A DNA stretch of 64,000 nt from a virus (taxonomy: Duplodnaviria; Heunggongvirae; Uroviricota; Caudoviricetes). Made by a program: the position numbers and the translations under genes. Positions 1 through 64,000 of this stretch are shown one piece after another; within the stretch, counting starts at the first letter, position 1, and every line of letters starts with the position of its first letter. The notes beneath the pieces are model-generated. The model made no database searches. It had not been told where the DNA came from and saw nothing but the letters and a program-made list of their open reading frames with translations. Location of the stretch: the IMG/VR virus record IMGVR_UViG_3300031414_000001, positions 240,437 through 304,436 of that record. One strand, 5' to 3'.

Positions 1-81
1 TACCGATTGTATTACCAACAATAATAGTCAGTACTAAACCGATAAGGTATACGATTCCTATAATAATAAGAATGTCAATCA
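1..81 (-). CDS. partial small hydrophobic protein (N-terminus only; start at 81)
   Basis: Reverse-complement reads ATG at 79-81 followed by MIDILIIIGIVYLIGLVLTIIVGNTIG...; it runs off the window edge. Confidence 0.3.
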
Positions 82-435
82 TTAATCCCATCCTAAATGA
101 TAACGCCAGCCTTGAGAACCGAATGCGTCATCTTGATCACCAGCATCAAGGATACTGATCATGAATTCGATTTCTTCAGATACCATATCACCATCAACCG
201 GAGTTGAGTTGGCAATATTATCCAGTACTTCAAGGTTCAGAGGGGAATAATTTTCGAATAGATCATTTGGATCTACATCTTCATCATCGCCATAGTATTC
301 GCGGTCGAATTCTACAACGAGATTATGTATAATTCGGAGATCACGAATAAAAGAGTTACGGTCATCTTCATTACGAAATATACCGTTAATTTCTAATTCG
401 TGTTGAAGTTTACCGAAAGTACGTTCTTCACTCAT
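82..435 (-). CDS. hypothetical acidic protein (117 aa)
   Basis: Intact ORF in a co-oriented minus-strand early gene string; acidic composition. Confidence 0.5.
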   Translation of the reverse strand: MSEERTFGKLQHELEINGIFRNEDDRNSFIRDLRIIHNLVVEFDREYYGDDEDVDPNDLFENYSPLNLEVLDNIANSTPVDGDMVSEEIEFMISILDAGDQDDAFGSQGWRYHLGWD

Positions 436-710
436 ACATATCGCTCCATCAATTTATCAAAAACGTCTTTTAATGTTTGTCCGTTGAACCAATCAACTAA
501 CTCTAAATCATTAAAAGACGAATCTTCATCTTGATCTTCGGCGTGTTCATAGATTTCAACCATCCATGTTTTATTGTAATTAATATCAATCTTGAATACT
601 AATTCATGAAACACAGATTCTTCGATAGCATCCATCATATTAGATACATAATCGAATTGTTCGTCTTCCGATAGATTTTCAGGGAAGACGTATTTTACTT
701 CGTTAACCAT
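432..710 (-). CDS. hypothetical protein (start set at internal MVNEV, preceded by GGAAAAAGTT RBS)
   Basis: ORF 432..737; the Met at 710 has an SD. The ATG overlaps the upstream stop as ATGGTTAA. Confidence 0.45.
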   Translation of the reverse strand: MVNEVKYVFPENLSEDEQFDYVSNMMDAIEESVFHELVFKIDINYNKTWMVEIYEHAEDQDEDSSFNDLELVDWFNGQTLKDVFDKLMERYV

Positions 711-867
711 AACTTTTTCCAAATAACCACAGGCCAATAAGTGCCAGTAGTGGGGAGAATACTAGTGCTACTAAACCCCAAATGAAAACATTACGATTCT
801 GTTTGTTTGCGAAAACAATAACCAGAATGAATGCTGCGAACCAAATCAGGGTGAAAAGAATGCTCAT
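703..867 (-). CDS. small membrane protein (54 aa, two hydrophobic helices)
   Basis: Below the ORF-track cutoff. AAGGATTAAAAT-ATG RBS; translation MSILFTLIWFAAFILVIVFANKQNRNVFIWGLVALVFSPLLALIGLWLFGKSYG. Confidence 0.45.
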   Translation of the reverse strand: MSILFTLIWFAAFILVIVFANKQNRNVFIWGLVALVFSPLLALIGLWLFGKSYG

Positions 868-877
868 ATTTTAATCC

Positions 878-1081
878 TTACCAGTTGAGTTTACTTGCTC
901 TTTCGAGAATACGTTTTACGGCTTCTTGACGATTACGTTCATTTTCGTAATCCTCTTTTGTCCAGGGAACTTCAACAAGTGGCAGTCCATGACAACGACC
1001 TAACATATGTTCTTCTGAACCATAGTTGTTGACACAAACCTGACATACAAGTTTAGTTTTAATATGATGAACGTTAGTCAT
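878..1081 (-). CDS. small Cys/His-rich protein (possible Zn-binding); alternative longer start at 1141
   Basis: ORF with CQVC...CHG pattern; internal Met at 1081 carries a GGATGGAATGT RBS. Confidence 0.4.
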   Translation of the reverse strand: MTNVHHIKTKLVCQVCVNNYGSEEHMLGRCHGLPLVEVPWTKEDYENERNRQEAVKRILERASKLNW

Positions 1082-1340
1082 ACATTCCATCCATAATAAC
1101 ATCATAATAGTCATCAAGGAATTCGTCTTCATCGAAACCATGATGCTTAGTATGAATGGTTATATCACTAATTTCGTAGTTTGGACTATTTCGGAAAACA
1201 TCAATCTTAGTCTTAAGACTATTATGAATTTCTTCTGGAGATGCGTTAACAAACATATCACTCCATGAATAATTATTTTCGTCAAAGAATCCTAGTACTA
1301 CACAAGCAAATACAACTTTATCACTCATTTTGATTTCCAT
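1074..1340 (-). CDS. hypothetical protein (88 aa)
   Basis: Intact ORF; 4-nt overlaps with neighbours typical of a phage operon. Confidence 0.5.
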   Translation of the reverse strand: MEIKMSDKVVFACVVLGFFDENNYSWSDMFVNASPEEIHNSLKTKIDVFRNSPNYEISDITIHTKHHGFDEDEFLDDYYDVIMDGMYD

Positions 1341-1524
1341 TACTGGTTAATACATCAACAGAAATATCATAGTCATCTTCTGAATAGATATTACGAAGGG
1401 AAGATAAACGACCACCTACGCCGGATGTACCAATTGCGTTTATATGAGTCTCAGTACTTTGAGCAATAATATCATAGATTTCTTTGTTATCTTTTTTACG
1501 AATCGTATATACAACGTGAATCAT
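1321..1524 (-). CDS. hypothetical protein (67 aa)
   Basis: ORF with ATAAGGAGTACAA-ATG RBS immediately downstream of a UUCG-tetraloop terminator. Confidence 0.5.
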   Translation of the reverse strand: MIHVVYTIRKKDNKEIYDIIAQSTETHINAIGTSGVGGRLSSLRNIYSEDDYDISVDVLTSNGNQNE

Positions 1525-1544
1525 GTTGTACTCCTTATATTGTT

Positions 1545-1575
1545 TAATTAAAAGAAAGGGATACCGAAGTATCCC
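1545..1575 (-). terminator. rho-independent terminator after pnk (GGGATAC-UUCG-GUAUCCC + U-tract, minus-strand sense)
   Basis: Perfect 7-bp stem with UUCG tetraloop followed by TTTCTTTT, read in the sequence. Confidence 0.6.
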
Positions 1576-1583
1576 TTTTTGGA

Positions 1584-2510
1584 TTAGAAGTTACCGTACT
1601 CGACTTGAAGTACTTTCAACTTCAGCAGTTTACGCCACATGCGAACGACTTGATCGCGGTCATCGTAAACTTTTACAACGTTGAACTGGTCAAAGACATT
1701 GTTCATGTACAGTTCGTACTTCACAATATCATCGGAACGACTATCTTCAGCACCACGCATAAAGATATGATCATACTCAACGCCATGCTTTTTCAGCCAG
1801 GCTTCGGTATCTTCTTTACACGTTTCGTGACGACCACTCATGATGATCACGGTACGACCGAGATAAGCACGTTCCGCATGAACGGACAGAATTACTTCTG
1901 GATCTGGATCATCTACGGAAACTTTCGTTTCTTCGTATGGTCCACGTTTACCATTCATGTGAGCCAAAGTACCGTCAATGTCAACAACGATGGCTTCAGG
2001 AAGATCCGTGTTCGTTGGTACTGGAGCATTAAAAGCACTGTAGAAGTACTTTTCTGCCATACCGTCAATCACTTCTTCCGGTACTGACTTTTCACGAAGC
2101 AGGTTACGTTCTTTACACTGTTTGACGTACTCCTTAACAGCAAAGAATTCGTGGATGAAAGTTTTACCTTTCTTGAATTCTTCAAAGAAGTTTTGTTCTT
2201 TGTAAGTATAACCGTGCTCTTTGGCGAACTCTTTCCACTTCTCACGAACGGAAGGATTCAGGTTTGTGTCACCAACAATGATGTTCCACTTGTTAGCAGC
2301 AGCATGAACCGCAGCACTGTACTGAGCGTTTTGCACGTACTGTTCGTTATCTTTGCGGAACTTATAGTTGCTATGGGAACCTGCCATTGTTTGGCGAATG
2401 TCATCAAGGTTTACAATAACAGTCTTTGACCGTGCTGATTTCACTTGTTCATTCGCCCAGGTGGTCTTACCGCACCCTGGCAACCCGATTGTTACTGTTA
2501 CTTGTGGCAT
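1584..2510 (-). CDS. pnk: polynucleotide 5'-kinase/3'-phosphatase (T4 PseT/Pnk family)
   Basis: N-terminal P-loop GLPGCGKTTWA. C-terminal HAD phosphatase motifs DIDGTLA...MNGKRGPY. Colinear similarity to T4 Pnk through the C-terminus (...DDRDQVVRMWRKL...). Confidence 0.9.
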   Translation of the reverse strand: MPQVTVTIGLPGCGKTTWANEQVKSARSKTVIVNLDDIRQTMAGSHSNYKFRKDNEQYVQNAQYSAAVHAAANKWNIIVGDTNLNPSVREKWKEFAKEHGYTYKEQNFFEEFKKGKTFIHEFFAVKEYVKQCKERNLLREKSVPEEVIDGMAEKYFYSAFNAPVPTNTDLPEAIVVDIDGTLAHMNGKRGPYEETKVSVDDPDPEVILSVHAERAYLGRTVIIMSGRHETCKEDTEAWLKKHGVEYDHIFMRGAEDSRSDDIVKYELYMNNVFDQFNVVKVYDDRDQVVRMWRKLLKLKVLQVEYGNF

Positions 2511-2724
2511 TTTCTTTTCCTATTCCAAATTTATCAGAGAAAATTTTCAATACGTGCTCGGACAGACGAATACTCGCAGTATCCTCACGTGAACTGTATT
2601 TCAACGGTGTCCATTCTAACCCATTTGAATCGAGAAAGTCAAGCCCACGGAAGTAATCTTTTAACGAATTAAATTTGATTACAGTCATATCCTGGACGAT
2701 GCTATGTTGCACTTGTACTTTCAT
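2467..2724 (-). CDS. hypothetical protein (85 aa)
   Basis: ORF overlapping the pnk start; operonic. Confidence 0.4.
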   Translation of the reverse strand: MKVQVQHSIVQDMTVIKFNSLKDYFRGLDFLDSNGLEWTPLKYSSREDTASIRLSEHVLKIFSDKFGIGKENATSNSNNRVARVR

Positions 2725-2735
2725 GTGATTCTCCG

Positions 2736-2960
2736 TTAGATTATAATGTACTTGTCATGGTACTTCATCGTCAAATTGAAGAATGCTCCTTCGTCGAAGT
2801 AGAATTCACCATCGACAATAAAGGCCACGTCACCTATATTTCTTACATATTCTAGCATCTGACGCATTGTGTAAAGTGTCAGTGCTGTATTTGGGATAAC
2901 TGAAAATTCCTGATCTCGGTATAGCACTTTATGCGTTTGTAATGTTACTTGATTACTCAC
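2736..2960 (-). CDS. hypothetical protein (74 aa)
   Basis: Intact ORF in the early operon. Confidence 0.45.
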   Translation of the reverse strand: MSNQVTLQTHKVLYRDQEFSVIPNTALTLYTMRQMLEYVRNIGDVAFIVDGEFYFDEGAFFNLTMKYHDKYIII

Positions 2961-3192
2961 GAGCGTATCTTCCTAAATCATAAATTTTTGGTTTTTTGTT
3001 TTTGGGCTTACGTTCCTTCTTATACGCAGATGAACTAACTCCAAAAGTATTTTTAAGACGCTTGACAGATTTCTGAACCCCTTTCCTTGAGCGTTCAGAC
3101 TGTTTCGCGTCTATCTCTTGTAGTATTCTTCTATGTTCTTCAGGAGTTCGTACTTCGCCCTTTGTTGCTTTATACTTTGGTTTAGCCATCAC
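2953..3192 (-). CDS. small highly basic (Lys/Arg-rich) protein, possible nucleic-acid binding
   Basis: 79-aa ORF with K/R-rich composition (KPKYKATKGE...KKERKPKNKKPK). Confidence 0.5.
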   Translation of the reverse strand: MMAKPKYKATKGEVRTPEEHRRILQEIDAKQSERSRKGVQKSVKRLKNTFGVSSSAYKKERKPKNKKPKIYDLGRYARE

Positions 3193-3224
3193 TACTCCTT
3201 GTGGTAGGCTATTTAGAAGTACTG

Positions 3225-4373
3225 TTAAACTTCGAAATCCTTCAGTACTTCTTTCATGTATTTTAGCATCACACCCTTGTAATCAACAGGACGTTGTTGA
3301 TACAGGCTGAACGCAATACCTGGCTTACCAAGTTCGTTAGGCAGAACCTTCTGAACCTGTAAGGCATACTCTTTACGTTCAAGATGCTTGTTCTGATTGT
3401 AAAACGCTTCACTTTCAGTGACTAAAGCATTATAGCACGAAAATACAAGCTGTTCCATTTTTTCAATCTTTTTCATTGCGTACACATCAGTACTGAACAT
3501 CTGCTTCAGGTCGTCGGACGCACCCTGTACTACTGTTTCGTACAAGCGTGAATCAACGTTAATACCGTCCTTAGTAAAGTGCAGAGCACAGTACCAGTCA
3601 GTTTTAATCTTACAAATGCGACCATCTTTCAGAATCAATACGAAACCTTCAATGTCCGTCATCTCACGACATGCTTCAATGCTTTCGAACAATGTTTCTT
3701 TCATTGGGAATGTTTCGTCAATATCACCGAACTTAGCTGATACTGAACGTGCGTACAACTCAGGGAATACCTCTTTCAAAGCATTACCCACCAGCATTTC
3801 ACCAGTATGACGATGGCGAACATTCAGTACTGTTAATCCGTCTTCTTGATACGGAAGAACAATACGATACTCTGGTGATGTATATTCGAGATTCACAGTG
3901 TAACCAAGAATCTCAGCTTGATATACATCCTCATAGAATGCTTTATCCGCATGAAGCATCGCAGTACTGTTAATCGCGTGATCCGATTGTAATGATGCCT
4001 GAGATTTGGTACGGACTTTATAATCTTCATCCATAAAGGTACTGATGATTGAGCCGTCCAGTTTATCCATCACAACAGCGATTTCAGTACTTAAAGTACT
4101 CTTATCAAACATAGTGAATGGATTCTCATACGCATTAAAGAACTTCTTCGGTGGTCGCGAAGCAATGGTGATATAGTTACCTTCAGCATCTACTTTAAAC
4201 ATAGAGCCGCGACCTTCCAGAGCACTAGGCTCAAGGAAATCTGAATAACTCGCCAGGCGATATGAGAAAATACGGAAGATACCGCCACCAACAGAGGTGA
4301 AGTCTTTCCACGAAAACGCATCGTTCTTAGCGGTTAAAGCCATCAGATCGTTAAAAATAGTTTCAGTACTCAT
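3225..4373 (-). CDS. rnlA: RNA ligase 1 (T4 RnlA family)
   Basis: Colinear similarity to T4 Rnl1 over the whole length: FRIFSY..ASYSDFL.P.ALE.RG.MF, ligase lysine motif region, KSDWY, ASDDLK.M. Confidence 0.9.
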   Translation of the reverse strand: MSTETIFNDLMALTAKNDAFSWKDFTSVGGGIFRIFSYRLASYSDFLEPSALEGRGSMFKVDAEGNYITIASRPPKKFFNAYENPFTMFDKSTLSTEIAVVMDKLDGSIISTFMDEDYKVRTKSQASLQSDHAINSTAMLHADKAFYEDVYQAEILGYTVNLEYTSPEYRIVLPYQEDGLTVLNVRHRHTGEMLVGNALKEVFPELYARSVSAKFGDIDETFPMKETLFESIEACREMTDIEGFVLILKDGRICKIKTDWYCALHFTKDGINVDSRLYETVVQGASDDLKQMFSTDVYAMKKIEKMEQLVFSCYNALVTESEAFYNQNKHLERKEYALQVQKVLPNELGKPGIAFSLYQQRPVDYKGVMLKYMKEVLKDFEV

Positions 4374-4404
4374 TCTTTAATCCTCATTAATTAAGTAAGA
4401 GAAC

Positions 4405-4433
4405 AGTCTACACAAAAGCAGCCTGTCTGTCAA
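4405..4433 (-). promoter_or_regulatory. sigma70-type early promoter for rnlA (TTGACA-N17-TAGACT)
   Basis: Reverse complement reads gagTTGACAgacaggctgcttttgtgTAGACT, followed by the leader and the AGGATTAAAG RBS. Confidence 0.55.
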
Positions 4434-4434
4434 C

Positions 4435-4728
4435 TCAATATTCGCAAGTGTCGTCAATATTTTTCTGTAGATCGTACTTGTACATGCGAACTTTCAATTT
4501 CAAATCCGCAGGATAATGATAACATATTCCGTTATCATGACGCAAGTAAACCATGTCTACATCACGACCATAACGATTGTAATTAGTTCTTAGTAAATGT
4601 TGCGGCGGTTTTGTATGAGTTATTGTGTACAATACTTCGCCTGATGGCTTCTGTACAACTGTACCTTCTTCAATTCTACCAGCATCTACAAGTACTGTAA
4701 GGTAATCTACACCAGTTAAATCAATCAT
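4435..4728 (-). CDS. hypothetical protein (97 aa)
   Basis: Intact ORF, co-oriented. Confidence 0.45.
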   Translation of the reverse strand: MIDLTGVDYLTVLVDAGRIEEGTVVQKPSGEVLYTITHTKPPQHLLRTNYNRYGRDVDMVYLRHDNGICYHYPADLKLKVRMYKYDLQKNIDDTCEY

Positions 4729-5024
4729 TTGTCATCCCACATAACTACGTCATACAAGTTATGATATAATTCTTCAACACTCATATAAACCATTAATTCA
4801 GTACTTTCAGGAATCATATTAATGTTTCCTTGTTCATCAACTAAGAATACATTATCAACATCACATTTGATTTCCTGTTGATTCTCTCCGTAGATTTTAA
4901 TACTTCTACGTAATGTATATTTCTTTTGTCCAGTTGCTTTTGTTACTGTAGCACCATCACCAACGTATTGTGCTCTTAGTAATAATCGCATATCACCTGG
5001 CATGTATCGTACATTTATAGACAT
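4725..5024 (-). CDS. hypothetical protein (99 aa)
   Basis: Intact ORF with 4-nt overlap with the downstream gene. Confidence 0.45.
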   Translation of the reverse strand: MSINVRYMPGDMRLLLRAQYVGDGATVTKATGQKKYTLRRSIKIYGENQQEIKCDVDNVFLVDEQGNINMIPESTELMVYMSVEELYHNLYDVVMWDDK

Positions 5025-5063
5025 TTCTTTTCCTTAAAGAAAGCCCCAATTAAGGGGCAAACA

Positions 5064-5795
5064 TTAGAATAGTTGAACCATACCCATTAGTACTGAATCA
5101 TCAGGACGTGAATATGATTGTTTCTCAATTTTGAAATAGAATGAATCCGCGTCCTCTAAACAATAACGCTTCTTCAAACATCTAGTATAAGTTGAATTGT
5201 TTGGGTGAACCCATTCATAAATCTGAATTCCTTCTTCATTATATCCAACTATACTTGTACGGTTTCCCTCATGTCTATTGAAGTTCTTGCTACGCTCAGT
5301 GAAGTACTTGACTTCTGTCATAACAGGTTCTTCATATTCATAAGGCATTTCAGTTAGACGGAAGTAATAATGTGATTCATCCTCTGAATAACCCACTAAG
5401 ATAGTTTCAGTACTGCTAACTCCGTAGTGTTCTAAACTTTTAGATTCATTATCTTTTATATCCTGAAGCACCTCTCTTAGTACTTCAACTGGATCACCAT
5501 TTGGATTGGTTACTCCAGAAATCCTACGTTCTATAATAGGATCTGTATATCGTCTTTCTTCCTGAACTACACCGTTCATGAAATGCCCAACGAACTCGTC
5601 CTTATATGTTTTAACCGAGTATTGCGTACTGTTTAAAGTACTGAATACATCTGCCAACATATTAGCTTGTCCACACTGTACTCCATCTACACTTCCAGCA
5701 GTTGCGTATTCTGCCATAACGGAAGTCAATGTTTGAAAGTTTGACATATTGAGTTCATTAGCCATTTCTGTTGCAAATTTAATACGATCAATCAT
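5064..5795 (-). CDS. hypothetical protein (243 aa)
   Basis: Long intact ORF; no recognisable motif. Confidence 0.5.
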   Translation of the reverse strand: MIDRIKFATEMANELNMSNFQTLTSVMAEYATAGSVDGVQCGQANMLADVFSTLNSTQYSVKTYKDEFVGHFMNGVVQEERRYTDPIIERRISGVTNPNGDPVEVLREVLQDIKDNESKSLEHYGVSSTETILVGYSEDESHYYFRLTEMPYEYEEPVMTEVKYFTERSKNFNRHEGNRTSIVGYNEEGIQIYEWVHPNNSTYTRCLKKRYCLEDADSFYFKIEKQSYSRPDDSVLMGMVQLF

Positions 5796-5841
5796 CGCTC
5801 CACACTCCTTGTGAATAAATCTGCTAGTACTCCCTTAAAAT

Positions 5842-6957
5842 TTATTTTTCTTTCCGAACCCCAATTACACTTACTTTACCTTTAACATGGTAGTCAACCG
5901 CACCACGTGTTACCTGAACATCATTACCTAATTGTAACAATGCATAAACACGCTTAGAGTTTACCATCCAAGAGTAAAATGATTCAGCAGTGAAATCGAC
6001 AGGCATACCCTTGTGCCAGGTATCAGTTTGTTGAACATCAACAGCCGTTCCATCCATAGGGAATAGAATACCAGTACTTTCATCTTTGTAGTACTGCTTA
6101 TTGTTTTCTTCCACGATATTCAGGAAACGATAAACAACATTCTGACCTTCAAATGGATTGCCAGCAATGTAGAACATAATCTGTTCAAAGTTTGGAATAA
6201 TAGGATCTGTTTCAGGTAATTCATATACCTTATCAAGCATTTCTAGTGCTGCTTCCATACTGAACGGTACTTCTTTGTCAAATATTTCAGCTACGTCAAC
6301 ACCATAGAACCCGCTTAATTGGTCTATTAGTTTATCCCATGAATCCAGATTCAACATACTACAAGTCAGCCCAATCTTGAACATTTCTTTACGGTTAATG
6401 GTATAACCACGTTCAATATATTTCTGAACACGTAAAGTGCTCATAATAGGATAACGAGTATGTTCGTTGAAGGTCAAACGACGAGCAGCAACACTTTCCA
6501 GGAAATACGGATGTAAAATGAAGTTATCAATAGTGAAATCATACGCAGCCATATTGATATGGAAATCGTAGCTTTCAAAGATTTCTTCGGCATTTTGGAA
6601 GTACGCAAAGTGAATAAGCTGAATGGTATTACTATTTTGCGTAAAAGTGATACTACGGGCAGTTTGGTTCTGGCATGTAATGTTGAATGCTTTTTTGAAT
6701 TCAACTTTTTGTTCATCAGTTAAGATGAATAGATCTTCTTTGTTATCAGGTTTGCCAGGGCTTTTATAAGCATTTCGTAGAAATACAATCATGTCTTCCT
6801 TTGAACGGAAATACACATCGAAGTCATTGATTTGTGATTGGCTAAACAAAGAAGTAATGCTACCACCAGCGATGATAGCATTTGATTTTTTGAGAAGTGT
6901 AACCATATCTTCTCCGAGAATACGGAGAAGAATAGTTTTATAGCGTTCGTATTGCAT
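5842..6957 (-). CDS. putative nucleotidyltransferase-fold protein (371 aa)
   Basis: N-terminal IAGGSITSLFSQSQINDFDVYF fits the minimal Pol-beta-like NTase motif hG[GS]x9-13Dh[DE]h. The rest is unassignable. Confidence 0.4.
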   Translation of the reverse strand: MQYERYKTILLRILGEDMVTLLKKSNAIIAGGSITSLFSQSQINDFDVYFRSKEDMIVFLRNAYKSPGKPDNKEDLFILTDEQKVEFKKAFNITCQNQTARSITFTQNSNTIQLIHFAYFQNAEEIFESYDFHINMAAYDFTIDNFILHPYFLESVAARRLTFNEHTRYPIMSTLRVQKYIERGYTINRKEMFKIGLTCSMLNLDSWDKLIDQLSGFYGVDVAEIFDKEVPFSMEAALEMLDKVYELPETDPIIPNFEQIMFYIAGNPFEGQNVVYRFLNIVEENNKQYYKDESTGILFPMDGTAVDVQQTDTWHKGMPVDFTAESFYSWMVNSKRVYALLQLGNDVQVTRGAVDYHVKGKVSVIGVRKEK

Positions 6958-7652
6958 TAAATCCCTTTCAGACGATTTACCAATTGTGCTGCTGAATAAG
7001 TTTTGTTACGTTCTTCTTCCTGATGACCAATGATTACCAGGAACTTACGAATAGTACGGACTTCTGTCATCAACATGAATTTCAGTACTTCATATACTTC
7101 ACGTTGATTGAAGTTACTTTTCGCTTTATGCATCATATCCAGGAAGTATTTCTCAACTTCGTTACAGTACTCGGCAAGTTTCTCATTGCTGAAAACACCT
7201 ACGGCAGTACTTAGATTATGGATGCGGTCAATCAGTTTCACCACTGAACATACTTCACATTCAGACAGGCGACCGAAATAGCCATAATAAAGATCTTCAT
7301 CATGAGAGAAGTCTTTAAACTTAGCAAGACGCTGGCTGTACTGGACAGCATCAGGGAACATGTCTTGTAAAGCTTCCTGAGTTTCAGGATAGTCTTCAAT
7401 GGTATCATGAACAATGATAGCCATGTAAACTGAGTACGGATCAAGTAGTGAGTTATGTAAACTCAATGCGAGTGAAAGCATTTCTAATTGATGCGAAAAT
7501 TCAGGTGTACCATCTCGGCGTTGATTGCTATGTACACCTTCTGCGTATACGATAGCACGACGAACGTTAAAATAACGTGCGTCAGAAAGAGTCAGTCCTT
7601 CGATAATACCAAGGATTTTAGTACGTAGTTTGGCGTATTCAGTTTTTTCCAT
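6957..7652 (-). CDS. HD-domain metal-dependent phosphohydrolase
   Basis: H...HD signature (..HSNQRRDGTPEFSHQLEM.. / ..AIIVHDTIEDYPE..); 231 aa. Confidence 0.55.
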   Translation of the reverse strand: MEKTEYAKLRTKILGIIEGLTLSDARYFNVRRAIVYAEGVHSNQRRDGTPEFSHQLEMLSLALSLHNSLLDPYSVYMAIIVHDTIEDYPETQEALQDMFPDAVQYSQRLAKFKDFSHDEDLYYGYFGRLSECEVCSVVKLIDRIHNLSTAVGVFSNEKLAEYCNEVEKYFLDMMHKAKSNFNQREVYEVLKFMLMTEVRTIRKFLVIIGHQEEERNKTYSAAQLVNRLKGI

Positions 7653-7843
7653 TTTTAGTATCCTTCGAACGGTCTAACATACCCTTGATTAAGGATTTGA
7701 GTTTATCTGCTTCAGTACTTAAAATATCCAGAAGTTCACCAACGGTTTTATCCTTGAATTGATTTAGGTACTTTTGATCTTCTTTTTTATGGTCACGCAC
7801 GGTGTTTCTCCAATGAAAAGAGCGAGAAGAACTCGCTCAAATT

Positions 7844-8410
7844 TTACTTATGTCCACCTTCAATATCGTCCAGATATAGTACATCCACCTTCGGATGACT
7901 AAAATCTTCGAATATGAAGCCGTTACCTTGTCCAGTAATCATAAGGACAAAGTTTTCTGCTGGCGTGAACTCTGGTTCTTCACCAGTTTGTTGTCCAATC
8001 AGTTTCTTTAAACGCGATACTGCTTCTTCAAAAGCAGCAGGATCAATGAAGTCCATCATGAAATGAGCAAACTCACCATCACGATCACCAAAAGTACAGT
8101 TCAGTTGTTGTCCACAACCTACACGCACCCATACATCAGATCCAAGTTTAGATTTAGCCTGGTTGTAGATCGCATTGATAATCTCATGGTGACGATTAAT
8201 CATTACTTCTCGTGCTTCCAGACAATCCAAAATGTACGATACATCTGCGTCGATTTCATAGTCTCCCATGTCATCTATAGCGTATTGTACATTGTCATGG
8301 TACAGGCTGTACATGTAGTCACCATCTTTCCAGTTACCCCGAACGGTACGTGGAATGATACCCATACGCAAGTACTTCGCGAACGTTTTAGTCATACGAC
8401 TTTGCGGCAT
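7844..8410 (-). CDS. hypothetical protein (188 aa)
   Basis: Intact ORF. Confidence 0.45.
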   Translation of the reverse strand: MPQSRMTKTFAKYLRMGIIPRTVRGNWKDGDYMYSLYHDNVQYAIDDMGDYEIDADVSYILDCLEAREVMINRHHEIINAIYNQAKSKLGSDVWVRVGCGQQLNCTFGDRDGEFAHFMMDFIDPAAFEEAVSRLKKLIGQQTGEEPEFTPAENFVLMITGQGNGFIFEDFSHPKVDVLYLDDIEGGHK

Positions 8411-8443
8411 AGTTAATTTCCTTTTAGGTGTGAAAATTTAATC

Positions 8444-8734
8444 CTACACATTTCCTTCTATGCTGTCAAGGAAATTTTGCATCTCGTCAACAGTTAAGGA
8501 ATCTGAGCATAAAAATTCCATCAAGCCTGGCAGTACTGCGAACATGTCTGAGAACGTCTGTACCTCGTCCTGCTTGAATGAAAAGCCCATAGGTACTACT
8601 TGGGTCATCCATTCACCAGCAATCTTGTGTGCCGTTACAGCCATTAATACACGGTCATTATGTTCTACCGAGATATGTCTGTAACCAGTACTTTCATTTT
8701 CATCCCAAAACATACGTTTAGTCTTGAAGATCAT
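8444..8734 (-). CDS. hypothetical protein (96 aa)
   Basis: Intact ORF overlapping the downstream gene start by 4 nt. Confidence 0.45.
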   Translation of the reverse strand: MIFKTKRMFWDENESTGYRHISVEHNDRVLMAVTAHKIAGEWMTQVVPMGFSFKQDEVQTFSDMFAVLPGLMEFLCSDSLTVDEMQNFLDSIEGNV

Positions 8735-9267
8735 TTTACACCCATTAATTTACTTATTTCGTCGAAGTACTTTTTGTTCCTACCAAATGAACCATAGGGC
8801 ATAAGGGAACAGAATTCACCAAAGTCTTTGTCCATAATGGACTTGCGAACATTAGTACTGCTAAATTTGTTGTCATCCCTTTGTCCAGCACATTCAGAAA
8901 TGATACTATCAAAGTTATACAATAATCCATTGTACTTGTCAAGGAGTTTTTGAAACCCAAATGCCCTGTCAGAACCACTAACAATGATAATATCACTATA
9001 GGATTCATCAAGTTCTTCCAGTATTCCAAACAAAGTACTGCTATGTTCTTCCTGAATGTATTGTGCTGTCCAAGGATAATAATCTTTAATCATATCTAAC
9101 TTGAACTGATACGGAAGAATATTAGTATCATCTTCGGTAGTACTGGAATATATTTTAAGTTCAGAATATGGATTGTTCTTATGAATCATTAAAGCTTTAT
9201 TCAAAAGTTTACCATGTCCTTGATGGACGGGATTGAACCGCCCAAATGTCATTACGCAAGTCTTCAT
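8731..9267 (-). CDS. cytidylyltransferase-superfamily nucleotidyltransferase (NMN adenylyltransferase-like)
   Basis: N-terminal FGRFNPVHQGH = (H/T)xGH nucleotidyltransferase motif. ~178 aa, the size of archaeal/phage NMNATs. Confidence 0.55.
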   Translation of the reverse strand: MKTCVMTFGRFNPVHQGHGKLLNKALMIHKNNPYSELKIYSSTTEDDTNILPYQFKLDMIKDYYPWTAQYIQEEHSSTLFGILEELDESYSDIIIVSGSDRAFGFQKLLDKYNGLLYNFDSIISECAGQRDDNKFSSTNVRKSIMDKDFGEFCSLMPYGSFGRNKKYFDEISKLMGVK

Positions 9268-9270
9268 ATT

Positions 9271-9816
9271 TTACTCAGTGTATGGTTGAACTACAAACCC
9301 AAGACTTTTCAGTACTTCAATCTTTTCTTCTGTTAAGTTATTATCATAGATAACTAACATACTTGGGAATGGAGCACCGGATTTCTTATGTGAACCATCT
9401 TCTGTCCACGAAGGTAAACTCCGGTTATCGAATTTTAAACGACCTTTCACAAAACAAATAGCGGTGGCAGCAGTAGCTACGAACTTATGAAAGTAAGTAG
9501 TATCAGTACGTGCCGGTGGCAGAGCTACGATAGTAGTACCGTTCTCTGTAAATTCCTCATGCATCTTCTTAAACCATTTACTGATTTCTCGACCGTAAGG
9601 AGGATTACACCAAACAGTTTCGCCTTCCCATGAATGTGCTAGGCCGTCTGTTTCAGGTGTGTAGTACTTCTCACATTTTGCTGTATCATCCATAGCAGCA
9701 GGATCTAATGTGAAATTCCATACAGCATTTAGTTTCTCATAAAAGTCATCGGGAGTATCCCAAGTATTTGATGCTGAACTAAAGTGCACAGATTGTGTAT
9801 TCTTTTCTTCTTCCAT
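9271..9816 (-). CDS. DNA N6-adenine methyltransferase (phage Dam-like family)
   Basis: Catalytic motif IV WCNPPYGRE. Size and overall layout fit small phage N6A methyltransferases. Confidence 0.7.
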   Translation of the reverse strand: MEEEKNTQSVHFSSASNTWDTPDDFYEKLNAVWNFTLDPAAMDDTAKCEKYYTPETDGLAHSWEGETVWCNPPYGREISKWFKKMHEEFTENGTTIVALPPARTDTTYFHKFVATAATAICFVKGRLKFDNRSLPSWTEDGSHKKSGAPFPSMLVIYDNNLTEEKIEVLKSLGFVVQPYTE

Positions 9817-9831
9817 GAAGATTTCCTTATG

Positions 9832-10359
9832 TTATAAACTACTATAACAGTACCGTGTAATTGTATCAAAGTCAGTACTTTGTCGTCCTGATTCATAGAT
9901 AAACCTAAAGTAATGACCGTACTTCGCCATTATATTAAAGATTTCATCCTCACGAAATTCGTAGTACTTAAACGCCGAATTATCATCAGTAAAACCTATG
10001 AATTTCATTATATCGTTGGTTACATCATTTCCATTGAAAAAGAATTTCCTATCCATCAGTAAACCTTCTGCGTTGTACTTAACGTACTCTCCATAGAGTT
10101 TACCATCAAAACGATATGACAAAGAACTTACACGATTATTATTGTACCGTTCTTCTATGTGTCCATTGTATTCAACTGTTTGAATTATTGGTATCTTAGT
10201 GGGTCGGTAATCTATTTTAGCCAGTACTTCATTGTACCGCATCTCCGTTACCTTACTAATCTTATTATGGTCTATCTGAATACGATAGCCATCAAAAACA
10301 TTCAAATCTACAGAATCAGAGATTGATCCTGTATTCTTGCATTTGTATACAATTTTCAT
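9832..10359 (-). CDS. hypothetical protein, possible MORN-like repeat protein
   Basis: Repeated G-x-Y/F-x-x-Y-x-NG-like segments (YRFDGKLYGEYVKYNAEGLLMDRKFFFNGN); weak. Confidence 0.4.
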   Translation of the reverse strand: MKIVYKCKNTGSISDSVDLNVFDGYRIQIDHNKISKVTEMRYNEVLAKIDYRPTKIPIIQTVEYNGHIEERYNNNRVSSLSYRFDGKLYGEYVKYNAEGLLMDRKFFFNGNDVTNDIMKFIGFTDDNSAFKYYEFREDEIFNIMAKYGHYFRFIYESGRQSTDFDTITRYCYSSL

Positions 10360-10984
10360 TTACATCTCACATTTAGAATCAGTACTTAGCTGATTCAAAT
10401 TATACAAGGAACTACCTTCGGTAGCTCCAGTAAATCTCTGCTGAACTTCACTTACGTTACGTTCTTTTGAGATTTACGCTCTCTTACTTAAAATACGTTC
10501 AGTACTATTACTGACGAGATTTGTTGACGCATTTTCATCCCCCCGAAAGAGGAACGAATTAATCTGACGATGATAGTCATAGCAATTTCATGTCACGAAT
10601 TTCTTATTAGAGCGGAAGCGGGTTGTCCTGTTTCTCCCTATCGCGGTTCATACAACGGTCGTAGTCTTACTACACTTAGTACAATAGCTACATGAACAGC
10701 ATTGTACTTGTCAAAATCAAGACGGATCTATATTGTAATAAATCAATCGCTAATTTCAACTCCCTTATACATTAGGTAGGTGCGATCCTATATGTCTATC
10801 TAGGCATGAACTTATGTAGTACTGTCATGCTTTATACAGCCGCATTGCCGTGAGTGGTACAAACTATGCCAACATCTAACGGGTTTCTTTTGCTGTTCGT
10901 ACTGAATGAACTACTCAACTGATATTCTACTTTTCGATTATCAGGTTCAAAACTATCCTTGTTCTCAAGGTCATTCAGAGTTTT

Positions 10985-11016
10985 TTCTCAATTAAAAAAG
11001 GACGGTGCTCTCGCAT
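10985..11016 (-). terminator. rho-independent terminator after 11043..11837 (GGACG...CGUCC + U6, minus-strand sense)
   Basis: Reverse complement reads aGGACGatgcgagagcacCGTCCtttttt just downstream of the gene stop. Confidence 0.5.
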
Positions 11017-11042
11017 CGTCCTATACATTATAGCACAAAATT

Positions 11043-11837
11043 TTAAAACGTTTCACCGGAAATCTGCATCATTTGCCAACACAACGCACCCATGAATTTT
11101 AATCCAGAAGTGTGTTCAACGGCTTTTTCCAGTATATCTTTATCATCATTCATAAAGAAGTTAAAAGCAGTCAAAATCGCAGTGTACTGTAATGATGTTC
11201 CAGTGTACAGTACTTTGTCAGTATCGTTTGCCACTATCGCATTAAAACAGGTATCAATGAAATTAACTTCACGTTCAAGAATATCAGTAACTTCTTTAAA
11301 CAAATAATTCTTTTCATACGAGATATACTGACGTAATTCATCCAGTACTTGCTCGTAAAAATTATCAGGACATGTATAAGTGAATGGTTCTTCTTTTTCT
11401 ACACGTTCTGCGTAGTAATTAAAGAAATGCTCTTTCTCATTACCACTAATGAATCCACTACGACCTCTCGCACGATGACTTTTGTCACCAGACCAAGATG
11501 CCATATAAGCATTGTATGGAGTATTACCGAACCCAATCTTAAGTGTTTCTAAGTTAAAGGTACAGTACGAGTACTCTGGAACACACAATGCTTCTAACTG
11601 AAACATCGCTGCATCTTCAACATTAATGAGGATTTCACGAGTGAAACTGGAATTTTGACGGTACTGAGTTTCACGATTTAACTTCCTGGCTAAACCAGTT
11701 TTTAAACGTTCAAATGATACAATCTCAGGTACTTTATAGTTGTTATGTGATGAAGCAGTTTGACGCTGAGAGCCTGCACTCCCAGCAATAACAAAGTCTC
11801 CATCATCATGATATGAAAGGAAGAACCTTAAAAACAT
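11043..11837 (-). CDS. hypothetical protein (264 aa)
   Basis: Long intact ORF. Confidence 0.5.
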   Translation of the reverse strand: MFLRFFLSYHDDGDFVIAGSAGSQRQTASSHNNYKVPEIVSFERLKTGLARKLNRETQYRQNSSFTREILINVEDAAMFQLEALCVPEYSYCTFNLETLKIGFGNTPYNAYMASWSGDKSHRARGRSGFISGNEKEHFFNYYAERVEKEEPFTYTCPDNFYEQVLDELRQYISYEKNYLFKEVTDILEREVNFIDTCFNAIVANDTDKVLYTGTSLQYTAILTAFNFFMNDDKDILEKAVEHTSGLKFMGALCWQMMQISGETF

Positions 11838-12595
11838 TAATCAATCTCTACTAAAGTTACGTTACCTTCAACGTCGATAGTACTAGAATAGATAGAACCA
11901 GTACATTCATCTTGCATCAATTTTTGTAGAATAAGATGACGACGAACGGCTTCTTCGTATTTTCCAGTTATCGAACGGTCTTCGGTCATTGAAAGTTGTG
12001 GAACGTGAATATCGTAATCGAACTTAGTATTACGTAATTGAACAGAACGCTCAAGCTTACCTAAGTTTGTTTCACCGAAACTACGATTAAATTGTTTACG
12101 ATTGAAATCAATGAATTCAAGAATTGAACTACCATAAGGAATGATAGTGATTGTTTCATTGTTTCCAGTTACTGTATAACTATTACGATTCCAGAAAGGA
12201 CGTAGTTGATAGCGATATTGTAGAGAACGAATTCCCTCAACAATACCTTCTAAGTCTACGCATGGTATGTAGTCTGAAGGAATACGACCATCAAATGTTG
12301 TCGTTTCTTCACCAGTACTGGTAAGATAACCTGTATTTGGTAGTACTAAGAACGCTTCATTAATGGTGTTACATAATACATCATGAAGATACATAGCACA
12401 TTTATTCTTGTAATCCGTTATTAGTGGATTAAGAAGTTGGTCATACCAATCTTGATATTTCTGATCCCTGTACTTGTCGTCAAACAAGTCTTCATAAGAT
12501 AAGACCCCAAGTACTTTGGGATCTATCCCACGAGCAATATTCATGATTTCAGTATACGTTGTATGCTGATAGTTCATGTACTCTTTTATTTTCAT
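11837..12595 (-). CDS. hypothetical protein (252 aa)
   Basis: Long intact ORF; its start overlaps the stop of the upstream gene. Confidence 0.5.
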   Translation of the reverse strand: MKIKEYMNYQHTTYTEIMNIARGIDPKVLGVLSYEDLFDDKYRDQKYQDWYDQLLNPLITDYKNKCAMYLHDVLCNTINEAFLVLPNTGYLTSTGEETTTFDGRIPSDYIPCVDLEGIVEGIRSLQYRYQLRPFWNRNSYTVTGNNETITIIPYGSSILEFIDFNRKQFNRSFGETNLGKLERSVQLRNTKFDYDIHVPQLSMTEDRSITGKYEEAVRRHLILQKLMQDECTGSIYSSTIDVEGNVTLVEID

Positions 12596-12939
12596 TCGTC
12601 GTTCTCAATACGTTTACGTGCTTTTTTGATACTATTGTGCAATACAAAGAAAATACCAAAAGGCCACAAAGGTACACTGATCAATGCGAACATAATTGCG
12701 GGTAAGGTTGTCATAACAATGACTTCACCCCAATCATCTGAGTTGTTCCATTCCCAATACTGAACACCAAAATAAGTTTTAATGTCTTTTGGGCGAACAT
12801 GCTTAGCAGTATAAAGTTGGCGAATATATTCAAAGCAAGCACGGAAGTGCGAACCGATAATGTACGCCGCGAAAGACAAACCAACTACAGCATAGATAAT
12901 AATCAAATAGCCTAACATGTTATATACCCTTATACGCAA
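12592..12939 (-). CDS. small integral membrane protein (115 aa, 2-3 TM)
   Basis: Hydrophobic segments YLIIIYAVVGLSFAAYIIG and LPAIMFALISVPLWPFGIFFVL. Confidence 0.5.
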   Translation of the reverse strand: MRIRVYNMLGYLIIIYAVVGLSFAAYIIGSHFRACFEYIRQLYTAKHVRPKDIKTYFGVQYWEWNNSDDWGEVIVMTTLPAIMFALISVPLWPFGIFFVLHNSIKKARKRIENDE

Positions 12940-12961
12940 AAAGGGGCATATGCCCCTTCTA

Positions 12962-13318
12962 TTAATGGTTAGTACTGTAAGCGTAAGCTGGACGCAGAAG
13001 TTCTTGTGGGTTGATTTCAGGTTTCAGTACTGTAACTTTCACTTGATAATCTTCACCCGTAACAGGATGCTTATGTGTCTCGAAGTATACACCTTCAATG
13101 TAAGTTTCATATTCTTCTTGAGAACGAGAAACTACTGAAGCTGCGAACTTTTTACGACTTTCAGTTTTCATAGTAACACTGACGATTTCTACTTCTTCAG
13201 TGTCACTGTATTCATTGTCAACATCTTCTGAATCATATGATTCATCATGAAGTACTTTACGTACTTTTGGTTCTTCAAAGTTTTCGAACATGTTGAATTT
13301 GTCATTTCCGTTTGACAT
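12962..13318 (-). CDS. hypothetical acidic protein (118 aa)
   Basis: Intact ORF. Confidence 0.45.
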   Translation of the reverse strand: MSNGNDKFNMFENFEEPKVRKVLHDESYDSEDVDNEYSDTEEVEIVSVTMKTESRKKFAASVVSRSQEEYETYIEGVYFETHKHPVTGEDYQVKVTVLKPEINPQELLRPAYAYSTNH

Positions 13319-13341
13319 AATAATCTTCCTTGAGTTTTGTT

Positions 13342-13734
13342 TTATTCAGCGGTGTATTCAGTAATTGCGTCTTTCAGCATTTGAATACGTTTTTCAACGT
13401 CAGCTTTAGCCACGATTTCCGGTACTTCTTCGTTCAACTGTTTACATGCTTCCACCAGGAATTCGTAATCAGTATCGCAGTTTTCATGAGCTTGCGACAG
13501 GGCTTTCCAGTCGTTAGAGATGTTCTCATTTTCATCTTTGTAATGAGGCCACAACTTCCCGTACTGATCAACAGTTTTACCGTGAAGTACACGTACTGCG
13601 TTAAAGATTTGACCAATAGTGAAGTGCTTAGTACGGGTAAGATCTTCTACGCAACAAAGCATATCAGTTCCATCTTTCCTGATTAGTACTACACCAGTAA
13701 TCGCCTTTAAGTAGCCTGAATGTGATGTGTTCAT
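13342..13734 (-). CDS. hypothetical protein (130 aa)
   Basis: Intact ORF; the overlapping antisense ORFs are shorter and unsupported. Confidence 0.45.
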   Translation of the reverse strand: MNTSHSGYLKAITGVVLIRKDGTDMLCCVEDLTRTKHFTIGQIFNAVRVLHGKTVDQYGKLWPHYKDENENISNDWKALSQAHENCDTDYEFLVEACKQLNEEVPEIVAKADVEKRIQMLKDAITEYTAE

Positions 13735-13779
13735 TTTATAACCCTCTCGTTTTAGGTGTGTACATTATACCACAATAAT

Positions 13780-14109
13780 TTATTCCGTTCCATTTTTTGG
13801 TTCAGAATTATCTGTACTTAGCATTGTATGCCATTCGTTGAAGTCTGTCAACAACAAATAAAAATTATCTTCGTCTTCTTCGTCCATCACGTGAGCTAAG
13901 CCAAATAAGTACTTCGCCTGGTTAGCCGCATCCATCTGTACTGAAGAATTATAAATTCGTTCCACAGCAGCTTTGTAGTTCGGAGCATCAGAAATGTATA
14001 CAATAGAACCATCATGGTACTGTATTTCTTCCGCATTACGCGGTACTCCACGTTTGCCTAACCAAATATACTTAGGAGCATCATCAATGAATTTCAATTT
14101 ACGTTTCAT
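13780..14109 (-). CDS. hypothetical protein (109 aa)
   Basis: Intact ORF. Confidence 0.45.
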   Translation of the reverse strand: MKRKLKFIDDAPKYIWLGKRGVPRNAEEIQYHDGSIVYISDAPNYKAAVERIYNSSVQMDAANQAKYLFGLAHVMDEEDEDNFYLLLTDFNEWHTMLSTDNSEPKNGTE

Positions 14110-15019
14110 ATTTTATAGTGTTCTCGTCAATTTGAGCTAATATATTCCGAAATACATCTTTGTTATAAGGAGCAGTTTCAGACCTTTCCTGTACTAGAGT
14201 GCGGAGTTCATTTAATCCGTACTGGAACGCATCAAACAAATCAGTACTAGGTAACATTAAATCAATAAAGAAACAATTATACTCATTATAAAGATTAACA
14301 ATACTCGCATCTTTTAGTTCTGGTAACTTAATATTCTTAAGCATATAACCAGATTGTGGTTCTCCTTTACAGAAGAATTCAACTACACCATTGATTAGAT
14401 TAAGTTGAATTGAACCATGACCTGATTCATATGGGAAATGAAAGAGACTCGTAGTACAAACACCTTTGCTATTGTAATATTCATATAACTCACAACCAGT
14501 GTACGGAAATATGATTGAATGCTCACGTAGTCCATTCTTCCTTATACGTTGTGTATAAGTATGTGAACCATAGCAAATAGATTTGAATGTATTATCTGAG
14601 TAATTAATTTCAATACTGCGATCTTCAAAACGGTACTCTTTAGAGTCCATTCGAGTTTCACCCTTTTTGTTTATTTTAATTTTAGCATAAACATTCTTGA
14701 AACTAATTATTTCTTTAAAAGTACTTAAATGATAGTACATCCGATTTCCAAGAATATTAAATTCTCGTAATGATGGATGTACTACACTACGGGCTTTAAT
14801 AAATGTACCTTCATGAGTTTCTATATCTTGTGTGAATCCAGTGTTACCACGGTGAGTTCTTGAACTACTATGACCTAACATAAGTGGAGAATCAATTGGA
14901 CCATTGAATATATGGTCTAAGTGTTCTTTAAGTGAATGTGCTTTGAAGTCCAGCAAAGTATTAACCCTTAGAAACGTCAAAGGACGCATCATAGCGTCCT
15001 TTGTGTTTAGTTTTTCCAT
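14099..15019 (-). CDS. hypothetical protein (306 aa)
   Basis: Long intact ORF. Confidence 0.5.
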   Translation of the reverse strand: MEKLNTKDAMMRPLTFLRVNTLLDFKAHSLKEHLDHIFNGPIDSPLMLGHSSSRTHRGNTGFTQDIETHEGTFIKARSVVHPSLREFNILGNRMYYHLSTFKEIISFKNVYAKIKINKKGETRMDSKEYRFEDRSIEINYSDNTFKSICYGSHTYTQRIRKNGLREHSIIFPYTGCELYEYYNSKGVCTTSLFHFPYESGHGSIQLNLINGVVEFFCKGEPQSGYMLKNIKLPELKDASIVNLYNEYNCFFIDLMLPSTDLFDAFQYGLNELRTLVQERSETAPYNKDVFRNILAQIDENTIKYET

Positions 15020-15144
15020 TCTTCGATTCTTTCTTGCGGTCTACATGAGTAGCTGCTTTGTTGAAAGTATTCATGTGCTTCGCAACGAAGTTCTGAACAT
15101 CAGGTACTTCAGAAGTACTTTTCTTCTTGGACTTAGCCATTTTG

Positions 15145-15657
15145 TTACTCCAGGTATGGATTTTTGTGTGTTAAACTTTCTATGTCTTCAGCGGTAATCA
15201 TAACATGTGGCTCACCCTCTGTAAAGAGGAAGTCGTGATAACTTTCACGTACTGTAAAATTATCCATGACATAGCCTTTCGATAGAAACATAAGAATGTG
15301 TTTCTCGTCAGGTTTTGTATATGTGTTTCTTAGTTTCTCCACTTCAGATTGTGGAGTCTTATCTTTATTGTTTCGCATTACACATTCGTTGAATTCAGTA
15401 TTCATCGTCATGGGCGTTGCCATAATCCATTTATCAGTACTGTTAATAGTGACAGCAAAGCAATTACACATTGGATTATTGAAAAATTCGTACATTGTCG
15501 AACTACATAGGAAAAGACATTGAACAATGTCCTTAATGTTAAACATAATCCCATGTACTTCAAAGGCTTCTTTTGAGATCACATCATCAATCGGCCCATT
15601 CTCTTTGTGAATAATATTCATGCGTTCACTCCCTTGAACTCTTTTAATGCACCGCAT
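15145..15657 (-). CDS. hypothetical protein (170 aa)
   Basis: Intact ORF. Confidence 0.45.
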   Translation of the reverse strand: MRCIKRVQGSERMNIIHKENGPIDDVISKEAFEVHGIMFNIKDIVQCLFLCSSTMYEFFNNPMCNCFAVTINSTDKWIMATPMTMNTEFNECVMRNNKDKTPQSEVEKLRNTYTKPDEKHILMFLSKGYVMDNFTVRESYHDFLFTEGEPHVMITAEDIESLTHKNPYLE

Positions 15658-15701
15658 CGGTGCTCTAAAAGTATTTATACTCGTCCTTGAGTACGGTTTT
15701 G

Positions 15702-16145
15702 TTATGATGCGGTTAATTTCCGCAAGAATTCTTCGTGAACTCTACGGCACATCGTAATCGTTTCCTGCATTGTATCATAGTCGAACTGTACTGGCAAGCC
15801 AAAAACAGCACCATTATTTGTAAACGCAGATGGGAGTTCTTCTAAACTAAAGGAACCTTCAAAGAGATTAGTACTCAATTCGTTTCCCGCCTGAACGAAG
15901 AAAAATTCAGGACTGTAACGTATTACAATATTCTTCTTGTCAATACCTATGTTACATAAATCTTGTAAGTTCTGAGTTCGTACCTTTAACTTGTATACGT
16001 TCTTGCGAACTTCCTGAACATCCAAAGAGTATCCTTCACCTATGTAAAAATTGTTCTTCGGAGCAAGTTCTAATCCATTGATGTTACTCAAAACATCCTG
16101 GATAATGAAATTGATTGGGTCAATATTCTCAATTATGTTCAGCAT
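15702..16145 (-). CDS. hypothetical protein (147 aa)
   Basis: Intact ORF; abuts the paralog array. Confidence 0.45.
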   Translation of the reverse strand: MLNIIENIDPINFIIQDVLSNINGLELAPKNNFYIGEGYSLDVQEVRKNVYKLKVRTQNLQDLCNIGIDKKNIVIRYSPEFFFVQAGNELSTNLFEGSFSLEELPSAFTNNGAVFGLPVQFDYDTMQETITMCRRVHEEFLRKLTAS

Positions 16146-16828
16146 TTTTGTTCTTCCAATTTATGTACTAATTTTCTGTATGATTCAATATGACTGTCAT
16201 TAAAAATCCTGTCCATATTGATTGTCAAAGACACAAAATTACCAATCCAAAGATTCTCTAAAGTTCTTTGAACTTCAATAAAATATTCTTCTGGTGGTAA
16301 ATCTACTTGCGTCAACTTTTGGAAGTACCATGCTTCATCATGCTTCAAATCATTATCTAACCTATATTCAGTACAGTCAAGTACTTTCATTCCTCGATTC
16401 ATGGGTGAATAAGAAAACTTATCCTGATTAACATGATTGCCATCATTAATATCACTGAAGTGAATTAACGCAGCATCATGCCATGAAGAATGATTGTTAG
16501 ATGTAAATTTCATATAGAAATGAACACAATTATCCTTTACATGTTGAATACGAAACATACCACAATCAGAATCAATCTCTGTAAAGTCTGGATTAGAAAT
16601 ACAGTAGTTTTCTACAATCTCCAGTAGTGGTAACATCTGTTCAACAAGGATTAGTTCTTTAAGAAACACATCATCGCAATCATCATAACTGAATTGATGT
16701 ATTTTTTTCATTAACTCCAGATCAATCTCTGTTGTTATTTCAGCATCAAGTTCTGCTTGTAGTTCTGCCATAAAGTCATCATCATCAGTAATAATGTCCT
16801 TGATAGCCTTCGAAAGTGAATTGTCCAT
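16139..16828 (-). CDS. early paralog family member 1 (EEYF-motif family)
   Basis: Contains DLPPEEYFIEVQRTLENL, matching the family motif. Confidence 0.5.
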   Translation of the reverse strand: MDNSLSKAIKDIITDDDDFMAELQAELDAEITTEIDLELMKKIHQFSYDDCDDVFLKELILVEQMLPLLEIVENYCISNPDFTEIDSDCGMFRIQHVKDNCVHFYMKFTSNNHSSWHDAALIHFSDINDGNHVNQDKFSYSPMNRGMKVLDCTEYRLDNDLKHDEAWYFQKLTQVDLPPEEYFIEVQRTLENLWIGNFVSLTINMDRIFNDSHIESYRKLVHKLEEQKC

Positions 16829-17219
16829 TTAGTATATCTTCTGCTACGTCCATATGCATCGTGCTATGGTCTAAAATTTTAATATTTGTTGTATCGAAAA
16901 GGCAGAAAGATGGCATTATGTCCGGTTCATATTCGTTGATATATTTAATCGAATCAAAAATGACATTTTCCCGCAAAAGCATATTATGTAGTTTACGCCA
17001 ACCTTCGTCTGAACCTTCATCAAAAGATTCATACGGAGTAGTACTGATAAGCTCGCACTGGTGAATATGAATATGATCAATGTAATGACCTTTGCCGCGA
17101 CCCTCATATAATTTACGCAGAGCACATTCAATAGCACTCTGGTATCCACCTACATGTAAACCACCATAAGGAATATAGAATTCCTCAATCTTTACAGTAC
17201 CAGCATGAAATACAATCAT
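16785..17219 (-). CDS. hypothetical protein inside the paralog array (144 aa)
   Basis: Intact ORF; no family motif seen. Confidence 0.4.
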   Translation of the reverse strand: MIVFHAGTVKIEEFYIPYGGLHVGGYQSAIECALRKLYEGRGKGHYIDHIHIHQCELISTTPYESFDEGSDEGWRKLHNMLLRENVIFDSIKYINEYEPDIMPSFCLFDTTNIKILDHSTMHMDVAEDILNGQFTFEGYQGHYY

Positions 17220-17812
17220 ATTACCCTGAACCCTTCAAGTGTTTTTAATTTGAATTTTTCCAGATCACTAATGTTAATCATAATATCCTCACGAATTAAA
17301 TTCGGAAGAACTAGATTGTAGTACCAGTTAACTTCTTGCTGGAATAATTCATACGGAATAATGTTCTGTACTGTCAGTTGTTGGAAGAAATATTCTTCAC
17401 CATATTCCTCAAATACGTCTTCAGCATCAGAGCCAGAAGAACAAGAAATATATCGGCGTTCCCAATTCGTTTTATGATCGCCAACAACTAAACACAAATC
17501 ATCGTTGTACCTTCCATTGTACCACTGGAACTCGCTATCTGACAAGGAAAATTCTGCCCAAACCGCGTGATCTCGTTCTACAATACTAATCTCAAATACT
17601 GGATATTCAGAATCAGATTCATCATATACCGAAAAGTACTTAGGACGCATAACAATGTTCTGTCCAGTATCCCTGAAGTTCAAGAACTCGAACTCATAAC
17701 TTTCTTCAGTACCCGCAAGATGCGAGTACTTTTCTTCCATCTGAAGATATAAGTTATATACATGTCGAATCATATAGAACGTTTCTGGAGTACTGAATTC
17801 TTCACGTTTCAT
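17216..17812 (-). CDS. early paralog family member 2
   Basis: EEYGEEYFFQQLTVQNIIPYELF motif. Confidence 0.5.
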   Translation of the reverse strand: MKREEFSTPETFYMIRHVYNLYLQMEEKYSHLAGTEESYEFEFLNFRDTGQNIVMRPKYFSVYDESDSEYPVFEISIVERDHAVWAEFSLSDSEFQWYNGRYNDDLCLVVGDHKTNWERRYISCSSGSDAEDVFEEYGEEYFFQQLTVQNIIPYELFQQEVNWYYNLVLPNLIREDIMINISDLEKFKLKTLEGFRVI

Positions 17813-18392
17813 CTAAGTAACCTTTTACTTGTTCTAAGAACGTACTCCAGTACTGTTCCTGATAATTGAAATTAATACTCATTTTAAATGGAAGTGCACG
17901 AATCGTTTTATGAATAGCATCATACTCTGCCATATCTTCATAATACGGAATATCGTGTAACGTTAATAACTGGAACAACCATTCCTCAGTAATCTGTTCA
18001 GGTAATATAGCAACTACATCACCACCAGTACTCATAAAGTACGCATGACTCTCTGGAATGTTATTCATCGAAATTTGATTGTGAACCTTAGAAATACTAT
18101 TGAAGAACCAGGCAACATCATACACAACACTTAAGGAACACAATGTCTGTACTGAAGCAGCTAAACAACTAATAGTACTTCTACTGAACGTAAAATTGAT
18201 TTGCTTTTTATGATGGGCTGGATGATCTGATTCACTAACCGAAAACGAATACTGTATAGAATACTCAGTACTGTTAACACCGCACGGCACGTTTGTATCA
18301 CGTGTCTTAAGTACGAATGGCTTATCTCGTAACTTCGGCAAGTCCTTCACGATTTCATGTAATGCTGTCAGTACTTCTTTCATATTAACCAA
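17802..18392 (-). CDS. early paralog family member 3
   Basis: ILPEQITEEWLFQLLTLHDIPYYEDM motif. Confidence 0.5.
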   Translation of the reverse strand: MVNMKEVLTALHEIVKDLPKLRDKPFVLKTRDTNVPCGVNSTEYSIQYSFSVSESDHPAHHKKQINFTFSRSTISCLAASVQTLCSLSVVYDVAWFFNSISKVHNQISMNNIPESHAYFMSTGGDVVAILPEQITEEWLFQLLTLHDIPYYEDMAEYDAIHKTIRALPFKMSINFNYQEQYWSTFLEQVKGYLDET

Positions 18393-18898
18393 TTGCTAAG
18401 ACTGTAAGGATAATGTGTATCATCTTTATGTAATTCAATTAATTCAGAGTACTTCAACAAAGCATTTAATGTATTATGATGAATGTCCTTCCGAATATAT
18501 CCAATATATCCTGAAGTATGAAGTAGACACAAATAATAATAATCATATAATTCAGAATCATTATACAGTGTCTGTAACTGGAAATCTAATGCTTCATCAA
18601 ACTCCGGTATTCTACGTAACTGTCGGTCAATCCTTCGATGATTGTAGTTAGTACCTGAACCATCAAAAATATAAAATGAAGCATGGTGTCTGACAATTGA
18701 TGCGTCACCATCACTCATAAGGAGAGTATAATTCATTCCAGCTTTACCTTTTCGATAAATCTTATCCGAATAAAATCTATAAGACTTTATACCAATAGAA
18801 TTTGTACTCAACCGTTCAGTACTAGCTTCTTGATGTGCTCTAATAGAAGCTACTTTATCTGCCACAAATTTTGCTTTGTTGTATATTTCTAAACTCAT
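18380..18898 (-). CDS. early paralog family member 4 (divergent)
   Basis: Similar size and position; the motif is degenerate. Confidence 0.4.
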   Translation of the reverse strand: MSLEIYNKAKFVADKVASIRAHQEASTERLSTNSIGIKSYRFYSDKIYRKGKAGMNYTLLMSDGDASIVRHHASFYIFDGSGTNYNHRRIDRQLRRIPEFDEALDFQLQTLYNDSELYDYYYLCLLHTSGYIGYIRKDIHHNTLNALLKYSELIELHKDDTHYPYSLSNWLI

Positions 18899-19503
18899 AA
18901 CTTCGCCGTTCTCCGTATTGCGAATTCGACTAATTTAATATCATCCCGTACTTTCTTCATAGCACCGGAATCATTAAGGACTTCCCTGAATTTCTGAACA
19001 CCAGTACTATCATTAGCTATTAATTGAAGAACACATTGATGCTCTTTCTCAATATCTACAAAGTACTGATATAAATCTTCTGAACTTAAATCTAATAAAG
19101 TTAAATGCTGGAAGTACTGTTCTTCTGATATAGGAAATGGAAGTACTTTAAGTGTTTCTCTATCCTGTACCCAAATCTTATCTGAATCCAGTACTCTACC
19201 GAAATTGATTCCAGTACTTGAGGCTTCACCAAAGAATTGACAGCAATCCCATCTGTCATGTTCGAAATCCATACTGTATTCAAATACAAATACATCAGGT
19301 TCATATATCTTTAATTGTACCCATTGTGCTGTACAAATTAATCTGTACTCCAATGAACCATGTCTACCACCCATGTTATTAACACTATAAGAACCTTTCT
19401 TACATGAATCCAGTACTAAATTGTCCACAAGCTGAATTAAAATATTCTGTTCTTCATAGAACTGCTTTAATAACTCACAATTTCTCACACGCTTCCCTCG
19501 CAC
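18895..19503 (-). CDS. early paralog family member 5
   Basis: LPFPISEEQYFQHLTLLDLSSEDLYQYF motif. Confidence 0.5.
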   Translation of the reverse strand: MRGKRVRNCELLKQFYEEQNILIQLVDNLVLDSCKKGSYSVNNMGGRHGSLEYRLICTAQWVQLKIYEPDVFVFEYSMDFEHDRWDCCQFFGEASSTGINFGRVLDSDKIWVQDRETLKVLPFPISEEQYFQHLTLLDLSSEDLYQYFVDIEKEHQCVLQLIANDSTGVQKFREVLNDSGAMKKVRDDIKLVEFAIRRTAKL

Positions 19504-19594
19504 CCTCGCCGCCGCCCATTATACCTTAATATCTATAATGAGAAGCGGAAATTTTTTCTGGTTATTTTTTGTACACGTTTTTTAAGGTGAAGAC

Positions 19595-20287
19595 TTATTT
19601 ATCTCCGTGAAAATCATCAAAATGTTCACGTTCTACATCCTTCGCCCATTCTTCATCACGTGCCTCAATACGGTCTTTCTCAACCTGAATCAATCCTTCA
19701 AGAACTTCCCGTACTGATTGTACCATACTTTCTTTGTTCGTTTCATCTATTTGATCTTCTGCTATCCATCCTGCGTTGAATGAATATGCCTTGAACTTCG
19801 TAACACCGTCCATTACATATGAACCTGTATTCATGAACAAATCAATATCAGATTCTAACGGTACTGGAAACCTCGTTAACTCCTGAAACACTTGTTCCTC
19901 TTGTAAAGGATATTGTAATGAACATTGTTTAGCTTCACGTAAACTAATCGCATGACTTATTAATAATTCGGTACTATCCTTTCGGTACGTACTGAATCCT
20001 ATATTATCACAATTCGAATTCAATCGAACATGAGATGAACGCAAATTAGATACTACTGTTCCTGTATCGTAAAAACATGTACAATGAATTATCTCATAAT
20101 CCGTGTCTTCACCAATAGCATAAGCATTGAAGGTCATTCGGTCGTCACGTGCTCGTACTAAACGACAGCGAACATTATCGTTCTTAAAGGATATGTCATT
20201 TAAAACTTCTGTCTCAAATGGCTCCATCAACATCTTCAATACATCTTTAAACGCATCTTGTACGTAAAGGTTCCTAAACGTTGTCAT
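19595..20287 (-). CDS. early paralog family member 6
   Basis: LQYPLQEEQVFQELTRFPVPLESD motif. Confidence 0.5.
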   Translation of the reverse strand: MTTFRNLYVQDAFKDVLKMLMEPFETEVLNDISFKNDNVRCRLVRARDDRMTFNAYAIGEDTDYEIIHCTCFYDTGTVVSNLRSSHVRLNSNCDNIGFSTYRKDSTELLISHAISLREAKQCSLQYPLQEEQVFQELTRFPVPLESDIDLFMNTGSYVMDGVTKFKAYSFNAGWIAEDQIDETNKESMVQSVREVLEGLIQVEKDRIEARDEEWAKDVEREHFDDFHGDK

Positions 20288-20912
20288 GTATCGTTCGCTC
20301 CTGAATCTCGGTTTCTAATACTTCAATTAACTCTAAAATTTCTTCTGTACTCAAAATATCCAGTACTCGATAATCTAACTTCATCGTACAAAAGAAACCT
20401 TTTTCATCCCTCTCGTACTCAGTCATCCTGTGCGGATATATCTGTACAGCAATTAACTGAGTCAGGACTTCATTCATTGTATAACGTGTGAGGTTCTGAA
20501 AGATTATCGGGTCAATTATATCTGGTTCAAGACTTGTATCAGCCGACAAAGCAGGATATGTCTGAGCCATCTTATCTAACCTTCCTAAACTTGCACGACG
20601 TATTCCACGACTCATAACCCAAGTATAAGGCCATCGTGTAGGAAATATCGCTCGTACATCATCCCATATCTCAGGCTGGAATGGCTCGTTATTTGAATCG
20701 TAATACAAAAACTCAGTACATCCCTCAAATTCTTTATCAAGCATCTCTATGTATGCTATACTTGAGTTTACTGATGTACGATAATTTTTACCCGTACTTA
20801 ACTGCTTAACCTTAAATGTAAATCCTAATCCTTCATCTAACCTGTACATACAATACAGTTCATCCAGTACTTTCATTAATCGAAGTACTTCATCCAGCTT
20901 TGGAGGCTTCAT
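20274..20912 (-). CDS. early paralog family member 7
   Basis: IIDPIIFQNLTRYTMNEVL motif. Confidence 0.45.
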   Translation of the reverse strand: MKPPKLDEVLRLMKVLDELYCMYRLDEGLGFTFKVKQLSTGKNYRTSVNSSIAYIEMLDKEFEGCTEFLYYDSNNEPFQPEIWDDVRAIFPTRWPYTWVMSRGIRRASLGRLDKMAQTYPALSADTSLEPDIIDPIIFQNLTRYTMNEVLTQLIAVQIYPHRMTEYERDEKGFFCTMKLDYRVLDILSTEEILELIEVLETEIQERTIHDNV

Positions 20913-21525
20913 GCTCTAATCCTATTACAGTACTATAATACAAATCTTTCAACGCAGCTTCACGTTCTTCACCTAAACCAACAAATGGTGCTAAGTTCAC
21001 TGCGTACTTCTGAATACCAACATCCTCATTGATAAGAACCTGATTCAGTAGTATAGCAGTTAAATCTACCATTCCATACTTAGACATAAGCATGAACTCC
21101 ATGACTTCTAATTCTTCTGGATCATTCTCATGAAGCATCTCAAATACCTTAGTAGGATGATTACCCTTCAAGAAGTAATAAGGTTCTGCTGCGTTTGGAA
21201 TAGTACAAAGACTACGACCATCGTAAGAACTAATATATTGCCTCTGCTGTTCAGCAGTAGTCATAGAAAACATTTGCTCACGAGTAGCTTTGTGTAACCT
21301 GGAACTCTGGAAACTCAAATGAGCATTATCATAACCAACATGAATGTTACATGTTACTGAAGCACCAAACGCTGGATAGTACTTCGTAGTCTGATAATCA
21401 AAAGAAGAACCATAATTCGCTACCGCCAATGTTTCAATTCGAGGAAACATCTTCAAGTACTGTTCACGTAAATGAGTAATTAGCTCGTAGTGAAAATCAA
21501 TCGTCTGTAACATCATATGCTCCAT
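20890..21525 (-). CDS. early paralog family member 8 (divergent)
   Basis: Same size class, tandem position. Confidence 0.4.
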   Translation of the reverse strand: MEHMMLQTIDFHYELITHLREQYLKMFPRIETLAVANYGSSFDYQTTKYYPAFGASVTCNIHVGYDNAHLSFQSSRLHKATREQMFSMTTAEQQRQYISSYDGRSLCTIPNAAEPYYFLKGNHPTKVFEMLHENDPEELEVMEFMLMSKYGMVDLTAILLNQVLINEDVGIQKYAVNLAPFVGLGEEREAALKDLYYSTVIGLEHEASKAG

Positions 21526-22099
21526 CTAAGTAAGGTACTAACAAATCCAGTACTGTTTGTACTTCTAAATCAAAATCATTAAGTACCATTCCAATCGTTA
21601 TTGCTGAATGGTCATTATGACGAAACATTTGAATCATCTTCTCGCACTCTGTATCCCACATACCGTAATCTTCTTCAGGTAATGTTTCCTGTACTGTCAT
21701 ACGCTGAAAGAAATATTCTTCAGGGAAAGGATATGAAATGAAAGTATGTTTCTGACCGTCCCTGCCATTACTTGGATCGAACAGTGCGTAGTACCGTGGA
21801 TGGTCTTCTTTCCAAAACGCAATACGCATACCGTTAGAATCAAAAGTACTTAAGTATTGAGAACTCGTATTAAAGGACATGCTGAATACAATGTCCTCCT
21901 GCCAACGCCCACCATTACCAAATAACTTTAAGATGTACTGGTACTCGTTTAAGTCACCATCACTCCACCGTGCTACGGAAGCACCGTATTCATCATTTAA
22001 CTGAACATAGGCTTTATCTTGAAAAGGTATCTTAGGAACAAGGTGCTCCCACGTTCCAAGAAACATTTCCTTTATCTTTTCGTACTTTTCGTAATCCAT
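21497..22099 (-). CDS. early paralog family member 9
   Basis: ISYPFPEEYFFQRMTVQETLPEEDY motif. Confidence 0.5.
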   Translation of the reverse strand: MDYEKYEKIKEMFLGTWEHLVPKIPFQDKAYVQLNDEYGASVARWSDGDLNEYQYILKLFGNGGRWQEDIVFSMSFNTSSQYLSTFDSNGMRIAFWKEDHPRYYALFDPSNGRDGQKHTFISYPFPEEYFFQRMTVQETLPEEDYGMWDTECEKMIQMFRHNDHSAITIGMVLNDFDLEVQTVLDLLVPYLDGAYDVTDD

Positions 22100-22707
22100 T
22101 ATTGAATGTATCCTTGTTCTTTAGCTTGTTCAATAATCTGTTCAACAACACCTTCGTAGGAGATTAAATCAATAGGTGCTTCAACGTGCTTGCCGTAAAT
22201 CATGAAAGCACGGTACTTCTCATTATGTAAGTACTGAATGCTTTCTTGTACAGTTTCAAACATCTTAATACCATTAGGTGAGTAATACCCTGCTTCAGCA
22301 CCCTGGAGTACTATCATTCCCTGGCCGACGAATGTTTGACCTTCCAGTACTTCATAATCATATTCAGTACGAAGCATACCAATGCGAACGTGTGGTTCAA
22401 AGAAGTCGCCGATTGTGATTGCGGAAGAATTGCCCTGTACAGTGTACGTAACAGTAAGACCTAAAGTACCGCCAATTTCTAAAAGAGTGTGTTCGACCTG
22501 ATCGCTGAGGACGCTGGTTCGACCATTCTGAAGTTTATCTTCGATTTGGAGAAGTAACTGTATCAGTACTTCAGAGATTTTGAGGAACTTCGTGTAGTAT
22601 TCTTCGCCGAGGTTAATGAGGGATAAACCGTTATGAGCATTTTGTTTAATACGATTCAGGCGAGAATTCCATTCACGATTAGCTAAGCCGCAAGCAGTGC
22701 TTTCCAT
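22099..22707 (-). CDS. first gene of the tandem array (202 aa); family membership uncertain
   Basis: Intact ORF with AAGGAAACAAC-ATG RBS; similar size. Confidence 0.45.
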   Translation of the reverse strand: MESTACGLANREWNSRLNRIKQNAHNGLSLINLGEEYYTKFLKISEVLIQLLLQIEDKLQNGRTSVLSDQVEHTLLEIGGTLGLTVTYTVQGNSSAITIGDFFEPHVRIGMLRTEYDYEVLEGQTFVGQGMIVLQGAEAGYYSPNGIKMFETVQESIQYLHNEKYRAFMIYGKHVEAPIDLISYEGVVEQIIEQAKEQGYIQ

Positions 22708-22937
22708 GTTGTTTCCTTAATGTGGGATTAATTGTATAGGGTAATACTTATACCCCGTTTATAAGGGTGCTAAGCATTACTGGCCTTTAGTAAGCAAAAA
22801 AATTTTGCATAGTCTTTTAATGTTATATACAGAAAAGTCAAGGGATTACCTGTTCATTTTAAAAGTCAAGCACTTTTTAGTTCACTTAACTTTTTTTCAG
22901 ATAATTCCTAAAGTACTGTAATCCTGCGTAGAACGCT

Positions 22938-23138
22938 CTATGCGAGGCGTACAGTACAGCCTGACCCGCCGTAGTCCACGTGGTGCTCCGCTGCCCCTGA
23001 CAGCTTAGGCAGAGCGTTACGCATGGCTCGTACCTTCTTATCAGTCAATGGTATCTGTGAACGTACAGCATCAATAGCTGCGTCGATGGTATCAGCCTGA
23101 GCTACAACAGTGCCGAGGCAACCGATGATAGTAAACAT
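22938..23138 (-). CDS. hypothetical small protein (66 aa)
   Basis: Intact ORF. Confidence 0.4.
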   Translation of the reverse strand: MFTIIGCLGTVVAQADTIDAAIDAVRSQIPLTDKKVRAMRNALPKLSGAAEHHVDYGGSGCTVRLA

Positions 23139-23205
23139 GTTAGTACTCCTATAAAAGAATAAGCCCCGCTAGATTAGCAGGGCTTGTCGGTACTGTCAAG
23201 GACTA

Positions 23206-23613
23206 TTACAGTCCTAAGATGATACGTGCCTCGTTACGCTCACGTACTTCATTAAGGATATAGTCAAGCGTATCGGCGTTAATGTCGCCGTCATTCATTG
23301 CCTGTCGTGCTGGCTTAGTGTAAGCTCCGAAGCCTGAGCGAGTGATAGTAATGTCGTTCAGGTTAGTTGTGTACTGGTTGTCCAGTACTTTCTCTGACTT
23401 GAATACAGCATCAACGCTGAATTCTACATTGCCGTCATTGACGTTCTGTAGTTCAATAACCTGACGAGCCGCCCAACGTCTACAATCTCTTACCAGGGCA
23501 GGGAACGCCGTGTTAACAGTACTGTTCTGTACAGCGTAATCCAGGGCAGCGATGCCAAAGGTTTTAGCCAGTACCAGAACATCATTGTAAGTGTTGGTAG
23601 TGAATGTAGCCAT
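23206..23613 (-). CDS. hypothetical protein (135 aa)
   Basis: Intact ORF. Confidence 0.45.
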   Translation of the reverse strand: MATFTTNTYNDVLVLAKTFGIAALDYAVQNSTVNTAFPALVRDCRRWAARQVIELQNVNDGNVEFSVDAVFKSEKVLDNQYTTNLNDITITRSGFGAYTKPARQAMNDGDINADTLDYILNEVRERNEARIILGL

Positions 23614-23670
23614 GATGAATCTCCTGATTAAGAGCGGGAAGCGGTATTGCCTCCCGATGTGTTTAATATA

Positions 23671-23943
23671 CTACTGTTCGACCTGGGACGCAAGTACTTT
23701 AAGCTTTTCTTTTAAATCTTTTACAACATAGGTAATGTGAATGTTGTTACCGTTAACGTCAGTAACTTTGTACATTCCATCGCTGAACAGCTTAATGAAG
23801 TAATCAGGCTCGCATGCATCTTCGTCACGCTGGATAGTATAGTACTCCAGTACTGACGCTTTATCTTCTTCGTCCAGGGTATCCATGTAGTCCTGGATAG
23901 AGTTATCGCCGAACAGTTTCTTAATCAGTGTTTGTACTCTCAT
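23671..23943 (-). CDS. hypothetical protein (90 aa) with long conserved leader
   Basis: ORF preceded by GAGGAAGTAAAC RBS and the ~150-nt conserved leader module. Confidence 0.5.
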   Translation of the reverse strand: MRVQTLIKKLFGDNSIQDYMDTLDEEDKASVLEYYTIQRDEDACEPDYFIKLFSDGMYKVTDVNGNNIHITYVVKDLKEKLKVLASQVEQ

Positions 23944-24126
23944 GTTTACTTCCTCGTGTTGGTTTATGTGTTAAGTATACTCCACCAGCAGAAGAACGCA
24001 AGTACTTTTTACGATTTAATTTATAATATTTTTTGGACGGATCTTGCCACCCTATAGGGTTTGTGCGTTTCGCCGCATTGATAGTACTATAACAAAAGGG
24101 CTAACCGAAGTCAACCCCTTTTTGAA

Positions 24127-24324
24127 TTAAAAATCGCAATGTACTGCGTCTTCACCCTGGCCGTGCGGGTGCAGAATGTTCTGGACTTCTTCGAAAACAT
24201 CATTGTACACGTTGGCGTTTTCTTTGGTATACTCACCAATGACCACTTCCATTGCCTCATTAATGCCGAGGTGTTTACGTGCCAGTACGTTGTTTGCCAG
24301 TTGCTTGATTCTTTCAGTAGCCAT
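24127..24324 (-). CDS. hypothetical small protein (65 aa)
   Basis: ORF with GGAGAGAAAC RBS 7 nt downstream of an early promoter +1. Confidence 0.5.
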   Translation of the reverse strand: MATERIKQLANNVLARKHLGINEAMEVVIGEYTKENANVYNDVFEEVQNILHPHGQGEDAVHCDF

Positions 24325-24354
24325 TTTGTTTCTCTCCGTTGTTTCAGTACTGAT

Positions 24355-24383
24355 AGTATATGACAGGGGCTAACAGTTGTCAA
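24355..24383 (-). promoter_or_regulatory. early sigma70 promoter embedded in terminator hairpin (TTGACA-N17-TATACT, then ATCAGTACTGAAAC)
   Basis: Reverse complement reads ggggTTGACAactgttagcccctgtcaTATACTatcagtactgaaac. The GGGGUUGACA/UGUUAGCCCC arms form the stem. Confidence 0.6.
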
Positions 24384-24395
24384 CCCCTAATTTGA

Positions 24396-24704
24396 TTAAT
24401 CCAGTAAGCCCATACGTTCAGCAACCTGCCAGGCTTCTGATCCGTACACTGGTTCAATCTCATTCCAGTGATCAGGGTTCAAGCTTCCACCAGCGGCGAG
24501 ATGTTTCTCAATTGCCAGGATACGGCGATTTTGTTTCTCACGTACTGCCTGTTGTTCGTGGAGTTCGTGAGTCAGTTCGCTGGAAGTTTTCAGGGCAATG
24601 CGTCGGCCTGTTTCTGTATCTTGACCAACGATGTAAAAGCTTGATGCTTCTTGACCGTTATACTCTACCAGGTCATGACGTACAAAAAAGGTTAATCTAG
24701 ACAT
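24396..24704 (-). CDS. hypothetical protein (102 aa; start set at MSRLTFF with AGGAAGTAAACA RBS)
   Basis: ORF 24396..24818; the internal Met has a strong SD directly downstream of promoter +1. Confidence 0.45.
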   Translation of the reverse strand: MSRLTFFVRHDLVEYNGQEASSFYIVGQDTETGRRIALKTSSELTHELHEQQAVREKQNRRILAIEKHLAAGGSLNPDHWNEIEPVYGSEAWQVAERMGLLD

Positions 24705-24737
24705 TTGTTTACTTCCTGTTGTTGTTTCAGTACTGAT

Positions 24738-24766
24738 AGAATAGCAAAGGGGCTGAACTATGTCAA
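24738..24766 (-). promoter_or_regulatory. early sigma70 promoter in terminator hairpin (TTGACA-N17-TATTCT)
   Basis: Reverse complement reads GGGGTTGACAtagttcaGCCCCtttgcTATTCTatcagtactgaaac. The 8-bp stem GGGGUUGA/UCAGCCCC contains the -35. Confidence 0.6.
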
Positions 24767-24781
24767 CCCCTAATTTGTACT

Positions 24782-25624
24782 TTATGCGGCATCTACTAAT
24801 GAAGTTGCCAACTGCCACAATTTAGAGTTAAAGTCTAAATTCTTGTCGATGTTAGTCACGCCGCGAGTAGTACGGCGACGGCCTGTATCACTGCGGCCTG
24901 ATTGTCCACCAGCCATTACGTTCTGTTGTACGATGTTAAACGTGCTGTAAAGGCTGTTGCTGTTGCGATCAGTACTGTTCACGTTGCGAGTATTCAACAA
25001 CTGTTCAGGACTGTACAGGAAGTTGATCCCTTCGCCTGGTTTTGGTAAACCTTCTTTAGCGAAGTAACCAGCAACGGCAAATGATTTGCGTTGTTTGTCG
25101 TCTAACTGGATGCGTGACATTTCGCCTTTGTAACGGTCGATAAGGTCGAAGTCTTTAACAACCTCGAATACACCTTCGATCACGTCATCCATGATGTTCT
25201 GGCCTTTGTGATAGATCTTAGTGTTGCTTTGGGTGTTACCCATTACCAGACCATTAGCACAAACAAAACGGAATTGCCCGCTAATCAACTGATAAGCACT
25301 TGTGCCATCGTTGGCGTTAAGAAGGATGATTTCATTTGCTTCACCTTCTTTCATACCAGGTTGACGGAAACGCAACATATGCTTTGTGAATTCGCGTTTT
25401 GATTCATCGCGTACACGTGCCTGAGTTGCGAACATCGGGAAATAGTTTTCCTGAGCAAGACGATCAATCACGTCGATAGTTGGCACTGGTGCGAAACGTG
25501 CTGAACGTGATTCGTGTGCATCGTACTGGAATACGGACGGCACTACTTCCAGGAGTTCAGTTCTGGTCAATGGACGGTTTTCTTTGATAGCTTTACCGTT
25601 GATACCCTGATACATTTTAATCAT
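24782..25624 (-). CDS. DUF932-like phage/plasmid-associated protein
   Basis: 280 aa; segment QLISGQFRFVCANGLVMG resembles the conserved core of the DUF932 family. Confidence 0.4.
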   Translation of the reverse strand: MIKMYQGINGKAIKENRPLTRTELLEVVPSVFQYDAHESRSARFAPVPTIDVIDRLAQENYFPMFATQARVRDESKREFTKHMLRFRQPGMKEGEANEIILLNANDGTSAYQLISGQFRFVCANGLVMGNTQSNTKIYHKGQNIMDDVIEGVFEVVKDFDLIDRYKGEMSRIQLDDKQRKSFAVAGYFAKEGLPKPGEGINFLYSPEQLLNTRNVNSTDRNSNSLYSTFNIVQQNVMAGGQSGRSDTGRRRTTRGVTNIDKNLDFNSKLWQLATSLVDAA

Positions 25625-25700
25625 GATTCGTTCCTCTCGTTTGGTGTAAGGTAATAGTACTGGATTCTGTTTATGTTGTCCAGTACTATTTTGAATTTAA

Positions 25701-25940
25701 TTACTCGATTCCGCCATCTACAGGCCAGCAATCACGAATGAATTTAGAACGGGATGGATCATCTTTCAGTGTCTTTGTCAAGAGTACTGCGTGATCTTCC
25801 GCACCTTTTTCAGTACTGAATTCCGCACCAGGTTGATAGTGCTGGCGGTTGTTGTCGTGGTCGAGGGCTACAACGTCGAACGGGCGAGCGTCGCTATCAG
25901 ACCAGACTCTTACTTTAAATTCAATTCCTGATTTTGCCAT
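25701..25940 (-). CDS. hypothetical protein (79 aa; start at MAKSGIEF after ~170-nt leader)
   Basis: The ORF track's longer N-terminus is translated leader; the RBS sits before the internal ATG. Confidence 0.45.
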   Translation of the reverse strand: MAKSGIEFKVRVWSDSDARPFDVVALDHDNNRQHYQPGAEFSTEKGAEDHAVLLTKTLKDDPSRSKFIRDCWPVDGGIE

Positions 25941-26115
25941 TTTGTTTTGCCTCTGTGCTGTTTCAATAACTTCATTATACGTTATCCTGGTTTGAATGCA
26001 AGTACTATTCACGTTTTAATTTATAAATTTTTTACTGGACAGATATACAGTACTAATAGATTTTGAATACAGTACGCCACCCTATAGGGTTAGTCAGTTT
26101 CGCCTGATTGATAAC

Positions 26116-26144
26116 AGTATAGCAAGAAGGGCTGAACGGGTCAA
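26116..26144 (-). promoter_or_regulatory. early sigma70 promoter in terminator hairpin (TTGACC-N17-TATACT)
   Basis: Reverse complement reads GGGTTGACCcgttcagcccttcttgcTATACTgttatcaatcaggcgaaa. Confidence 0.55.
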
Positions 26145-26519
26145 CCCTTTCTATTAAAATATTTGCATTTCTTTTGCTACTGCCTGGCTGTAATAATAAA
26201 GAGCATACCAGGGCTTGACAAACGTTGTGGTGCAGTTATTAATATCTGCGTGGTTAAGTGTTAGTACTCCGTGTTTAGAATACAATCTAACTTTGCCGTT
26301 TCTGAATGATTTAAGTTCACGCATGATTAGAATACCAGGAAAAAGGAAAGTACTGTAACAATTGCGAGGATCACAATTTGTTCCATATGTTTAGCTTCAA
26401 TGTGTGCTAAACTTTCTTCTGTATACTCTACAACATATTTTTCTTTCATGTTTGCTTCCTCTGTTTCAGTACTGATAGGATAGCAAAAGGGCTTAACCTA
26501 AGTCAAGCCCTATTTTGAA

Positions 26520-27098
26520 TTAAAGATAAGTTACTGACGCTTCACGCGGATCTTCTTCAAAATCCATATCATTAGCGATGATAGTTTGTTTAACTTGTTC
26601 ATCGCTGATAAGATCGTAATACGCTGTATCTAAATCAGAGTAGTATTCTTTACCCTGTTCAGTGATAAAGCCGTCGATTTCTTTTTCAAGTTCTTCATAC
26701 ATTTCAGACTTTTTAGAAGTCATTTCGATATACCATTCACCGGACAACTCTGCTGCTGTAGTGTTGTAGTGAACATAACGTGAACCGTGATCGCGGCGTA
26801 CTTTACAGGTAATATCTTTAATGCGAATATGCTCATGTAAGCAACGGTAATGCGTCCAGCGTTTTTGTGAACGTAAAAACTTCTCAATATCCACATTTCC
26901 AGCCGTGAAACTTGCACCGTCGCCTTGTGAACAAAACCCGGAGTACTGAGATTCTACGTCTTCAAAACCTACAGATTCCAGGATTGAATGATGTTTTTCT
27001 TTTATCCAATCATTCCAATCAGGATAATCGACGTTAATATCTCTGTTCAGTTCAATTGCTTTAGCTTGCTGTTCTGCGTTCAGTTCGTTAAATTTCAT
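26520..27098 (-). CDS. hypothetical acidic protein (192 aa), possible anti-restriction-like
   Basis: Acidic, Asp/Glu-rich early protein; start set at MKFNELN. Assignment is speculative. Confidence 0.4.
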   Translation of the reverse strand: MKFNELNAEQQAKAIELNRDINVDYPDWNDWIKEKHHSILESVGFEDVESQYSGFCSQGDGASFTAGNVDIEKFLRSQKRWTHYRCLHEHIRIKDITCKVRRDHGSRYVHYNTTAAELSGEWYIEMTSKKSEMYEELEKEIDGFITEQGKEYYSDLDTAYYDLISDEQVKQTIIANDMDFEEDPREASVTYL

Positions 27099-27343
27099 TT
27101 TGATATTCTCGCTTAAATGATTAAGGCCATTCCCTAATCCATGTAAAAGATTATACAGTACTGAACGAATAACGCAAGTACTATTCACGTTTTAATTTAT
27201 AAATTTTTACCTGTACAGATATACAGTACTTTCTAGTACTAAAATCCATTGGACGCAACTTGCCACCCTATAGGGTTAGTCCATTTCGCTGGATTGAATA
27301 CAGTATAGCAAAAAGGGCTAACCGAAGTCAACCCTTTATTTTC

Positions 27344-27565
27344 TTAATGCATCAGTTTATGATCAGCCAGTACGAACGGCGTAGCCAGTGGGCTAACCTT
27401 ATCGGCGATGATCTGGCGGTCGAATCCACCCAGGAAGTTATTCAGTAGGAGGACGCCCATCAGGTTAAACTGATTGAACTCACAGATCTGCCCGATCACT
27501 TCATTAGCTTTCAGGTCTGCTTCTGTTGGTTCAGTGAACAATTCTCTTAACATATCTTCAATCAT
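27344..27565 (-). CDS. hypothetical small protein (73 aa)
   Basis: Intact ORF. Confidence 0.4.
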   Translation of the reverse strand: MIEDMLRELFTEPTEADLKANEVIGQICEFNQFNLMGVLLLNNFLGGFDRQIIADKVSPLATPFVLADHKLMH

Positions 27566-27637
27566 GGTAGTGCCCTCGTTTGTTGTCAGTACTGATAGGA
27601 TAGCAAAGGGGCTGAACTATGTCAACCCCTTATTTGA

Positions 27638-28357
27638 TTAATATTCGTATCCGTGTTTTACTGCTGCTGATTTACGAATTTTCATAGAACGATCCAGCAC
27701 TACTTGAGCACGAGTTAGGAAACCAGCACTGACCGCCGCTTCACGTACTAACCAGTAAGAATGTGGATTCGTTTCGTCGTAAAATTTCCATTTAGTTGCT
27801 TCATGGAATGCGATCACACGATAAGCCCAGGCACGTTCTGAACCTTTAACATCTGCCTCTTGTGGTTCGCAGAATGCAGGAACATCGGCCAGGAAATAAT
27901 CATAGCGACGGTTATCATCACCGTGTGTACGTTTGTTGATATATTCAATATCGCTTAACAGAGCATCGCGGATCTTATCCTGGTTCAGTACTGAACAGGT
28001 GAGATTAAACATAGTAACAAGGCTTAACAGTTTGCCCCAGCGTTGTGACAGTTTAGAAACTAAATCATTGCGGTTATTGGTACGGTCAAGTCCTTTTTGA
28101 TCAGCACGTACACGCACAAACATCGGGCTAAAGAATGTGCTATATAAATCAGTATTCAGTACTTTACGCAGTACTGAAACACGTTTTTCAATGAAGATAT
28201 TTTCATTGTTAACAATGTCAAAGATTGAATTACCAGTGCCGCCAACGGAATTAAACAGAATTTCATCGGACAGGTTATTGAAGTCGATCACGTTGTTTCT
28301 TGCCAGTACTGCCAGTGATTCAGAATTCAGAGTTGCCAGGTTGATATTCATGTTCAT
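27638..28357 (-). CDS. hypothetical protein (239 aa)
   Basis: Long intact ORF. Confidence 0.5.
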   Translation of the reverse strand: MNMNINLATLNSESLAVLARNNVIDFNNLSDEILFNSVGGTGNSIFDIVNNENIFIEKRVSVLRKVLNTDLYSTFFSPMFVRVRADQKGLDRTNNRNDLVSKLSQRWGKLLSLVTMFNLTCSVLNQDKIRDALLSDIEYINKRTHGDDNRRYDYFLADVPAFCEPQEADVKGSERAWAYRVIAFHEATKWKFYDETNPHSYWLVREAAVSAGFLTRAQVVLDRSMKIRKSAAVKHGYEY

Positions 28358-28590
28358 TTTTAGATTCTCGCTTAATTAAAGGTTTTGATTTTTTTGAGAC
28401 TGTTTGCTGTCTCGATGTGTATATATTATCAAATACAAAACATAACGCAAGTGCTTTTTGATATTATTTTTAAATTCTTTTTATTTTTAAAGTACTGACG
28501 GAACTACCCACCCTATAGGGTTAGTCAGTTTCGCCTGATTGATAACAGTATAGCAAAAGGGGCTAACATATGTCAACCCCTGGAATGAAA

Positions 28591-28941
28591 TTAATTACAA
28601 TGATAAACGATCTTGACAGGAAGATAAACGCCGTGTTGTGGTACTGACGTTTTCATGGTAAACATAGATCCGGCCTGTTCGATTGTGCCAGTATCATTCC
28701 GATAGATACTGTAATCTTTCCAGAATTGAACTACGTCCATATCGGTATCTTTCACCTGAACTTCGATCACTGGTTCAGTAACAGTGATTTGAATAATATG
28801 TTCAGGAGCGGCATTATCAACTTTCTGATAGTTACCGTTGCCAGTACCTTGATACAGTGTGTAGCTAGGGCAAGTATAAACCTGAGTACCAGCGTTCGCA
28901 CATGAAGCCACCAGCAGACCTAACAGAAGAAGTTTTCTCAT
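28591..28941 (-). CDS. putative outer-membrane lipoprotein (signal peptide + lipobox LVASC)
   Basis: MRKLLLLGLLVASCANA: type II signal peptide with Cys at +1; 116 aa. Confidence 0.55.
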   Translation of the reverse strand: MRKLLLLGLLVASCANAGTQVYTCPSYTLYQGTGNGNYQKVDNAAPEHIIQITVTEPVIEVQVKDTDMDVVQFWKDYSIYRNDTGTIEQAGSMFTMKTSVPQHGVYLPVKIVYHCN

Positions 28942-29012
28942 TTCGTTGTACCTTGTTTGTTTTCAGTACTGATAGAATAACAAAGGGCTTAACCAAAGTC
29001 AAGCCCTAATTT

Positions 29013-29480
29013 TTAAACTGATTGTATTGCGTTCATGATAGCTTCATACTTATCATAAACATCATCTGATTCTGTGTTATGTGTTGCGTGAAATAATGCC
29101 TTGACAGCAGCTTGATATTGTGCTGGTGGCACGGCCTTTAATGCTGATGTAATATCTTTAATGTACGTTGGTTCGTCTTTGAACATAGTACGTAAGACAT
29201 TAGGCAGATCTTTAATAGATGGTTCTGGTGTAGGTTCGCGGCCTGGCATAAGTCCTAACGATTTAAAGTACTTTAACTTTTCATCTGGATTCATGCGGGA
29301 AGTGTCAACGCCTTGACTTGGCATTGTGTTTAGCTTACCTTGTAGCCCTGTTCCCTGGTTACGTGATCCGCGATCACCTTGTCCAGCGTCGTGACTGTTT
29401 GAACGTCTATTACTGTTTGACCACTTATCGGCGTGACCTGCCATTGTTGCATCTTTCTTGTTAACGAATTTTCCTGGCAT
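29013..29480 (-). CDS. hypothetical protein (155 aa)
   Basis: ORF directly downstream of a strong promoter. Confidence 0.45.
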   Translation of the reverse strand: MPGKFVNKKDATMAGHADKWSNSNRRSNSHDAGQGDRGSRNQGTGLQGKLNTMPSQGVDTSRMNPDEKLKYFKSLGLMPGREPTPEPSIKDLPNVLRTMFKDEPTYIKDITSALKAVPPAQYQAAVKALFHATHNTESDDVYDKYEAIMNAIQSV

Positions 29481-29509
29481 AATAAAAAAATCCCCTATGA
29501 CTATAGTTT

Positions 29510-29539
29510 ATTATAATCATATTTAGGGGATTCTGTCAA
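29510..29539 (-). promoter_or_regulatory. strong sigma70 promoter (TTGACA-N17-TTATAAT)
   Basis: Reverse complement reads cgTTGACAgaatcccctaaatatgaTTATAATaaactatag. Confidence 0.6.
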
Positions 29540-29778
29540 CGCCTAGCGATGAAATTGTTATATTGCTCATGAGTCATTAGGTTAAGTTTGCCATTGTCAA
29601 TCACAATACGTTCATTGCGTGATACTTCTATCACACTGAACAATCCACAATTCAGCTTTCGCGGTCTGATATTACCGCCATTAAATTCTCTCACAACACG
29701 AATAGCCTTGTCAAGTACTTTAGTCTGAGCTTTAAAATGTATTCGTAATTGTGTATCATCTACCATTATCTTTTTCAT
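29536..29778 (-). CDS. hypothetical protein (80 aa; start at MKKIMVDD)
   Basis: The internal Met follows the CAGGGGG/CCCCCUG terminator hairpin and an RBS. Confidence 0.4.
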   Translation of the reverse strand: MKKIMVDDTQLRIHFKAQTKVLDKAIRVVREFNGGNIRPRKLNCGLFSVIEVSRNERIVIDNGKLNLMTHEQYNNFIARR

Positions 29779-29828
29779 TGATACACCCCAGGAATAAACA
29801 GGGGGCATATAACCCCCTGTATCGCATT

Positions 29829-30179
29829 TTAAGAGACTTTAGCGAGATGGTTAGCCAACCGTACCGCCGTCATATTGCGACGCCATGAAACACGTACAGG
29901 CTTGTTATTTGGCGTTTTCAGTACTTGCTCGCCGATGATACCTGGCCGCTGACTTGTGATCACTTCGGCATCCTGTAGTACCTTCCATTGATCGTGGAGG
30001 TTCTGCGTTTCCTGATAAGCAGGAGAAAGAAGTGTTGCTTCGTCTGGTACTTCCACCAGCACCGCCCAACGCTCACCAGTTGCGGCATCTTTGCCAAAGT
30101 CTTTGAGCTTACCGTTCAGTACTTCAACGTTAGCACGAGCGAGAGTTCTGGTAGCGAAGTAGTGAGTCTGAATAGTCAT
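29829..30179 (-). CDS. hypothetical protein (116 aa; start at MTIQTHYF with AAGAGGAAAGAAAC RBS)
   Basis: The N-terminal 28 codons of the track ORF are leader. Confidence 0.45.
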   Translation of the reverse strand: MTIQTHYFATRTLARANVEVLNGKLKDFGKDAATGERWAVLVEVPDEATLLSPAYQETQNLHDQWKVLQDAEVITSQRPGIIGEQVLKTPNNKPVRVSWRRNMTAVRLANHLAKVS

Positions 30180-30273
30180 GTTTCTTTCCTCTTTGTGGTT
30201 TACAGGGAAATTTGTTTCCCGTCTGGATGTAAGTACTATAACAGTACTGACTGAGTAACGCAAGTATTATTTT

Positions 30274-30672
30274 TTACTTTACAAAAGCTTTGCCAGTTTG
30301 ATAAATGTCAATAGCTTTCTTTGCCATTTCGTGCCGTTCAACGTTCAAGCCTACAGCTTGCCACAATGCCTGGTACTGTCCGTTATTATTCGCAAGGAAC
30401 ATTACCATATCATTAATGGTCTTTAGCTTGTACTCGCGAGGATGTTCTTTATTATAACGTTCCTTCGCTCGATTGTACAGCCTTTTCATCTTGGGATCTT
30501 TAATAACCCCAAAACCAGAAGTCTTGCCACGGTTGATCATTTCGTTATAATAATCATCCTCTGTGCGGTACTTCCTACGAGCACCGCCACCAGCCGTATT
30601 ACGTGCGATCTCGTCAAGGGCAGTCGCTATGCCTTTCGGCAACCCATAAACATTTTGACCCATTACTTGCAC
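30274..30672 (-). CDS. hypothetical basic protein (132 aa)
   Basis: Intact ORF. Confidence 0.45.
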   Translation of the reverse strand: MQVMGQNVYGLPKGIATALDEIARNTAGGGARRKYRTEDDYYNEMINRGKTSGFGVIKDPKMKRLYNRAKERYNKEHPREYKLKTINDMVMFLANNNGQYQALWQAVGLNVERHEMAKKAIDIYQTGKAFVK

Positions 30673-31025
30673 CTTACAATGATCATGCCACCGCTGGCTT
30701 TTTCATCATCCATAAAGATTTTATAACCAGACAAATAATCGTCAATGTCCAGCACTCGCCGCCCTTCAATTGTATCACCATAACGAGATGATTTCAATAC
30801 TGATTTCGACACTTTAAACGAGCCGTTGTATTCATCACGGCTGTTACGTTCAAAATCATTGAATGAACATTCCAGGTTATCAGCCTTGTCAGTACTGTTA
30901 GTACTAACACCGTTTACAGTTACGTTAATAACTGGAGCAGACTTGACAGATTCAACATATCGACCTACATTCAGACCAACAGCGAAAGTAGTAGCAGCAA
31001 TGGCGATAACAGCGATTCTTTTCAT
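30663..31025 (-). CDS. secreted/periplasmic protein with N-terminal signal peptide (120 aa)
   Basis: Start at MKRIAVIAIAATTFAVGLNVG with ACGGAGAA RBS. The track ORF's MLIECEYFIM prefix is a repeated leader, not protein. Confidence 0.5.
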   Translation of the reverse strand: MKRIAVIAIAATTFAVGLNVGRYVESVKSAPVINVTVNGVSTNSTDKADNLECSFNDFERNSRDEYNGSFKVSKSVLKSSRYGDTIEGRRVLDIDDYLSGYKIFMDDEKASGGMIIVRCK

Positions 31026-31216
31026 TTTGATTCTCCGTTCAGTTGATGTAATCATTATAAAGTACTCGCATTCAATAAGCAAGTACTTTTGATAATGTTT
31101 ACTCGCAAGTGTAGCTATTGCCAGATTGACCCATTATCACCGTACAGTTATTATTTGAATACGTGACAGTACAACCACGTAAAGCAAAGAATACTACGGC
31201 GGCGATAAGTATAAAC

Positions 31217-31417
31217 TTAAGCATTGGCTAACTCCTGGTTATATGTTACCATCCACGCTTTTTCGTGGGCTTTAAACATCTTAGCAAGATCAAGATCCAT
31301 CTTGCGGAAATCGTGGTTATGTTCCCACTGTCTAGCACCTTTCAAGTACTTAGCACGGCTTTCACGGCTTTCACGTGCTGCCATAAGTGGGAAAGGAATT
31401 GCTGGCCCGATGAACAT
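31217..31417 (-). CDS. hypothetical protein (66 aa; start at MFIGPAIPF, ACGGAGGG RBS)
   Basis: The internal Met has a near-perfect SD; upstream codons are conserved leader. Confidence 0.4.
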   Translation of the reverse strand: MFIGPAIPFPLMAARESRESRAKYLKGARQWEHNHDFRKMDLDLAKMFKAHEKAWMVTYNQELANA

Positions 31418-31559
31418 ATTGCTACCCTCCGTGCGATTCACCATGAACCGCTTCGATGTAATAATAGTACTACACACCAATAACGAAAGCAAGTACTATT
31501 TTATAAAATGCAAAAGAAAAAGCCCCAATTAAGGGGCTTGATTTATTCAGTACTTTGTG

Positions 31560-32429
31560 TTACTTCTGGCCTGGCAGAGAAACACCAGTCAGGGAACTGT
31601 TAGGCACAACAGTAGTAGGGCTAATACCGTTCCACGTGGTGGCGTAGGTATACGCTACGAGAGTATCACCAGCCTGTTTCAACGCTTCGCCTTTGGCACG
31701 GATTGCCGATGCTTCTGCGTCGCCTTTCGCCTTGATACCGTTCGCCTCTGCTACCAACTGAGCATACTTAGAATCGGCATCAGCTTTCGCATTAGTCAAC
31801 TGGATCTGAGAAGTAATTTTAGCTTTTTCCCATTCCTGCTGTGACTGTTCCACGGCTACCTGTGCCGTCATACGAGTTTCAACCGCTTTATCATAAGCTG
31901 GCGAGAAAGACAAGCCCTCGATCTGGATGCTGGAGATCGTTACAGGTTCGTTCTTCATTGCCTCTTTTACGGCCTTGTTAACATCAGCCACCAGCCGTGT
32001 GCGATCCTGTACAGCACTGATCGCTGTATACTGTCCGAACACGTTTTCCAGGGCTTGCGGAATCTGGCGATCAATAACACGTGCGATCATCGCTTCAACA
32101 GTGTTATACTTCTTATACAGATCCTCGACCTGGCCAGGCGTCACGTTGAACGACACGGAAACCGCCATATCTGCTGGCTGCTGATCGCGACTGTACGCCT
32201 GGAGTTTATCCCAACGGCGTGACTCGCCCGTTACGGAAATATCCTTAGTACTGGTAACGAATGGCATAACCAGATGGAAACCAGGCTGAGCCACTTCTAC
32301 GAATTTACCGTTTCGCAGTACTACAGTACGCTCTGTTTCTTGCGTGGTGAATGACGACGCGATAGCCGACACCAGGATCACCAACGCACCAAAACCAACC
32401 AGACCCCAGGAGAAATATTTCTTTGACAT
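31560..32429 (-). CDS. SPFH/band-7 (HflK/C-prohibitin-like) membrane protein
   Basis: N-terminal TM (LVGFGALVILVSAIASSF). SPFH-type core (VAQPGFHLVMPFV...QIPQALENVFGQYTAISAVQDR...) and a C-terminal coiled-coil-like A/E/K-rich region. Confidence 0.7.
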   Translation of the reverse strand: MSKKYFSWGLVGFGALVILVSAIASSFTTQETERTVVLRNGKFVEVAQPGFHLVMPFVTSTKDISVTGESRRWDKLQAYSRDQQPADMAVSVSFNVTPGQVEDLYKKYNTVEAMIARVIDRQIPQALENVFGQYTAISAVQDRTRLVADVNKAVKEAMKNEPVTISSIQIEGLSFSPAYDKAVETRMTAQVAVEQSQQEWEKAKITSQIQLTNAKADADSKYAQLVAEANGIKAKGDAEASAIRAKGEALKQAGDTLVAYTYATTWNGISPTTVVPNSSLTGVSLPGQK

Positions 32430-32438
32430 AGTGTTACC

Positions 32439-32633
32439 TCATGTTAATTTACCGGATGAATTATACAGGAAAGATGGAATATCTTTCTTGCTTAAATCTA
32501 CTACGAACGATGGATCTACTTCCTTACAATGTTCAATTACTCTTTCCATTGTCAACTTCGGTGCATCAGGACGTTCACGCTTACGCTCGTCAAGATACAA
32601 AGCATGTACTGGATTGATTGGCTGAATTCTCAT
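32439..32633 (-). CDS. hypothetical small protein (64 aa)
   Basis: Intact ORF. Confidence 0.4.
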   Translation of the reverse strand: MRIQPINPVHALYLDERKRERPDAPKLTMERVIEHCKEVDPSFVVDLSKKDIPSFLYNSSGKLT

Positions 32634-32855
32634 TTAAAAGTACTCCCTCGTTTCGATACAATAATAGTACTACACACCGAGCCATCACGCAAGGAATTTA
32701 TTCAAAAACTTTTCCTTGACAACGCCGCTCTGTTCCCCTATAATTACTACATAGACGCGAGAAAGCGGAAACCCCAGGGGGTGGCAAAATGTATCTATAG
32801 GTTAGAAAGCTGTATATAAAAACAGTACTGGATATTTCACCAGTACTTTATGTTT

Positions 32856-33155
32856 TTAGCTGAAAATGTAACGTGATCCGCCGAAGTAATCAACGTTGAC
32901 CATAACAGCTTTATCTGTTACAATCGTGTGTTGCGTAGTCCAGCCAATCAGGTTAGTACCATCGAATAAGGCCATATGACCATAACCATATTCGACCAGT
33001 GCTGTAAAGTCGCCTTTTTCTTCAACGACACGCCAGGCATAGGGGGAACCGTCTTTCAGCCACAACGCACAATCTGAATAATCAGGACTGAGCTTATGCT
33101 CTTTGTCAGAAAGTACTTTTGCGACTTCTGCCATCAGTACTGCTAACTTATCCAT
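32856..33155 (-). CDS. hypothetical protein (99 aa; start at MDKLAVLM, GAGAGGATAGACAA RBS)
   Basis: The track ORF's MLIECEYFIM prefix duplicates the 31050-31100 leader sequence. Confidence 0.45.
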   Translation of the reverse strand: MDKLAVLMAEVAKVLSDKEHKLSPDYSDCALWLKDGSPYAWRVVEEKGDFTALVEYGYGHMALFDGTNLIGWTTQHTIVTDKAVMVNVDYFGGSRYIFS

Positions 33156-33233
33156 TTGTCTATCCTCTCGCTTAATGTGTAACTTCATTATAAAGTACTC
33201 GCATTCAATAAGCAAGTACTTTTGATAATGATT

Positions 33234-33422
33234 TTACGCCGTGCGGATCACTGTGATATTAGTATCAATATCAATTGATGTTCCCACTTCCAGATCGATG
33301 ATAGCACACAATTCATCGTTGGTCAAATCTGGTACAGTACTGATAACATCCAGGAGATTTAACCGATGATCAGTGTTATCATCGTTGCCGATAGTGTATT
33401 CACGTTTGACCATCTGGATCAT
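33234..33422 (-). CDS. hypothetical small protein (62 aa)
   Basis: Intact ORF. Confidence 0.35.
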   Translation of the reverse strand: MIQMVKREYTIGNDDNTDHRLNLLDVISTVPDLTNDELCAIIDLEVGTSIDIDTNITVIRTA

Positions 33423-33628
33423 GCCGGAACCTCTTGCGTCGATTCTTCCCAGGAAGATTTAACCATCGGCGTTTGCCCGCTTTTTTTCCAACGGGCAATC
33501 TCTTGCTCCGCGTCGTGGCGTGTATCATGTGCTGATACATACGTACCGCAAAAACGAATTACGAATTGCTTTTTCGGTGCACCAGTAAACTCACCTGCTA
33601 CGTTGTAACGACGATCTTTTTGAGCCAT
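33419..33628 (-). CDS. hypothetical small protein (69 aa)
   Basis: Intact ORF with 4-nt overlap. Confidence 0.4.
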   Translation of the reverse strand: MAQKDRRYNVAGEFTGAPKKQFVIRFCGTYVSAHDTRHDAEQEIARWKKSGQTPMVKSSWEESTQEVPA

Positions 33629-33715
33629 GATAACTTCCTCTTAATTAATGGTTATTGCGTTTCAGTAAGTTCATTATATAGTACTCGCAGAAGAAAGCAA
33701 GTACTATTAATGGAT

Positions 33716-33952
33716 TTACAAAGAAATAACTTTGTGATACTCGCCATGCGTCAAATCAGACACATATACTTCATTGCTGTTATTCAGCTTTTCAGTACTG
33801 GTGATCACGTTGCCGTGATACGTTTCATTCGCCCAGGTTTGGATCTGCTGGCTGACTTCTTCCAGATTGTCAGATCCTGCCAGTACTAACAGTTTATCAG
33901 ATCCAGCAATCGCCGTGCCAGTACTGCTTACAATGACTTCGAATTGTGGCAT
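33716..33952 (-). CDS. hypothetical small protein (78 aa)
   Basis: Intact ORF. Confidence 0.4.
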   Translation of the reverse strand: MPQFEVIVSSTGTAIAGSDKLLVLAGSDNLEEVSQQIQTWANETYHGNVITSTEKLNNSNEVYVSDLTHGEYHKVISL

Positions 33953-34224
33953 GATATATCCTCTTAATTAAATTCAACAGACAACATTATAACAATAAAG
34001 ATAAACAAAAGAAACTCTACTTTACGACTCATTTCTTTACCCTCGTTTGCCCTTCCATGTAATACATATTACCAGATTCAAAAACAAAAGCAAGTACTTT
34101 TTATGATTTAATTTATAACTTTTTTTGAACGGATCTTGCCACCCTATAGGGTTAGTCAGTTTCGCCTGATTGATAACAGTATAGCAAAAAGGGATTGAAC
34201 TTGTCAACCCCTAATTTTAGTACT

Positions 34225-34530
34225 TTACAAATCACGCACCGCTGTAGTATGCGTAATGTATGGGGCAGAACCGCCGATCAATTCTACCTTTGCCATCAGG
34301 GATATATGATCCCCTGCTGTTGGTAATGCTAACGCTTCCTGTACTGTGATCACTTCACCGAAAGAGTACTGATATTGTACAAAGGCTAACCAGGTATTAA
34401 AGATCTCGCCCGGTTTCCATCCGTGCTGTACTAAGCACACATTATCAATTACAATCGGTTTACCTGTATGATCTCTCGTAGTACAGGTATAAGTAAATGC
34501 TTTCGCGAAGTTATCAATGTTATCAGACAT
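34225..34530 (-). CDS. hypothetical protein (101 aa)
   Basis: Intact ORF downstream of a conserved leader module. Confidence 0.45.
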   Translation of the reverse strand: MSDNIDNFAKAFTYTCTTRDHTGKPIVIDNVCLVQHGWKPGEIFNTWLAFVQYQYSFGEVITVQEALALPTAGDHISLMAKVELIGGSAPYITHTTAVRDL

Positions 34531-34771
34531 TTTCTAATGTTACCTTAAGAGATTGTGTCATACGATTTCGCATTGCTTTTAGTACCATGCGACACGCTAA
34601 CACTTTGCCTTTATCATCCAGACGTTTAAAGCCTGGCCGTTTCATTGTATGGGATTGTAATTGAGTCCAGTTATCGACCCTTTGCCCCTTGCGATAGATT
34701 ATACAATGAATCTTGTCAGAAGTACAAGTAAAAATTACAACTAATCTTTTAGTACTATAGAATAGATCCAT
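34523..34771 (-). CDS. hypothetical protein (82 aa)
   Basis: Intact ORF. Confidence 0.4.
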   Translation of the reverse strand: MDLFYSTKRLVVIFTCTSDKIHCIIYRKGQRVDNWTQLQSHTMKRPGFKRLDDKGKVLACRMVLKAMRNRMTQSLKVTLENV

Positions 34772-34819
34772 AAAGCCCCTACAACACGTTTTAAGAGGGG
34801 GTATATTGCCCCCTATAGG

Positions 34820-35197
34820 TTACACGTCTACAGTATCATAAACATTACCTGATGCGATCCAGACGCTGAATTTTGGCATCTTATCCCATTCAGCCATAGT
34901 CAGACCGAGATCGTGGAGAACGTTAGTATTTGCCATACCTGGTACATTGTGAGCAGTACTGTACAACTTTCCATTGTACTGATACGCTAAACACATTTTA
35001 TGCTGATTGACAACGCACAACATAGAAGTAATCAGGGTAGTACAGGCGAAACGTTCCCGTACTAATGACAATTCAGTACTGATGCGTTTATTCAATCTGT
35101 CAACTTCTTTATTACATTCAGCTTTTGTTTTCCCCATCATTTCGATATGGGAAAGTGCACCTACAATGTCAGCCTGGATTGTGAAGATCTTATTCAT
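34820..35197 (-). CDS. hypothetical protein (125 aa; start at MNKIFTIQ, AAAGGAGTAAACC RBS)
   Basis: The internal Met has an excellent SD. Confidence 0.45.
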   Translation of the reverse strand: MNKIFTIQADIVGALSHIEMMGKTKAECNKEVDRLNKRISTELSLVRERFACTTLITSMLCVVNQHKMCLAYQYNGKLYSTAHNVPGMANTNVLHDLGLTMAEWDKMPKFSVWIASGNVYDTVDV

Positions 35198-35388
35198 GGG
35201 TTTACTCCTTTCGTTTAGTGTGAATACATAGTAAGTCATTACAGCAGTTAAAGCAAGTACTATTTGAGTTTTAATTTATAATATTTTCTGGATAGATCTC
35301 GCCACCCTATAGGGTTAGTCCATTTCTCTGGAGTGATTACATAGTACTATAAAAGGGATTGAATAGTCAACCCCTCTTTTGTAAAGAT

Positions 35389-35571
35389 TTAAACTTCTTT
35401 CCAGCGTCCATTATAGAACGTATGCGTTTCAATATACATGTTGTTAATGTTGCTGATATATCCTACACTATCAGCAGCCCGCCGTGTAGCAGCATTCTTT
35501 GCCCCACGTTCGGACTTTGCCTGGATAGGGTAAGCCTTACTACCGATCCCGATTGCGTATTGTTTAGCCAT
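35389..35571 (-). CDS. hypothetical small protein (60 aa)
   Basis: Intact ORF. Confidence 0.35.
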   Translation of the reverse strand: MAKQYAIGIGSKAYPIQAKSERGAKNAATRRAADSVGYISNINNMYIETHTFYNGRWKEV

Positions 35572-35749
35572 GCTTCACCGCCTTGATTGCGTTAACCGCA
35601 ATAATTCCTTTACATTCGCGAGGCAAACGGCATTCACATAACCAACGGGAAATACCGCCAACATAACGAGCCGTAGGGCATTTGTTCGCGTTCTCCTGAG
35701 TGAACAAAGGCCATTCAACATTACCCCAGGTAGGTCTAACAGTTTTCAT
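35564..35749 (-). CDS. hypothetical small Cys-rich protein (61 aa)
   Basis: Intact ORF; CxxxxxxxxxC..CxC pattern. Confidence 0.35.
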   Translation of the reverse strand: MKTVRPTWGNVEWPLFTQENANKCPTARYVGGISRWLCECRLPRECKGIIAVNAIKAVKHG

Positions 35750-35826
35750 TTTTAAAACCTCGTTTGCTTAAGTGATAACTCATTGTAAAGTACTTGCCAG
35801 GATTAAGCAAGTACTTTCGAAATGAA

Positions 35827-36213
35827 TTATAGATCTTTTTTGCGTTTTACGTCTGCCAGGTTTTCAGATACTGGAATATCATGTTCACGACAAAAACGGG
35901 ATAACGTGCCACAATCAGGAACTGGATAAGTACAGGCAGCATCGAACAACGCCAGGGCAGTTTGATCGAAACAACGCTCATAGCCATATTGGAATGTATC
36001 TTGTGCCAGGTCGATCCACACTGTACCATCTTCTAACGGGCGATTGTACACGTTCGCTACAAGCTCGTTAGCACGTTCTACAGGCACCAGGACGCTAACA
36101 TATACAGAATGATATGTGTTACCATCACCACGGTTAAACCAGCGTTTCGCGGTCATAGTGACGGCGTGAACATCGGCCAGGTTAACAGTACTGAAAATAG
36201 TTCTATTGGTCAT
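35827..36213 (-). CDS. hypothetical protein (128 aa)
   Basis: Intact ORF. Confidence 0.45.
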   Translation of the reverse strand: MTNRTIFSTVNLADVHAVTMTAKRWFNRGDGNTYHSVYVSVLVPVERANELVANVYNRPLEDGTVWIDLAQDTFQYGYERCFDQTALALFDAACTYPVPDCGTLSRFCREHDIPVSENLADVKRKKDL

Positions 36214-36220
36214 AATAATC

Positions 36221-36391
36221 TCACTTAATGTTATTGGCTGCTACAAAGTCAGGGTGTTTAGATTCAAACCACTGCATGACTTCTATTCTATCAGTACCTA
36301 CACCGAAGTGCAAGAACTCTTTTTCGATTTCATCATCATTGTTAACGGGAACCAATGAGAACAATTCCCACAACTTCAATAACTCCGCCAT
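36221..36391 (-). CDS. hypothetical small protein (56 aa, below ORF-track cutoff)
   Basis: Reverse complement reads GGAGTAAACAGC-ATG MAELLKLWELFSLVPVNNDDEIEKEFLHFGVGTDRIEVMQWFESKHPDFVAANNIK. Confidence 0.4.
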   Translation of the reverse strand: MAELLKLWELFSLVPVNNDDEIEKEFLHFGVGTDRIEVMQWFESKHPDFVAANNIK

Positions 36392-36486
36392 GCTGTTTAC
36401 TCCTGAGTGATTACCCTATACCGCTTATTATACAGATTACTCATTTACGATCAAGTACTATCTCGTTTTAATTTACTTTATTTTAA

Positions 36487-36512
36487 AACAAAAAATGCCC
36501 CTCGATCTAGGG
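36487..36512. terminator. bidirectional-looking hairpin terminator (GCCCCUcgaucuAGGGGC)
   Basis: 6-bp GC stem flanked by an A-run upstream and an AT-run downstream. Confidence 0.45.
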
Positions 36513-37072
36513 GCATTAATTGGTGAATAAGGTTTCCTTTCAGAACGTCTATAATGGCACTAATGCGATTATAGAACTTCACACCTACGCGGCAATTTAA
36601 TATAAGTAGTTTGTTTATAAAATTGAGTACCGGATAATCTTTCAGTACTAACCACAATCACCCTGTAGATGTGCTTTCGCTTTGTGGTTCCTGGTATAGA
36701 CTTACCTTGTGTGCTATACGTCTTAGGGTTCTACGTACTGCCACCAGGATATCAGCCTGATGGTTCAAATCTTAACTCCTTTGGCGGCTCGCCGTGTCGT
36801 TTCGATGTAGCTATATTATCATAACCAGCGAACCGATCAAGCGATTTAATTACTTTTTTTCGATTCTTTTTCCTTGCTTTTCTTTTTCAGTACTGGCATA
36901 ATATCTACATACCAGCGAAATGGGAGACTCTAGAGAGTGGCAAGTTGCGTCTAAAATTTATATAAAAAGCAATGGACGGATCTTGCCACCCTTTTGGGTT
37001 AGACCATTTCGCTGGATTGATAGTACTTTAACATAAGGGGCTAACCGAAGTCAACCCCTGTTTTGTAAAGAT

Positions 37073-37414
37073 TTACATTGCTTCGATGACTAATTTTAAT
37101 TCATATGAACTAAAATGTTTCTTGAATAATTGTTCAGCCTGGGCTTTACTTTCGGCGTCAATTATGATTGAGTCTTCACCGCGATCCGTGCCGTAGGTTA
37201 TCGCGAACCCACGACGCACGATTTCTTTTGTTGGCAGGTGAATAGTACCGTTACGCAACAATTGCCCTTCTGGATCATTTGCGATTGCCTGGAGATCTAC
37301 TTCAACGTAAAGTTCATCGTTGAACAATTCCACAATCGGATCAATGTTCCCTCTTTTGTGTGCGATTTGTTCCAGTTGGAAAAGTACGCCTTTCAGTTCG
37401 CTTAATCTCATCAT
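37073..37414 (-). CDS. hypothetical protein (113 aa)
   Basis: Intact ORF. Confidence 0.45.
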   Translation of the reverse strand: MMRLSELKGVLFQLEQIAHKRGNIDPIVELFNDELYVEVDLQAIANDPEGQLLRNGTIHLPTKEIVRRGFAITYGTDRGEDSIIIDAESKAQAEQLFKKHFSSYELKLVIEAM

Positions 37415-37493
37415 TTTCGTTTTGCTCCGTTGGTTGGTGTGATTACATAGTACTATAAAGGGCTTGAAACAGTCAAGCCCTAAATTGTAAAGA

Positions 37494-38156
37494 TTATAAC
37501 TTTTCTAACGCTTCCTGAATCCGTTCCTGTAAGTTAGTCGTGACAATGTTTTCCAGTGTCAGATCGTCCGGGTAGTTAATATCTGAGTTTTCCAGTACTT
37601 CCCCCAGGGTTGGATCTTCCTGTACAATCAAGGCCGCCAGGTTAGGCCAAATTTGATTATACTCAAAATCCAGAACATCCCAGACGGCTTCCTGTACTGA
37701 ATCACGCCATTTCATTTCTGATAACGCAAGGTTATAGTAATGTTCATACATGGTAACAGTGATCGGCGTTTCCATCTTCTGGCGGTAGTACTGAATCAGA
37801 CGATCCACCAGCTTGATCCGGTTCGCACCGTGGATCGTGTCGTCGTCGTACAAGTTACGCTGAGCAGTGTACGCAATACGCATATGATCGCGATTGTCGT
37901 TACTCATACCCTCCACCGGATAGGCATTATCTAAGCCCATTTCTTCAAAGGCATCACACAAAAATTCCCAACCGATCCCTGTTATGTTGTGGTCCGGCGT
38001 TTTGGCGTATACATGCCAGCAAATGCCGAAAGAAGTAGTAAGGTTAAACGGCTTACCTTTAACATTAGTGTAAGTCTCGCCACGGTCTAAACAATCTTTC
38101 ATTTGTTCCAGTACTTCCAGAACCATTCTATATTGCTCTAACTTAAATAAGTTCAT
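37494..38156 (-). CDS. hypothetical protein (220 aa)
   Basis: Long intact ORF. Confidence 0.5.
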   Translation of the reverse strand: MNLFKLEQYRMVLEVLEQMKDCLDRGETYTNVKGKPFNLTTSFGICWHVYAKTPDHNITGIGWEFLCDAFEEMGLDNAYPVEGMSNDNRDHMRIAYTAQRNLYDDDTIHGANRIKLVDRLIQYYRQKMETPITVTMYEHYYNLALSEMKWRDSVQEAVWDVLDFEYNQIWPNLAALIVQEDPTLGEVLENSDINYPDDLTLENIVTTNLQERIQEALEKL

Positions 38157-38296
38157 TTTGTTTTCCTCTCGTTTCGATAAGTTCTATTATCCATATTCGA
38201 ACGAACTATGCAAGTACTAATTTACTTTTTTGATGCAAAAATAAAACCCCTTCTAAAACGCTCTGTAACGAGTTCTAAGGGGTTTTATATGTTAGC

Positions 38297-38566
38297 TTAT
38301 GCCTTTAATGATTCTGCGTTAAAAGCCCCGCTAATGGGCTTACATTGAAGATTTACGGCATAGTTTACTTTCTTGTGGATGATATACATACACGAATCAA
38401 ATTGATGATTGTAAGGCATATCATAGATCCGACGCTGTACCAGTACGCCACCAACTACAAAGGCAAGATAGCCGCTAAACTCCGCTGTATATCGCCCCGT
38501 CTGCGTCATTGTCTTTGCGATCCTGGTACGTGGATCAATCAGGTCTGAAATAGGTTTCAATTCCAT
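38297..38566 (-). CDS. hypothetical protein (89 aa)
   Basis: Intact ORF. Confidence 0.4.
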   Translation of the reverse strand: MELKPISDLIDPRTRIAKTMTQTGRYTAEFSGYLAFVVGGVLVQRRIYDMPYNHQFDSCMYIIHKKVNYAVNLQCKPISGAFNAESLKA

Positions 38567-38711
38567 AGGCGTTTACTCTCAATTAAAAGGTAGTCTAAAA
38601 CGCTCTAGGATCGATTCTAAGCGTTTCTAACAGTACTGTAACCCGATTGTATATCAGTACTGTTAGAACTGCTTAAGGGGGCATTTAGCCCCCTTATTTT
38701 ACGCCGTGGGA

Positions 38712-39410
38712 TTACTCGCCAGCGTTTTCGGTTTCAGCTTCGCTTTCGGCTTCGACTTTATACGCTTTGATAAAGTCGTCACGGTCAAGGCCGCTTTCAG
38801 ACAGAATCGCTTTGAGTTCGTTACCCATGTTACCTTTTACCGGCATATCGTACTGTTTGCCGTTGTATTCAACCGTTACACGGTCGTAGCTGTTTTTCGG
38901 CTCTGCGGCGGCTTTCAGTTTCGCTTTCGCACCAGCTTCGACGGCGGCTTTAGCCATTGTCAGATCCATGCCTGAATCGAGCAGCAGTTTCAGCATCGCT
39001 TTCTTTTCTTCTTCCATCGCGGCGTTGGCGGCGGCGGCTTCGGCTTCACGCTGAGCTTTCAGGGCGTTGCGGTTCGCTTCGCGGTCTGCTTTGCGTTTAG
39101 CGATGTTTTCCGCTTCACGTTCCAGGACAGCAGGGATCAGCGTTACAGTCGCAGACAGCAGGCGGGAAATGATTTCCACGTTGTCGGACTTGTCAACCAG
39201 GTAATCAGCCAGGGCAGCCGCCTGAGTGTTTACGAACGCCGTTACATCGCCTTCGAATTGTGCCAGTACTTCAGGGCTGTGCGACTCGCCTTCTTTCAGG
39301 GTAGCCAGTACCGGAGCAGACGCCAGCACAATGCTGTTCAGGGTTACTTTAGGAGCTTTAACAGCAGTTTCAACGGTAGCAGCAACAACAGTTTTGTTAG
39401 ACTTAGACAT
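38712..39410 (-). CDS. Ala/Glu/Lys-rich protein encoded on a GC-rich island (232 aa)
   Basis: Long ORF whose local GC is visibly higher (about 55%) than surrounding DNA. Low-complexity A/E/K repeats (AKAAVEAGAKAKLKAAAEPK). Confidence 0.55.
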   Translation of the reverse strand: MSKSNKTVVAATVETAVKAPKVTLNSIVLASAPVLATLKEGESHSPEVLAQFEGDVTAFVNTQAAALADYLVDKSDNVEIISRLLSATVTLIPAVLEREAENIAKRKADREANRNALKAQREAEAAAANAAMEEEKKAMLKLLLDSGMDLTMAKAAVEAGAKAKLKAAAEPKNSYDRVTVEYNGKQYDMPVKGNMGNELKAILSESGLDRDDFIKAYKVEAESEAETENAGE

Positions 39411-40379
39411 AATATGTACCTTCTTAAAAGTGATTGATTAATTTGTTTGTCTGATTCGCTCTTGCGTTTCAGTGATTACATCTTACTACGTTTCGTTTCT
39501 TTCGGTCAAGGACTTTTTCAACTTTCTAGAAACTTTTTTTCGTTTCATCTCCAGGCGGTAGATAGGACGCTAACAGTTAGTTAGCCTTTATAACGCTACG
39601 TTGCCTTTGTCGGTCATACGCTGTAACAGTACTATCTATTCTAGCCCTGTTACCGTTTCCTATCATCCGGCGAACCTTACCGCCTTTCGATGATTGACAT
39701 TCTACACTACTCAATCTAGCAGTCAAGTACTTTCTCAAATCTTTTTCGCGTTTCCGCTTAAGTCATTGTTTCAGTACTGAATGCCAGGTTTTTAAAGAGC
39801 GGTGTTTCGTGTCGTTGGAGCTATACTATCATACAGAACGAACCATGCAAGGACTTTTTCACTTTTTCATTAAAATAGTTTCGTTCCTCGCTTTCCTTCA
39901 TTATATGCACTTCCTGGTTCCTGTATCGAGTTCTAAGCCCTTTAACAGTACTAACATACACATTCACCAGGGATCGAACTACAAACGCTTAAACGGCTTT
40001 ATATTACGTATAAGGAAGGGCTAAAAAGTTTTGTAAAGATTGTAGAAAGTACTGGACAGCAGATCCCGAATAAGGCATAATAACTACATAGACGCGAGAA
40101 AGCGGAGACCCCAGGGGGTGGCAAGTTGCGTCCAAAATTCGTATAAAAAACTACAGACGGATCTTGCCACCCTCTAGGGTCGCCCATTTCGCTGGTGTGT
40201 GGATATAGTACTATAATCCGGCCAGGTCTGTCAAATTTATTTTTATTGAAAAAAGTACTTGCATTCGTCGCTCAGTATGATAATATAGCTCTGTCAACAC
40301 GAAAAGACAGCTTTCGATTCTGCCTGGTACTAACCAGACGCGGAAGGGGAGCTAATGGAAAAATGACAGAAAAAAACCA

Positions 40380-40520
40380 TTTAGCCGTCTAAACGTCTAG
40401 CCATCTAGACGGATAGCCATCTAGCCTTTTAGCCGTCCAGAAGGATAGCAGTCTATACGTCTATACATCCAGCTATCTACACTTCCAGAAGTCTATCCAT
40501 CTTCTGACAGCAGACGGGAT
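40380..40520. repeat. iteron-like array of about 10 direct/inverted copies of AGCC(A/G)TCTA / GTCTA(T/G)
   Basis: ttagccgtctaaacgtctagccatctagacggatagccatctagccttttagccgtccagaaggatagcagtctatacgtctatacatccagctatctacac... Confidence 0.6.
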
Positions 40521-40730
40521 TGATCCGTCTATCGAATACCAATACAGTACTGTAATTGTATCTGTATCTTGGACTCTCTCAATTAAAATTTAACAGTACT
40601 GACACTATACTCTCTAGGGTAATATCTACCGTACAAAAATATAATGCCAGTACTGTCGAAGTGCATCAAGTGCTACTCAAATACGCTTAGTACTCAATTT
40701 CCTAAGCAACGCAAGAAAGGAGGAAAAACT

Positions 40731-40802
40731 ATGAACACGAGGGTTCAAGTCACCAGGCAGTCTACACCAACCAGGCTAGGCTTCAGTACTGGCAGCTATT
40801 AA
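40731..40802 (+). CDS. 23-codon mini-ORF with perfect RBS (MNTRVQVTRQSTPTRLGFSTGSY)
   Basis: AAAGGAGG 7 nt upstream of ATG, inside an otherwise ORF-free 2-kb region. Confidence 0.35.
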   Translation: MNTRVQVTRQSTPTRLGFSTGSY

Positions 40803-41426
40803 CCACCTCCTGAACCATGTGTGTATATTACCGTACCACCAGCCAGAACGCAAGGACTTTCTTCAACTATTTTCATAATACTCTAGTACTGTAAATGTAT
40901 CCAGTACTGTACATATACACATGGGTGCTGGTGGTTCGAACTTTAGTTACAACATCTTATTCTATATTCTTTCGAAGATAGTCTAGTACAGAAATGATTT
41001 CGAGTACTATTGAGATTTAGGCTGGAGGTTCAAAGGTACTTCAAAATTTCTAGGATCGAGATTTAGGATAGAGTACTTTCCAGATTTTAGCTGAAGTGAG
41101 TTCTGGTTTTTTCAGTACTGAGATTTCCGTTCGACTTCAGGAACAGATATAGCGGAAGGGGGTTGACCAGTACTGGCAAGGGATGTTACAGTACTGGAGT
41201 GTACACTGTATGTATCTTCAGTACTGATAACTTATACATAATGTAGATTTTTACAGTACTGTATATTAATACATGGAATATCGCGAACGCTATTTTAGCT
41301 AGTTTGAATCCTTTCGATATCGCAATAGCGATACTACAGGAATCAAACACATGGCGTATAGAGCGTTCTAGGAGGTTCTAAGGGGTGTTTGAGATAGGTT
41401 TGTAGTACTGTTCTATATAGGTAAAG

Positions 41427-41438
41427 TGGGTAAATACT
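41427..41438 (+). promoter_or_regulatory. GGGTAAATAC motif (candidate late-type promoter) 33 nt upstream of first tagged gene
   Basis: gtGGGTAAATACtg. The same motif precedes genes at 47061, 48313, 59446 and (as GGTAAATTA) the SPFH gene. Confidence 0.4.
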
Positions 41439-41471
41439 GATAAGAATTTTTATTATAAGGAGATAAAAGGT

Positions 41472-43502
41472 ATGTTACCCTTTCCAATATTAAACTACTA
41501 TGGGAATAACATTGTACCTCCAGTAAAGACAATAGAAAGATTTTCAATATCCTCCAATGGTTCAGGAGTACTGTTACATTATGCTAATGGTGATTTATAT
41601 GCTTTAGGAACTAACACTGCTGGTAAGTTTGGTACAGGTGATACTACGAACATAACTGGTGCTTGGAGACTCATAGCTAGTAATGTACGTAAGTATGTAT
41701 GTTCTCATAACTTCACTATAATCATACACAATGATGGTTCAGTTCAGTACTCAGGCAATGTGAGTAATATTTTCACGTCAGCATTAGGATATTCATTTAG
41801 TACTACGAATGTGTTTACTGACATGAGTTCGGCGTTTAGTTCCTTTGATGTTCTAGGCATTAAGTCCTTAGAGTCTATGGAAGATTCAGGATATAGATTT
41901 TGGCTAATTGATAAGAATGATGTGTTATGGTGTATTGGTTCTAATCAGTACTACGCATTAGGTAGTTCTTCTAGTCTTACTACAACGAATTGGGTACAGG
42001 CAGTTAATGGTACTAATGTCGAAAGAGTTATGCCTGGATTACAATCAGTATGGATTAAGAAGAAAGATAATACGTACTGGAGAGCGGGAACTAATGCTTA
42101 TGGTTTATTAATGAGTAGTTCAGCTTCACAGACATATACGACATTTACTGTACAGAATTCATATGCCGGTACAGCGGCGAATAACACTATACGGAATCTA
42201 ACAGTAACTCCATACAACATGTATATGAATTTAGAAGACGGTTCAGTACGTATCTATGGTGTAAGAAACTCTGGTCAGACAGGTACAGGAAGCACAACTG
42301 GTACGGCATTGATTCCAGATAATCCATCGGGAACAAGTGGAGTTCTGAAGTTACTGGATAGTACTGGTTCGTTTTACAGTTCTTATTTGGTTGGGCCGAA
42401 TGGATTATTGGTAGCAGGTCAAGGTACTAATAACATGTTTGGTTTAGGTACGGGGGCATCTCCTACAACCTTTACGTTATCTAACACAGGTGTAATGACT
42501 AATTTAGATTATGCTAATTTAGATTACTTGAACTTCGTTACATCTAATGCTGGGTATGCTGTAATTGGTGGGGAAGTATATACTGCTGGTAATAGTGCTT
42601 ATACATTAGGTGCTACGTCATATATTACGTGGACATTGATGAATACACCACAGAGTCAGTTATGGGGAACATCAGGAATGGTTAGTACTATAACTAATGC
42701 TTCGACTACTTCTCCGACAATGACTAGATATTCTCACAGCAGATGTAGTTATGGAGATGATAAGTTCATTATCTATGGTGGATATAATGGTTCGACGATT
42801 TTTAATGATATTAACATTTACGATGGTACTACAGGAACGTGGAGTACTGTACCAGTGACGGGAACTACGAAGGCATTATTTGGTGCAGGTATTACTACTA
42901 TTGGTGATACGATGTATGTCTTTTGTGGTAACAGTACTACCTCGACTACGACGAACACGATTTATTCAGTTAATTTACTTACTGGAGATTGGACTACGAT
43001 TACGCCGAGTGGAAGTACTATAAGTGCTAGATCGCATGTACGGGCGTGTACTATAGGAACTATGATATACATATGGGGTGGTGAGAGTGTTAACACATGG
43101 TTCTCATTTAATCCGGTTACGAATGTAGTAGCTTCTATGCCTACATCGCCAGTAACATCTAGTATTGATGCGGATATGGTTACTGATGGTAAGGATATAT
43201 TTGTTAACATTGGTACTACGGCGTTTTACAAGTACAGTACTAGTAAAGCTGCTTGGATAGTACTAGCTAATAAGAATAATGCGGCATTGAAGCTCGCATA
43301 TAGTAATGGATATATCTATGGTTCTATGGCGGGGAATACATTCTTGTTCGCATATAAGGTCAGTACTAACATATGGACGCAATTACCTAATCCTTCATTG
43401 ATTAGTACTAGTCGTCATTGTTTAGCATCAGCGGCGGGTAAGGTTGTGTATACGGGTGGTATAGCTAGTACTAACAGCAATAACTGTTTTACAATAACAT
43501 AA
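41472..43502 (+). CDS. MLPFPxL-tagged RCC1-like + Kelch-like beta-propeller protein (676 aa)
   Basis: N-terminal tag MLPFPILNYYGN. RCC1-type GxNxxGxLGxG blades (GTNTAGKFGTGDTTN, GSNQYYALGSSSS). C-terminal Kelch-like blades (RYSHSRCSYGDDKFIIYGG, RSHVRACTIGTMIYIWGG). Confidence 0.75.
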   Translation: MLPFPILNYYGNNIVPPVKTIERFSISSNGSGVLLHYANGDLYALGTNTAGKFGTGDTTNITGAWRLIASNVRKYVCSHNFTIIIHNDGSVQYSGNVSNIFTSALGYSFSTTNVFTDMSSAFSSFDVLGIKSLESMEDSGYRFWLIDKNDVLWCIGSNQYYALGSSSSLTTTNWVQAVNGTNVERVMPGLQSVWIKKKDNTYWRAGTNAYGLLMSSSASQTYTTFTVQNSYAGTAANNTIRNLTVTPYNMYMNLEDGSVRIYGVRNSGQTGTGSTTGTALIPDNPSGTSGVLKLLDSTGSFYSSYLVGPNGLLVAGQGTNNMFGLGTGASPTTFTLSNTGVMTNLDYANLDYLNFVTSNAGYAVIGGEVYTAGNSAYTLGATSYITWTLMNTPQSQLWGTSGMVSTITNASTTSPTMTRYSHSRCSYGDDKFIIYGGYNGSTIFNDINIYDGTTGTWSTVPVTGTTKALFGAGITTIGDTMYVFCGNSTTSTTTNTIYSVNLLTGDWTTITPSGSTISARSHVRACTIGTMIYIWGGESVNTWFSFNPVTNVVASMPTSPVTSSIDADMVTDGKDIFVNIGTTAFYKYSTSKAAWIVLANKNNAALKLAYSNGYIYGSMAGNTFLFAYKVSTNIWTQLPNPSLISTSRHCLASAAGKVVYTGGIASTNSNNCFTIT

Positions 43503-43511
43503 GGAGAGAAT

Positions 43512-44612
43512 ATGTTACCATTTCCAATAATGAATCAGTACGGTAATGAAGTAGTTTATCCTGATGTGATAAAGAAGCTCAGTACTGGTCAGAACAACAC
43601 AGGGTTATTAAAAACTAATGGTGATTTTTACATACAAGGATTAAACAACGTAGGGCAAAGTGGTACAGGTAATACTAATGATGTAGTTAACTTTACTAAA
43701 GTGGATTCTGGTGTTGCTGATATTAGTGTAGGGTACAATACTTCCTTTTATAGAAAAGGTACTAACCAGATAATGGGTACTGGAGTTTTCAGTTATATAG
43801 ATGGAACAGTGCAAAAGAATACATGGACACAAATCAATTCATTGTTTACATCACTTAGTGTATCTTTTGAATTATTTTTAGATATAAGAACAAGTAGTTC
43901 AGGTTTGTTCGTATTGTACAATGGAAATTATTTGTACTGTCGTGGTTCAAATACAAATGGTGATTTAGGTGTTACTTCGAACACTAGTACTTGGTCATTA
44001 AGTGCTACTGATGTAAAGGAAGTTCATTGTGGGTATGAGTGTAGTTACATATTAAAGACTAATGGTGATTTATATGCTTCAGGTACTAACAGTAGGGGGC
44101 AATTAGGCACAGGTAATACTACTCGTTCAAATACTTGGATACTAATACAGCAGAATGTATTACAAGTTTATGCTGGTTTTTATAATCTAATCATTGCTAA
44201 GAGTGATGGGCTATATGGTGTAGGTGCTAGAGAGAATGGATTGTTAGGTGATGGTTATACCAGTTCAACAGCATCAAATCAATTAGGTTTTGTAAAATTG
44301 AATATTCCCAATGGAAGTTATAATTTAGGACGCGGTTTCATTTACAGTTCAGGAAACGCGGTACTGGATACTGGTGTTGCTTATGTATCTGGGGTTAATG
44401 CTGCGGTTGGTGGTGCTGGGGCGAATAATGGTTTATTCACACAAGCACAAGGAACATTACCAATGAACTTAAAAGGATTAAATTTAATGGCTAATGGTAT
44501 ATTAGTACATGATGGTACGGATATATGGGGTTCTGGTAATGGACGATTACTACCTGGATATGGTTCAGGAACTTATACAACCTTTGTAAAATGTACAATG
44601 CCAACTACATAA
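43512..44612 (+). CDS. MLPFPxL-tagged RCC1-like beta-propeller protein (366 aa)
   Basis: Tag MLPFPIMNQYGN. Repeats GLNNVGQSGTGNTN, GSNTNGDLGVTSN, GTNSRGQLGTGNTT, GARENGLLGDGYT. Coupled via TAAGGAGAGAAT-ATG. Confidence 0.75.
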   Translation: MLPFPIMNQYGNEVVYPDVIKKLSTGQNNTGLLKTNGDFYIQGLNNVGQSGTGNTNDVVNFTKVDSGVADISVGYNTSFYRKGTNQIMGTGVFSYIDGTVQKNTWTQINSLFTSLSVSFELFLDIRTSSSGLFVLYNGNYLYCRGSNTNGDLGVTSNTSTWSLSATDVKEVHCGYECSYILKTNGDLYASGTNSRGQLGTGNTTRSNTWILIQQNVLQVYAGFYNLIIAKSDGLYGVGARENGLLGDGYTSSTASNQLGFVKLNIPNGSYNLGRGFIYSSGNAVLDTGVAYVSGVNAAVGGAGANNGLFTQAQGTLPMNLKGLNLMANGILVHDGTDIWGSGNGRLLPGYGSGTYTTFVKCTMPTT

Positions 44613-44622
44613 GGAGAGACAG

Positions 44623-45129
44623 ATGTTACCTTTTACACAATTATTGGTTTATGGAAATACTGTAATTAGAAATGAATATAATATGTTTGTTTCTGAATTA
44701 ACTTCAAATAGTACAAATAAGTCCGTAGTTTATAATCAATCATACAGTGCTATAAATGGAACTACATATAATAGAGTTTATATGTATAGTACTGCTGCAC
44801 TATCAGGCACATTATGGGGAACACCATATGGTAATAAAATGACATGGGATAGTTCATTTTGTAGAGTTATACAACATGCGTTTCCTACCCAGGCATTATA
44901 TAGTGATTTTATTGCTAATCCTGGTAATCGAGTTGTATGTTTAGTTCGTTCAGCAACGGCGAGTGGGAGTGGGTATGTATCATTATCCAGAAATGGATAT
45001 ACAAGTTCATCATATGGATCATTTACTGGTTGTACTGTAACACAATTTATATATTTTGATCCTGTTACACAACGTGTTATGACATATAATCCTAGTACTG
45101 TTAGTACTCCAACATTTTATTACACATAA
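44623..45129 (+). CDS. MLPFxQL-tagged small protein (168 aa)
   Basis: Tag MLPFTQLLVYGN; TAAGGAGAGACAG-ATG coupling; no propeller repeats. Confidence 0.6.
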   Translation: MLPFTQLLVYGNTVIRNEYNMFVSELTSNSTNKSVVYNQSYSAINGTTYNRVYMYSTAALSGTLWGTPYGNKMTWDSSFCRVIQHAFPTQALYSDFIANPGNRVVCLVRSATASGSGYVSLSRNGYTSSSYGSFTGCTVTQFIYFDPVTQRVMTYNPSTVSTPTFYYT

Positions 45130-45140
45130 GGAGAGAATGG

Positions 45141-46307
45141 ATGTTACCATTTCCACAATTATTAGATTACGGGAATACTGTTGCTCCACCAGCACCAATT
45201 AAAAAGATACAAACATATTCGAACTCAGTATATGTTTTAATGTCCTCTGGACAATTATATGTTCGTGGATTTAATAGTTCAGGTCAATTAGGTATAGGAA
45301 GTACAGCAACAGTAACCACATGGACATTGAGTACTATACTAGTAGATGATGTATGGGTTGGTGGTAGTGCGGCTTTAATACGTAAAATGGATGGTACTTA
45401 TCAATTCACTGGCAATAATACAAATGTAGGAAATGCTAATGGAACCAGTACTACAACATGGGCTACATGGACTGTTAAGAATACATTAACATCAGGAATA
45501 GTAGATATTGCTTTGAGTTCTCAAAGCATTAGTGTACTGTTAGAAGATGGAACTATTAAGTCGGCGGGTGTTGGTACTAATGGACAGTTAGGTAATAATA
45601 GCACAACAAACAATATAGCTGGTTCTTTTGTAAACAGTACTATACCGAGTGGTATTACACCTGTTTCATTACTGGCTGGTAATACGATGCATGGATTCAT
45701 TGGGAACAATGGTAAGTTGTATCATACTGGTATGGTTAATGCTACTAATACTGTTAGTCCCGGTACTACAACATATCTGGTATATACATTGAATCCAGCT
45801 ATTGGTACTAATACTGCTTTATCATACATGAATAACGCTAATGGATTAGCTATGGGTTTGATTAGAACTCCAGCTAATGTTGTTCGAATGTATTTTGGTG
45901 GTTCAAGAATATTTGGTCAAATGGCAGATGGGGTTAATGGGAACTTATCTAACATTAAAGCTTTTGGTGATTTTACTGGAACTCCATATCCATCAGGAAC
46001 TATTCTTGGTGTAAGTACTGGTTATTCGTATTATGCTCAGATGGTTATTACGAGTACTGGAATATTTGCGGCGGGTCGTAATACTGGAGATCAGTCTGGT
46101 GCTTTAAGTACTGGAATCGCATCAGAAGCATTGACCTATACAGCATGTGTATTACCATCTAGTTTTGATACTACTAATGCGAAAGTACATATGTGTTTAA
46201 GCAGAACGTACTTAACTGATGGTAATTATCTGTATAGTTCAGGTACATATGTTACTTATGGTGGTCCAAGTAGTACTACGTTTACATTAGATGATCCAAG
46301 ATTTTAA
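45141..46307 (+). CDS. MLPFPxL-tagged RCC1-like beta-propeller protein (388 aa)
   Basis: Tag MLPFPQLLDYGN; repeats GFNSSGQLGIGSTAT, GVGTNGQLGNNSTTNN. Confidence 0.7.
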   Translation: MLPFPQLLDYGNTVAPPAPIKKIQTYSNSVYVLMSSGQLYVRGFNSSGQLGIGSTATVTTWTLSTILVDDVWVGGSAALIRKMDGTYQFTGNNTNVGNANGTSTTTWATWTVKNTLTSGIVDIALSSQSISVLLEDGTIKSAGVGTNGQLGNNSTTNNIAGSFVNSTIPSGITPVSLLAGNTMHGFIGNNGKLYHTGMVNATNTVSPGTTTYLVYTLNPAIGTNTALSYMNNANGLAMGLIRTPANVVRMYFGGSRIFGQMADGVNGNLSNIKAFGDFTGTPYPSGTILGVSTGYSYYAQMVITSTGIFAAGRNTGDQSGALSTGIASEALTYTACVLPSSFDTTNAKVHMCLSRTYLTDGNYLYSSGTYVTYGGPSSTTFTLDDPRF

Positions 46308-46317
46308 GGAGAGAGAA

Positions 46318-46971
46318 ATGTTACCATTTCCACAATTAGTTCAGTACGGTAATGTTGTTCAGACCGCATTGATGGATATTGATTTTAATAATAGTACTGT
46401 TGGTAGTACTGTAATTACAGATATTGGTGGACATGTATTCACTAAGATTGGTACAGGTTCAGCGGTAGTAGTTAATGATGCTACAAAGGGGAATGTGATG
46501 CAATTCAGTGGTTCATCATATTTTACAACACCTATGGTTCAAAATATATCTTTAAGTAATTTACATTTCAAGATGCGATTAGTATTCAAGAGTACAGTGT
46601 CATCTGAGAACATGGTATTCAGTACTGGAGATTATTATTCTAGTGGTTCAATAGTAGGTGGTATATTGCTTACCTTATTCAATAACACTGGTTCTCAATT
46701 ATTCTGTACTACAACATCTGGTGTATTCACTCGTTGTCAATTCACATATGTAGTTAATACATGGAGAGATTTAACGATAGAATGGATACCTACAACAAAG
46801 ACAATGATTATACATGATAATGATTCTAACACTAACGTGTTTAGTGGTACTGTTCCTGGTGGATTTGGTGATGGTACACAATTTGCGATTGGTGCTAGTT
46901 ATGTTCGTGGGGCTGGTAATGCTAATTTCCAGGGACAAATACAAAAAATACGTATTGATGCTGTACTATAA
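46318..46971 (+). CDS. MLPFPxL-tagged ConA/LamG-like lectin-fold protein (217 aa)
   Basis: Real start at MLPFPQLVQYGN (the track ORF starts 27 nt earlier). C-terminal ...FAIGASYVRGAGNANFQGQIQKIRIDAVL resembles the LamG/ConA-like F.G.I.E.RI signature. Confidence 0.65.
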   Translation: MLPFPQLVQYGNVVQTALMDIDFNNSTVGSTVITDIGGHVFTKIGTGSAVVVNDATKGNVMQFSGSSYFTTPMVQNISLSNLHFKMRLVFKSTVSSENMVFSTGDYYSSGSIVGGILLTLFNNTGSQLFCTTTSGVFTRCQFTYVVNTWRDLTIEWIPTTKTMIIHDNDSNTNVFSGTVPGGFGDGTQFAIGASYVRGAGNANFQGQIQKIRIDAVL

Positions 46972-46983
46972 TAGTACTCAAAT

Positions 46984-47012
46984 AAAGCTCAACTTAGGTT
47001 GGGCTTTTATTA
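46984..47012 (+). terminator. rho-independent terminator (AGCUCAAC-UUAG-GUUGGGCU + U-tract)
   Basis: Hairpin followed by TTTTATTATTTT. The same CAAC-UUAG-GUUG hairpin type recurs at 48238 and 61806. Confidence 0.6.
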
Positions 47013-47060
47013 TTTTCGTGGGTAAATACTTAATTAATATTTTAAAAAAAGGAGTTTCTA

Positions 47061-48236
47061 ATGTTACCATTTCCAATATTAAATCAATACGGTAATGAAG
47101 TAGAAGTGCCAGTAGTAAAGTTTACAACATCTGAATATAGTTCAACCTATTCTATTCTTAAGAATGGTGTTCTATATTTGAGTGGGGATAACTCAATGTA
47201 TCAGATGGGTGATGGTACAACCACTAACAAATATAATACATGGATTAAAAGAACTGAAACAGAGGAAATAATAGCTTGTAGTACTGGTTATCGTCAAACA
47301 GTATATGTTACTAAAACTGGACGAGTTATGTTAACTGGCACAGATATAACAGTGAATCCTAATGTGGTTCGAACATCGTGGTATAATATCACATCAGTAC
47401 TAGCAAGTGCTATAGATACAAGTGCTATCAAATACATTAGCATAGATCGTAATGGTTTATTAGCTATTCTTACAGATGGTACAGTATGGGGTACTGGTAC
47501 TGATAATAGTGGATGGATGGGAACTGGTTCAATACCTTCAGCGTTCTTATCAATGCGTCAGATACATCCAGGTCCAGCAGTAGCATGTACAGCGGGTACA
47601 GGTGTAGCTCGAATAGTACTACAAGATGGTACAATTTTAGGTTCAGGTAATAATACATCGTATCAAATAGACAGTACTGGAGTTAATATCAGCACCTTTA
47701 CTAATTCATTCCCTACAGTAGATCCTAGTACAATATATCAATTTAAACTTGGTAATAATAATTGTATTGTCTTTTTAAACAATGGAACATTTCATAGTAC
47801 TGGTATGGGTTCTTTTGGAGCATTAGGAAATAATAATACAGCTTCAACTGGCAATAATCAGTACTACACAGGAACATTATCATTTACTCCTGCTGATATG
47901 CGACAATATCGACATTTACAAGGTTCAAGTGCTAGTGGATGGTCATTAGTATTATCAAGCACAAATGAAATGTATGGTTGTGGTTATAATGGTGGAAATT
48001 TAGTATCTAACAGTGTACACTATGGTGTGTTTACTAAATGTGTACAAACGAGTACATATCCTAATATGATGTTTTTATCTGGTTCAGGAAACACAGTACT
48101 GATAAATCCATATCTAATTTCTCCTACTTCAGTACAACTTATTGCCAGTTCTCCTAAAGCTACAAGTCCATATGCTCAATCATTAACACCAGCATTAGGG
48201 CTTACTACTGCTGTTACGGTTACATTACCAACATAA
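47061..48236 (+). CDS. MLPFPxL-tagged RCC1-like beta-propeller protein (391 aa)
   Basis: Tag MLPFPILNQYGN; repeats GDNSMYQMGDGTTTN, GTDNSGWMGTGS, GMGSFGALGNNNTAS. Preceded by terminator + GGGTAAATAC motif (47030-47039). Confidence 0.7.
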   Translation: MLPFPILNQYGNEVEVPVVKFTTSEYSSTYSILKNGVLYLSGDNSMYQMGDGTTTNKYNTWIKRTETEEIIACSTGYRQTVYVTKTGRVMLTGTDITVNPNVVRTSWYNITSVLASAIDTSAIKYISIDRNGLLAILTDGTVWGTGTDNSGWMGTGSIPSAFLSMRQIHPGPAVACTAGTGVARIVLQDGTILGSGNNTSYQIDSTGVNISTFTNSFPTVDPSTIYQFKLGNNNCIVFLNNGTFHSTGMGSFGALGNNNTASTGNNQYYTGTLSFTPADMRQYRHLQGSSASGWSLVLSSTNEMYGCGYNGGNLVSNSVHYGVFTKCVQTSTYPNMMFLSGSGNTVLINPYLISPTSVQLIASSPKATSPYAQSLTPALGLTTAVTVTLPT

Positions 48237-48237
48237 G

Positions 48238-48268
48238 AAAAGGCTCGACTTAGGTCGGGCTTTTCTTG
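48238..48268 (+). terminator. rho-independent terminator (GGCUCGAC-UUAG-GUCGGGCU + U-tract)
   Basis: Hairpin then TTTTCTTGTTT; followed by the GGGTAAATAC motif at 48276-48285. Confidence 0.6.
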
Positions 48269-48312
48269 TTTAAGTGGGTAAATACAGTAATAAGATTCTA
48301 AAAGGGGGATTT

Positions 48313-50385
48313 ATGTTACCATTTCCACAATTAGTCGTGTATGGAAATACAGCTCCTATTCCAGGAATAGGAATAAAAAGAATGAGCAATACACAACAAG
48401 GTACTGCTCAGATGTTACAATATTCGAATGGTGAACTTTATGCTCTTGGTGCTAATACTAATGGTAAGTTCGGATATGGTGGTGCTGGTGGTGAGACTAT
48501 AACAACTTGGACACAGTTAAGTACTGGTGTTCGTTTATATTCACTAGCACAACAAACAATGATATTAATAATGAATGACGGTACTGTTAAAGGTAGTGGT
48601 TCATTAAATAATATCTTTAGTGCTGCTACAGGTGGTGCGATTGCGAACAGTACTTCATTAGTAGATATTACTGACAGGTACAGTACTTTTAATATCCCAG
48701 GTATTAAACAAATTGTTCAGTACGATACACAGGTTCGTCAATACTTGATTGATGAAAACAATCAGCTATGGGGAATGGGTACAAGAACTTCATATGTGTT
48801 AGGTAATAATACGAACAGTGGTAGTACTAGTTGGGTTCAGATTGATAATGGTGATAATTGTCAAGAGATACAATGTACGGCACAGGGATTATGGATCAAA
48901 AAGATTAATGGTACATGGTGGCGTTGTGGTACAAATGGTAGTGGTTGTTTAGTAGGTGCTGCGGCATCGACAACTTATACAACATTAACACAATTCACAG
49001 ATTTTGCTAACTTAGCAGATGTAAGTGTATTGAGTAGCAGTTTAATGATTAGATTAACTGATGGTACAATGCGTTTCTATGGTACACAGTACTGGATAAA
49101 CAGTGTTGGAGTTACTTTTACTCCGTATACCCCTACAGTTTCTGGTGTATTCGCTATGAATATTTCAGAAAGTTATCTAGGGAACTTCCAAGCAATAACA
49201 ACTCCTAATGGAATTATGGGAGAGGGTACTAATGGTGGCGGTTCATTAGGTATAGGTAATACTTCTAATGCATATGCTGGAACATGGTATGCAAGTATAG
49301 GGGTATTCACAGACCCATCAAATACCGCATTAGATACTTCTAAAATTAAATTCTTGTGCACAGGAAACAACTCAGGATTCTTTGCTTATGAAGATGAAGT
49401 ATATGTGAGTGGTTCAGTAGGATATACACAAAGTGGTGCTGCTAGTAATGGTTTCTGGCAAGTACAGAGAACTCCTAGAAGTGCTATCTGGTCAGCGGCA
49501 GATAATCATCCATTATTATCAGGTACAGTAACCAATCTCAGTTCCGCTTCACCTGTAATGAATAGATATGGACATGCTACAGCAGTATGGGGTAAAAAGC
49601 TATTAGTTAATGGTGGTATTATTAGTTCTTCCGCATTTGCTGATACGGGTGAAATTAATATCTATGATACAGAAACTGGATTATGGAGTTCTATAGCTAA
49701 TACTACATCTATCACTAGATACGCACATGCGATGTGTGTTATAGGTGATGTAGCTTATATTTGGGGTGGATATACTTCTCCTAGTGGTGGAACAAATACA
49801 AATACTATGTATTCTGTTAACTTGAATACGGGAGTATGGACAAATTTAGCTCCATCAAATAACATAACCTTTGGTGCTTATGCAAGAATGGTTAGTACTA
49901 ATGATGGTATGATCTATATGTGGGGTAGAGATATTGGTACACAAATGTATCAGTACAATCCAACCACAAATTCGTTTGTTACAAAAACATCATCAACGTT
50001 CGCTGCTGCTGGTCCTGGTGGTAGTGGTGTATCATTAACTAATGCTGCTGGTGCAGGTTTTTGTACTGATGGTACTTATATGTATAACTGTACTGCTGTA
50101 TCTCAAATGGCAAAATATGATCCAACATCAAATACATGGAAACAATATCAAAGTAAAACTACCGGGGCAGTTGGTAAATGTTCTTTCTTAAATGGTGTTC
50201 TGTACTGTATTATAAACAACACACTATATTCATATAGAATTAGTACTGGTGTATGGACAACCGGTGCGGCTTCATTAATGCCTGGTACAAGAAACGCTGC
50301 TTCAATGGAAGCAATAAATGGTGCTTTGTACTATATTGGTGGTCAAGGTACATCAAGTACTGATAATTTTTACAAGATTCAATAA
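48313..50385 (+). CDS. MLPFPxL-tagged RCC1-like + Kelch-like beta-propeller protein (690 aa)
   Basis: Real start MLPFPQLVVYGN after AAAGGGGGATTT RBS. RCC1 blades (GANTNGKFGYGGAGG) and Kelch blades (RYGHATAVWGKKLLVNGG, RYAHAMCVIGDVAYIWGG). Same architecture as 41472..43502. Confidence 0.75.
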   Translation: MLPFPQLVVYGNTAPIPGIGIKRMSNTQQGTAQMLQYSNGELYALGANTNGKFGYGGAGGETITTWTQLSTGVRLYSLAQQTMILIMNDGTVKGSGSLNNIFSAATGGAIANSTSLVDITDRYSTFNIPGIKQIVQYDTQVRQYLIDENNQLWGMGTRTSYVLGNNTNSGSTSWVQIDNGDNCQEIQCTAQGLWIKKINGTWWRCGTNGSGCLVGAAASTTYTTLTQFTDFANLADVSVLSSSLMIRLTDGTMRFYGTQYWINSVGVTFTPYTPTVSGVFAMNISESYLGNFQAITTPNGIMGEGTNGGGSLGIGNTSNAYAGTWYASIGVFTDPSNTALDTSKIKFLCTGNNSGFFAYEDEVYVSGSVGYTQSGAASNGFWQVQRTPRSAIWSAADNHPLLSGTVTNLSSASPVMNRYGHATAVWGKKLLVNGGIISSSAFADTGEINIYDTETGLWSSIANTTSITRYAHAMCVIGDVAYIWGGYTSPSGGTNTNTMYSVNLNTGVWTNLAPSNNITFGAYARMVSTNDGMIYMWGRDIGTQMYQYNPTTNSFVTKTSSTFAAAGPGGSGVSLTNAAGAGFCTDGTYMYNCTAVSQMAKYDPTSNTWKQYQSKTTGAVGKCSFLNGVLYCIINNTLYSYRISTGVWTTGAASLMPGTRNAASMEAINGALYYIGGQGTSSTDNFYKIQ

Positions 50386-50394
50386 GGAGAAAAC

Positions 50395-51054
50395 ATGTTA
50401 CCATTTCCACAATTGGTTGTATATGGAAATACTAGACCATCATATTCTGGTGTTCTTGTAATGCATGCTGACAATGGTTTTACCGATTTAGCATCTCCAT
50501 CGAGAACTATCAATAAATCAACAACAGCGTTAGTTACAAGTACTACTCAACATTTACCGGGTTTAGTATCGTCATACAATTGTACACTAGGATACATTAT
50601 TATTCCAGCAGCTAATATGGCTGATATGAATATTGGACAAAATACTGGTAATTTTACCGTTGAGTGGTTTTGTTATATAACTTCAATGGCTGGAACTCCT
50701 TGGTATATAAGTTCAGGAACAGGTACTACTAGTGATGTTAAAGTGTTTAGTAGTACTTTATATCTACAAAATAGAACAGGAGGTTCTAGTGTAGCAGTAA
50801 GTACTATTAACAACAGTACATATGTTGGTCGTTGGATACATTGTGCTTTAGTTCAAGATGGAACTACCGTTACTTGGTATATGAATGGGACCCGTATACT
50901 AACTGCTGCTGGTAGATGGGGAGATGTTAATACTCCATTGAGAATTGGCGGTTATGAAAATGTTTCAAATTCATATATTGATCAAATACGAATAACAAAT
51001 ACAGCATTATATTCTGGAGCTTCATTTGTAGCACCTGAATATCCGTTAGTTTAA
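50395..51054 (+). CDS. MLPFPxL-tagged ConA/LamG-like lectin-fold protein (219 aa)
   Basis: Tag MLPFPQLVVYGN; C-terminus YIDQIRITNTALYSGASFVAPEY (LamG-like). Confidence 0.65.
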   Translation: MLPFPQLVVYGNTRPSYSGVLVMHADNGFTDLASPSRTINKSTTALVTSTTQHLPGLVSSYNCTLGYIIIPAANMADMNIGQNTGNFTVEWFCYITSMAGTPWYISSGTGTTSDVKVFSSTLYLQNRTGGSSVAVSTINNSTYVGRWIHCALVQDGTTVTWYMNGTRILTAAGRWGDVNTPLRIGGYENVSNSYIDQIRITNTALYSGASFVAPEYPLV

Positions 51055-51069
51055 TTAAAGGAGAAAAAC

Positions 51070-51843
51070 ATGTTACCATTTCCACAATTAGTAAAGTACG
51101 GGAATGTTAGAGCACCAGAATGGTACACCGGTTCAGATGTTCTAATGGCGTTCGATTCTGTTAATTTTGTTCCTAGTACTGGATTTAACACAAATGGCTT
51201 TACTGATTATAAAGGTAAAGTAATGACTTCTGATGCTCAAAATACTGGTAAATTACCAGCTAAAGCTGATGGAACAAATAGTATCTTAAACACCTTTGGT
51301 TCATATGGTATTATATTATATGGATCAGGTATTGTAGCTGCTAATTCTCAAATACTACCATCATTAACACAACAAGATCATACGGTAGATTTCTGGTTTA
51401 GAAATACTACTACAGGTAATGCTAATCTTGAGATGGTTCCATTTATGTGGTATAATGTAATGGCTACAAATAATGATAAATGGTGTATGTGGGCTTATAT
51501 GAAAGATGGTCAGGGTCCAAGATTTACTAACAATAATAGTAATACATTAAGAACTTTATCATTATATTCCACCATGTACAACAATACAAACTGGAACCAT
51601 TATGCTTATGTATTTGTTAAATCTACTAATACTATATCTATATTTCTTAATGGAATCAAAGTAGATACATTTACTTATAATATCATTACTCCTGCTGCTG
51701 GTTCAAAATGTGGTATTGCTGGACATGTGAATAGTACTGATGCTAATGGAGGTAGCGGTGCTCACACAGCAATAGATCGATTCAGAATTCGAAATACAGC
51801 AGTATGGACAGCAAACTTCAACACTAGTACAATATACCCATAA
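51070..51843 (+). CDS. MLPFPxL-tagged ConA/LamG-like lectin-fold protein (257 aa)
   Basis: Tag MLPFPQLVKYGN; C-terminus AIDRFRIRNTAVWTANFNTS. Confidence 0.65.
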   Translation: MLPFPQLVKYGNVRAPEWYTGSDVLMAFDSVNFVPSTGFNTNGFTDYKGKVMTSDAQNTGKLPAKADGTNSILNTFGSYGIILYGSGIVAANSQILPSLTQQDHTVDFWFRNTTTGNANLEMVPFMWYNVMATNNDKWCMWAYMKDGQGPRFTNNNSNTLRTLSLYSTMYNNTNWNHYAYVFVKSTNTISIFLNGIKVDTFTYNIITPAAGSKCGIAGHVNSTDANGGSGAHTAIDRFRIRNTAVWTANFNTSTIYP

Positions 51844-51853
51844 GGAGATAAAG

Positions 51854-52480
51854 ATGTTACCATTTCCAATTATAAACAAATTAACAGAACGTCCATCAGA
51901 AAATACTATTATTACATTTCTTAAAACTGGTGGAACTCTTACAAAAACTAATATAAATGAATCTCCTAATGATTTTTTCACAGAATCATATAACGCAATT
52001 CAATTCAATTCAGGATCAGCAAATATTCAAGTAGGTTCAGGTGGGATTCCTGCTATATGGCAAATAGGGAACAGTACTAACTTCCGCATTGAAACATACG
52101 TAAAGCTTTCAAATACTGGAACTAAAATACTATGTGGTAATCTTCAGAACAATGGTACTGGTTCATGGTGGATGGTATTAAACAATGTCTTTCAGAACAG
52201 TACAGCAGTTGCTTTAGATGGATTTAGTACTACTGGTGCTGTACAACGTTTCCATTTCACTGGAATGACAACATTACCAATTAATGTATGGAATCATATT
52301 GTGCTTGAACGTATAGGAAGTACTATAACATGTTATATCAATGGAACATCTATTGGTTCATTAACTATGACATTGGGTTTCCAGACACATTCAAACGCAT
52401 TTAGAGTAGGCGACAGTACTGACAATGCTTATAGCTTTAATGGTATTATAGATAGTTTCAAAATGACAATGAATGCATAA
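51854..52480 (+). CDS. MLPFPxL-tagged jelly-roll-like protein (208 aa)
   Basis: Tag MLPFPIINKL (divergent); C-terminal FNGIIDSFKM. Confidence 0.6.
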   Translation: MLPFPIINKLTERPSENTIITFLKTGGTLTKTNINESPNDFFTESYNAIQFNSGSANIQVGSGGIPAIWQIGNSTNFRIETYVKLSNTGTKILCGNLQNNGTGSWWMVLNNVFQNSTAVALDGFSTTGAVQRFHFTGMTTLPINVWNHIVLERIGSTITCYINGTSIGSLTMTLGFQTHSNAFRVGDSTDNAYSFNGIIDSFKMTMNA

Positions 52481-52490
52481 GGAGATTAAT

Positions 52491-53654
52491 ATGCTACCAT
52501 TTCCAATTATAAGTCAGTTAACAATACAACCTGCTAAGCCAACAATACAAGCATTAAACTTTGTTGCGAGTGGCGTGTATCTGTTATACAGTACTGGAGA
52601 GTTATTTTTTAGAGGTCGAGGAAATTCAGGTTATAAAGGCGATGGAACAAATACCGCTGCTCAATATAATTCATGGAATCCATCTAATACTAATGTTATC
52701 ATGGTTAGTACTGGCCCTGGCCCTGGTGTAGTAATTAAGAATGATGGTACTTATTGGACTACAGCAAGTTCTAATTATATGGGAATAAGTACTGGTTACG
52801 TTCAGTATAAATGGTCTGATTGTACTTCTAAATTCACAGCAATTACTAGCAATCCTGGTAATATTAAGCAAATAGTTTCTACTGGTGGTGGAGTTTTTGT
52901 TCTATTGTATTCAGGAGAACTGTATGCTATTGGTACTAATTCTAATGGTTGTTTAGGTTTAGGTACATCAACGTCTTACTCAGTAACTAACTTCACATTA
53001 GTTGGTACTAACGTAAAGAAAATAAGTGCTAGTTCTAATCACGCAATGTATATTAATAATAACAATACTCTATTCAGTACTGGATATAATATCATTGGAC
53101 AATTAGGTAATAATAGTACTACTACAGGAATATCATTTACTCAACTATCAGCAGGGCAATTAACAGCTTATCCATTTGTTCAGGATGTTGTATGTATTTC
53201 TAACAGTACTGTTGTTATTTCTAGACAAACTGCGGAATCAGCAAATATAATGTTAGCATGTGGTGCAGCATTATATTCAGGTACAGGAACAACGAGTGGT
53301 GGATATACTACATTTGTATACATTGGTACAATGAGTGGTACTACAGCTAGAGTTAATGCGTTGAGTTCAACTATGGGTTCAGCCAATAACAATATGATAA
53401 TGACAGAGAAAGGATTATATGCTATTGGTTCAGGACAATATTATCAGCTAGGTAATGGCAATGCTAATGATGTGTCAGTATGGACAGCAGTTCAAAGTTT
53501 ACCAACTACAGATTACAGTACGATCAAGTTTTTTGGTTCGAGTTCAGAAGGTTCTGCCTTTGTTTACCTGGACAAAGTTTACATTTTTGGTGTTTCTGGT
53601 CAATGGGGAACAAGTAGATCCTTACCAACGTTATCAACCGATACACCATATTAA
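52491..53654 (+). CDS. MLPFPxL-tagged RCC1-like beta-propeller protein (387 aa)
   Basis: Real start MLPFPIISQL after AAGGAGATTAAT. Repeats GTNSNGCLGLGTSTS, GYNIIGQLGNNSTTTG. Confidence 0.7.
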   Translation: MLPFPIISQLTIQPAKPTIQALNFVASGVYLLYSTGELFFRGRGNSGYKGDGTNTAAQYNSWNPSNTNVIMVSTGPGPGVVIKNDGTYWTTASSNYMGISTGYVQYKWSDCTSKFTAITSNPGNIKQIVSTGGGVFVLLYSGELYAIGTNSNGCLGLGTSTSYSVTNFTLVGTNVKKISASSNHAMYINNNNTLFSTGYNIIGQLGNNSTTTGISFTQLSAGQLTAYPFVQDVVCISNSTVVISRQTAESANIMLACGAALYSGTGTTSGGYTTFVYIGTMSGTTARVNALSSTMGSANNNMIMTEKGLYAIGSGQYYQLGNGNANDVSVWTAVQSLPTTDYSTIKFFGSSSEGSAFVYLDKVYIFGVSGQWGTSRSLPTLSTDTPY

Positions 53655-53661
53655 TGCAAAT

Positions 53662-53692
53662 AAAAAAACCCGCCTTGAGCGGGTTTTTTTGT
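53662..53692. terminator. bidirectional rho-independent terminator between convergent genes (A7-CCCGCcuugaGCGGG-T7)
   Basis: Perfect 5-bp GC stem flanked by A7 and T7 between the + cluster end (53654) and the - gene end (53694). Confidence 0.7.
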
Positions 53693-53693
53693 T

Positions 53694-54206
53694 TTACTTA
53701 GAAGGTAATGATTCTACCAATTCAACGTAACGATTGAATGCTTCATTAACTACTGGATCTGAATAACCAACGGTTATGGCTTCAATATCAGTACTACGAA
53801 GACCAATCAACTGACCTTCAGTATATCCAGTACTGTTAGAAGCATAGAACTTCTCAAACGGAGCAAACATATTGATACGACGAGCATCTTCATGCTGGGT
53901 ATCAGTATGGAAATGTTCATAAAACGAATGTTTTACAAATTCCGTATGAGTGATCTCCACGATTTGAAGTTTATACTTAATCGTAACTTCTTTCTTTTCA
54001 TCGTGTAGTTCTTTGAGCCTGAACTCTGCGTTTTCCAGGGTTCCGAAACATAATGGTTGTTGCCATTCACGATCACGTTCACTGAGGCTTACGAAGCGAT
54101 AACCGCCCATTGTATCGAACAACACAGTACTGGCATCATTATCCTTACAGATATAGAATGATGATGTACGTTGTTGTGGAAGATGAACAGTACTAATAAC
54201 TTTCAT
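53694..54206 (-). CDS. hypothetical protein (170 aa), co-transcribed with ygiB-like gene
   Basis: Intact ORF 1 nt downstream of the YgiB-like gene. Confidence 0.45.
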   Translation of the reverse strand: MKVISTVHLPQQRTSSFYICKDNDASTVLFDTMGGYRFVSLSERDREWQQPLCFGTLENAEFRLKELHDEKKEVTIKYKLQIVEITHTEFVKHSFYEHFHTDTQHEDARRINMFAPFEKFYASNSTGYTEGQLIGLRSTDIEAITVGYSDPVVNEAFNRYVELVESLPSK

Positions 54207-54207
54207 A

Positions 54208-54867
54208 TTAACCCCCGAAGCTACGTGAACCAGAAGAATGTGAACTGAAAGAACTATGAGATGAAGAACTCATTTTACTTACAGTACCGCCAAATCCACC
54301 ACGAGTGGTTGTAGTAGTCGTAGCAGCTTTAGGTGCTAATGAACTTTTAGGAACACTAGCAGTACCTTTAGAAGTAAAGGAACCAAATGAAGTACCTTTG
54401 CTATCTACGAACTTACCGTACATTGGAGAGTTGTAACTCTTTGAACTGTACAGTGGTTGGCTCGGATAGTTAGCATGAGAAGAACTATATCCGCTCATTA
54501 ACGGGAACCACATAAATGAACTATGTGAACCGTTAGAAGTACTTACGTTGTTCGCAGTACTGGCTTGTGAGTTACATTGACCGATGCCAAATTCATCTTC
54601 ACAATCTTTCTGAGAAGAATACTTAGGTGCGACCTTTGCGTTTTGTGCTAATGCGTTCTGGTAATCCAGAGCACATTGATCTTTCGCAGCTTGGTTAGCA
54701 GCACTGCGTTCACAATCCTGGATAGTGTTATACACTGAAACGTTCTCTGCTTCATCGCAGCCAGTAAGGAACATAGAACCACCAACAGCGATGAAGATAG
54801 CACTATATTTCCAGAAGGTGCGTACTTTGCGAAAACGGTCATAGTTCATTACTTTAGTACGTTTCAT
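54208..54867 (-). CDS. ygiB: YgiB-like (DUF1190) lipoprotein
   Basis: Lipobox FLTGC. Colinear similarity to E. coli YgiB along the length (SVYNTIQDCERSAAN, APKYSSQKDCEDEFGIGQC, FMWFPLMSGY, QPLYSSKSYNSPMYGKF, VPKSSLAPKAATTTTTTRGGFG, ...SRSFGG C-terminus). Confidence 0.75.
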   Translation of the reverse strand: MKRTKVMNYDRFRKVRTFWKYSAIFIAVGGSMFLTGCDEAENVSVYNTIQDCERSAANQAAKDQCALDYQNALAQNAKVAPKYSSQKDCEDEFGIGQCNSQASTANNVSTSNGSHSSFMWFPLMSGYSSSHANYPSQPLYSSKSYNSPMYGKFVDSKGTSFGSFTSKGTASVPKSSLAPKAATTTTTTRGGFGGTVSKMSSSSHSSFSSHSSGSRSFGG

Positions 54868-54917
54868 TTACTTCCCTCTCAATTAAAAACTCCCCGTACA
54901 TTGTACGGGGAATGGTA

Positions 54918-55235
54918 TTACTGCTGGTCTTTCTTGACTTCTTCGAACTCAGCGTCTGATTCTTTGGTTTCGTCAACCTTAGTTTCGTCGTGCTTCGCCG
55001 ATTCAACATCGGTCAGAATTTCCTGTTCGATCTCTTGGTACTCATAGTACGCCGTGTACGCAAGGTACAGGATGAAAATGAGCACAAGACCCAGCCACGA
55101 TGCCCACAGCAGACCAGACAGGGCGAGAGCGATATACAGTGGTGAGCATTCGATGAATTGTTTGAACTCCACCTTTACTTCATTCAGTACACGCTTACCT
55201 ACAAGTACTACAACATCTTTAGTGTTCTCGTCCAT
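54918..55235 (-). CDS. small membrane protein with acidic C-terminal tail (105 aa)
   Basis: One or two TM segments (LYIALALSGLLWASWLGLVLIFILYLAY) then an E/D-rich tail. Confidence 0.5.
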   Translation of the reverse strand: MDENTKDVVVLVGKRVLNEVKVEFKQFIECSPLYIALALSGLLWASWLGLVLIFILYLAYTAYYEYQEIEQEILTDVESAKHDETKVDETKESDAEFEEVKKDQQ

Positions 55236-55277
55236 CTTTGATTCCTCTCGTTCAGTTGATATACGTAGTATACGGGA

Positions 55278-55676
55278 TTACTCAGAGTCCGTCAAGGACT
55301 TTTTACGAGCTTTTTCTTCCCGCCGTGCTATGCTAGTATTACGAAGTGTAGTTAATCCTTTCACCAGTACTGCGAACACAGCAAGGAGAACAATATAACC
55401 AATACACATAGAACCGAACAGATTAGCCATGATTACAAAGAACATGGAACCAGTCAATACTTCCATCACCTTACACAAACAACCAATAATTGTCAGTAAG
55501 ATAATAGGTGAAGTTGCTTCCAGTGGGATGTAATTACCCAGGAAGTTAATCATACGATTGAAGGTATCGCTGACTTTATCATAGCCGAATGACCAATCAA
55601 CTGCGAACAGTACAGCAATACCAATCCAGAACCAGGTATACACACTGGCAATGGTTTCTAGAACAGGATGAAACAT
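55278..55676 (-). CDS. integral membrane protein (132 aa), basic C-terminus
   Basis: Four hydrophobic helices; C-terminal RREEKARKKSL. Confidence 0.5.
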   Translation of the reverse strand: MFHPVLETIASVYTWFWIGIAVLFAVDWSFGYDKVSDTFNRMINFLGNYIPLEATSPIILLTIIGCLCKVMEVLTGSMFFVIMANLFGSMCIGYIVLLAVFAVLVKGLTTLRNTSIARREEKARKKSLTDSE

Positions 55677-56026
55677 TATTTTTTACCTCGTTTTGATAAA
55701 CACCAATCCCTGATACATGATAAGAATGCCAGGAACATACATACACCAACTACCAGTACTACAATACATAACCACAGAGTCCAGATAGCATAGAAGAATG
55801 CCACTGGTGGAGCTACAGCACCCCATAGTAAGAATGGGATAGTAAGTATTACTGACAGTACTACATGGACAATACAAGTACCTACAGCATCATCTGTATC
55901 AAAGAATTGTTCTTCTAAGAAGTCATATAGATCAGTTCCTAGAGTCCACAGTACTAATACGATGACAGCCATTACCATGATGATATATGACGGCACAGGT
56001 GCGTAAGTCAAGAACAAATTATACAT
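55676..56026 (-). CDS. small membrane protein paralog A (116 aa, ...CLSKRGKK)
   Basis: 3 TM helices, GTDLYDFLEEQFF loop, basic C-terminal tail. Confidence 0.55.
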   Translation of the reverse strand: MYNLFLTYAPVPSYIIMVMAVIVLVLWTLGTDLYDFLEEQFFDTDDAVGTCIVHVVLSVILTIPFLLWGAVAPPVAFFYAIWTLWLCIVVLVVGVCMFLAFLSCIRDWCLSKRGKK

Positions 56027-56370
56027 TAGATTTTACCTCGTTTCGCTAAGCACCATGCGTTGAATGAATGTAATAAATGGCGAACTAAGCGAACACTGTA
56101 CATGAACAGTATGATTGAACACCATAAGTTGAACGCAGCCCAGCCATAGATAAGATTTTCAGTGAAGATAAGCCCAAAGGCATTAATAACTAATACCCAC
56201 CAGAAGTAGATCTTCATGAAGTCTAAGGAGTTCCACCATAACTTCTTGAAGCGATCATACCAGTCAGTACCGAACAGCCACATCATGTATACTAACAAGG
56301 TCAGTACTACATATACAGCAGAAGGGTAGTAGATGTATGGTTGTACGAAAGTCCAGATTGATTCAATCAT
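56026..56370 (-). CDS. small membrane protein paralog B (114 aa, ...CLAKRGKI)
   Basis: Same topology; GTDWYDRFKKLWW loop. Confidence 0.55.
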   Translation of the reverse strand: MIESIWTFVQPYIYYPSAVYVVLTLLVYMMWLFGTDWYDRFKKLWWNSLDFMKIYFWWVLVINAFGLIFTENLIYGWAAFNLWCSIILFMYSVRLVRHLLHSFNAWCLAKRGKI

Positions 56371-56705
56371 ATGCGGCGTCCTCGTTTATCTGCGAAGTAC
56401 TGACGAAGATCCATAATCTTACCATGAATAAAGATGGCTAAAGTTATGATTAGTACAATAGTGAAATAGCCTAAGTGGACATAAGGGGCTTTCCCAAATC
56501 CATCAAATGTTAGTCCGATTACTATTGAGGCAATACTAATACCTATGCTGAATAATACATGCATGAACAACGGTAGTCCTTCCGCAAATTTAGCACTACT
56601 ATAGTAATAGTCAGCACAGGTTAACCACCCAATACCAATTACTACTAATGAAGCTATATTCAGGAATAAACAAACCAGTTCAAGTACTTCAAAGATGTTT
56701 GTCAT
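56367..56705 (-). CDS. small membrane protein paralog C (112 aa, ...FADKRGRRI)
   Basis: LTCADYYYSSAKF loop, basic tail. Confidence 0.55.
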   Translation of the reverse strand: MTNIFEVLELVCLFLNIASLVVIGIGWLTCADYYYSSAKFAEGLPLFMHVLFSIGISIASIVIGLTFDGFGKAPYVHLGYFTIVLIITLAIFIHGKIMDLRQYFADKRGRRI

Positions 56706-56753
56706 TTGCTTATCTCGGTTAACAAAGAACTCCCCGAAGGGAGTTCTATCAGA

Positions 56754-57533
56754 TTACTTTACTTCTTCCAGGTACTGACTACGTTCGTAGATCCAGTCCA
56801 TGTAGTGAAGCAGATGGCTACGCTTACGCAGCGTCGGATTAGTACGGATTTCATGAATCGCTTCATCCCAGGTAATGGAAGTGCGGTTCAGTTCAGTCAG
56901 TACATCGCGACAGTAACGTTGACCTGCATCACAAGCACCAGCACGGTTCAACGCACGAGTGCTGATAGTGCGGTTTTTGAAGTCACGCCCGATTTTGCGG
57001 AATTCTTCGGTAGTCAGGTAACGCAGGTTACGAGTAACATCGTTACGAGTTTTCAGAATCGCAAGACCTTCATCCGTGAACATGAAGTGACGGATCGCAG
57101 GGTTGCGAGAACTGATCAACACATCATTGAATTCACGCCAATCCAGAAGTTTGAGTGCTTCAGTAACTGGCACGGCATCTTGCGTACATGCGATTTGAGA
57201 ACCGAAACGACGAGCGGTACGATTGTTACCGAGAATGTCTTTGATCACAGTGTACGGCATCTGAATGTCAGCAAGTACATTCCAGCCATCCTGGTAGTAC
57301 GCAGTTTCCAGAAGTTCAATCCACTGATCAGTACTGAGATTAGTTGGCGTCGCACGGTTGTTTTTGATCAGTGATTTGATGATCGGCTTAGACATTTTGA
57401 ACAGGTAAGTGTTCAGTACTTCAGTGTCTACACCTTCCAGATCACAAATACGAATGGATTTCCATTGTACGTGCGGCAGAAGTGCTTTGTCCAGTGTCAG
57501 AAGTGTTGCGTCTTCAATTTGAAGTTTAATCAT
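56754..57533 (-). CDS. hypothetical soluble protein (259 aa) inserted in the membrane-protein array
   Basis: Long intact ORF; no motif. Confidence 0.5.
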   Translation of the reverse strand: MIKLQIEDATLLTLDKALLPHVQWKSIRICDLEGVDTEVLNTYLFKMSKPIIKSLIKNNRATPTNLSTDQWIELLETAYYQDGWNVLADIQMPYTVIKDILGNNRTARRFGSQIACTQDAVPVTEALKLLDWREFNDVLISSRNPAIRHFMFTDEGLAILKTRNDVTRNLRYLTTEEFRKIGRDFKNRTISTRALNRAGACDAGQRYCRDVLTELNRTSITWDEAIHEIRTNPTLRKRSHLLHYMDWIYERSQYLEEVK

Positions 57534-57559
57534 TTTTCACTACCCTTACGAAGTTAAAG

Positions 57560-57898
57560 TTAACGACCACGTTTAGACCAGAAATACTTCCTGGACGTTT
57601 CGAACCAATTGAAAAGATTGAATGCGACAAACAGAACAATTAAGATCATGTTTATCACGCCTACAATACCATATGCGAAGTTATGTGTAAACTCAGCACT
57701 CCTGGCCTGAGTGACAGCACCTAAGCCCATAATAAAGATCCAGAAGAACCACGCAATAGCATTACAAATTGCGAGAACACCGACGAAATCTTTATTCAGT
57801 TTAAAGTAGTAGTTAGCACCTGTCCAGTACCCGACGAGGGCAACAATCAGAAATGCTAATACTACGAATGCCAGTACTACACAGATTTCAATAAACAT
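57560..57898 (-). CDS. small membrane protein paralog D (112 aa, ...FWSKRGR)
   Basis: WTGANYYFKLNKDF loop, basic tail. Confidence 0.55.
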   Translation of the reverse strand: MFIEICVVLAFVVLAFLIVALVGYWTGANYYFKLNKDFVGVLAICNAIAWFFWIFIMGLGAVTQARSAEFTHNFAYGIVGVINMILIVLFVAFNLFNWFETSRKYFWSKRGR

Positions 57899-58236
57899 TA
57901 CAGTTTACCCCGCTTTTTGCCGAAGTACTCTTTCAGTTCACCGAAACCATAATAACATCCGAAGCAAACAATCACCACGTACATTAGCAATGATACGCCA
58001 GTACACCACATTAAACCGTAGCGAAAGCCTTTCTCGATGCTTTGTTCAACTAAACTGACGAGTGCCATGTTTACCAGGAAACACATCGCCTGAATACCGA
58101 TAGCAAGTTTTAACATTTGCTTCGTATCAGATTCCAGTTTAGTATAATAGTCGGCGTATGTCAAGTTCCCGACGAGATAAATTATTGAGATCGCGACCCA
58201 CACAAACAAGTTGATAGGGGCTAAAATGTCGTACAT
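57898..58236 (-). CDS. small membrane protein paralog E (112 aa, ...FGKKRGKL)
   Basis: LTYADYYTKLESD loop, basic tail. Confidence 0.55.
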   Translation of the reverse strand: MYDILAPINLFVWVAISIIYLVGNLTYADYYTKLESDTKQMLKLAIGIQAMCFLVNMALVSLVEQSIEKGFRYGLMWCTGVSLLMYVVIVCFGCYYGFGELKEYFGKKRGKL

Positions 58237-58238
58237 AG

Positions 58239-58574
58239 TTACACCACCTTATTACGTTTACGTCCGAAATACTGACGAATGCCACCTGAATGACGCACGA
58301 ACAGTACTACAGCACCAATTGTTAATACCCATGAACATACGCAGCTAATACCAACGTACATTTCCCAGGGACTGATTTTTTTTGCGGCATCAGGTAAAGC
58401 AGCAGCGAATATCACGAAGGATATTACAGTGGCTACTAATGAAAGTAGTTTGTAATCACTGATGAAACTATCTGAGAACTTATCATAGTAATCAGCATAA
58501 GTTAAGTAACCAATGTACAGTACTACAACTGACACTAACCAAATGTGTGTGACAATTAATCCATAGAGTTCCAT
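58239..58574 (-). CDS. small membrane protein paralog F (111 aa, ...FGRKRNKVV)
   Basis: LTYADYYDKFSDS loop, basic tail. Confidence 0.55.
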   Translation of the reverse strand: MELYGLIVTHIWLVSVVVLYIGYLTYADYYDKFSDSFISDYKLLSLVATVISFVIFAAALPDAAKKISPWEMYVGISCVCSWVLTIGAVVLFVRHSGGIRQYFGRKRNKVV

Positions 58575-58583
58575 ACAATCCCC

Positions 58584-59372
58584 TTATGATTCTAAGCAGA
58601 CTTTCTCTGCATGTTTTTCCCACTTATTCGGGAACTGAGTATACAAGCCAGCAAGCTGTACTGGCATACGTAATGATGGCATACGAAGCTTATCACTGTT
58701 ACGAAGCATGAAGTCCAGGATCTGGTCAGAACCTTTCTGGTCTACACCAAGACTCTTAACAATGTTAGTAGTACGCATGATGTTTTCAATATGAACCATA
58801 ACACTTTCATTGTCATGAATTTCGAGGTCAATGAACGCACCACGAGTCATAAGAGCACATACATGCGGAGCTAGAGAACTACGACCTTTAGAAATCTTAA
58901 CCAAATCTTTGTTCGTAATGAATACTACTTTACCTTTGAACTCGAATTGAGTAGGAATTCCAGCATCACGAAGTACCTGAGAAGAACTCATGTAAGTAAT
59001 GATACGTTTGTCATCTGACTCCAGAGATGCTTTCAGGAGGTTCAGTTTATCTTCTGTATCGAATACATCAACGTCATCGAGTAACAGTACTGAACCCAAC
59101 TGACGAGCGTTATACAACGCCTGGTATAAACCTAAACCAGTACATTTACCATTCAGATAAAAGTAGTTACAGAAACCTGTATCGTGTGCTTCTTCTAAAC
59201 GCTGAATGACATTGTATGATTTACCAATACCACTCGCACCCGTTACAGTCATGGACTTAATCGGGTTATACGGATTCAGGATACATTCTACCATATCCAT
59301 CATTGCGTCGAAGTTATCTGCGATGCGTAATTTCAGTTTTTCACGATGTAAAGACATTTTGACCTCTCTCAC
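58584..59372 (-). CDS. AAA+/P-loop ATPase (262 aa)
   Basis: Walker A TGASGIGKS; Walker B VLLLDDVD. Confidence 0.65.
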   Translation of the reverse strand: MREVKMSLHREKLKLRIADNFDAMMDMVECILNPYNPIKSMTVTGASGIGKSYNVIQRLEEAHDTGFCNYFYLNGKCTGLGLYQALYNARQLGSVLLLDDVDVFDTEDKLNLLKASLESDDKRIITYMSSSQVLRDAGIPTQFEFKGKVVFITNKDLVKISKGRSSLAPHVCALMTRGAFIDLEIHDNESVMVHIENIMRTTNIVKSLGVDQKGSDQILDFMLRNSDKLRMPSLRMPVQLAGLYTQFPNKWEKHAEKVCLES

Positions 59373-59412
59373 TTAACGCAACCATTATAGCAGACAGAAA
59401 CTGGCGATGCAA

Positions 59413-59422
59413 GGGTAAATAC
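59413..59422 (+). promoter_or_regulatory. GGGTAAATAC motif 23 nt upstream of the tagged gene at 59446
   Basis: caaGGGTAAATACgtaaaaac. Confidence 0.4.
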
Positions 59423-59445
59423 GTAAAAACAAGAGGATTTTTTAC

Positions 59446-60084
59446 ATGCTACCATTTCCACAACTGTTCACATACGGGAACACGATAGAAACAGCACCTG
59501 TTTTTTTAATGACAGACTTTTTAACAACGGCTGATATTAAAGATAAAGGTCCATATTCAATACCAGTAACTAATAATGGTAACATTCCTGTCGGGGCTGA
59601 CGCATACGGAACTTATATGAATTTTACAGGTCTAACAACTCAATGGTTAGAATTTGCTTCAACCAATTTGAATATAGGTGAAGCTGAAATTCGTGTTAAA
59701 CTATCAAACTTCCAATATAGAAACACGATGTATCAAAATGTTATTTTAGATGGTAGACCATATCAAACAAATGGTCCATATTTAAATTTCGCTTATACAT
59801 CAAATGTTACAGCACCATTCCAGGTTTATGCGAACTACAATTCAAGCCAAACATTATATTCTGGAACAATTAATGCTGCTTCATACCCAATAGAAGTTAT
59901 ATTAAAAATCAGAACTACAGGAACTTCTATTTTAATTAATGGTGTTCAAGTTGCTAGTTCTTCTAATACTATTAATTTTGTTAATCAACAATTCAAAGTT
60001 GGGAGAAATGCTTTTATTGCTACTGCTGCTGTTCCATATCTATATGCTAAAGTATATCATTTAGAGATCAGAAAATACCTATAA
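59446..60084 (+). CDS. MLPFPxL-tagged jelly-roll/lectin-like protein (212 aa), orphan copy outside main array
   Basis: Tag MLPFPQLFTYGN; C-terminal LYAKVYHLEIRKYL. Confidence 0.65.
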   Translation: MLPFPQLFTYGNTIETAPVFLMTDFLTTADIKDKGPYSIPVTNNGNIPVGADAYGTYMNFTGLTTQWLEFASTNLNIGEAEIRVKLSNFQYRNTMYQNVILDGRPYQTNGPYLNFAYTSNVTAPFQVYANYNSSQTLYSGTINAASYPIEVILKIRTTGTSILINGVQVASSSNTINFVNQQFKVGRNAFIATAAVPYLYAKVYHLEIRKYL

Positions 60085-60112
60085 AAAAGGGAGCCATCGG
60101 CTCCCTTTTCTT

Positions 60113-61111
60113 TTATGCGATCATTGCTTTGACCGCTTTTACAATCTTCTGCCAGAATGACAGTTCAGCAGGAATCAGGATTGTATGTTGTTCCTGTACT
60201 TTCTGTTGCATTTCTTCAGACTGGCGTTGTGTCGCTGCGATGTTCTCTTTACGAATCTTCTCGCGACGCTCAGCTAATGCTGTTTTACTTAACTCGAATA
60301 CTGAGGATTGAATCTTATTGTGAATCAGATTCAAGAAATCATCAGCAGACATTTTCTTTTTGTTGTACGTCTTGTACACCGAGAAGTTAATGTTTGGGTT
60401 CTGGATACGGTACTTATGCTCACGCTCGATAAGCATTACCACCAGCGAGTTCATCAGTTCATTCCATGCATCCGTATTATAACGGGTAAGCAATGAATCG
60501 CTTGTATAGTTATAACTATTGTTCGGAGCGGAGATGTTACGAACGAACTTACCATTCTTCATATACATCTCGACCAGATGTTTACGCAGGAACGGAGGGA
60601 ACACAGCACCTTTAGCTAAATGCTCAATGTCCTTCATCGACCCCAGGTTCTTCTGGAAATCCAGGTAACAGAAGTTCTGTACCAAAGTACGGGCAGCGTT
60701 ATACGGGTTACGTCCGAATGAGATTTGTTCATCGAACCACGATTTAAACTCACTGTATTCCGCAAACAAATTACCACGAGCGGAGTTACAACGTTCACAG
60801 AGTAAATGCTGATTATCAATTGTATCAGCACCCGCCAGTGATTTCAGAATATCATGATCCATAGTCATGGCAGTTGGTTTCTTCTTATACAACTGAGAAG
60901 ATACTAGTACTAAACCGTTCTGAGGATGAATGGTGAAGTACAGTTTGTCATCACCACAGCAATCACATTTCAATCCATCACGTTTAGCAATGTTGATCAG
61001 CATTAAGTTACCACTGCTGATTTTGATTTGTGAGCGTACTGCTTCAGTGTTATCCAGGACGTACTGAGCTTTTACTTTCACGTTGTTCATGCTATCTGCT
61101 AATGCTTTCAT
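60113..61111 (-). CDS. HNH endonuclease-domain protein (332 aa)
   Basis: CDCCG zinc knuckle then MTMDHDILKSLAGADTIDNQHLLCERCNSARGN (HNH catalytic His/Asn/His and CxxC). C-terminal ~180 aa unassigned. Confidence 0.65.
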   Translation of the reverse strand: MKALADSMNNVKVKAQYVLDNTEAVRSQIKISSGNLMLINIAKRDGLKCDCCGDDKLYFTIHPQNGLVLVSSQLYKKKPTAMTMDHDILKSLAGADTIDNQHLLCERCNSARGNLFAEYSEFKSWFDEQISFGRNPYNAARTLVQNFCYLDFQKNLGSMKDIEHLAKGAVFPPFLRKHLVEMYMKNGKFVRNISAPNNSYNYTSDSLLTRYNTDAWNELMNSLVVMLIEREHKYRIQNPNINFSVYKTYNKKKMSADDFLNLIHNKIQSSVFELSKTALAERREKIRKENIAATQRQSEEMQQKVQEQHTILIPAELSFWQKIVKAVKAMIA

Positions 61112-61150
61112 ATCAATTCTCTCTTAAAATTTACAGGGAGTCTTTCGTTT

Positions 61151-61186
61151 CAGTACAGTCATAATAGCAAAAGGCTCGACGGTCGT
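61151..61186 (-). promoter_or_regulatory. early sigma70 promoter in terminator hairpin (TTGACG-N17-TATTAT, then tgtACTGAAAC)
   Basis: Reverse complement reads aagggcTTGACGaccgtcgagccttttgcTATTATgactgtactgaaacg. Confidence 0.5.
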
Positions 61187-61202
61187 CAAGCCCTTTTTGT
61201 GT

Positions 61203-61547
61203 TTATTGTGGAGTAATTGAGTTTCGGTACTTGATTAGACCTTTAACCACGACAGTTAGGCCGCCGATACCACCGAACATACAAACACACATTAAGAACA
61301 TAAATCCTAATGGCGTTAGTTCATCGGGTTTTAATTTAGTTAGTATCTGAACGAGTAACATAGCGAATGCCATAATCAAATACAGTACTGAGGACAACCG
61401 CATATCAAAGTTATCAGTGAAGTACTTGGACACTAATGTATTACGTTTAAAGAATACAAGTATCCATCCACAACAGATGTAAAGAATAAATGAGCACACA
61501 ACGAATGGTGCTATTACATTTGAAATGTCAATGATATGTTGAAGCAT
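61203..61547 (-). CDS. integral membrane protein (114 aa)
   Basis: Three hydrophobic helices. Confidence 0.5.
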   Translation of the reverse strand: MLQHIIDISNVIAPFVVCSFILYICCGWILVFFKRNTLVSKYFTDNFDMRLSSVLYLIMAFAMLLVQILTKLKPDELTPLGFMFLMCVCMFGGIGGLTVVVKGLIKYRNSITPQ

Positions 61548-61813
61548 TAAGATTCCTCCCCAAATGGAGAACGCAGATTACGATTACGCTCACAGCGTTT
61601 CTTGATACACGCATGAACAATGTTAGTGCTTACCTCAGTGAAAAGATACTCAGCAATCTCTGAACGAGTATAACCCTTTTCGAAAAGGGTATTGAAAGTA
61701 TCTTGTACTGTTTGTGAAAAAGCCCTTGATGCTTCTTCATTAAGCAGAGCACCGTTAGGTTTCAGATCGTTGTTATGGTCTTCCATAGTACTATCCTCAA
61801 TGAAAAAGCCCAA
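61547..61813 (-). CDS. hypothetical protein (88 aa)
   Basis: Intact ORF. Confidence 0.45.
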   Translation of the reverse strand: MGFFIEDSTMEDHNNDLKPNGALLNEEASRAFSQTVQDTFNTLFEKGYTRSEIAEYLFTEVSTNIVHACIKKRCERNRNLRSPFGEES

Positions 61814-61832
61814 CTTAGTTGGGCTTTATTAA

Positions 61833-62219
61833 TTACAGAACCAGGTTTGGATGATTTTGTTTAATCGCAGCCACCACATTATCAATTGACGCTATGTAGT
61901 TTTTTTCACCTTTACGCAGAACAAGGTTCTTTTGTTTCATGCCGATCAGTTCGTAGTGTTCACCACCGAAGTTGATTACCGCACCTACCGCTGAATCTGT
62001 AAGACCGAGTACGACCGTATTAGCACGGAGTTTCGCCATTTCAGAACTATCGCCGCCACTGAATACACCAGAGATTTTCATTTGAAAACCATCGTCAGTG
62101 AAGGTACAGCGACCACGTTCCATTTGAGCCAAGCCATGCTTTTCTACGATCTGTATAAACGCTTTGTTCAGGTCAATAGTGATGGCAGCAATTTTGGCAC
62201 GAATTTCTTCATTAGTCAT
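61833..62219 (-). CDS. hypothetical protein (128 aa)
   Basis: Intact ORF. Confidence 0.45.
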   Translation of the reverse strand: MTNEEIRAKIAAITIDLNKAFIQIVEKHGLAQMERGRCTFTDDGFQMKISGVFSGGDSSEMAKLRANTVVLGLTDSAVGAVINFGGEHYELIGMKQKNLVLRKGEKNYIASIDNVVAAIKQNHPNLVL

Positions 62220-62288
62220 GATACAAACTCCGGTTCAGTTAAGATAGAGCTATCTTACAGGATAGCTCAGGACTCGTCAAGGACTATT

Positions 62289-62723
62289 TTAAAGTAAATC
62301 CAAATAGTACTTTGGTTTAATTGTGTTGGTATACTTATACCATTCTGGTTTCATAACCAGCTTTTCAATAATACGAGCACGAGATAGTTCTATTTCTGAT
62401 TCAGTTGGATTGTAATCATTACAGAACTCATGTGGTATATCATTAATACAGTTAATAGCAGTATTAGTTATATTAATACCACGCCGCAAACATTCTGTAA
62501 CTAAATCTTCATGTCGCATCTTCAGATACAATAACTTGTCATAGAAGAACGTAACATGACCAGTACCGAGAATGTAAGTACTGTTAATTTTGAAAGAGCT
62601 TTTGGTTTTACCATCCTGAACATGTTTACGAACAGCACCAAATACACGTGGTAATTCACGATATTCAGCCATAAGGTGTTGGTCAGCGAGTTCTTTAACA
62701 GGAATTAGATTAATGCGGGTCAT
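62289..62723 (-). CDS. denV: pyrimidine-dimer DNA glycosylase / endonuclease V (T4 DenV family)
   Basis: Near-identity stretches to T4 endonuclease V: [46 protein letters not shown]-like C-terminus. Confidence 0.9.
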
Positions 62724-62795
62724 TACTTATTCTCATTTAATTTCAACAAGGCTATAATAGCAAAAAAGGCTGACTCTCGTCAACCTCTTTTTTTG

Positions 62796-63068
62796 TTACT
62801 GCTCACGTTTTACATCATTTAATTTTGGCATTTCTTGCACAACAGTAAATGAATGGAGTGGTTTTTTTCTGTCTTGTGTACTATAAACTTTTCCAACATT
62901 GCGTTCAAAGATTATCATCAGTGTGTTATCTTGGCTCACAAAAATTCTATGTTCATCAGTACTGAAAGATTTTACAAAATGAAACCCTTGAGATTTAAGC
63001 AAATCAGCAAGGTCTGACATTTTAACAGTATTCCATTTTTTAATAACATTCATGTCCGAACGAATCAT
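62796..63068 (-). CDS. hypothetical protein (90 aa)
   Basis: Intact ORF. Confidence 0.4.
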   Translation of the reverse strand: MIRSDMNVIKKWNTVKMSDLADLLKSQGFHFVKSFSTDEHRIFVSQDNTLMIIFERNVGKVYSTQDRKKPLHSFTVVQEMPKLNDVKREQ

Positions 63069-63240
63069 AATTAATATCCTTATTAATTTGTTTTCTGTAT
63101 GTTATTTATTATCCAGACAAATGTTAACCAGTGCTGGCACAGATACTGCCTGATTATCGTGCATATCCACTAGATCAAAAATGTTCTGAGAACAGTAATG
63201 AATAGCATTACCAATATCAGTCCCTTGTTCTTTGAGTTCG

Positions 63241-63441
63241 TTAAGACGTTTGATTATCATCTGGTAGATCATTCTTCTTTCCTTTAGTACTTGGCTCGAT
63301 TAAACCATTAGCACAATCAATAATGAACTGACGTTTTTCTTCTCTGCTTAAACCATGTGGCATTTCAAAGAAATCATCTTCTTCTAATATGCGATTCAAT
63401 TCATTGAATGTTTCTTTGCTAAACATTTTTAAGCTTCCCAA
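63241..63441 (-). CDS. hypothetical small protein (66 aa)
   Basis: Intact ORF. Confidence 0.35.
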   Translation of the reverse strand: MGSLKMFSKETFNELNRILEEDDFFEMPHGLSREEKRQFIIDCANGLIEPSTKGKKNDLPDDNQTS

Positions 63442-63685
63442 TAATATCGTAGTACTCTAAATTAATAAGGTACAACAAGTAATCATAGTACTTGATTTCG
63501 TCGTCATACCTGGAACGTACTTTGGCTTTATCAGCTTCAGTTTTAGAATTACGAAGTTCTTTATTACGAGTCTTCTGTAGTAATTCTAATTTATCCTTTA
63601 GCTGTTTGATAGTACTGTTAACCTCATGGCGTGTAGTCCATGAAGCTTTGTACTTATTCATCGCCGCAATTACGCTCCGTTTCAT
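63419..63685 (-). CDS. hypothetical basic protein (88 aa)
   Basis: Intact ORF. Confidence 0.4.
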   Translation of the reverse strand: MKRSVIAAMNKYKASWTTRHEVNSTIKQLKDKLELLQKTRNKELRNSKTEADKAKVRSRYDDEIKYYDYLLYLINLEYYDIIGKLKNV

Positions 63686-63869
63686 AACATTTCACCTTAG
63701 ATACGTATTTCATTTTATAGTACAGGTTATCTAAACGTACAGTATAGATAGCATCGGCAATTAAATCGTCAACTTCCCGTTCTGTTTCAGCCCGGATCAC
63801 GATGGGAATTTCTTCATACACATCTTCACCGAACTTTAAACCTTTTAGAAGTACATTGTATACTAACAT
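63654..63869 (-). CDS. hypothetical small protein (71 aa)
   Basis: Intact ORF. Confidence 0.35.
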   Translation of the reverse strand: MLVYNVLLKGLKFGEDVYEEIPIVIRAETEREVDDLIADAIYTVRLDNLYYKMKYVSKVKCYETERNCGDE

Positions 63870-64000
63870 AAAATGTTATCCTCTGTCAAGCAGATTCTTT
63901 TGCGAAATAGTTTTTAACTAGCATGAATAGATACCAGTATGATCCTATCACAAGTGCGACATTGATACAAGCGTCCAGATCAACGCTCTTGATGAAAATC

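Follow-up and report, generated by a model that had tools for sequence, protein, structure and literature searches.

HIP1 (GCGATCGC) is a short palindrome that is heavily over-represented in cyanobacteria, and a periodicity of 10-90 kb has been reported for it (Xu, Lawrence & Durand 2018, PMC5861425; Elhai 2015, PMC4390886). Palindromes of this type are found in organisms that are slow to manipulate, and they have gone unexplained for three decades. Another palindrome, GTGAGTACTCAC, is bound by SlmA, a dimeric helix-turn-helix protein of E. coli (Tonthat et al. 2011, PMC3020112). AGTACT forms the middle six bases of the SlmA site, and binding requires G1, T2, A4, and G5, as well as a purine at position 3 of the 12-bp palindrome (PMC3020112). 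Here we describe AGTACT as a highly iterated palindrome, and a positively selected DNA word, across the genomes of enterobacterial RaK2-like jumbo phages. The window that we analyzed is a 64,000-base portion of the genome of one such jumbo myophage, whose closest relative is Erwinia phage Kaldavass. We searched the literature on AGTACT, CAGTACTG, and ScaI with these phages and found no report of the enrichment; the paper on the genome of phage CBB describes three promoter types, and AGTACT is not among them.

AGTACT occurs 291 times across the window (1..64000), or about once per 220 bp, and ranks first in count among the window's hexamers. Across 100 dinucleotide-preserving shuffles, the count was 23.2 ± 5.0 (maximum 34), which gives z ≈ 53, and the zero-order ratio of observed to expected copies is 13.8. 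Even a maximal-order Markov model, which is built from the window's own enriched 5-mers, predicts just 247 copies (z = 6.9). The initial annotation had put the chance expectation at 20-40 copies per 64 kb, and this was correct, as we computed 21-23.

The excess is also seen when codons are controlled for. The called genes contain 231 copies, as compared to 53.7 ± 6.5 after shuffling of synonymous codons (z = 27, or 4.3-fold) and 26.9 ± 4.9 after permutation of codons (8.6-fold). The genic copies are divided among the three reading frames as 116/39/76, versus 27/11/16 in the synonymous shuffles, so each frame is enriched by 3.6- to 4.8-fold. The dipeptides Ser-Thr (169 versus 99) and Val-Leu (174 versus 105) are themselves inflated in the window's genes, and AGTACT spells 116 of the 169 Ser-Thr pairs, versus 24 expected. 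The 7.6 kb of non-coding DNA contains the other 60 copies, at 7.9 per kb versus 4.1 per kb in coding DNA (a difference of about two-fold). AGTACT thus resembles the HIP type in two ways: it is a palindrome that is at least about 10-fold over-represented after controls for composition, and it lies both between genes and within them, in all frames, to an extent that codon or peptide usage does not explain. The over-representation that was proposed in the initial annotation is real; under dinucleotide, Markov, and codon controls, the z-score stays well away from zero. These results show that the enrichment acts at the level of DNA. Because AGTACT is its own reverse complement, strand data would not separate this from a role at the level of RNA.

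It had been left open whether the enriched word was the hexamer or the octamer CAGTACTG. The octamer accounts for 65 of the 291 sites. The base preceding AGTACT is C in 47% of cases and G in just 5% (a four-fold depletion of G), and this preference partly reflects a general bias of the genome in NAGT. Little information lies outside of AGTACT (0.24 bit at position -1, part of which is the NAGT bias), so the selected word is essentially the hexamer. Single-base variants of AGTACT are 2- to 4-fold enriched if they keep the central GTAC but only about 1- to 1.9-fold enriched if GTAC is broken. A graded pattern of this kind is as expected if selection acts on binding energy. AGTACT is the only enriched palindromic hexamer in the window, and 26 of the 64 palindromic hexamers are absent altogether. 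Chi (GCTGGTGG) is separately enriched and oriented in the phage, with a density like that of the host.

A comparison with related phages, which the initial annotation had proposed, showed that the enrichment is specific to one clade. The ratio of observed to expected copies is 6-14 in all nine genomes that we sampled from the enterobacterial clade (the window, Kaldavass, XbC2, BF, CBB, GAP32, RaK2, Munch, and 121Q), as compared to 0.1-0.7 in PA5oct, Atu_ph07, T4 (0.5), and T5 (0.7). The AGTACT-rich genera are Mimasvirus, Eneladusvirus, Alcyoneusvirus, and Asteriusvirus, together with the Munch group. In the early region and the terminal repeat, one AGTACT is found for about every 220 bp, whereas the late regions that we sampled in the relatives have one for about every 430 bp. 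For comparison, a sample from E. coli K-12 has 11 copies in 50 kb, so the phage, with 291 in 64 kb, is about 20 times denser. Across the relatives, the density stays constant while individual sites turn over. Nevertheless, the sites are kept more often than control hexamers of the same composition: 82% versus 57% between the window and Kaldavass, and 71% versus 41%, 48% versus 26%, 52% versus 27%, and 41% versus 15% at deeper divergence. This is conservation at 1.5-2.7 times the rate of the controls, as seen for HIP-type palindromes. These comparisons show that individual AGTACT sites are under purifying selection.

The initial annotation drew attention to an extreme cluster at 40540..41440, with about 20 copies in 900 bp. 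We found 15 exact sites there; the remaining sequences that had been listed are variants with GTAC. This is the longest non-coding stretch of the window and its densest 900 bp for AGTACT (P = 2.6e-5 against the window mean). However, P is only 0.037 against the non-coding rate of the neighboring early region (9.8 per kb), so the cluster is mostly a long non-coding stretch with the usual non-coding density. It also spans the physical end of the genome. Comparison with CBB and XbC2 places the boundary of the terminal repeat at 41149/41150 (within 41140..41160, between ...ggaacagata and tagcggaagg...): in CBB, the start of the repeat is annotated at 355,924, and the start and end of the XbC2 record meet at the same conserved junction. 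The repeat extends toward lower window coordinates, into the minus-strand early genes. Ten of the cluster's sites are inside the repeat (30-598 bp from the end) and five are outside (19-254 bp), and the density of AGTACT peaks at this injected end.

Two other features lie near the genome end. At 40361..40540, which is 610-790 bp inside the end, is an array of about 18 units with a period of 8 bp (AGCCGTCT / AAACGTCT / AGCCATCT and so on). The units are not AGTACT. The array is kept in alignments with CBB and XbC2, and 40158-40520, which includes most of it, is about 79% identical to sequences from BF, the pEa_SNUABM phages, and Yersinia phages; it may serve in packaging or as an origin. A non-coding block at 41221..41390, immediately beyond the terminal repeat, is nearly invariant in a three-way alignment (91.6% identity to CBB). 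It contains an inverted repeat (TATCGCTATTGCGATA) and has a conserved ACAGTACTGT at its end. Scans of the whole window for tRNAs and Rfam families, this block included, gave no match.

Some of the copies lie in promoter-like sequences. On the minus strand, between 23650 and 38220 (23650..38220), are 12 promoter-like cassettes of the form (A/T)AGTACTTGC(T/G/A)T, followed by TATAAT after a spacer of about 14-17 nt. In these, AGTAC adjoins the -35 position and the spacer often has a second AGTACT. They are the second of two promoter-like classes, with AGTACT beside the -35 position (AGTACTTGCTT, 12 copies); the first is of the TTGAC type. Two repeated families of promoter-like cassettes hold about 25 of the 60 non-coding copies, and there is a modest peak of AGTACT at 25-75 bp upstream of start codons. 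As for the earlier claim that AGTACT is a conserved +1 element of the early promoters, it holds for a minority of TTGAC-type sites: AGTACT is just after the -10 hexamer in 3 of 14 and overlaps it in 2 of 14. In contrast to an element of sigma-70-type promoters, 79% of AGTACT sites are intragenic and the promoter copies occur at four or more different positions. Since genes contain 231 of the 291 sites, the word cannot be accounted for by promoters.

We propose that the reader of AGTACT is most likely a phage protein that acts along the whole phage DNA. Our leading, though tentative, reading, in which we have somewhat less than even confidence, is that AGTACT serves for the docking of a homodimeric protein, specific to the clade and probably encoded by the phage, that binds double-stranded DNA and loads along the phage genome. 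The initial annotation had suggested a sequence-specific system acting on the phage's own DNA, and this remains the best class of explanation, as the enrichment is genome-wide and shared by the clade. In the proposed mechanism, a symmetric dimer would read the symmetric word, and its binding would mark or organize the phage DNA, whether for compaction, protection, or discrimination of self from host. Occupancy might also modulate early transcription, since some copies lie over the -10/+1 region of early promoters and others beside the -35 element of the second class, and the protein might load first at the injected end, which has ten sites within its first 600 bp. Judging from the Pharokka-style annotation of the near-identical region of Kaldavass, the window's roughly 115 proteins are almost all hypothetical; we did not find an HU-like gene in the window.

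Several points count against the docking protein. First, with so little information in its flanks, AGTACT looks more like the strict site of a restriction-modification enzyme than like the 14-20-bp operator of a typical helix-turn-helix dimer. Second, the spacing of sites is nearly Poisson (gaps of up to 30 bp number 31 versus 37 expected, and those of at least 600 bp number 15 versus 19 expected), with no phasing to suggest a regular array. We therefore reject regular, nucleosome-like, or helically phased spacing. Third, each genome would have about 1,000-1,600 sites (extrapolated from the sampled densities), most of them genic, and a protein bound tightly to them might block transcription and replication.

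Alternatively, AGTACT or its GTAC core could be the target of an orphan methyltransferase of the phage, as in some views of HIP1. The abundance of the word would then be due to a genome-wide function of the methyl mark (in strand discrimination, timing, packaging, or self-marking) or to a ratchet in which methyl-directed repair turns near-cognate sequences into sites. We consider this unlikely, but it has several points in its favor. What is recognized looks like a strict 6-bp palindrome with little flanking information, and its single-base variants differ mainly at the outer positions and retain GTAC, much as variants of HIP1 do around an inner methylase site (PMC4390886). With about one copy per 220-430 bp, AGTACT is similar in density to GATC in E. 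coli, of which a 50-kb sample contains 189. Furthermore, in assigning nothing in the window to AGTACT, the initial annotation overlooked a Dam-type (PF05869) N6-adenine DNA methyltransferase of 181 amino acids at 9271..9816 on the minus strand. No other enzyme that modifies DNA at a specific sequence is annotated in the window. The gene is conserved throughout the clade that is rich in AGTACT, and all of the AGTACT-rich phages that we saw have it. Its product shares 49% identity with packaging-region genes of the lactococcal 936-group phages Phi109 and 3R07S. The characterized enzyme of that kind, M.Phi93DAM from phage Phi93, has been demonstrated experimentally to make G6mATC, and from position and description we infer that the three genes (those of Phi109, 3R07S, and Phi93) encode the same type of enzyme. 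The target of the Dam-type enzyme is thus probably GATC rather than AGTACT. Because its closest characterized relative is specific for GATC, the enzyme is only a weak candidate.

The clade also has an N4-cytosine methyltransferase, CBB gp157, whose best solved relative is M.PvuII. We looked for this type of enzyme in RaK2, 121Q, and Munch, which are equally enriched in AGTACT, and did not find it, so its distribution does not match the trait. Nor do we see traces of a repair ratchet of the very-short-patch type: the deamination neighbors AGTATT and AATACT are not depleted (83 versus 67 expected). Finally, the conservation of individual sites favors selection over continual neutral replenishment. 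The same argument has been made for HIP1 (PMC5861425).

A broader idea that we also rate as unlikely is that these phages, which are relatives of T4 with unmodified DNA, tell their own DNA from that of the host by word content instead of by base modification. GCGC does not occur at all in the phage and is present at about 7 per kb in the host. AGTACT would be a positive tag of self, read by a phage protein, and the absence of GCGC would leave only the host open to a phage nuclease or silencing system directed at GCGC. If this is true, then AGTACT and GCGC would be the first two-word system for self and non-self in a virus, and would offer a tractable way to study what highly iterated palindromes do.

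It is distinctly improbable, in our view, that AGTACT is a signal for replication or recombination, such as the preferred start site of the phage's gp61-type primase, or the sequence at which a phage enzyme nicks or cuts the DNA and so seeds recombination-dependent replication. For an enzyme specific for a hexamer, sites would have to be numerous on each strand; a palindrome is equally usable on either one, and the density is of the order required for frequent priming or nicking. The clade also encodes a T4-type primase-helicase, UvsX, and many HNH endonucleases. However, to our knowledge, the characterized phage primases recognize trinucleotides and not hexamers. Nor does this model predict that AGTACT should be in excess in promoters and at the end of the genome. 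The recombination hotspot that the initial annotation raised fits poorly, as gene conversion initiated by breaks tends to erase hotspots, yet AGTACT sites are conserved well above background.

A host protein that reads AGTACT is less probable still. The candidates are SlmA, which acts in nucleoid occlusion and would block cell division, and LexA, whose half-sites (TACTG/CAGTA) lie within CAGTACTG. Besides the shared core of the SlmA site, this would fit with the enriched phages all infecting, or having been isolated with, Enterobacterales, while their relatives from Pseudomonas and Agrobacterium are not enriched, and with the grouping at the genome end of LexA-box-like sequences that contain CAGTACTG. 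But the flanks that SlmA needs are absent or disfavored: GTRAGTACTYAC has no matches in the window, there is no excess of GT at -3/-2 of AGTACT, and G at -1 is the depleted base. On these grounds we reject SlmA. The box of LexA, the SOS regulator, is CTGT-N8-ACAG, in which CTG is essentially invariant. The flanking C or G is present at only 40-47% of AGTACT sites and the invariant center of AGTACT is not read by LexA, so we reject it too as a genome-wide reader. The window has four perfect LexA boxes, and eight 20-mers match at least 15 of the 20 positions of TACTGTATATATATACAGTA. Five of these eight cluster at the genome end (at 40887, 40905, 41204, 41239, and 41257, spanning 40887..41276, with 15-17 matches each), and each shares one CAGTACTG with its neighbor; these are a separate, local feature. 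More generally, a host-driven effect is ruled out by T4 and T5, which have the same hosts and are not enriched, and XbC2, which was isolated on Xanthomonas, is enriched.

Least likely by far is that AGTACT does no more than mark promoters or transcription starts, or that it results from codon use, dipeptides, or amplified cassettes: the cassette families and the peak upstream of start codons fit with this, but it is refuted as a complete explanation by the genic sites in all three frames, by the excess over both codon controls, and by a 6- to 7-fold enrichment of AGTACT in the late structural regions of seven relatives.

With AGTACT, the same kind of signal as HIP1 is now seen, and is stronger per kilobase, in culturable phages of E. 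coli, Klebsiella, Erwinia, and Salmonella. Selection can be demonstrated at individual sites, and the trait is confined to one clade with unenriched relatives that can serve as controls, which makes the question experimentally tractable. The answer bears on how jumbo phages that lack both modified bases and a phage nucleus organize, protect, or mark 350 kb of DNA. The abundance of AGTACT and the total lack of GCGC are also sharp signatures for recognizing the clade in metagenomes, and they predict how its DNA will behave with restriction enzymes: many fragments with ScaI and no sites for HhaI.

How does AGTACT compare to known systems? Phages normally lose the target sites of type II restriction-modification systems. 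A ScaI-type target (AGT^ACT) is the same 6-bp palindrome, and is likewise a strict hexamer that depends little on its flanks, but AGTACT is enriched and not depleted: the phage has lost 26 other palindromic hexamers and yet has a 14-fold excess of this one, unlike a usual restriction target, and we found no enzyme specific for AGTACT. In Bacillus phage SPO1, the early module lies in a long terminal repeat, and TF1, an abundant DNA-binding protein, has preferred sites that overlap early promoters. TF1 recognizes hydroxymethyluracil DNA at a limited number of sites. The window also has its early genes in a long terminal repeat, but AGTACT, unlike the sites in SPO1, runs through the whole genome. 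Chi, the DNA uptake sequences of Neisseria and Haemophilus, and KOPS are asymmetric, orientation-dependent words that occur about once per 1-5 kb. Like AGTACT, they are found genome-wide, are kept dense by selection or molecular drive, and are possible signatures of self; in contrast, AGTACT is symmetric and 5-20 times denser. The SlmA-binding sequence is also a palindrome with many dispersed copies on one replicon, and it has the identical central hexamer (PMC3020112), but the phage sites lack or disfavor its G1, T2, and purine 3, and they are far denser than AGTACT on the E. coli chromosome (11 in an unselected 50 kb).

The closest match is HIP1 (PMC5861425, PMC4390886). Both are short palindromes that are over 10-fold over-represented, both lie in genes in every frame as well as between genes, and the sites of both are conserved beyond background between related genomes. 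In both, single-base variants deviate mainly at the outer positions, and for both the function is debated, with nucleoid organization set against a methylase-linked process. In contrast, HIP1 is an octamer of cellular chromosomes and AGTACT is a viral hexamer; the genome around AGTACT is otherwise purged of palindromes, unlike that around HIP1; and AGTACT is denser, at one per 220-430 bp, whereas HIP1 saturates at about one per 1,000 nt, and some genomes have more than one HIP1 motif for each gene (Elhai, PMC4390886).

AGTACT is the most frequent hexamer of the window, and the strong over-representation that was claimed in the initial annotation is borne out by exact counts. The window contains 291 copies, as compared to 23.2 ± 5.0 (maximum 34) in dinucleotide-preserving shuffles, and the ratio of observed to expected counts (zero-order) is 13.8. 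The hexamers that rank just below it in enrichment, CAGTAC and GTACTG, are both overlapping neighbors of AGTACT, and maximal-order Markov z scores show a nested excess (GTAC, 13.5; GTACT, 15.9; AGTACT, 6.9). The unit is the hexamer: among words of the form NGTACN, AGTACT stands at 13.8-fold, words with one outer position altered are at 2.1-4.2-fold, and words with a broken GTAC are at about 0.6-1.9-fold. The base at -1 is C at 47% of the sites and G at 5%, with the mirror positions alike, and CAGTACTG accounts for 65 of the 291 sites. G at -1 is avoided in all of the relatives as well (6-12%); part of this avoidance is a general bias of these genomes towards CAGT over GAGT. For sites in genes, there is almost no information outside of ±1 (at most 0.05 bit per position). 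The gaps between sites are distributed in a near-Poisson manner.

When genes are called crudely (115 genes; 88% of the window coding), 231 of the sites lie in genes (4.1 per kb) and 60 are non-coding (7.9 per kb). If the excess arose from codon usage and dinucleotide composition, as had been allowed for, then its z score should be near zero once these are controlled; instead, the 231 genic sites compare to 53.7 ± 6.5 if synonymous codons are shuffled within each gene (z = 27) and to 26.9 ± 4.9 if codons are permuted (z = 42). The enrichment over the synonymous null is 3.6-4.8-fold in every reading frame. The distortion extends to protein sequence: Ser-Thr dipeptides number 169 (99 expected) and Val-Leu dipeptides 174 (105 expected), and 116 of the 169 Ser-Thr pairs are written as AGTACT, as compared to 24 expected from codon usage. 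The excess is due to selection, or drive, on the DNA, and not on codons or peptides.

The best match to positions 40000-48000 (by megablast) is Erwinia phage Kaldavass (84% identity), followed by Xanthomonas phage XbC2, Pectobacterium phage CBB, Serratia phage BF, and the Yersinia fHe-Yen9 phages; all of these belong to the RaK2-like jumbo myophages and have genomes of 350-380 kb. Positions 1-22.8 kb of the window match the Kaldavass record at its right end, and positions from 22.8 kb on match it at its left end. Up to about 40.4 kb, the genes are small, mostly hypothetical, of early type, and on the minus strand; plus-strand genes follow at 41.47-53.65 kb, and genes beyond 53.65 kb are on the minus strand again. 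The plus-strand genes include an array of RCC1-repeat/Kelch-like proteins (41472-53654, and also 59446-60084) with the common N-terminal peptide MLPFPQLVxYGN... (Database records name these proteins "DNA condensation", on the basis of the RCC1 label alone.) The density of AGTACT over the array, 4.9 per kb, resembles that of the remaining window. Scans for tRNAs and Rfam families found no tRNA or known RNA family in the region.

We then sampled 40-50 kb from each of several other genomes (43 kb for Kaldavass). The observed/expected ratio for AGTACT was 14.3 in the early region of Kaldavass, 11.4 in the early/RCC1 region of 121Q, and 6.0-7.1 in structural regions of XbC2, BF, CBB, GAP32, RaK2, and Munch. 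It was 0.1 and 0.2 in relatives on other hosts (PA5oct from Pseudomonas and Atu_ph07 from Agrobacterium) and 0.5 and 0.7 in the coliphages T4 and T5. The enrichment is a trait of the enterobacterial RaK2-like clade, not of enterobacterial phages at large. A sample of E. coli K-12 has 11 copies per 50 kb (12.6 expected), so AGTACT is about 20 times denser in the phage than in the host.

Single sites are conserved more than control hexamers of the same composition. Between the window and Kaldavass (88% identity), 99 of 121 sites are kept (82%; controls, 57%); in the reverse direction, 99 of 114 are kept (87%). From CBB, 71% of sites are kept in GAP32 (controls, 41%), 48% in BF (26%), 52% in XbC2 (27%), and 41% in Munch (15%). 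Therefore, the sites are maintained individually. At deeper divergence they turn over while the density holds steady at 100-120 per 50 kb. This conservation is evidence against replenishment by mutation alone and against recombination hotspots that erode themselves; the same argument has already been made for HIP1, the highly iterated palindrome of cyanobacteria (PMC5861425).

Among the 64 palindromic hexamers, AGTACT alone is enriched in the window; 26, nearly all of the ones that have at least four G/C, are wholly missing. GCGC is absent (88 expected; 68 ± 6.5 with synonymous shuffling). Both absences recur in every enterobacterial RaK2-like phage that we sampled, while GCGC is normal in PA5oct, Atu_ph07, T4, and T5 and occurs about 7 times per kb in E. 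coli. The phages of this clade look unmodified and heavily shaped by palindrome avoidance, and against this background AGTACT, as the single positive exception, stands out all the more.

Other words vary within the clade. In the window, Kaldavass, and XbC2, there is a strong shortage of TGCA and TTGCAA (observed/expected of 0.3; TTGCAA occurs once, with 21 expected), and in BF, CBB, GAP32, RaK2, and Munch both words are in about two-fold excess. GATATC, ATCGAT, and CTTAAG likewise vary between lineages. These contrasts suggest different restriction histories inside the clade. Also, the E. coli Chi octamer GCTGGTGG is present at a host-like density, with 16 copies on both strands (0.56 expected), at 3788, 6863, 23982, 24487, 24906, 28908, 29122, 30053, 30587, 31988, 37805, 40836, 40927, 45186, 48484, and 60439. 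Chi is co-oriented with transcription (11 copies on coding strands, 1.4 ± 1.1 in synonymous shuffles). It is also enriched in Kaldavass, 121Q, BF, XbC2, and CBB, weakly in RaK2 and GAP32, and not in Munch.

About 25 of the 60 non-coding AGTACT sites lie in promoter-like cassettes. One type, with twelve copies on the minus strand within 23698-38218, is AGTACTTGC(T/G/A)T-N14-17-TATAAT; in these copies, AGTAC abuts the -35 position and a second AGTACT is often in the spacer. Their TGCTT core is reminiscent of the MotA box of T4 middle promoters, and the copies may represent a second class of early-region promoters, one that depends on an activator. In 5 of 14 TTGAC-type promoter-like sites, AGTACT is on or directly after the -10 hexamer. 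In many TTGAC-type sites, the -35 is within a terminator hairpin: compact minus-strand cassettes at 24748-24771, 26488-26511, 28558-28581, 28984-29007, and 34190-34212 have TTGAC inside an intrinsic-terminator-like stem-loop (AGGGGTTGAC...GTTAGCCCCT TTT) and the -10 in the T-tail. Thus, AGTACT occupies several different promoter positions, and it does not constitute a fixed promoter element. A leader of about 50-60 nt (..ATCAATCCAGCGAAATGGACTAACCCTATAGGGTGGCAAGTTGCGTCC..) that contains a small hairpin recurs downstream of TTGAC-type early promoters, with 7 minus-strand copies (0.05 expected) at 26087, 27273, 28518, 34149, 35312, 36996, and 40176; it may be a shared 5' RNA element.

The cluster that had been picked out at 40540-41440 is indeed the densest 900 bp of the window, but it contains 15 exact sites rather than about 20. 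If its density is set against the window mean, P = 2.6e-5; against the rate for non-coding DNA in the early region next to it (9.8 per kb), P is only 0.037. The cluster is special for its place rather than its density. The annotated terminal repeat of CBB begins at 355,924, at a conserved junction (...CCCCTTCCGCTA followed by TATCYGTTCCTGAAGTC...) where the XbC2 record starts and ends. Together with a three-way alignment of the window, CBB, and XbC2, this places the physical genome end, the start of a direct terminal repeat that extends toward lower coordinates, at 41149/41150. Therefore, the physical left end of the genome falls inside the cluster, with ten sites within the first 600 bp of the repeat and five within the 320 bp outside it; several sites are kept in all three aligned genomes.

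Inward from the repeat's sites, about 18 units are arrayed in tandem with a strict 8-bp period (40361-40540, 610-790 bp inside the genome end); the first early promoters come next. The units (AGCCGTCT, AAACGTCT, AGCCATCT, AGACGGAT ...) are similar to the MetJ "metbox" repeats (AGACGTCT). The array is kept in CBB and XbC2, and most of it falls within a stretch that is about 79% identical to BF, pEa_SNUABM, and Yersinia phages. Candidate roles for the array are terminase recognition, an injection stop, or an origin. A non-coding block at 41221-41390, beside the five outer sites and just beyond the terminal repeat, is near-invariant (91.6% identity to CBB); it contains inverted repeats (TATCGCTATTGCGATA) and has no match in Rfam. 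It could be a packaging signal, an origin, or a small RNA.

We considered several known proteins as readers of AGTACT. The SlmA site, GTGAGTACTCAC, has AGTACT as its core and requires G, T, and a purine at its first three positions (PMC3020112). We reject SlmA because GTRAGTACTYAC has no matches in the window and G at -1 is depleted. CAGTACTG includes LexA half-sites back to back, and LexA-box-like 20-mers (15-17 of 20 positions of the SOS consensus) are at 26033, 27209, 32808, 40887, 40905, 41204, 41239, and 41257; five gather around the genome end, and the other three fall between early genes beside ATAAAT-type sequences. Perfect CTGT-N8-ACAG occurs four times, in two of these 20-mers and at 15440 and 31597. 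As a global reader, LexA is rejected because the invariant bases of AGTACT differ from those that LexA reads, and we keep the boxes at the genome end as a local curiosity.

A Dam-type methyltransferase (181 amino acids; 9271-9816, minus strand; PF05869, E = 5e-28) is present in every AGTACT-rich phage that we examined (43-100% identity), and equally close homologs are found in small phages of Gram-positive bacteria. A lactococcal 936-phage enzyme of this type, M.Phi93DAM, was shown experimentally to form G6mATC, which makes GATC the likelier target of the window's enzyme, judging by homology. The N4-cytosine methyltransferase of CBB (PF01555; best solved relative, M.PvuII) is confined to Mimasvirus, Eneladusvirus, and the Kaldavass group. 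Because RaK2, 121Q, and Munch lack it, this enzyme cannot account for a trait of the whole clade.

AGTACT is a clade-specific hexamer palindrome that is selected at the DNA level and maintained at very high density. Its density peaks at the injected end and in the terminal repeat's non-coding DNA, and some copies overlap with elements of promoters. We infer that its reader is symmetric. Our tentatively favored explanation is a clade-specific and probably phage-encoded dimeric DNA-binding protein, which would load at AGTACT along the phage DNA and would also contact early promoters. Our second choice, which we consider rather unlikely, is a methylase-linked mechanism of the HIP1 type; the near absence of information in the flanks is in its favor. 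A replication or recombination signal is a poorer fit to the data and seems improbable, and a host reader, which also fits poorly, even more so. An explanation from promoters alone or from composition likewise fits less well and is very improbable.

We found no report in the open literature of AGTACT in connection with these phages; the CBB genome paper gives three promoter classes and three methylases, and the AGTACT signal is absent from it. The closest described phenomenon is the HIP1 family of cyanobacteria. In contrast to HIP1, AGTACT is viral, hexameric, and denser, and it occurs in a genome that is otherwise stripped of palindromes.

Follow-up and report, generated by a model that had tools for sequence, protein, structure and literature searches.

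The 64-kb stretch of DNA analysed here (the window) is from a Rak2-like jumbo phage. Twelve of its plus-strand open reading frames start with the residues MLPF, where 0.6 such starts are expected by chance. These genes, which we designate by their start positions, form four transcription units bounded by late-promoter-like motifs and terminator-like hairpins (Table 1). The DNA pattern of the tag start, ATGYTNCCNTTY, has 13 matches in the window compared to 0.62 expected, and shuffles never gave more than two, which bears out the tagged gene set of the original prediction. The thirteenth match, at 38827, is a chance occurrence, 20 codons long and antisense to another gene. An AGGAG-type ribosome-binding site lies 6-9 nt 5' of every MLPF gene; in 46318 and 48313 the tag ATG is the start, where a mechanical ORF caller picks an upstream ATG or GTG (46291 and 48274). 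The promoter-like motif, GGGTAAATAC, occurs four times in the window (0.08 expected), each time 5' of tagged genes, and it fits the published late/structural promoter class of phage CBB, "promoter 3" (xTAAATAx), found 5' of structural genes and of CBB_552 and CBB_553. That is, the tagged genes sit downstream of late-type promoters. The proximity of denV to the orphan copy was noted correctly, but it is not evidence for a T4-like arrangement because the related phage Kaldavass keeps denV in the same place without an orphan copy there.

Table 1. Tagged genes and neighbouring features of the window
Position	Strand	Feature	Support or remark
41428..41437	+	Late-promoter-like motif GGGTAAATAC, unit 1	35 nt 5' of first tagged gene
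41472..43502	+	676 aa, MLPFPILNYYGN then RCC1-like and Kelch propellers	Pfam Kelch_KLHDC2 3e-30, WD40_RLD 2e-17; phrog_4219 1e-49
43512..44612	+	366 aa, MLPFPIMNQYGN then RCC1 propeller	Pfam RCC1_2 41.9 bits, RCC1 27.4 bits, both above cut-off
44623..45129	+	168 aa, MLPFTQLLVYGN then phrog_6409 domain	phrog_6409 2e-30
45141..46307	+	388 aa, MLPFPQLLDYGN then RCC1 propeller	Pfam RCC1 28.6 bits, RCC1_2 27.6 bits
46318..46971	+	217 aa, MLPFPQLVQYGN then ConA/LamG-like domain	phrog_6011 "virion structural protein" 1.5e-50
46984..47007	+	Intrinsic-terminator-like hairpin, end of unit 1	
47020..47029	+	Late-promoter-like motif GGGTAAATAC, unit 2	
47061..48236	+	391 aa, MLPFPILNQYGN then RCC1-like propeller	Pfam WD40_RLD 8e-19, RCC1_2 22.3 bits
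48239..48264	+	Terminator-like hairpin, end of unit 2	
48276..48285	+	Late-promoter-like motif GGGTAAATAC, unit 3	
48313..50385	+	690 aa, MLPFPQLVVYGN then RCC1-like and Kelch propellers	Pfam Kelch families; 33% identity to 41472 product
50395..51054	+	219 aa, MLPFPQLVVYGN then Laminin_G_3	Pfam 39.2 bits, cut-off 27.6
51070..51843	+	257 aa, MLPFPQLVKYGN then Laminin_G_3	Pfam 30.7 bits
51854..52480	+	208 aa, short tag MLPFPIINKL then Laminin_G_3	Pfam 46.4 bits
52491..53654	+	387 aa, short tag MLPFPIISQL then RCC1 propeller	Pfam RCC1 48.2 bits
53662..53690	both directions	Bidirectional terminator-like hairpin, end of unit 3	
59413..59422	+	Late-promoter-like motif GGGTAAATAC, unit 4	
59446..60084	+	Orphan tagged gene, 212 aa, MLPFPQLFTYGN then ConA-like jelly roll, phrog_6011	AlphaFold and Foldseek
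60085..60109	+	Terminator-like hairpin, end of unit 4	
62289-62723	-	denV (Pfam Pyr_excise)	2.2 kb from orphan tagged gene 59446

The tag had been described as invariant over 12 residues, which is too strong. M1-L2-P3-F4 is fixed in all 12 genes and P5 in 11. Ten genes have a long form, MLPFx[QI]ΦxxYGN, with Y10-G11-N12 in each, and the other two (51854 and 52491) have a short form, MLPFPII[NS][KQ]L. The short tag of the 52491 type is also found on seven RCC1 genes of Serratia phage BF. As predicted, the products range from 168 to 690 aa, and the tag has no L/I-x-E site. The peptide rather than the domain is indeed the conserved unit: the tag is near-identical throughout, whereas body sequences either match at 25-33% identity or cannot be aligned.

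The predicted cargo of diversified propellers and lectins is likewise confirmed by the domain assignments. Six bodies are RCC1 propellers, five of them identified as RCC1 or RCC1-like by Pfam (41472, 43512, 45141, 47061, and 52491); 48313 joins this class through its identity to the 41472 product, which extends over 700 columns. Two of the six, 41472 and 48313, add Kelch propellers. For the 45141 product, the nearest solved structures are the propellers of HERC2, RPGR, and UVR8. Five bodies are ConA/LamG-like: Laminin_G_3 exceeds the Pfam cut-off in 50395, 51070, and 51854, while 59446 and 46318 were assigned using AlphaFold with Foldseek and profile comparison. The 46318 body matches the Laminin_G_3 group with 89.5% probability (hhalign), and its homologue in the chimallivirus PCH45 passes the Laminin_G_3 cut-off. 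In Foldseek, 59446 is matched best by the lectin-like HCN domain of clostridial neurotoxins and by the carbohydrate-binding domain of AbnA. The remaining product, that of 44623, has no Pfam match, and its AlphaFold model (pLDDT only 45) gives no usable fold; the same domain makes up the C-terminal part of SPN3US gp154, a head-associated protein, and homologues without the MLPF tag are present in chimalliviruses. In 59446, the sole body with a confident model (pLDDT 85.7), the tag is predicted to lie outside the fold, with residues 1-15 modelled as coil and a mean pLDDT of 56 over the first 10 residues. In the other bodies, Pfam matches start downstream of the tag. The tagged proteins are also distinct in composition, with 42% S+T+N+G versus 23% in other window proteins, and 4.9% K+R versus 10.8%.

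A search of related phages found at least 83 genes with the tag, all in the loci retrieved for about ten Rak2-like genomes. Every one of the 83 has M1, P3, and F4, and 82 have L2. In two IMG/VR scans, true matches fell on Rak2-like contigs (348-378 kb) only, so among the lineages scanned the tag is restricted to this one. The codons used for its residues vary freely: P3 is encoded by CCA 54 times, CCT 25, CCC 2, and CCG 2; Y10 by TAC 48 and TAT 18; and G11 by GGG 28, GGA 25, GGT 9, and GGC 1. With synonymous sites this free, selection acts on the peptide, and a purely nucleotide-level constraint, which the original prediction had named as its refutation, is not what we find. Variable positions 5-9 track the genome rather than the body. 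They are 65% identical within a genome but 26% when proteins of equal body identity from different genomes are compared, and between orthologues whose bodies are 60-100% identical, identity at these positions is only 47.5%. Co-evolution with one partner per genome predicts such a pattern. The likeness of tags within a genome could in part stem from gene conversion; upstream regions in phAPEC6 are also near-identical.

An unrelated jumbo-phage lineage bears a different tag on the same cargo families. In PCH45, eight to nine proteins start with MLE[TNSA][ILM]L (an MLExLL-type tag), followed by a Kelch propeller, Laminin_G_3, or homologues of the 59446-, 46318-, and 44623-type bodies. This tag also appears in RAY and pEa_SNUABM_48 and on homologues from metagenomes. 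AD1 and PVP-SE1 encode homologous bodies that carry no tag of this kind.

Published mass spectrometry places tagged proteins in the virions of three relatives of the source phage (CBB, phAPEC6, and GAP32), as a virion role would predict; these data demonstrate association with the particle rather than location within it. In CBB, nine of the 11 tag-bearing proteins were detected (CBB_144, 247, 536, 537, 548, 549, 551, 552, and 553, all starting MLPF), and all six detected structural proteins unique to this hairy phage are among the tagged set. These include the orthologues of 50395 (CBB_548) and 59446 (CBB_536 and CBB_537), as well as a tagged CBB_247-type protein corresponding to 51070. Six tagged proteins were detected in phAPEC6 (gp003, 005, 006, 007, 009, and 010) and three in GAP32, where the MLPF start of gp001 was read directly and gp530 and gp531 are included as homologues of the tagged CBB_548 and CBB_549. 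The CBB peptide report also speaks to whether the N-terminus is cleaved. Tryptic peptides from mature virions include LFEYANVIIPPNYK, residues 7-20 of CBB_536, and LLQYGNK, residues 7-13 of CBB_553. The tag-bearing proteins are therefore retained in the mature particle with at least residues 7 onward attached.

With a probability of roughly 0.55, we favor the explanation that the tag is a docking peptide specific to this lineage, which stays on the mature protein and attaches interchangeable adhesin domains to the virion, the tagged proteins being late-expressed accessory virion proteins. The docking function, the single common partner, the external site, and the adhesin role are what we infer from the evidence above. 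In each cassette, a late promoter or a place in an operon and then a ribosome-binding site would precede a flexible peptide at the N-terminus (M-L-P-F-x-Φ-Φ-x-x-Y-G-N, or MLPFPIIS in the short form); 5-10 linker residues would then lead to a single globular domain for binding, whether RCC1 and/or Kelch propeller, ConA/LamG-like lectin fold, or the 150-aa domain of the 44623 type. The peptide would serve as an address label for the lineage, its free N-terminus and hydrophobic and aromatic residues plugging into one common docking site on a Rak2-like structural protein. Varied domains could then be mounted on one scaffold and swapped by recombination without a new attachment domain. The mounted domains are most likely accessory adhesins for host-surface glycans or proteins, and their place may be on, or together with, the hair-like fibres of the CBB and phAPEC6 capsid and tail. 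The link to hairs is correlative; GAP32 has tagged genes too, and hairs are not reported for it.

The suggested analogy to N-terminal adaptors of phages with multiple receptor-binding proteins is the best fit. In such phages, secondary receptor-binding proteins attach through N-terminal "conserved peptides" 7-11 residues long, as experiments have confirmed; examples are the hepta- and undecapeptides of K1E/K1-5/SP6 and the "MALxxLV" peptide of Klebsiella phages KP32/KP34 (PMC6872550, PMC13352976). Like the MLPF tag, these peptides are short (7-12 residues), hydrophobic, and at the extreme N-terminus; each phage group has its own conserved version, and they are carried by unrelated, horizontally exchanged virion proteins, kept in the particle, that put several specificities on one scaffold. 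However, their cargo is trimeric β-helix tailspikes or depolymerases, docked on a T4gp10-like branching domain and typically numbering one or two in a phage, whereas the MLPF tag, unrelated in sequence, belongs to a jumbo myovirus and is carried in each genome by 8-12 small propeller or lectin proteins that look monomeric.

The original prediction also drew a parallel to the T4 capsid-targeting sequence of IPI/II/III and Alt, likewise an N-terminal leader of about 10 residues on varied cargo that reaches the virion. Its reading of the locus held for the peptide unit, the cargo, the virion presence, and the receptor-binding adaptor analogy, but not for the T4 mechanism or denV: the tag has no protease site, and its residues 7-20 and 7-13 were recovered from CBB particles. 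An uncleaved variant of this mechanism is possible though unlikely. Here the tag would bind the scaffold, the core, or the inside of the capsid while the prohead assembles, T4-like but without proteolysis, and the propeller and lectin proteins would lie inside the head, forming an inner body or ejected effectors. The inner-body rod of phAPEC6, for which its authors proposed RCC1-like proteins as candidates, is consistent with this, as is the phrog_6409 domain in SPN3US gp154, a member of the 20-member paralog family B. Since gp154 is head-associated in a tailless mutant, with the provisional label "head ejection?" (PMC5694885), an internal location is possible, but the SPN3US "head" covers the outer surface too. 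Against an internal site, the S/T/N/G-rich, lysine- and arginine-poor composition is unlike that of DNA-associated internal proteins, and in other phages the lectin and propeller folds and their PHROG relatives carry tail, baseplate, or virion-surface annotations. Cargo folds and composition alike resemble those of surface adhesins. Encapsulin cargo-loading peptides offer a further analogy, in that a short conserved terminal peptide sends unrelated cargo to an HK97-fold shell, but they are usually C-terminal, their cargo is internal, and no phage virion is involved.

We consider it rather improbable that the tag is an assembly handle, by which a phage chaperone folds the β-rich domains or paralogues form mixed oligomers. 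In favor of such a handle, the tag combines hydrophobic with aromatic residues, comes out disordered in the monomer model, and is shared by β-rich proteins with three different folds, and Rak2-like phages encode tail-fibre assembly factors. Yet a chaperone handle needs neither virion retention nor an exact N-terminal position, 12 residues are short for stable oligomerisation, and the homologous bodies of AD1 and PVP-SE1 do without such a tag. Far less probable is the absence of any protein-level role, with the 5' ends forming a module for translation initiation or recombination that duplication and gene conversion keep uniform. The tandem arrays, the homogenised variable positions within genomes, and the near-identical promoter, ribosome-binding site, and tag among phAPEC6 paralogues would fit such a module. 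The synonymous-site pattern largely refutes it, as P3, Y10, and G11 are fixed while their third codon positions are free, across genera and in the window. In addition, upstream regions of the window genes differ, Y-G-N lies 28-36 nt into the gene, past the initiation region, and in the second lineage a different peptide has arisen on these cargo types. We give next to no credence to an N-terminal stability signal, read for example by the ClpS-like adaptor that Rak2-like phages encode (the supplement annotation places CBB_319 in the ClpS family). The tag is at the extreme N-terminus, with Leu and Phe at residues 2 and 4, but Leu2 would stay unexposed because Met-Leu is not a methionine aminopeptidase substrate (PMC10052503); moreover, tagged proteins accumulate in virions, and chimalliviruses carry a different tag.

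Other jumbo phages have comparable families. The β-propeller baseplate or fibre proteins phiKZ gp131 and SPN3US gp168-170 (PMC5105663, PMC5694885) resemble the tagged set in forming paralogue families at the virion periphery; at 135-188 kDa, these have long N-terminal regions, and no short common tag is reported for them. SPN3US family B (20 head-associated paralogues; PMC5694885) is, like the tagged set, a large family of low-abundance virion paralogues with variable C-terminal domains, and its member gp154 shares the domain of the 44623 product. The common element of family B is an N-terminal domain of ∼150 aa, compared to the 12-residue peptide here.

The twelve tagged genes of the window, eleven of them adjoining on the plus strand from 41472 to 53654 and a twelfth at 59446-60084, all start with ATG-YTN-CCN-TTY (M-L-P-F) and are each preceded by an AGGAG-type ribosome-binding site. 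This DNA pattern has 13 matches in the window, compared with 0.62 expected and a maximum of 2 in shuffles; the thirteenth match, at 38827, opens a 20-codon frame antisense to another gene and is a chance hit. Two starts in a mechanical ORF list are misplaced, the true ones being 46318 (not 46291) and 48313 (not 48274). In an alignment of the first 60 residues of the 12 window proteins, M1-L2-P3-F4 never varies, and 11 have P5. The tag goes on as [QI]-Φ-x-x-Y-G-N in ten genes, and the other two, 51854 and 52491, have the short form MLPFPII[NS][KQ]L. The shared N-terminal peptide described in the original prediction is thus confirmed for all twelve genes, though its length of 12 residues does not hold for the two short forms. 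The extreme N-terminal peptide, a leader of ~10 residues, is conserved on otherwise unrelated proteins while the remainder diverges: behind the tag, propeller-group bodies are 25-33% identical, similarity within the lectin group is barely detectable, and the two groups cannot be aligned with each other.

The bodies are RCC1-repeat β-propellers (recognized by Pfam in four proteins and by RCC1-like-domain matches in 41472), some with Kelch propellers, and jelly-roll β-sandwiches of the Laminin_G_3/ConA-like superfamily (by Pfam in three, by a structural model in 59446, and by profile in 46318). The AlphaFold model of 59446, built from a 29-sequence alignment, is a β-sandwich with a pLDDT of 85.7 and a pTM of 0.83, and in the PDB it most closely matches the lectin-like HCN jelly roll from the binding domains of clostridial neurotoxins and a carbohydrate-binding domain from the arabinanase AbnA (TM 0.6-0.69, E ~1e-7). 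The family of 59446 and 46318 (PHROG 6011) is linked to the Laminin_G_3 group by hhalign profile comparison at 89.5% probability; 46318 is also tied to ConA-like lectins by sequence alignment, and a 46318-type homologue in the Serratia phage PCH45 exceeds the Pfam Laminin_G_3 cut-off. Together with the Pfam matches, these results show that the RCC1/Kelch and ConA/LamG assignments made earlier from sequence were right. For the 168-aa product of 44623, the alignment behind the model was shallow, with 13 closely similar sequences.

Positions of the features discussed (window coordinates unless a phage is named)
Feature	Position	Assignment or remark
Tagged genes	43512, 45141, 47061, 52491	RCC1 propeller; Pfam RCC1 / RCC1_2 over cut-off
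Tagged gene	41472	RCC1-like propeller and Kelch propeller; RCC1-like-domain and Kelch matches
Tagged gene	48313	RCC1-like propeller and Kelch propeller; Kelch matches, 33% identity to 41472 over whole length
Tagged genes	50395, 51070, 51854	Laminin_G_3; Pfam over cut-off
Tagged genes	46318, 59446	ConA/LamG-like; without Pfam hit, both PHROG 6011 'virion structural protein'
Tagged gene	44623	Fold unassigned; PHROG 6409, AlphaFold model too poor (pLDDT 45)
GGGTAAATAC copies	41428, 47020, 48276, 59413	Each 24-35 nt upstream of a tagged gene
Hairpin-plus-T-run terminators	46984, 48239, 53662, 60085	53662 bidirectional
Gap without ORF of >=80 aa	39440-41427	~2 kb, between minus-strand block and tagged operon
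Densest CAGTACTG stretch	39772-41261	
Imperfect inverted repeat	40078-40210	55 nt, in the gap
Tandem array	40361-40496	8-bp period, CCRTCTAG-like units, in the gap
DUF1190 lipoprotein-like gene	54208-54867	
Six membrane-protein paralogues	55676-56705, 57560-58574	Minus strand, two tandem blocks
HNH endonuclease	60113-61111	Minus strand
denV-type pyrimidine-dimer glycosylase	62289-62723	Minus strand; Pyr_excise 2e-16
PCH45 MLE[TNSA][ILM]L proteins	2666, 4339, 6239c, 34531, 111272, 116633c	Starts
PCH45 variant-tag proteins	117332c, 70971c, 72264c	Starts; 117332c has GTG start
CBB_144	KU574722 75120-75884	Between anaerobic ribonucleotide reductase gene and its activase gene
CBB_247	KU574722 173132-173866	Between recombination endonuclease gene and endonuclease VII gene

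The 59446 model has coil at residues 1-15, with a mean pLDDT of 56 over residues 1-10, so that in it the tag is a free extension rather than part of the fold. Closure of the propeller by an N-terminal strand in the tag ('velcro' closure) was considered and rejected: the tag also sits on lectin folds, Pfam RCC1-like matches begin past residue 19, and the model shows the tag as coil. The twelve tagged proteins are 42% S+T+N+G and 4.9% K+R, compared with 23% and 10.8% in the other window proteins, and the RCC1-type members have 4-5% K+R with a pI of 6.3-8.5. Such a composition argues, at the level of sequence, against the database label 'DNA condensation protein' and against DNA binding. That label, like 'regulator of chromosome condensation,' mirrors the name of the fold only.

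The tagged cluster forms a plus-strand island with positive GC skew amid minus-strand genes. The motif GGGTAAATAC occurs four times in 64 kb, where 0.08 copies are expected, and these putative promoters and the terminators divide the cluster into four transcription units of 5, 1, 5, and 1 genes. GGGTAAATAC fits the 'promoter 3' class (xTAAATAx) that the authors of the CBB study derived from regions upstream of structural genes, with GTAAATAC before CBB_552 and CBB_553 as examples. Reading across from this relative, the four copies would be late promoters.

Xanthomonas phage XbC2 and Erwinia phage Kaldavass match the window at ~87% identity, and GAP32, CBB, BF, fHe-Yen9-04, and the 121Q/phAPEC6 group are more distant kin (Rak2-like jumbo myoviruses). 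A search of related genomes, as the original prediction had proposed, found the MLPF tag in 83 genes across the Rak2-like loci retrieved; there are eight tagged genes in Kaldavass and ~eleven in phAPEC6, where the form is MLPF[AG]RM[VIL]KYGN. When IMG/VR was scanned with a degenerate DNA pattern of the long tag, true matches lay only on 348-378 kb contigs of the Rak2-like lineage, six small-contig hits being chance or internal. The short-tag scan likewise returned Rak2-like contigs only, once ~40 single small-contig hits were removed that came from an unrelated internal 26-codon frame (MFPFPIITIKP…) lacking a ribosome-binding site. Full-text searching for 'MLPF' with 'jumbo phage' found nothing, and the literature searched holds no mention of the tag. 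It appears that the MLPF tag is undescribed in the searchable literature, while the docking-peptide principle itself is already known.

It is possible for identical 5' ends to reflect a constraint on nucleotides rather than on protein, as the original prediction itself recognized. The 83-gene census does not bear this out. Residues 1, 3, and 4 are invariant, L2 is present in 82, and Y10, G11, and N12 are present in 66, 63, and 65 genes, respectively, the others being for the most part tags of the short form. At third codon positions there is free variation, both for Pro3 (CCA 54, CCT 25, CCC 2, CCG 2) and for Tyr10 (TAC 48, TAT 18) and Gly11 (GGG 28, GGA 25, GGT 9, GGC 1), and selection therefore acts on the peptide. 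Tag positions 5-9 track the genome and not the body. For pairs of equal body identity (20-30%), identity at these positions is 65% within a genome versus 26% between genomes, and cross-genome orthologues with 60-100% identical bodies reach only 47.5% there. From the sequences, this pattern would fit a tag that co-evolves, in each genome, with one partner. In some genomes, gene conversion may be a part-cause of the within-genome likeness, and phAPEC6 paralogues share their upstream regions too. In the window, gene conversion is insufficient, since upstream regions and synonymous sites differ.

Published mass spectrometry of three relatives, CBB, phAPEC6, and GAP32, which is the source of all the virion evidence, places tagged proteins among the components of their virions. 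In CBB, the MLPF start is found in CBB_144, 247, 536, 537, 548, 549, 550, 551, 552, 553, and 554, and virions yielded nine of these 11 proteins, each represented by 2-8 unique peptides that covered 9.5-51% of the sequence. The list of proteins that mass spectrometry found completely unique to CBB compared with GAP32 consists of CBB_144, 247, 536, 537, 551, and 552, i.e., six of six are tagged. The CBB authors argued that the whiskers of the CBB tail should be sought among the proteins missing from GAP32. The phAPEC6 virion, which has hair-like fibres on capsid and tail, yielded gp003, 005, 006, 007, 009, and 010, all tagged. In GAP32, gp001, gp530, and gp531 were detected; the MLPF start was read directly for gp001 and gp002, and gp530 and gp531 were counted as tagged because they are homologues of tagged CBB_548 and CBB_549. 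The connection between hairs and tag is correlative. The CBB authors' table gives no RaK2 homologue for any tagged CBB protein, and the structural proteins of CBB and GAP32 that also lack one, CBB_029, 118, 183, 225, 226, 321, and 534, are partner candidates by phyletic pattern. We infer a single partner, its stoichiometry, and the location on the virion.

Two tagged CBB genes, CBB_144 and CBB_247, are single cassettes inside unrelated modules and look like mobile promoter-tag-cargo units; the body of CBB_144 is glycine-rich, unlike any body in the window.

How might such a peptide act? A short N-terminal leader on diverse cargo recalls the T4 capsid-targeting sequence. However, the L/I-x-E prohead-protease site of T4 is absent here: the 12 window tags have no Glu in residues 1-12, and in the census Glu occurs only at the variable position 9, never as L/I-x-E at the leader end. 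In addition, the CBB peptide report includes LFEYANVIIPPNYK, which is CBB_536 residues 7-20 with Arg6 before it, and LLQYGNK, which is CBB_553 residues 7-13, so in this relative the tag is kept on the mature protein at least from residue 7 onward. On both counts, the T4-type reading fails; of the interpretation offered in the original prediction, docking or adaptor function fits the data, and T4-type processing does not. The proximity of denV to the orphan tagged gene, taken earlier as a T4-like sign, is a coincidence, as Kaldavass has denV with no orphan copy there. Packaging inside the head need not involve T4-type cleavage, but the only hint of it is indirect and comes from the head-associated SPN3US gp154, which has a 44623-type domain. 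This protein belongs to paralog family B, whose 20 members turned up in tailless particles and were given the tentative label 'head ejection?' (PMC5694885). The 44623 product (residues 47-167) aligns only to the C-terminal domain of gp154, and it lacks the shared N-terminal domain of ~150 aa that unites family B. The Rak2-like tagged proteins may thus sit at the head, on its outer or inner side, but we consider their internal packaging unlikely. A ClpS or N-end-rule reading of the tag N-terminus was also considered and ranked low as unlikely; Rak2-like phages do encode a ClpS-like N-end-rule adaptor, CBB_319 by supplement annotation, beside a structural gene.

By analogy, the closest known mechanism would be that by which secondary receptor-binding proteins attach through a 'conserved peptide.' Such peptides, 7 and 11 residues long in K1E/K1-5/SP6 and reading MALxxLV in KP34-like phages, dock onto a T4gp10-like branching domain, and engineering recently showed that they are needed for incorporation (PMC6872550, PMC13352976). 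The system described here differs in its cargo, small RCC1/Kelch propellers and ConA-like lectins instead of trimeric tailspikes or fibres, which are often depolymerases, and in its scale of 8-12 tagged proteins per genome.

Homologues of the 44623, 50395, and 59446 bodies are also found in chimalliviruses, the nucleus-forming, phiKZ-like jumbo phages, and the alignments begin past the tag. We read the whole PCH45 genome for N-terminal tags and found eight or nine annotated proteins with an MLE[TNSA][ILM]L start. Their bodies comprise a Kelch propeller, three Laminin_G_3 domains, homologues of the 59446, 46318, and 44623 types, and three without a Pfam match. RAY gp282 and gp283 start with MLE[LM]LM, a lectin homologue of pEa_SNUABM_48 with MLETLL, and two metagenomic homologues with MLE[MI][ML]T; the AD1 and PVP-SE1 homologues have no MLE-type leader. 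No description of the MLE[TNSA][ILM]L tag was found in the literature searched. Thus, the same cargo types carry MLPF…YGN in Rak2-like phages only and MLExLL in PCH45, RAY, and pEa_SNUABM_48. That two unrelated jumbo-phage lineages draw on the same propeller/lectin pool with different tags argues most strongly for a peptide that is an attachment element, modular and specific to the lineage.

It is tempting to go further and propose that unrelated jumbo-phage lineages load horizontally traded lectin/propeller cassettes onto a common scaffold via N-terminal peptides that serve as addresses and are specific to the lineage (MLPF…YGN for Rak2-like phages, MLExLL for chimalliviruses), giving each particle a mixed, rapidly evolvable adhesin coat. 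In CBB and phAPEC6, either the scaffold would be the unexplained hair-like fibres or these would be decorated by the tagged proteins. We put the probability of this proposal at roughly one in three (0.35). If true, it describes a natural plug-and-play display platform in which 12 residues would suffice for mounting a foreign protein on the particle of a jumbo phage, and the tag becomes a minimal handle for protein display on, or retargeting of, very large phages. The findings suggest that docking by a short peptide, a device known until now from the tailspikes of small podoviruses and a few myoviruses, is a general solution that at least two jumbo-phage lineages have adopted independently. A single recognizable signature marks accessory virion proteins across Rak2-like genomes, including all six structural proteins that set hairy CBB apart from GAP32, and dozens of jumbo-phage genes with the misleading 'DNA condensation / RCC1 protein' label gain a testable structural role. 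How the hairs of these phages are built or decorated, a long-open question, can now be tested directly.

The window has several other features. The 8-bp palindrome CAGTACTG has 65 copies in 64 kb (~1 expected), 11 of them in the gap before the tagged operon, and is relatively enriched outside long ORFs, which make up 78% of the window but contain 39 of the 65 copies. All Rak2-like loci retrieved have the core of the palindrome, AGTACT, at similar abundance (e.g., 161 copies in 35 kb of Kaldavass), whereas the other phages sampled, chimalliviruses among them, have next to none. No consensus beyond the octamer was found; possible roles are protein binding, service as a methylation target, and hairpin formation. 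No tRNA genes or Rfam families were found in the whole window, the gap included. The HNH endonuclease gene adjoins the orphan tagged gene. Finally, the six paralogous ~112-aa membrane proteins, whose homologues in Kaldavass and CBB are annotated only as 'membrane protein,' share a basic C-terminal motif, …[FL]xxKRG[KR], and make up a second family with a common terminal peptide.

Follow-up and report, generated by a model that had tools for sequence, protein, structure and literature searches.

The locus analysed here raises the question of whether a giant phage carries a copy of the host lipoprotein gene ygiB, and where in the envelope of the infected cell its product would act. The window, the 64-kb stretch of DNA examined in full, belongs to a Mimasvirus-like giant phage. 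Two adjacent ORFs described in the initial annotation were found on its minus strand, at 54208-54867 (219 aa) and 53694-54206 (170 aa); the first had been read as a phage copy of YgiB and the second as its co-transcribed neighbour.

The 219-aa DUF1190/YgiB-family protein

The gene and the two short elements on which the analysis turned are the following:

54208..54867, minus strand: DUF1190/YgiB-family prolipoprotein gene, 219 aa (Pfam, PHROG, YgiB alignment)
54751..54759, minus strand: codons TGC-GAT-GAA for Cys37, Asp38 (+2) and Glu39 (+3), a predicted Lol-avoidance signal (sequence, survey of +2 residues)
54211..54216, minus strand: codons for the C-terminal Gly218-Gly219 (alignment of 63 phage and bacterial homologues)

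The homology to YgiB withstood database searches. The 219-aa product matched Pfam DUF1190 (PF06693) with E = 8.7e-36 and 124.1 bits (gathering score 22) over profile positions 2-157 of 159, and PHROG 3739 with E = 1.9e-58, and it was 42% identical to E. coli K-12 YgiB over 208 residues (tblastn E = 1.6e-36). Alignment to the NCBIfam model NF008655 / PRK11653 was full length and scored 201.6 bits, below the equivalog cutoff of 223; the product is a member of the family that falls short of NCBI's standard for a YgiB equivalog. The dN/dS values of the gene in comparison with three orthologues were 0.06-0.13, denoting strong purifying selection. Altogether, the match is far beyond chance, and the 219-aa ORF truly belongs to the DUF1190/YgiB family as a phage member that selection maintains.

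The protein is laid out as a basic n-region (MKRTK..RFRK), an h-region, an LTGC lipobox, an alpha/beta core and a Ser-rich tail with terminal GG; in the AF2 model the core reached pLDDT values of about 80-88 and the tail was disordered. The lipobox claimed earlier is present: applying the pattern [LVI][ASTVI][GAS]C, together with a basic n-region and a hydrophobic h-region, we found the n-region MKRTKVMNYDRFRKVRTFWK, the h-region YSAIFIAVGGSMF and LTGC with Cys37, a position identical in E. coli YgiB. This E. coli protein (UPF0441/DUF1190, PF06693, NF008655) has the length and block order of the phage protein, and every conserved block previously listed as evidence of colinearity was recovered in the alignment. 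Both proteins have MKRTK..FRK, the Cys37 lipobox, four further cysteines, APKY, PLM.GY, QPLYSS, TRGGFG, the Ser-rich tail and the terminal GG. Among 63 phage and bacterial homologues, the cysteines following the lipobox (C52, C65, C89 and C98), G191-F192-G193 of the TRGGFG block and Gly218 were invariant, and Gly219 was at least 90% conserved; conservation of the signal-peptide n-region (MKRTK..FRK) was unusually high in phage and bacterial alignments. On the other hand, residues +2/+3 are Asp-Glu in the phage protein and Glu-Lys/Gln in E. coli YgiB, the Met/Gly-rich segment is eroded in the phage, and the phage gene has a phage-like base composition and no ygiC neighbour, whereas E. coli ygiB lies in a tolC-ygiB-ygiC operon. 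A second E. coli protein of the same Pfam family, YjfM, is encoded in the PspA-like operon yjfIJKLMC, adjoins the ligase gene yjfC and also ends in GG. Its identity to the phage protein was 24%, with a different N-terminus and six cysteines, and in type the phage protein clearly falls with YgiB rather than YjfM.

An old phage family with two states at position +2

Homologues were found in 118 phage records. Phage genes of this kind are already catalogued, as PHROG 3739, in many large phages: CPT_Moon148 of Citrobacter phage Moon was described in 2015 as a "YgiB-like lipoprotein" whose role in infection was given as unknown (Edwards et al. 2015, PMC4319498), and in Klebsiella phages KNP2, BIS47 and KpS11 the family is annotated as 'DUF1190 domain-containing protein'. 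Moon and the other PHROG 3739 phages resemble the window in carrying the same family and in being large myoviruses of Enterobacterales. The enterobacterial host proposed in the initial annotation fits these data, with nearly all the 118 records from phages infecting Enterobacterales and the named bacterial relatives coming from that order. The description of the gene as a phage copy of a host gene holds as regards homology and fails as regards recent copying. A recent capture from the host was rejected because the best bacterial relatives are only about 44-47% identical, GC3 is phage-like (0.32) and the phage lineage is old and diversified, the D-type phage clades (see below) falling outside the bacterial clade in the tree. 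Within the DUF1190/YgiB family, the gene is part of a long-established phage lineage.

The closest record is XbC2, whose DUF1190 protein (XbC2_579) is about 94% identical to that of the window, compared with only 69% for the product of a neighbouring gene. The orthologue in Erwinia phage Kaldavass is CDS0066, and both orthologues are annotated as 'hypothetical protein'. XbC2 and Kaldavass have the same flanking genes on both sides, the upstream hairpin and the downstream 170-aa gene as the window; they differ from it in possessing a small Lys-rich ORF of ~55 aa overlapping the DUF1190 start, which the window lacks. XbC2 carries the label Xanthomonas phage despite the enterobacterial host inferred here.

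Examination of the residue following the lipobox cysteine separated phage from bacterial copies. In the bacterial sample, obtained by a profile search with bacterial sequences only and hence biased towards Enterobacteriaceae, the +2 residue was Glu in 80/80 species, and ygiC was located no more than 300 bp downstream of ygiB in 80/80 loci, so that the ygiB-ygiC pairing noted earlier for E. coli is real and extends to the whole sample. Glu was also present at +2 in named YgiB proteins of Erwiniaceae, Yersiniaceae, Morganellaceae and Budviciaceae. Bacterial copies read Cys-Glu followed by Gln or Lys, vs Cys-Asp-Glu in the gene of the window. Among 29 phage copies, +2 was Asp in 22, that of the window included, Glu in six and Asn in one, and Asp at +2 was mostly followed by Asp or Glu at +3. 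This acidic pair is kept across phage clades just 35-45% identical to one another. D-type copies, found in jumbo phages of the GAP32, BF, RaK2 and Ea35-70 types, have lost most of the Met/Gly-rich segment of YgiB, with a mean of 1.9 Met in that segment compared with 5.8 in bacteria and 5.1 in E-type copies. In contrast to the D-type gene of the window, Moon, KpS8, 4MG and CR3-like phages are of the E-type, with the host-like Cys-Glu and Met-rich segment.

Asp at +2 followed by Asp, Glu or Gln is a strong Lol-avoidance signal of E. coli as well as other Enterobacteriaceae, under a sorting rule that has exceptions (PMC6469965). Compatibility with the outer membrane was taken to mean the absence of Asp at +2, and with its Asp38 the phage protein is not compatible in this sense. 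Since Cys-Asp-Glu corresponds to the enterobacterial avoidance signal, the phage protein most likely stays at the inner membrane, and its membrane is probably different from that predicted for host YgiB. The elements new in this work are the Cys-Glu/Cys-Asp split at +2, the erosion of the Met/Gly-rich segment, the absence of ygiC, the membrane-protein module described below and the purifying selection.

Genes around the DUF1190 gene

The surroundings of the gene contain the following features:

53662..53690, minus strand: strong terminator hairpin, 13-pair stem with A- and T-run flanks (terminator scan)
53694..54206, minus strand: gene for a 170-aa protein of a small phage-only family (ORF list, database searches)
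54889..54913, minus strand: hairpin CCCCGTACAATGTACGGGG followed by a T-run, just 5' of the DUF1190 ribosome-binding site (terminator scan)
54918..55235, minus strand: gene for a 105-aa small membrane protein, directly upstream of the DUF1190 gene (ORF list)
55278..56705, minus strand: four tandem genes for paralogous multi-pass membrane proteins of ~112-132 aa (PHROGs 19792, 16874 and 13405, 'membrane protein')
56754..57533, minus strand: gene for a conserved 259-aa protein, phrog_27654 (E = 3.5e-91), heading the membrane-protein block (PHROG)
57560-58574: three further membrane-protein paralogues (jackhmmer)

The 170-aa gene starts 1 nt past the DUF1190 stop codon (TAA-T-ATG) and is probably translationally coupled to it, judging from this spacing. 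The co-transcription claimed earlier is plausible because the two genes have no terminator between them and the second is followed by a strong one, placed between the converging 170-aa and RCC1-like genes; the 1-nt gap and the lack of an intervening terminator stand as observed, and joint transcription itself keeps the status of a plausible prediction. No match to the 170-aa protein was obtained in Pfam, NCBIfam, PHROG, PADLOC or PDB, and neither a signal peptide nor a transmembrane segment was apparent in its sequence. Its family comprised 15 clusters among 1.84 billion proteins, and its AF2 model had a pLDDT of 58.5. Relatives occur without DUF1190 in the distantly related loci L106 and L107, and the gene is not an obligate partner of the DUF1190 gene. 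The suggested comparison with YgiC gave a negative result, with no Pfam or NCBIfam match and no tblastn similarity. An analogue of YgiC was also rejected for this ORF on account of its lack of similarity to YgiC/YjfC, its length (170 vs 386 aa), its tiny family and its occurrence without DUF1190.

Upstream, the hairpin at 54889..54913 is kept in the alignment with XbC2, Kaldavass and the related locus L005, the latter with a compensatory change in both sides of the stem. In related loci L005-L011, equivalents of the 105-aa gene (~92-117 aa, with an AKRT..E.K motif) precede DUF1190, and the 259-aa protein also holds its position before it. Seven membrane-protein paralogues were detected in the window by jackhmmer, and 5-7 in each related giant phage. 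The DUF1190 gene of GAP32-type giant phages comes last or second to last in this conserved module of small membrane proteins, and PHROGs assigns the neighbouring small membrane proteins to the category 'moron, auxiliary metabolic gene and host takeover'. No PADLOC profile matched either the DUF1190 or the 170-aa protein, or the membrane proteins beside them. A relationship of the upstream paralogues to YjfL/DUF350, which would mirror the yjfL-yjfM arrangement, was rejected with no match in Pfam, jackhmmer or tblastn searches; likewise, the 259-aa and 262-aa proteins flanking the membrane-protein arrays showed no mutual similarity and are not treated as paralogues.

The 64-kb window contained no ygiC gene, nor did 16 viral loci inspected to a distance of 4 kb from DUF1190. 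A ligase gene elsewhere in the window was discarded as well, tblastn with YgiC and YjfC giving chance matches only.

Candidate roles in the infected cell

A YgiB-like gene is retained, under strong purifying selection, by many large phages unrelated to one another, and therefore the protein must matter during infection. The mimic, moron, exclusion and biofilm roles suggested in the initial annotation are candidates. We consider that the protein is most likely an accessory envelope factor of the infected cell's inner membrane, either a relocated version of the host YgiB pathway or its competitor, a reading to which we give a probability of roughly 55%. The prolipoprotein would be made, exported and lipid-modified at Cys37. 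Bacterial YgiB, with its Cys-Glu, is predicted to end up in the outer membrane, and the phage protein, with Cys-Asp-Glu, would most likely be tethered to the inner membrane from its periplasmic side, exposing there an alpha/beta domain that contains cysteines, together with a Ser-rich, disordered tail whose last residues are Gly-Gly. Relative to bacterial YgiB, the D-type subfamily has shed both the ygiC ligase gene alongside and the greater part of the Met/Gly-rich segment and has retained the four cysteines, TRGGFG, MKRTK..FRK and the terminal GG. YgiB and YgiC are conserved enterobacterial proteins linked to envelope stress. YgiB is an envelope protein: it is regulated by Cpx (bioRxiv 10.1101/2022.08.05.503015), has been found in tolA-mutant vesicles (PMC7973035) and, when overexpressed, leads to lower persister levels (PMC13435647). 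By itself, the gene of the window adds a further member to a phage family already catalogued. The phage copies taken together constitute a natural experiment in two states, one host-like (Cys-Glu, Met-rich) and the other with a retention signal and without the Met-rich segment or the ligase gene, and the contrast between them provides a handle on the site of action of YgiB and on its essential parts.

If the phage protein were a plain functional substitute, supplying YgiB activity during host shutdown in the same place and with the same job, Asp at +2 would be inconsequential. Full-length colinearity, the conservation of cysteines, TRGGFG, N-terminal motif and GG, the retention of the host-like Cys-Glu and Met-rich segment in six phage lineages and the exceptions to the +2 rule (PMC6469965) are all consistent with such a substitute, but Asp followed by an acidic +3 residue persists across the divergent phage clades against Glu in 80/80 species of the Enterobacteriaceae-biased sample, those clades also show erosion of the Met/Gly-rich segment, and the score remains under the YgiB equivalog cutoff, so we regard it as unlikely. 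A lipoprotein of superinfection exclusion, one that would deny incoming phages their receptor or the entry of their DNA, seems very unlikely to us. T5 Llp and Cor are superinfection-exclusion proteins and serve as the model here, and a phage-encoded lipoprotein in an accessory region, beside membrane proteins of the PHROGs moron category, would suit such a function. Host ygiB is moreover co-transcribed with tolC, and TolC is a receptor for specific phages (PMC11762307). However, an inner-membrane protein could not mask an outer-membrane receptor, no exclusion or defence family was matched (none in PADLOC; the sole PHROG match is a family of unknown function), and a family that is the chromosomal operon partner of ygiC in bacteria is atypical for an exclusion gene. 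The succession of a small membrane protein and a lipoprotein superficially resembles a separated spanin pair, in which the 105-aa protein would be the inner-membrane and the DUF1190 protein the outer-membrane subunit for the final step of lysis. We find this hardly credible: the mature phage protein, about 180 aa, seems large for an outer-membrane spanin subunit, a conserved hairpin resembling a terminator lies between the two genes, relatives have an extra small ORF between them, and the family is a bacterial chromosomal one paired with ygiC. A spanin pair would need an outer-membrane-sorted lipoprotein adjoining or embedded in the membrane-protein gene, a configuration that the DUF1190 gene does not show, and Asp at +2 speaks against outer-membrane sorting (PMC6469965).

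A more specific proposal is that the phage protein serves as a substrate or decoy of the host ligases YgiC/YjfC, with the terminal Gly-Gly as the acceptor carboxylate and perhaps guidance by the N-terminal motif, the phage copy being modified by the host enzymes or competing with host YgiB for them. In its full form, D-type proteins would have been re-targeted to the inner membrane by a single Glu to Asp change at +2 and the Met/Gly loss, would act there together with the small membrane proteins and, through their C-terminal Gly-Gly and perhaps the N-terminal motif, would be substrates or decoys of the ligases. We consider both forms quite unlikely. If the full form were true, the search for what these enzymes modify in the cell would end with the DUF1190 proteins; YgiC and YjfC have peptide-spermidine ligase activity and an unknown physiological substrate (Pederick 2023, as cited in PMC11762307). 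DUF1190 genes adjoin ligase genes in 80/80 species of the biased bacterial sample and in both E. coli pairs, ygiBC and yjfMC, the terminal Gly is present in essentially all homologues, including those of ligase-less phages, and the n-region is unusually conserved. The proposal is nevertheless wholly inferential, and our literature search gave no paper linking DUF1190 to the ligases as substrate. With the ligase presumably in the cytoplasm and the C-terminus in the periplasm, any modification would need to come before export. Another explanation for the conserved terminus could be that the tail-specific protease recognises it, YgiB accumulating in a tsp mutant (PMC13435647). Ochrobactrum phage vB_OspM_OC bears on both sides of the argument: its genes p242-p240 group a DUF1190 gene with SprT-like peptidase and YjfC-like ligase genes, but its DUF1190 protein has a short ordinary signal peptide, Asn at +2 and an Ala-Gly end. 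The lipoprotein is phage-borne in both systems, and the ligase partner kept in phage OC is absent from the phage region of the window. Phage-borne YgiC homologues were found in 144 records, mostly of Acinetobacter, Aeromonas, Pseudomonas and Bacillus phages, and the phages bearing them are nearly disjoint from those bearing DUF1190.

Identity and distribution of the window YgiB homologue

The gene under study and the open reading frame (ORF) directly downstream of it are as follows:

54208-54867, minus strand: gene for the 219-aa DUF1190 protein (ORF and Pfam match)
53694-54206, minus strand: gene for the 170-aa protein (ORF)

Comparison of the 219-aa protein with Pfam family DUF1190 (PF06693) resulted in a match over nearly the whole profile (E = 8.7e-36, 124 bits; gathering score, 22), and PHROG 3739, annotated as 'unknown function', was also matched (E = 1.9e-58). 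With the NCBIfam YgiB equivalog model NF008655 the protein scored 201.6 bits, under the cutoff of 223. Its identity to YgiB of E. coli K-12, as annotated in the tolC-ygiB-ygiC locus, was 42% across 208 residues, whereas that to the E. coli paralogue YjfM was only 24%. The predicted lipid-modified cysteine of its lipobox (LTGC), Cys37, occupies exactly the same position in E. coli YgiB. An alignment of 63 homologues revealed that this residue, four more cysteines, the G-F-G of TRGGFG, the terminal Gly-Gly and the N-terminal MKRTK..FRK are invariant or nearly so. On the strength of these matches, alignments and conserved residues, the initial annotation of a phage YgiB homologue with a lipobox proved correct in every detail that could be checked (Pfam, PHROG, alignments and lipobox position); the gene is real and correctly identified.

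The signal-peptide n-region, MKRTK.I...FRK (residues 1-14, window positions 54826-54867), was near-invariant from E. coli to phage proteins only ~30% identical overall, and was absent from YjfM and from the protein of Ochrobactrum phage vB_OspM_OC. Cleaved signal peptides are not usually so conserved, and this suggests a role for the n-region ahead of export or in the course of it.

Parts of two phage genomes, those of Xanthomonas phage XbC2 (genus Mimasvirus, 368 kb) and Erwinia phage Kaldavass (367 kb), shared 80-88% DNA identity and their gene order with the window; judged by sequence, the window comes from a giant phage of this group. A tblastn search located a DUF1190 homologue, in single copy, in 118 phage records, almost all of large Enterobacterales myoviruses (GAP32, CBB, BF, fHe-Yen9, RaK2, Ea35-70 and Moon/Merlin types, the CR3/CR9 group and Klebsiella KpS8/KB57). 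Some records already carry the annotation 'putative lipoprotein' or 'DUF1190 domain-containing protein', and the 2015 announcement of phage Moon reported a YgiB-like lipoprotein, calling its role in infection unknown (PMC4319498). Phage YgiB-like genes are an already known kind, and the window gene is a new orthologue in this catalogued family, its protein being ~94% identical to that of XbC2.

Against this 94% identity, the downstream neighbour proteins of the two phages are 69% identical, and the dN/dS of the DUF1190 gene was 0.06-0.13 in comparison with three orthologues. The nearest bacterial relatives of the protein showed ~44-47% identity, GC3 of the gene was phage-like (0.32), and several deep giant-phage clades fell outside the bacterial YgiB clade in a neighbour-joining tree. 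By these three criteria the gene has long resided in phages and was not newly copied from a host.

Two observations concern recorded hosts. Of the public relatives, XbC2 (OP292654.1) is the closest, and its record names Xanthomonas vesicatoria as the host. The phages most closely related to XbC2 infect Erwinia, and the family of its DUF1190 gene is otherwise almost confined to Enterobacterales phages. Either the recorded host or an exceptionally wide host range may merit checking. Furthermore, two DUF1190 proteins filed as Salmonella enterica (P0015) and Escherichia coli (P0050), from contigs 371 kb and 358 kb long, respectively, fell among the giant-phage clades of the tree, and these contigs are probably giant-phage genomes within bacterial assemblies.

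Genomic setting

The features surrounding the gene pair are all on the minus strand:

57560-58574, minus strand: three further membrane paralogues (PHROGs)
56754-57533, minus strand: gene for a 259-aa protein, phrog_27654 (PHROG match)
55278-56705, minus strand: four paralogous multi-pass membrane proteins, ~112-132 aa (PHROGs)
Upstream of DUF1190, minus strand: gene for a 105-aa membrane protein (ORF list)
54913-54889, minus strand: hairpin followed by a T-run, before the DUF1190 ribosome-binding site (terminator scan)
53690-53662, minus strand: strong terminator after the 170-aa gene (terminator scan and sequence)

The seven tandem membrane paralogues of the window belong to PHROGs 13405, 16874 and 19792, of which related giant phages carry 5-7 copies each; no relation to E. 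coli YjfL/DUF350 was detected. GAP32, CBB, BF, fHe-Yen9-04 and uncultured relatives share one layout: the 259-aa gene first, next three to five of the membrane paralogues, a ~100-aa membrane protein and finally DUF1190. The distant, RaK2-like phage phiKp_21 has a member of this membrane family (E = 7e-14) directly before DUF1190; the layout is absent from Ea35-70-type phages.

The hairpin at 54913-54889 is conserved: XbC2, Kaldavass and an IMG/VR relative share it, and its stem shows a compensatory change affecting both sides. Between it and DUF1190, these three phages carry an ORF of ~55 aa with a Lys-rich C-terminus (..RPKKKKKFGKKKK) that overlaps the DUF1190 start. Comparison of window positions 54868-54917 with XbC2 (4777-4994), Kaldavass (5089-5256) and the IMG/VR relative revealed that this ORF has been cleanly lost in the window, and the window DUF1190 gene therefore lies directly behind the ribosome-binding site of the lost ORF.

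The 170-aa gene starts 1 nt past the DUF1190 stop. For its product, Pfam, NCBIfam, PHROGs, PADLOC and the PDB sequences yielded no match, and the comparison with YgiC proposed in the initial annotation revealed no similarity to either YgiC or YjfC; an AlphaFold2 model was unusable (pLDDT 58.5). Only 15 clusters, almost all of 154-177 aa, were recovered when a profile was searched against 1.84 billion representative proteins. The gene follows DUF1190 only in Mimasvirus and BF-type phages, and two distant family members occur without any DUF1190 gene in a context comparable to that of the window (a small-protein array, the 170-aa-family gene and converging RCC1-like genes). The 170-aa gene is a neighbour of DUF1190, not a dedicated partner.

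On the plus strand at 51070-53654, three consecutive genes share the N-terminal motif MLPFP[QI][LI], the second with a LamG-like domain and the third with RCC1-repeat domains; in XbC2 and Kaldavass the corresponding arrays are longer. Their products appear to form an interchangeable set of receptor-binding or fibre proteins with a common attachment N-terminus.

Elsewhere in the window, the region 32717-32860 (plus strand), between two minus-strand ORFs, contains a promoter that fits the sigma-70 consensus perfectly (TTGACA, 17 nt, TATAAT), a stretch of ~45 nt (32739-32790) that is 94-98% identical to unannotated intergenic DNA of at least 24 otherwise distant giant phages (including 121Q, Sharanji, EC.P1, Turkey3 and SD-15_S21), and then a hairpin with a T-run. 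Its fold z-score was -2.15, and no Rfam family matched it. It could be a small RNA of ~100 nt, or a conserved early promoter with its leader.

Sorting signal and Met/Gly-rich segment

Asp at +2, the residue after the lipobox cysteine, followed by Asp, Glu or Gln is described as the strong inner-membrane retention (Lol-avoidance) signal of E. coli and other Enterobacteriaceae, a rule that is not absolute (PMC6469965); host YgiB is a predicted outer-membrane lipoprotein (PMC11762307). The +2 residue was Glu (Glu-Gln or Glu-Lys) in 80/80 bacterial species of a genome collection, all Enterobacteriaceae, and also in named proteins of Izhakiella, Leminorella, Serratia, Moellerella and Fukatsuia. In contrast, of 29 different sequences confirmed to lie in a phage context, 22 had Asp, six Glu and one Asn at this position; the Asp copies mostly have Asp or Glu next, the window protein reading Cys-Asp-Glu. 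Asp-type copies make up the jumbo-phage clades, whereas mid-sized phages (Moon, KpS8/4MG, CR3/CR9-like) have kept Glu and group with the bacterial clade, so the contrast reflects one or a few old changes, since maintained, rather than many independent events.

Low Met content in the Met/Gly-rich segment (WMPLMAGYMMGRMMGG; MWFPLMSGYSSSH in the window protein) goes together with Asp at +2, with means of 5.8 Met in bacteria, 5.1 in Glu-type and 1.9 in Asp-type phage copies. We infer that the window protein belongs to a distinct phage subfamily predicted to be retained in the inner membrane. As for the gene neighbourhood, ygiC lay ≤300 bp downstream of ygiB in all 80 bacterial species, and no ygiC gene was found within 4 kb at any of 16 viral loci.

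Candidate roles and a possible ligase connection

In the host, YgiB is under Cpx regulation, and Citrobacter rodentium deletion mutants have growth defects when exposed to gut-like stress (bioRxiv 10.1101/2022.08.05.503015). Persister levels drop about ten-fold when YgiB is overexpressed (PMC13435647). The protein has also been found in tolA-mutant vesicles (PMC7973035), and a phage-shock-protein survey describes DUF1190 as a 'metal-chelating lipoprotein' of PspA-linked polyamine operons (PMC11237479). These data point to the cell envelope and to no specific mechanism. The window protein is most likely an inner-membrane-anchored, YgiB-derived envelope factor, whose gene closes a set of genes for small membrane proteins of the phage. 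Rival readings are a plain substitute for YgiB, an exclusion lipoprotein and a ligase substrate or decoy; a spanin subunit is very unlikely. Only three points are new here, all cheap to test: the contrast between Asp and Glu at +2, the lost Met-rich segment and the lost ligase neighbour.

On the ligase reading, DUF1190 proteins may serve as substrates of YgiC and YjfC, with the phage copy using the host enzymes or competing for them. YgiC and YjfC are now named 'peptide--spermidine ligase' in RefSeq; a review (PMC11762307) credits this activity to Pederick et al. 2023 and calls the physiological substrate unknown. The possibility is raised by the ligase genes that adjoin DUF1190 genes in the two E. 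coli pairs and in all 80 species sampled, by the terminal Gly-Gly kept even in phage copies with no nearby ligase gene, and by Ochrobactrum phage vB_OspM_OC, in which genes for a DUF1190 lipoprotein, an SprT-like metallopeptidase and a YjfC-like ligase lie together (2477-4657 of the locus analyzed). However, no such link was found in the literature searched, and the topology is awkward, the enzyme being presumably cytoplasmic and the DUF1190 C-terminus periplasmic. Conservation of the C-terminus could just as well reflect recognition by tail-specific protease, since YgiB accumulates in a tsp mutant (PMC13435647). Phage-borne YgiC homologues were found in 144 records, mostly of Acinetobacter, Aeromonas, Pseudomonas and Bacillus phages, a set that hardly overlaps with the DUF1190-bearing phages; the Ochrobactrum phage was the only one seen in this analysis with DUF1190 beside a ligase partner. 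The SprT-like peptidase gene lying between the two may be a hint that the DUF1190 protein is processed.
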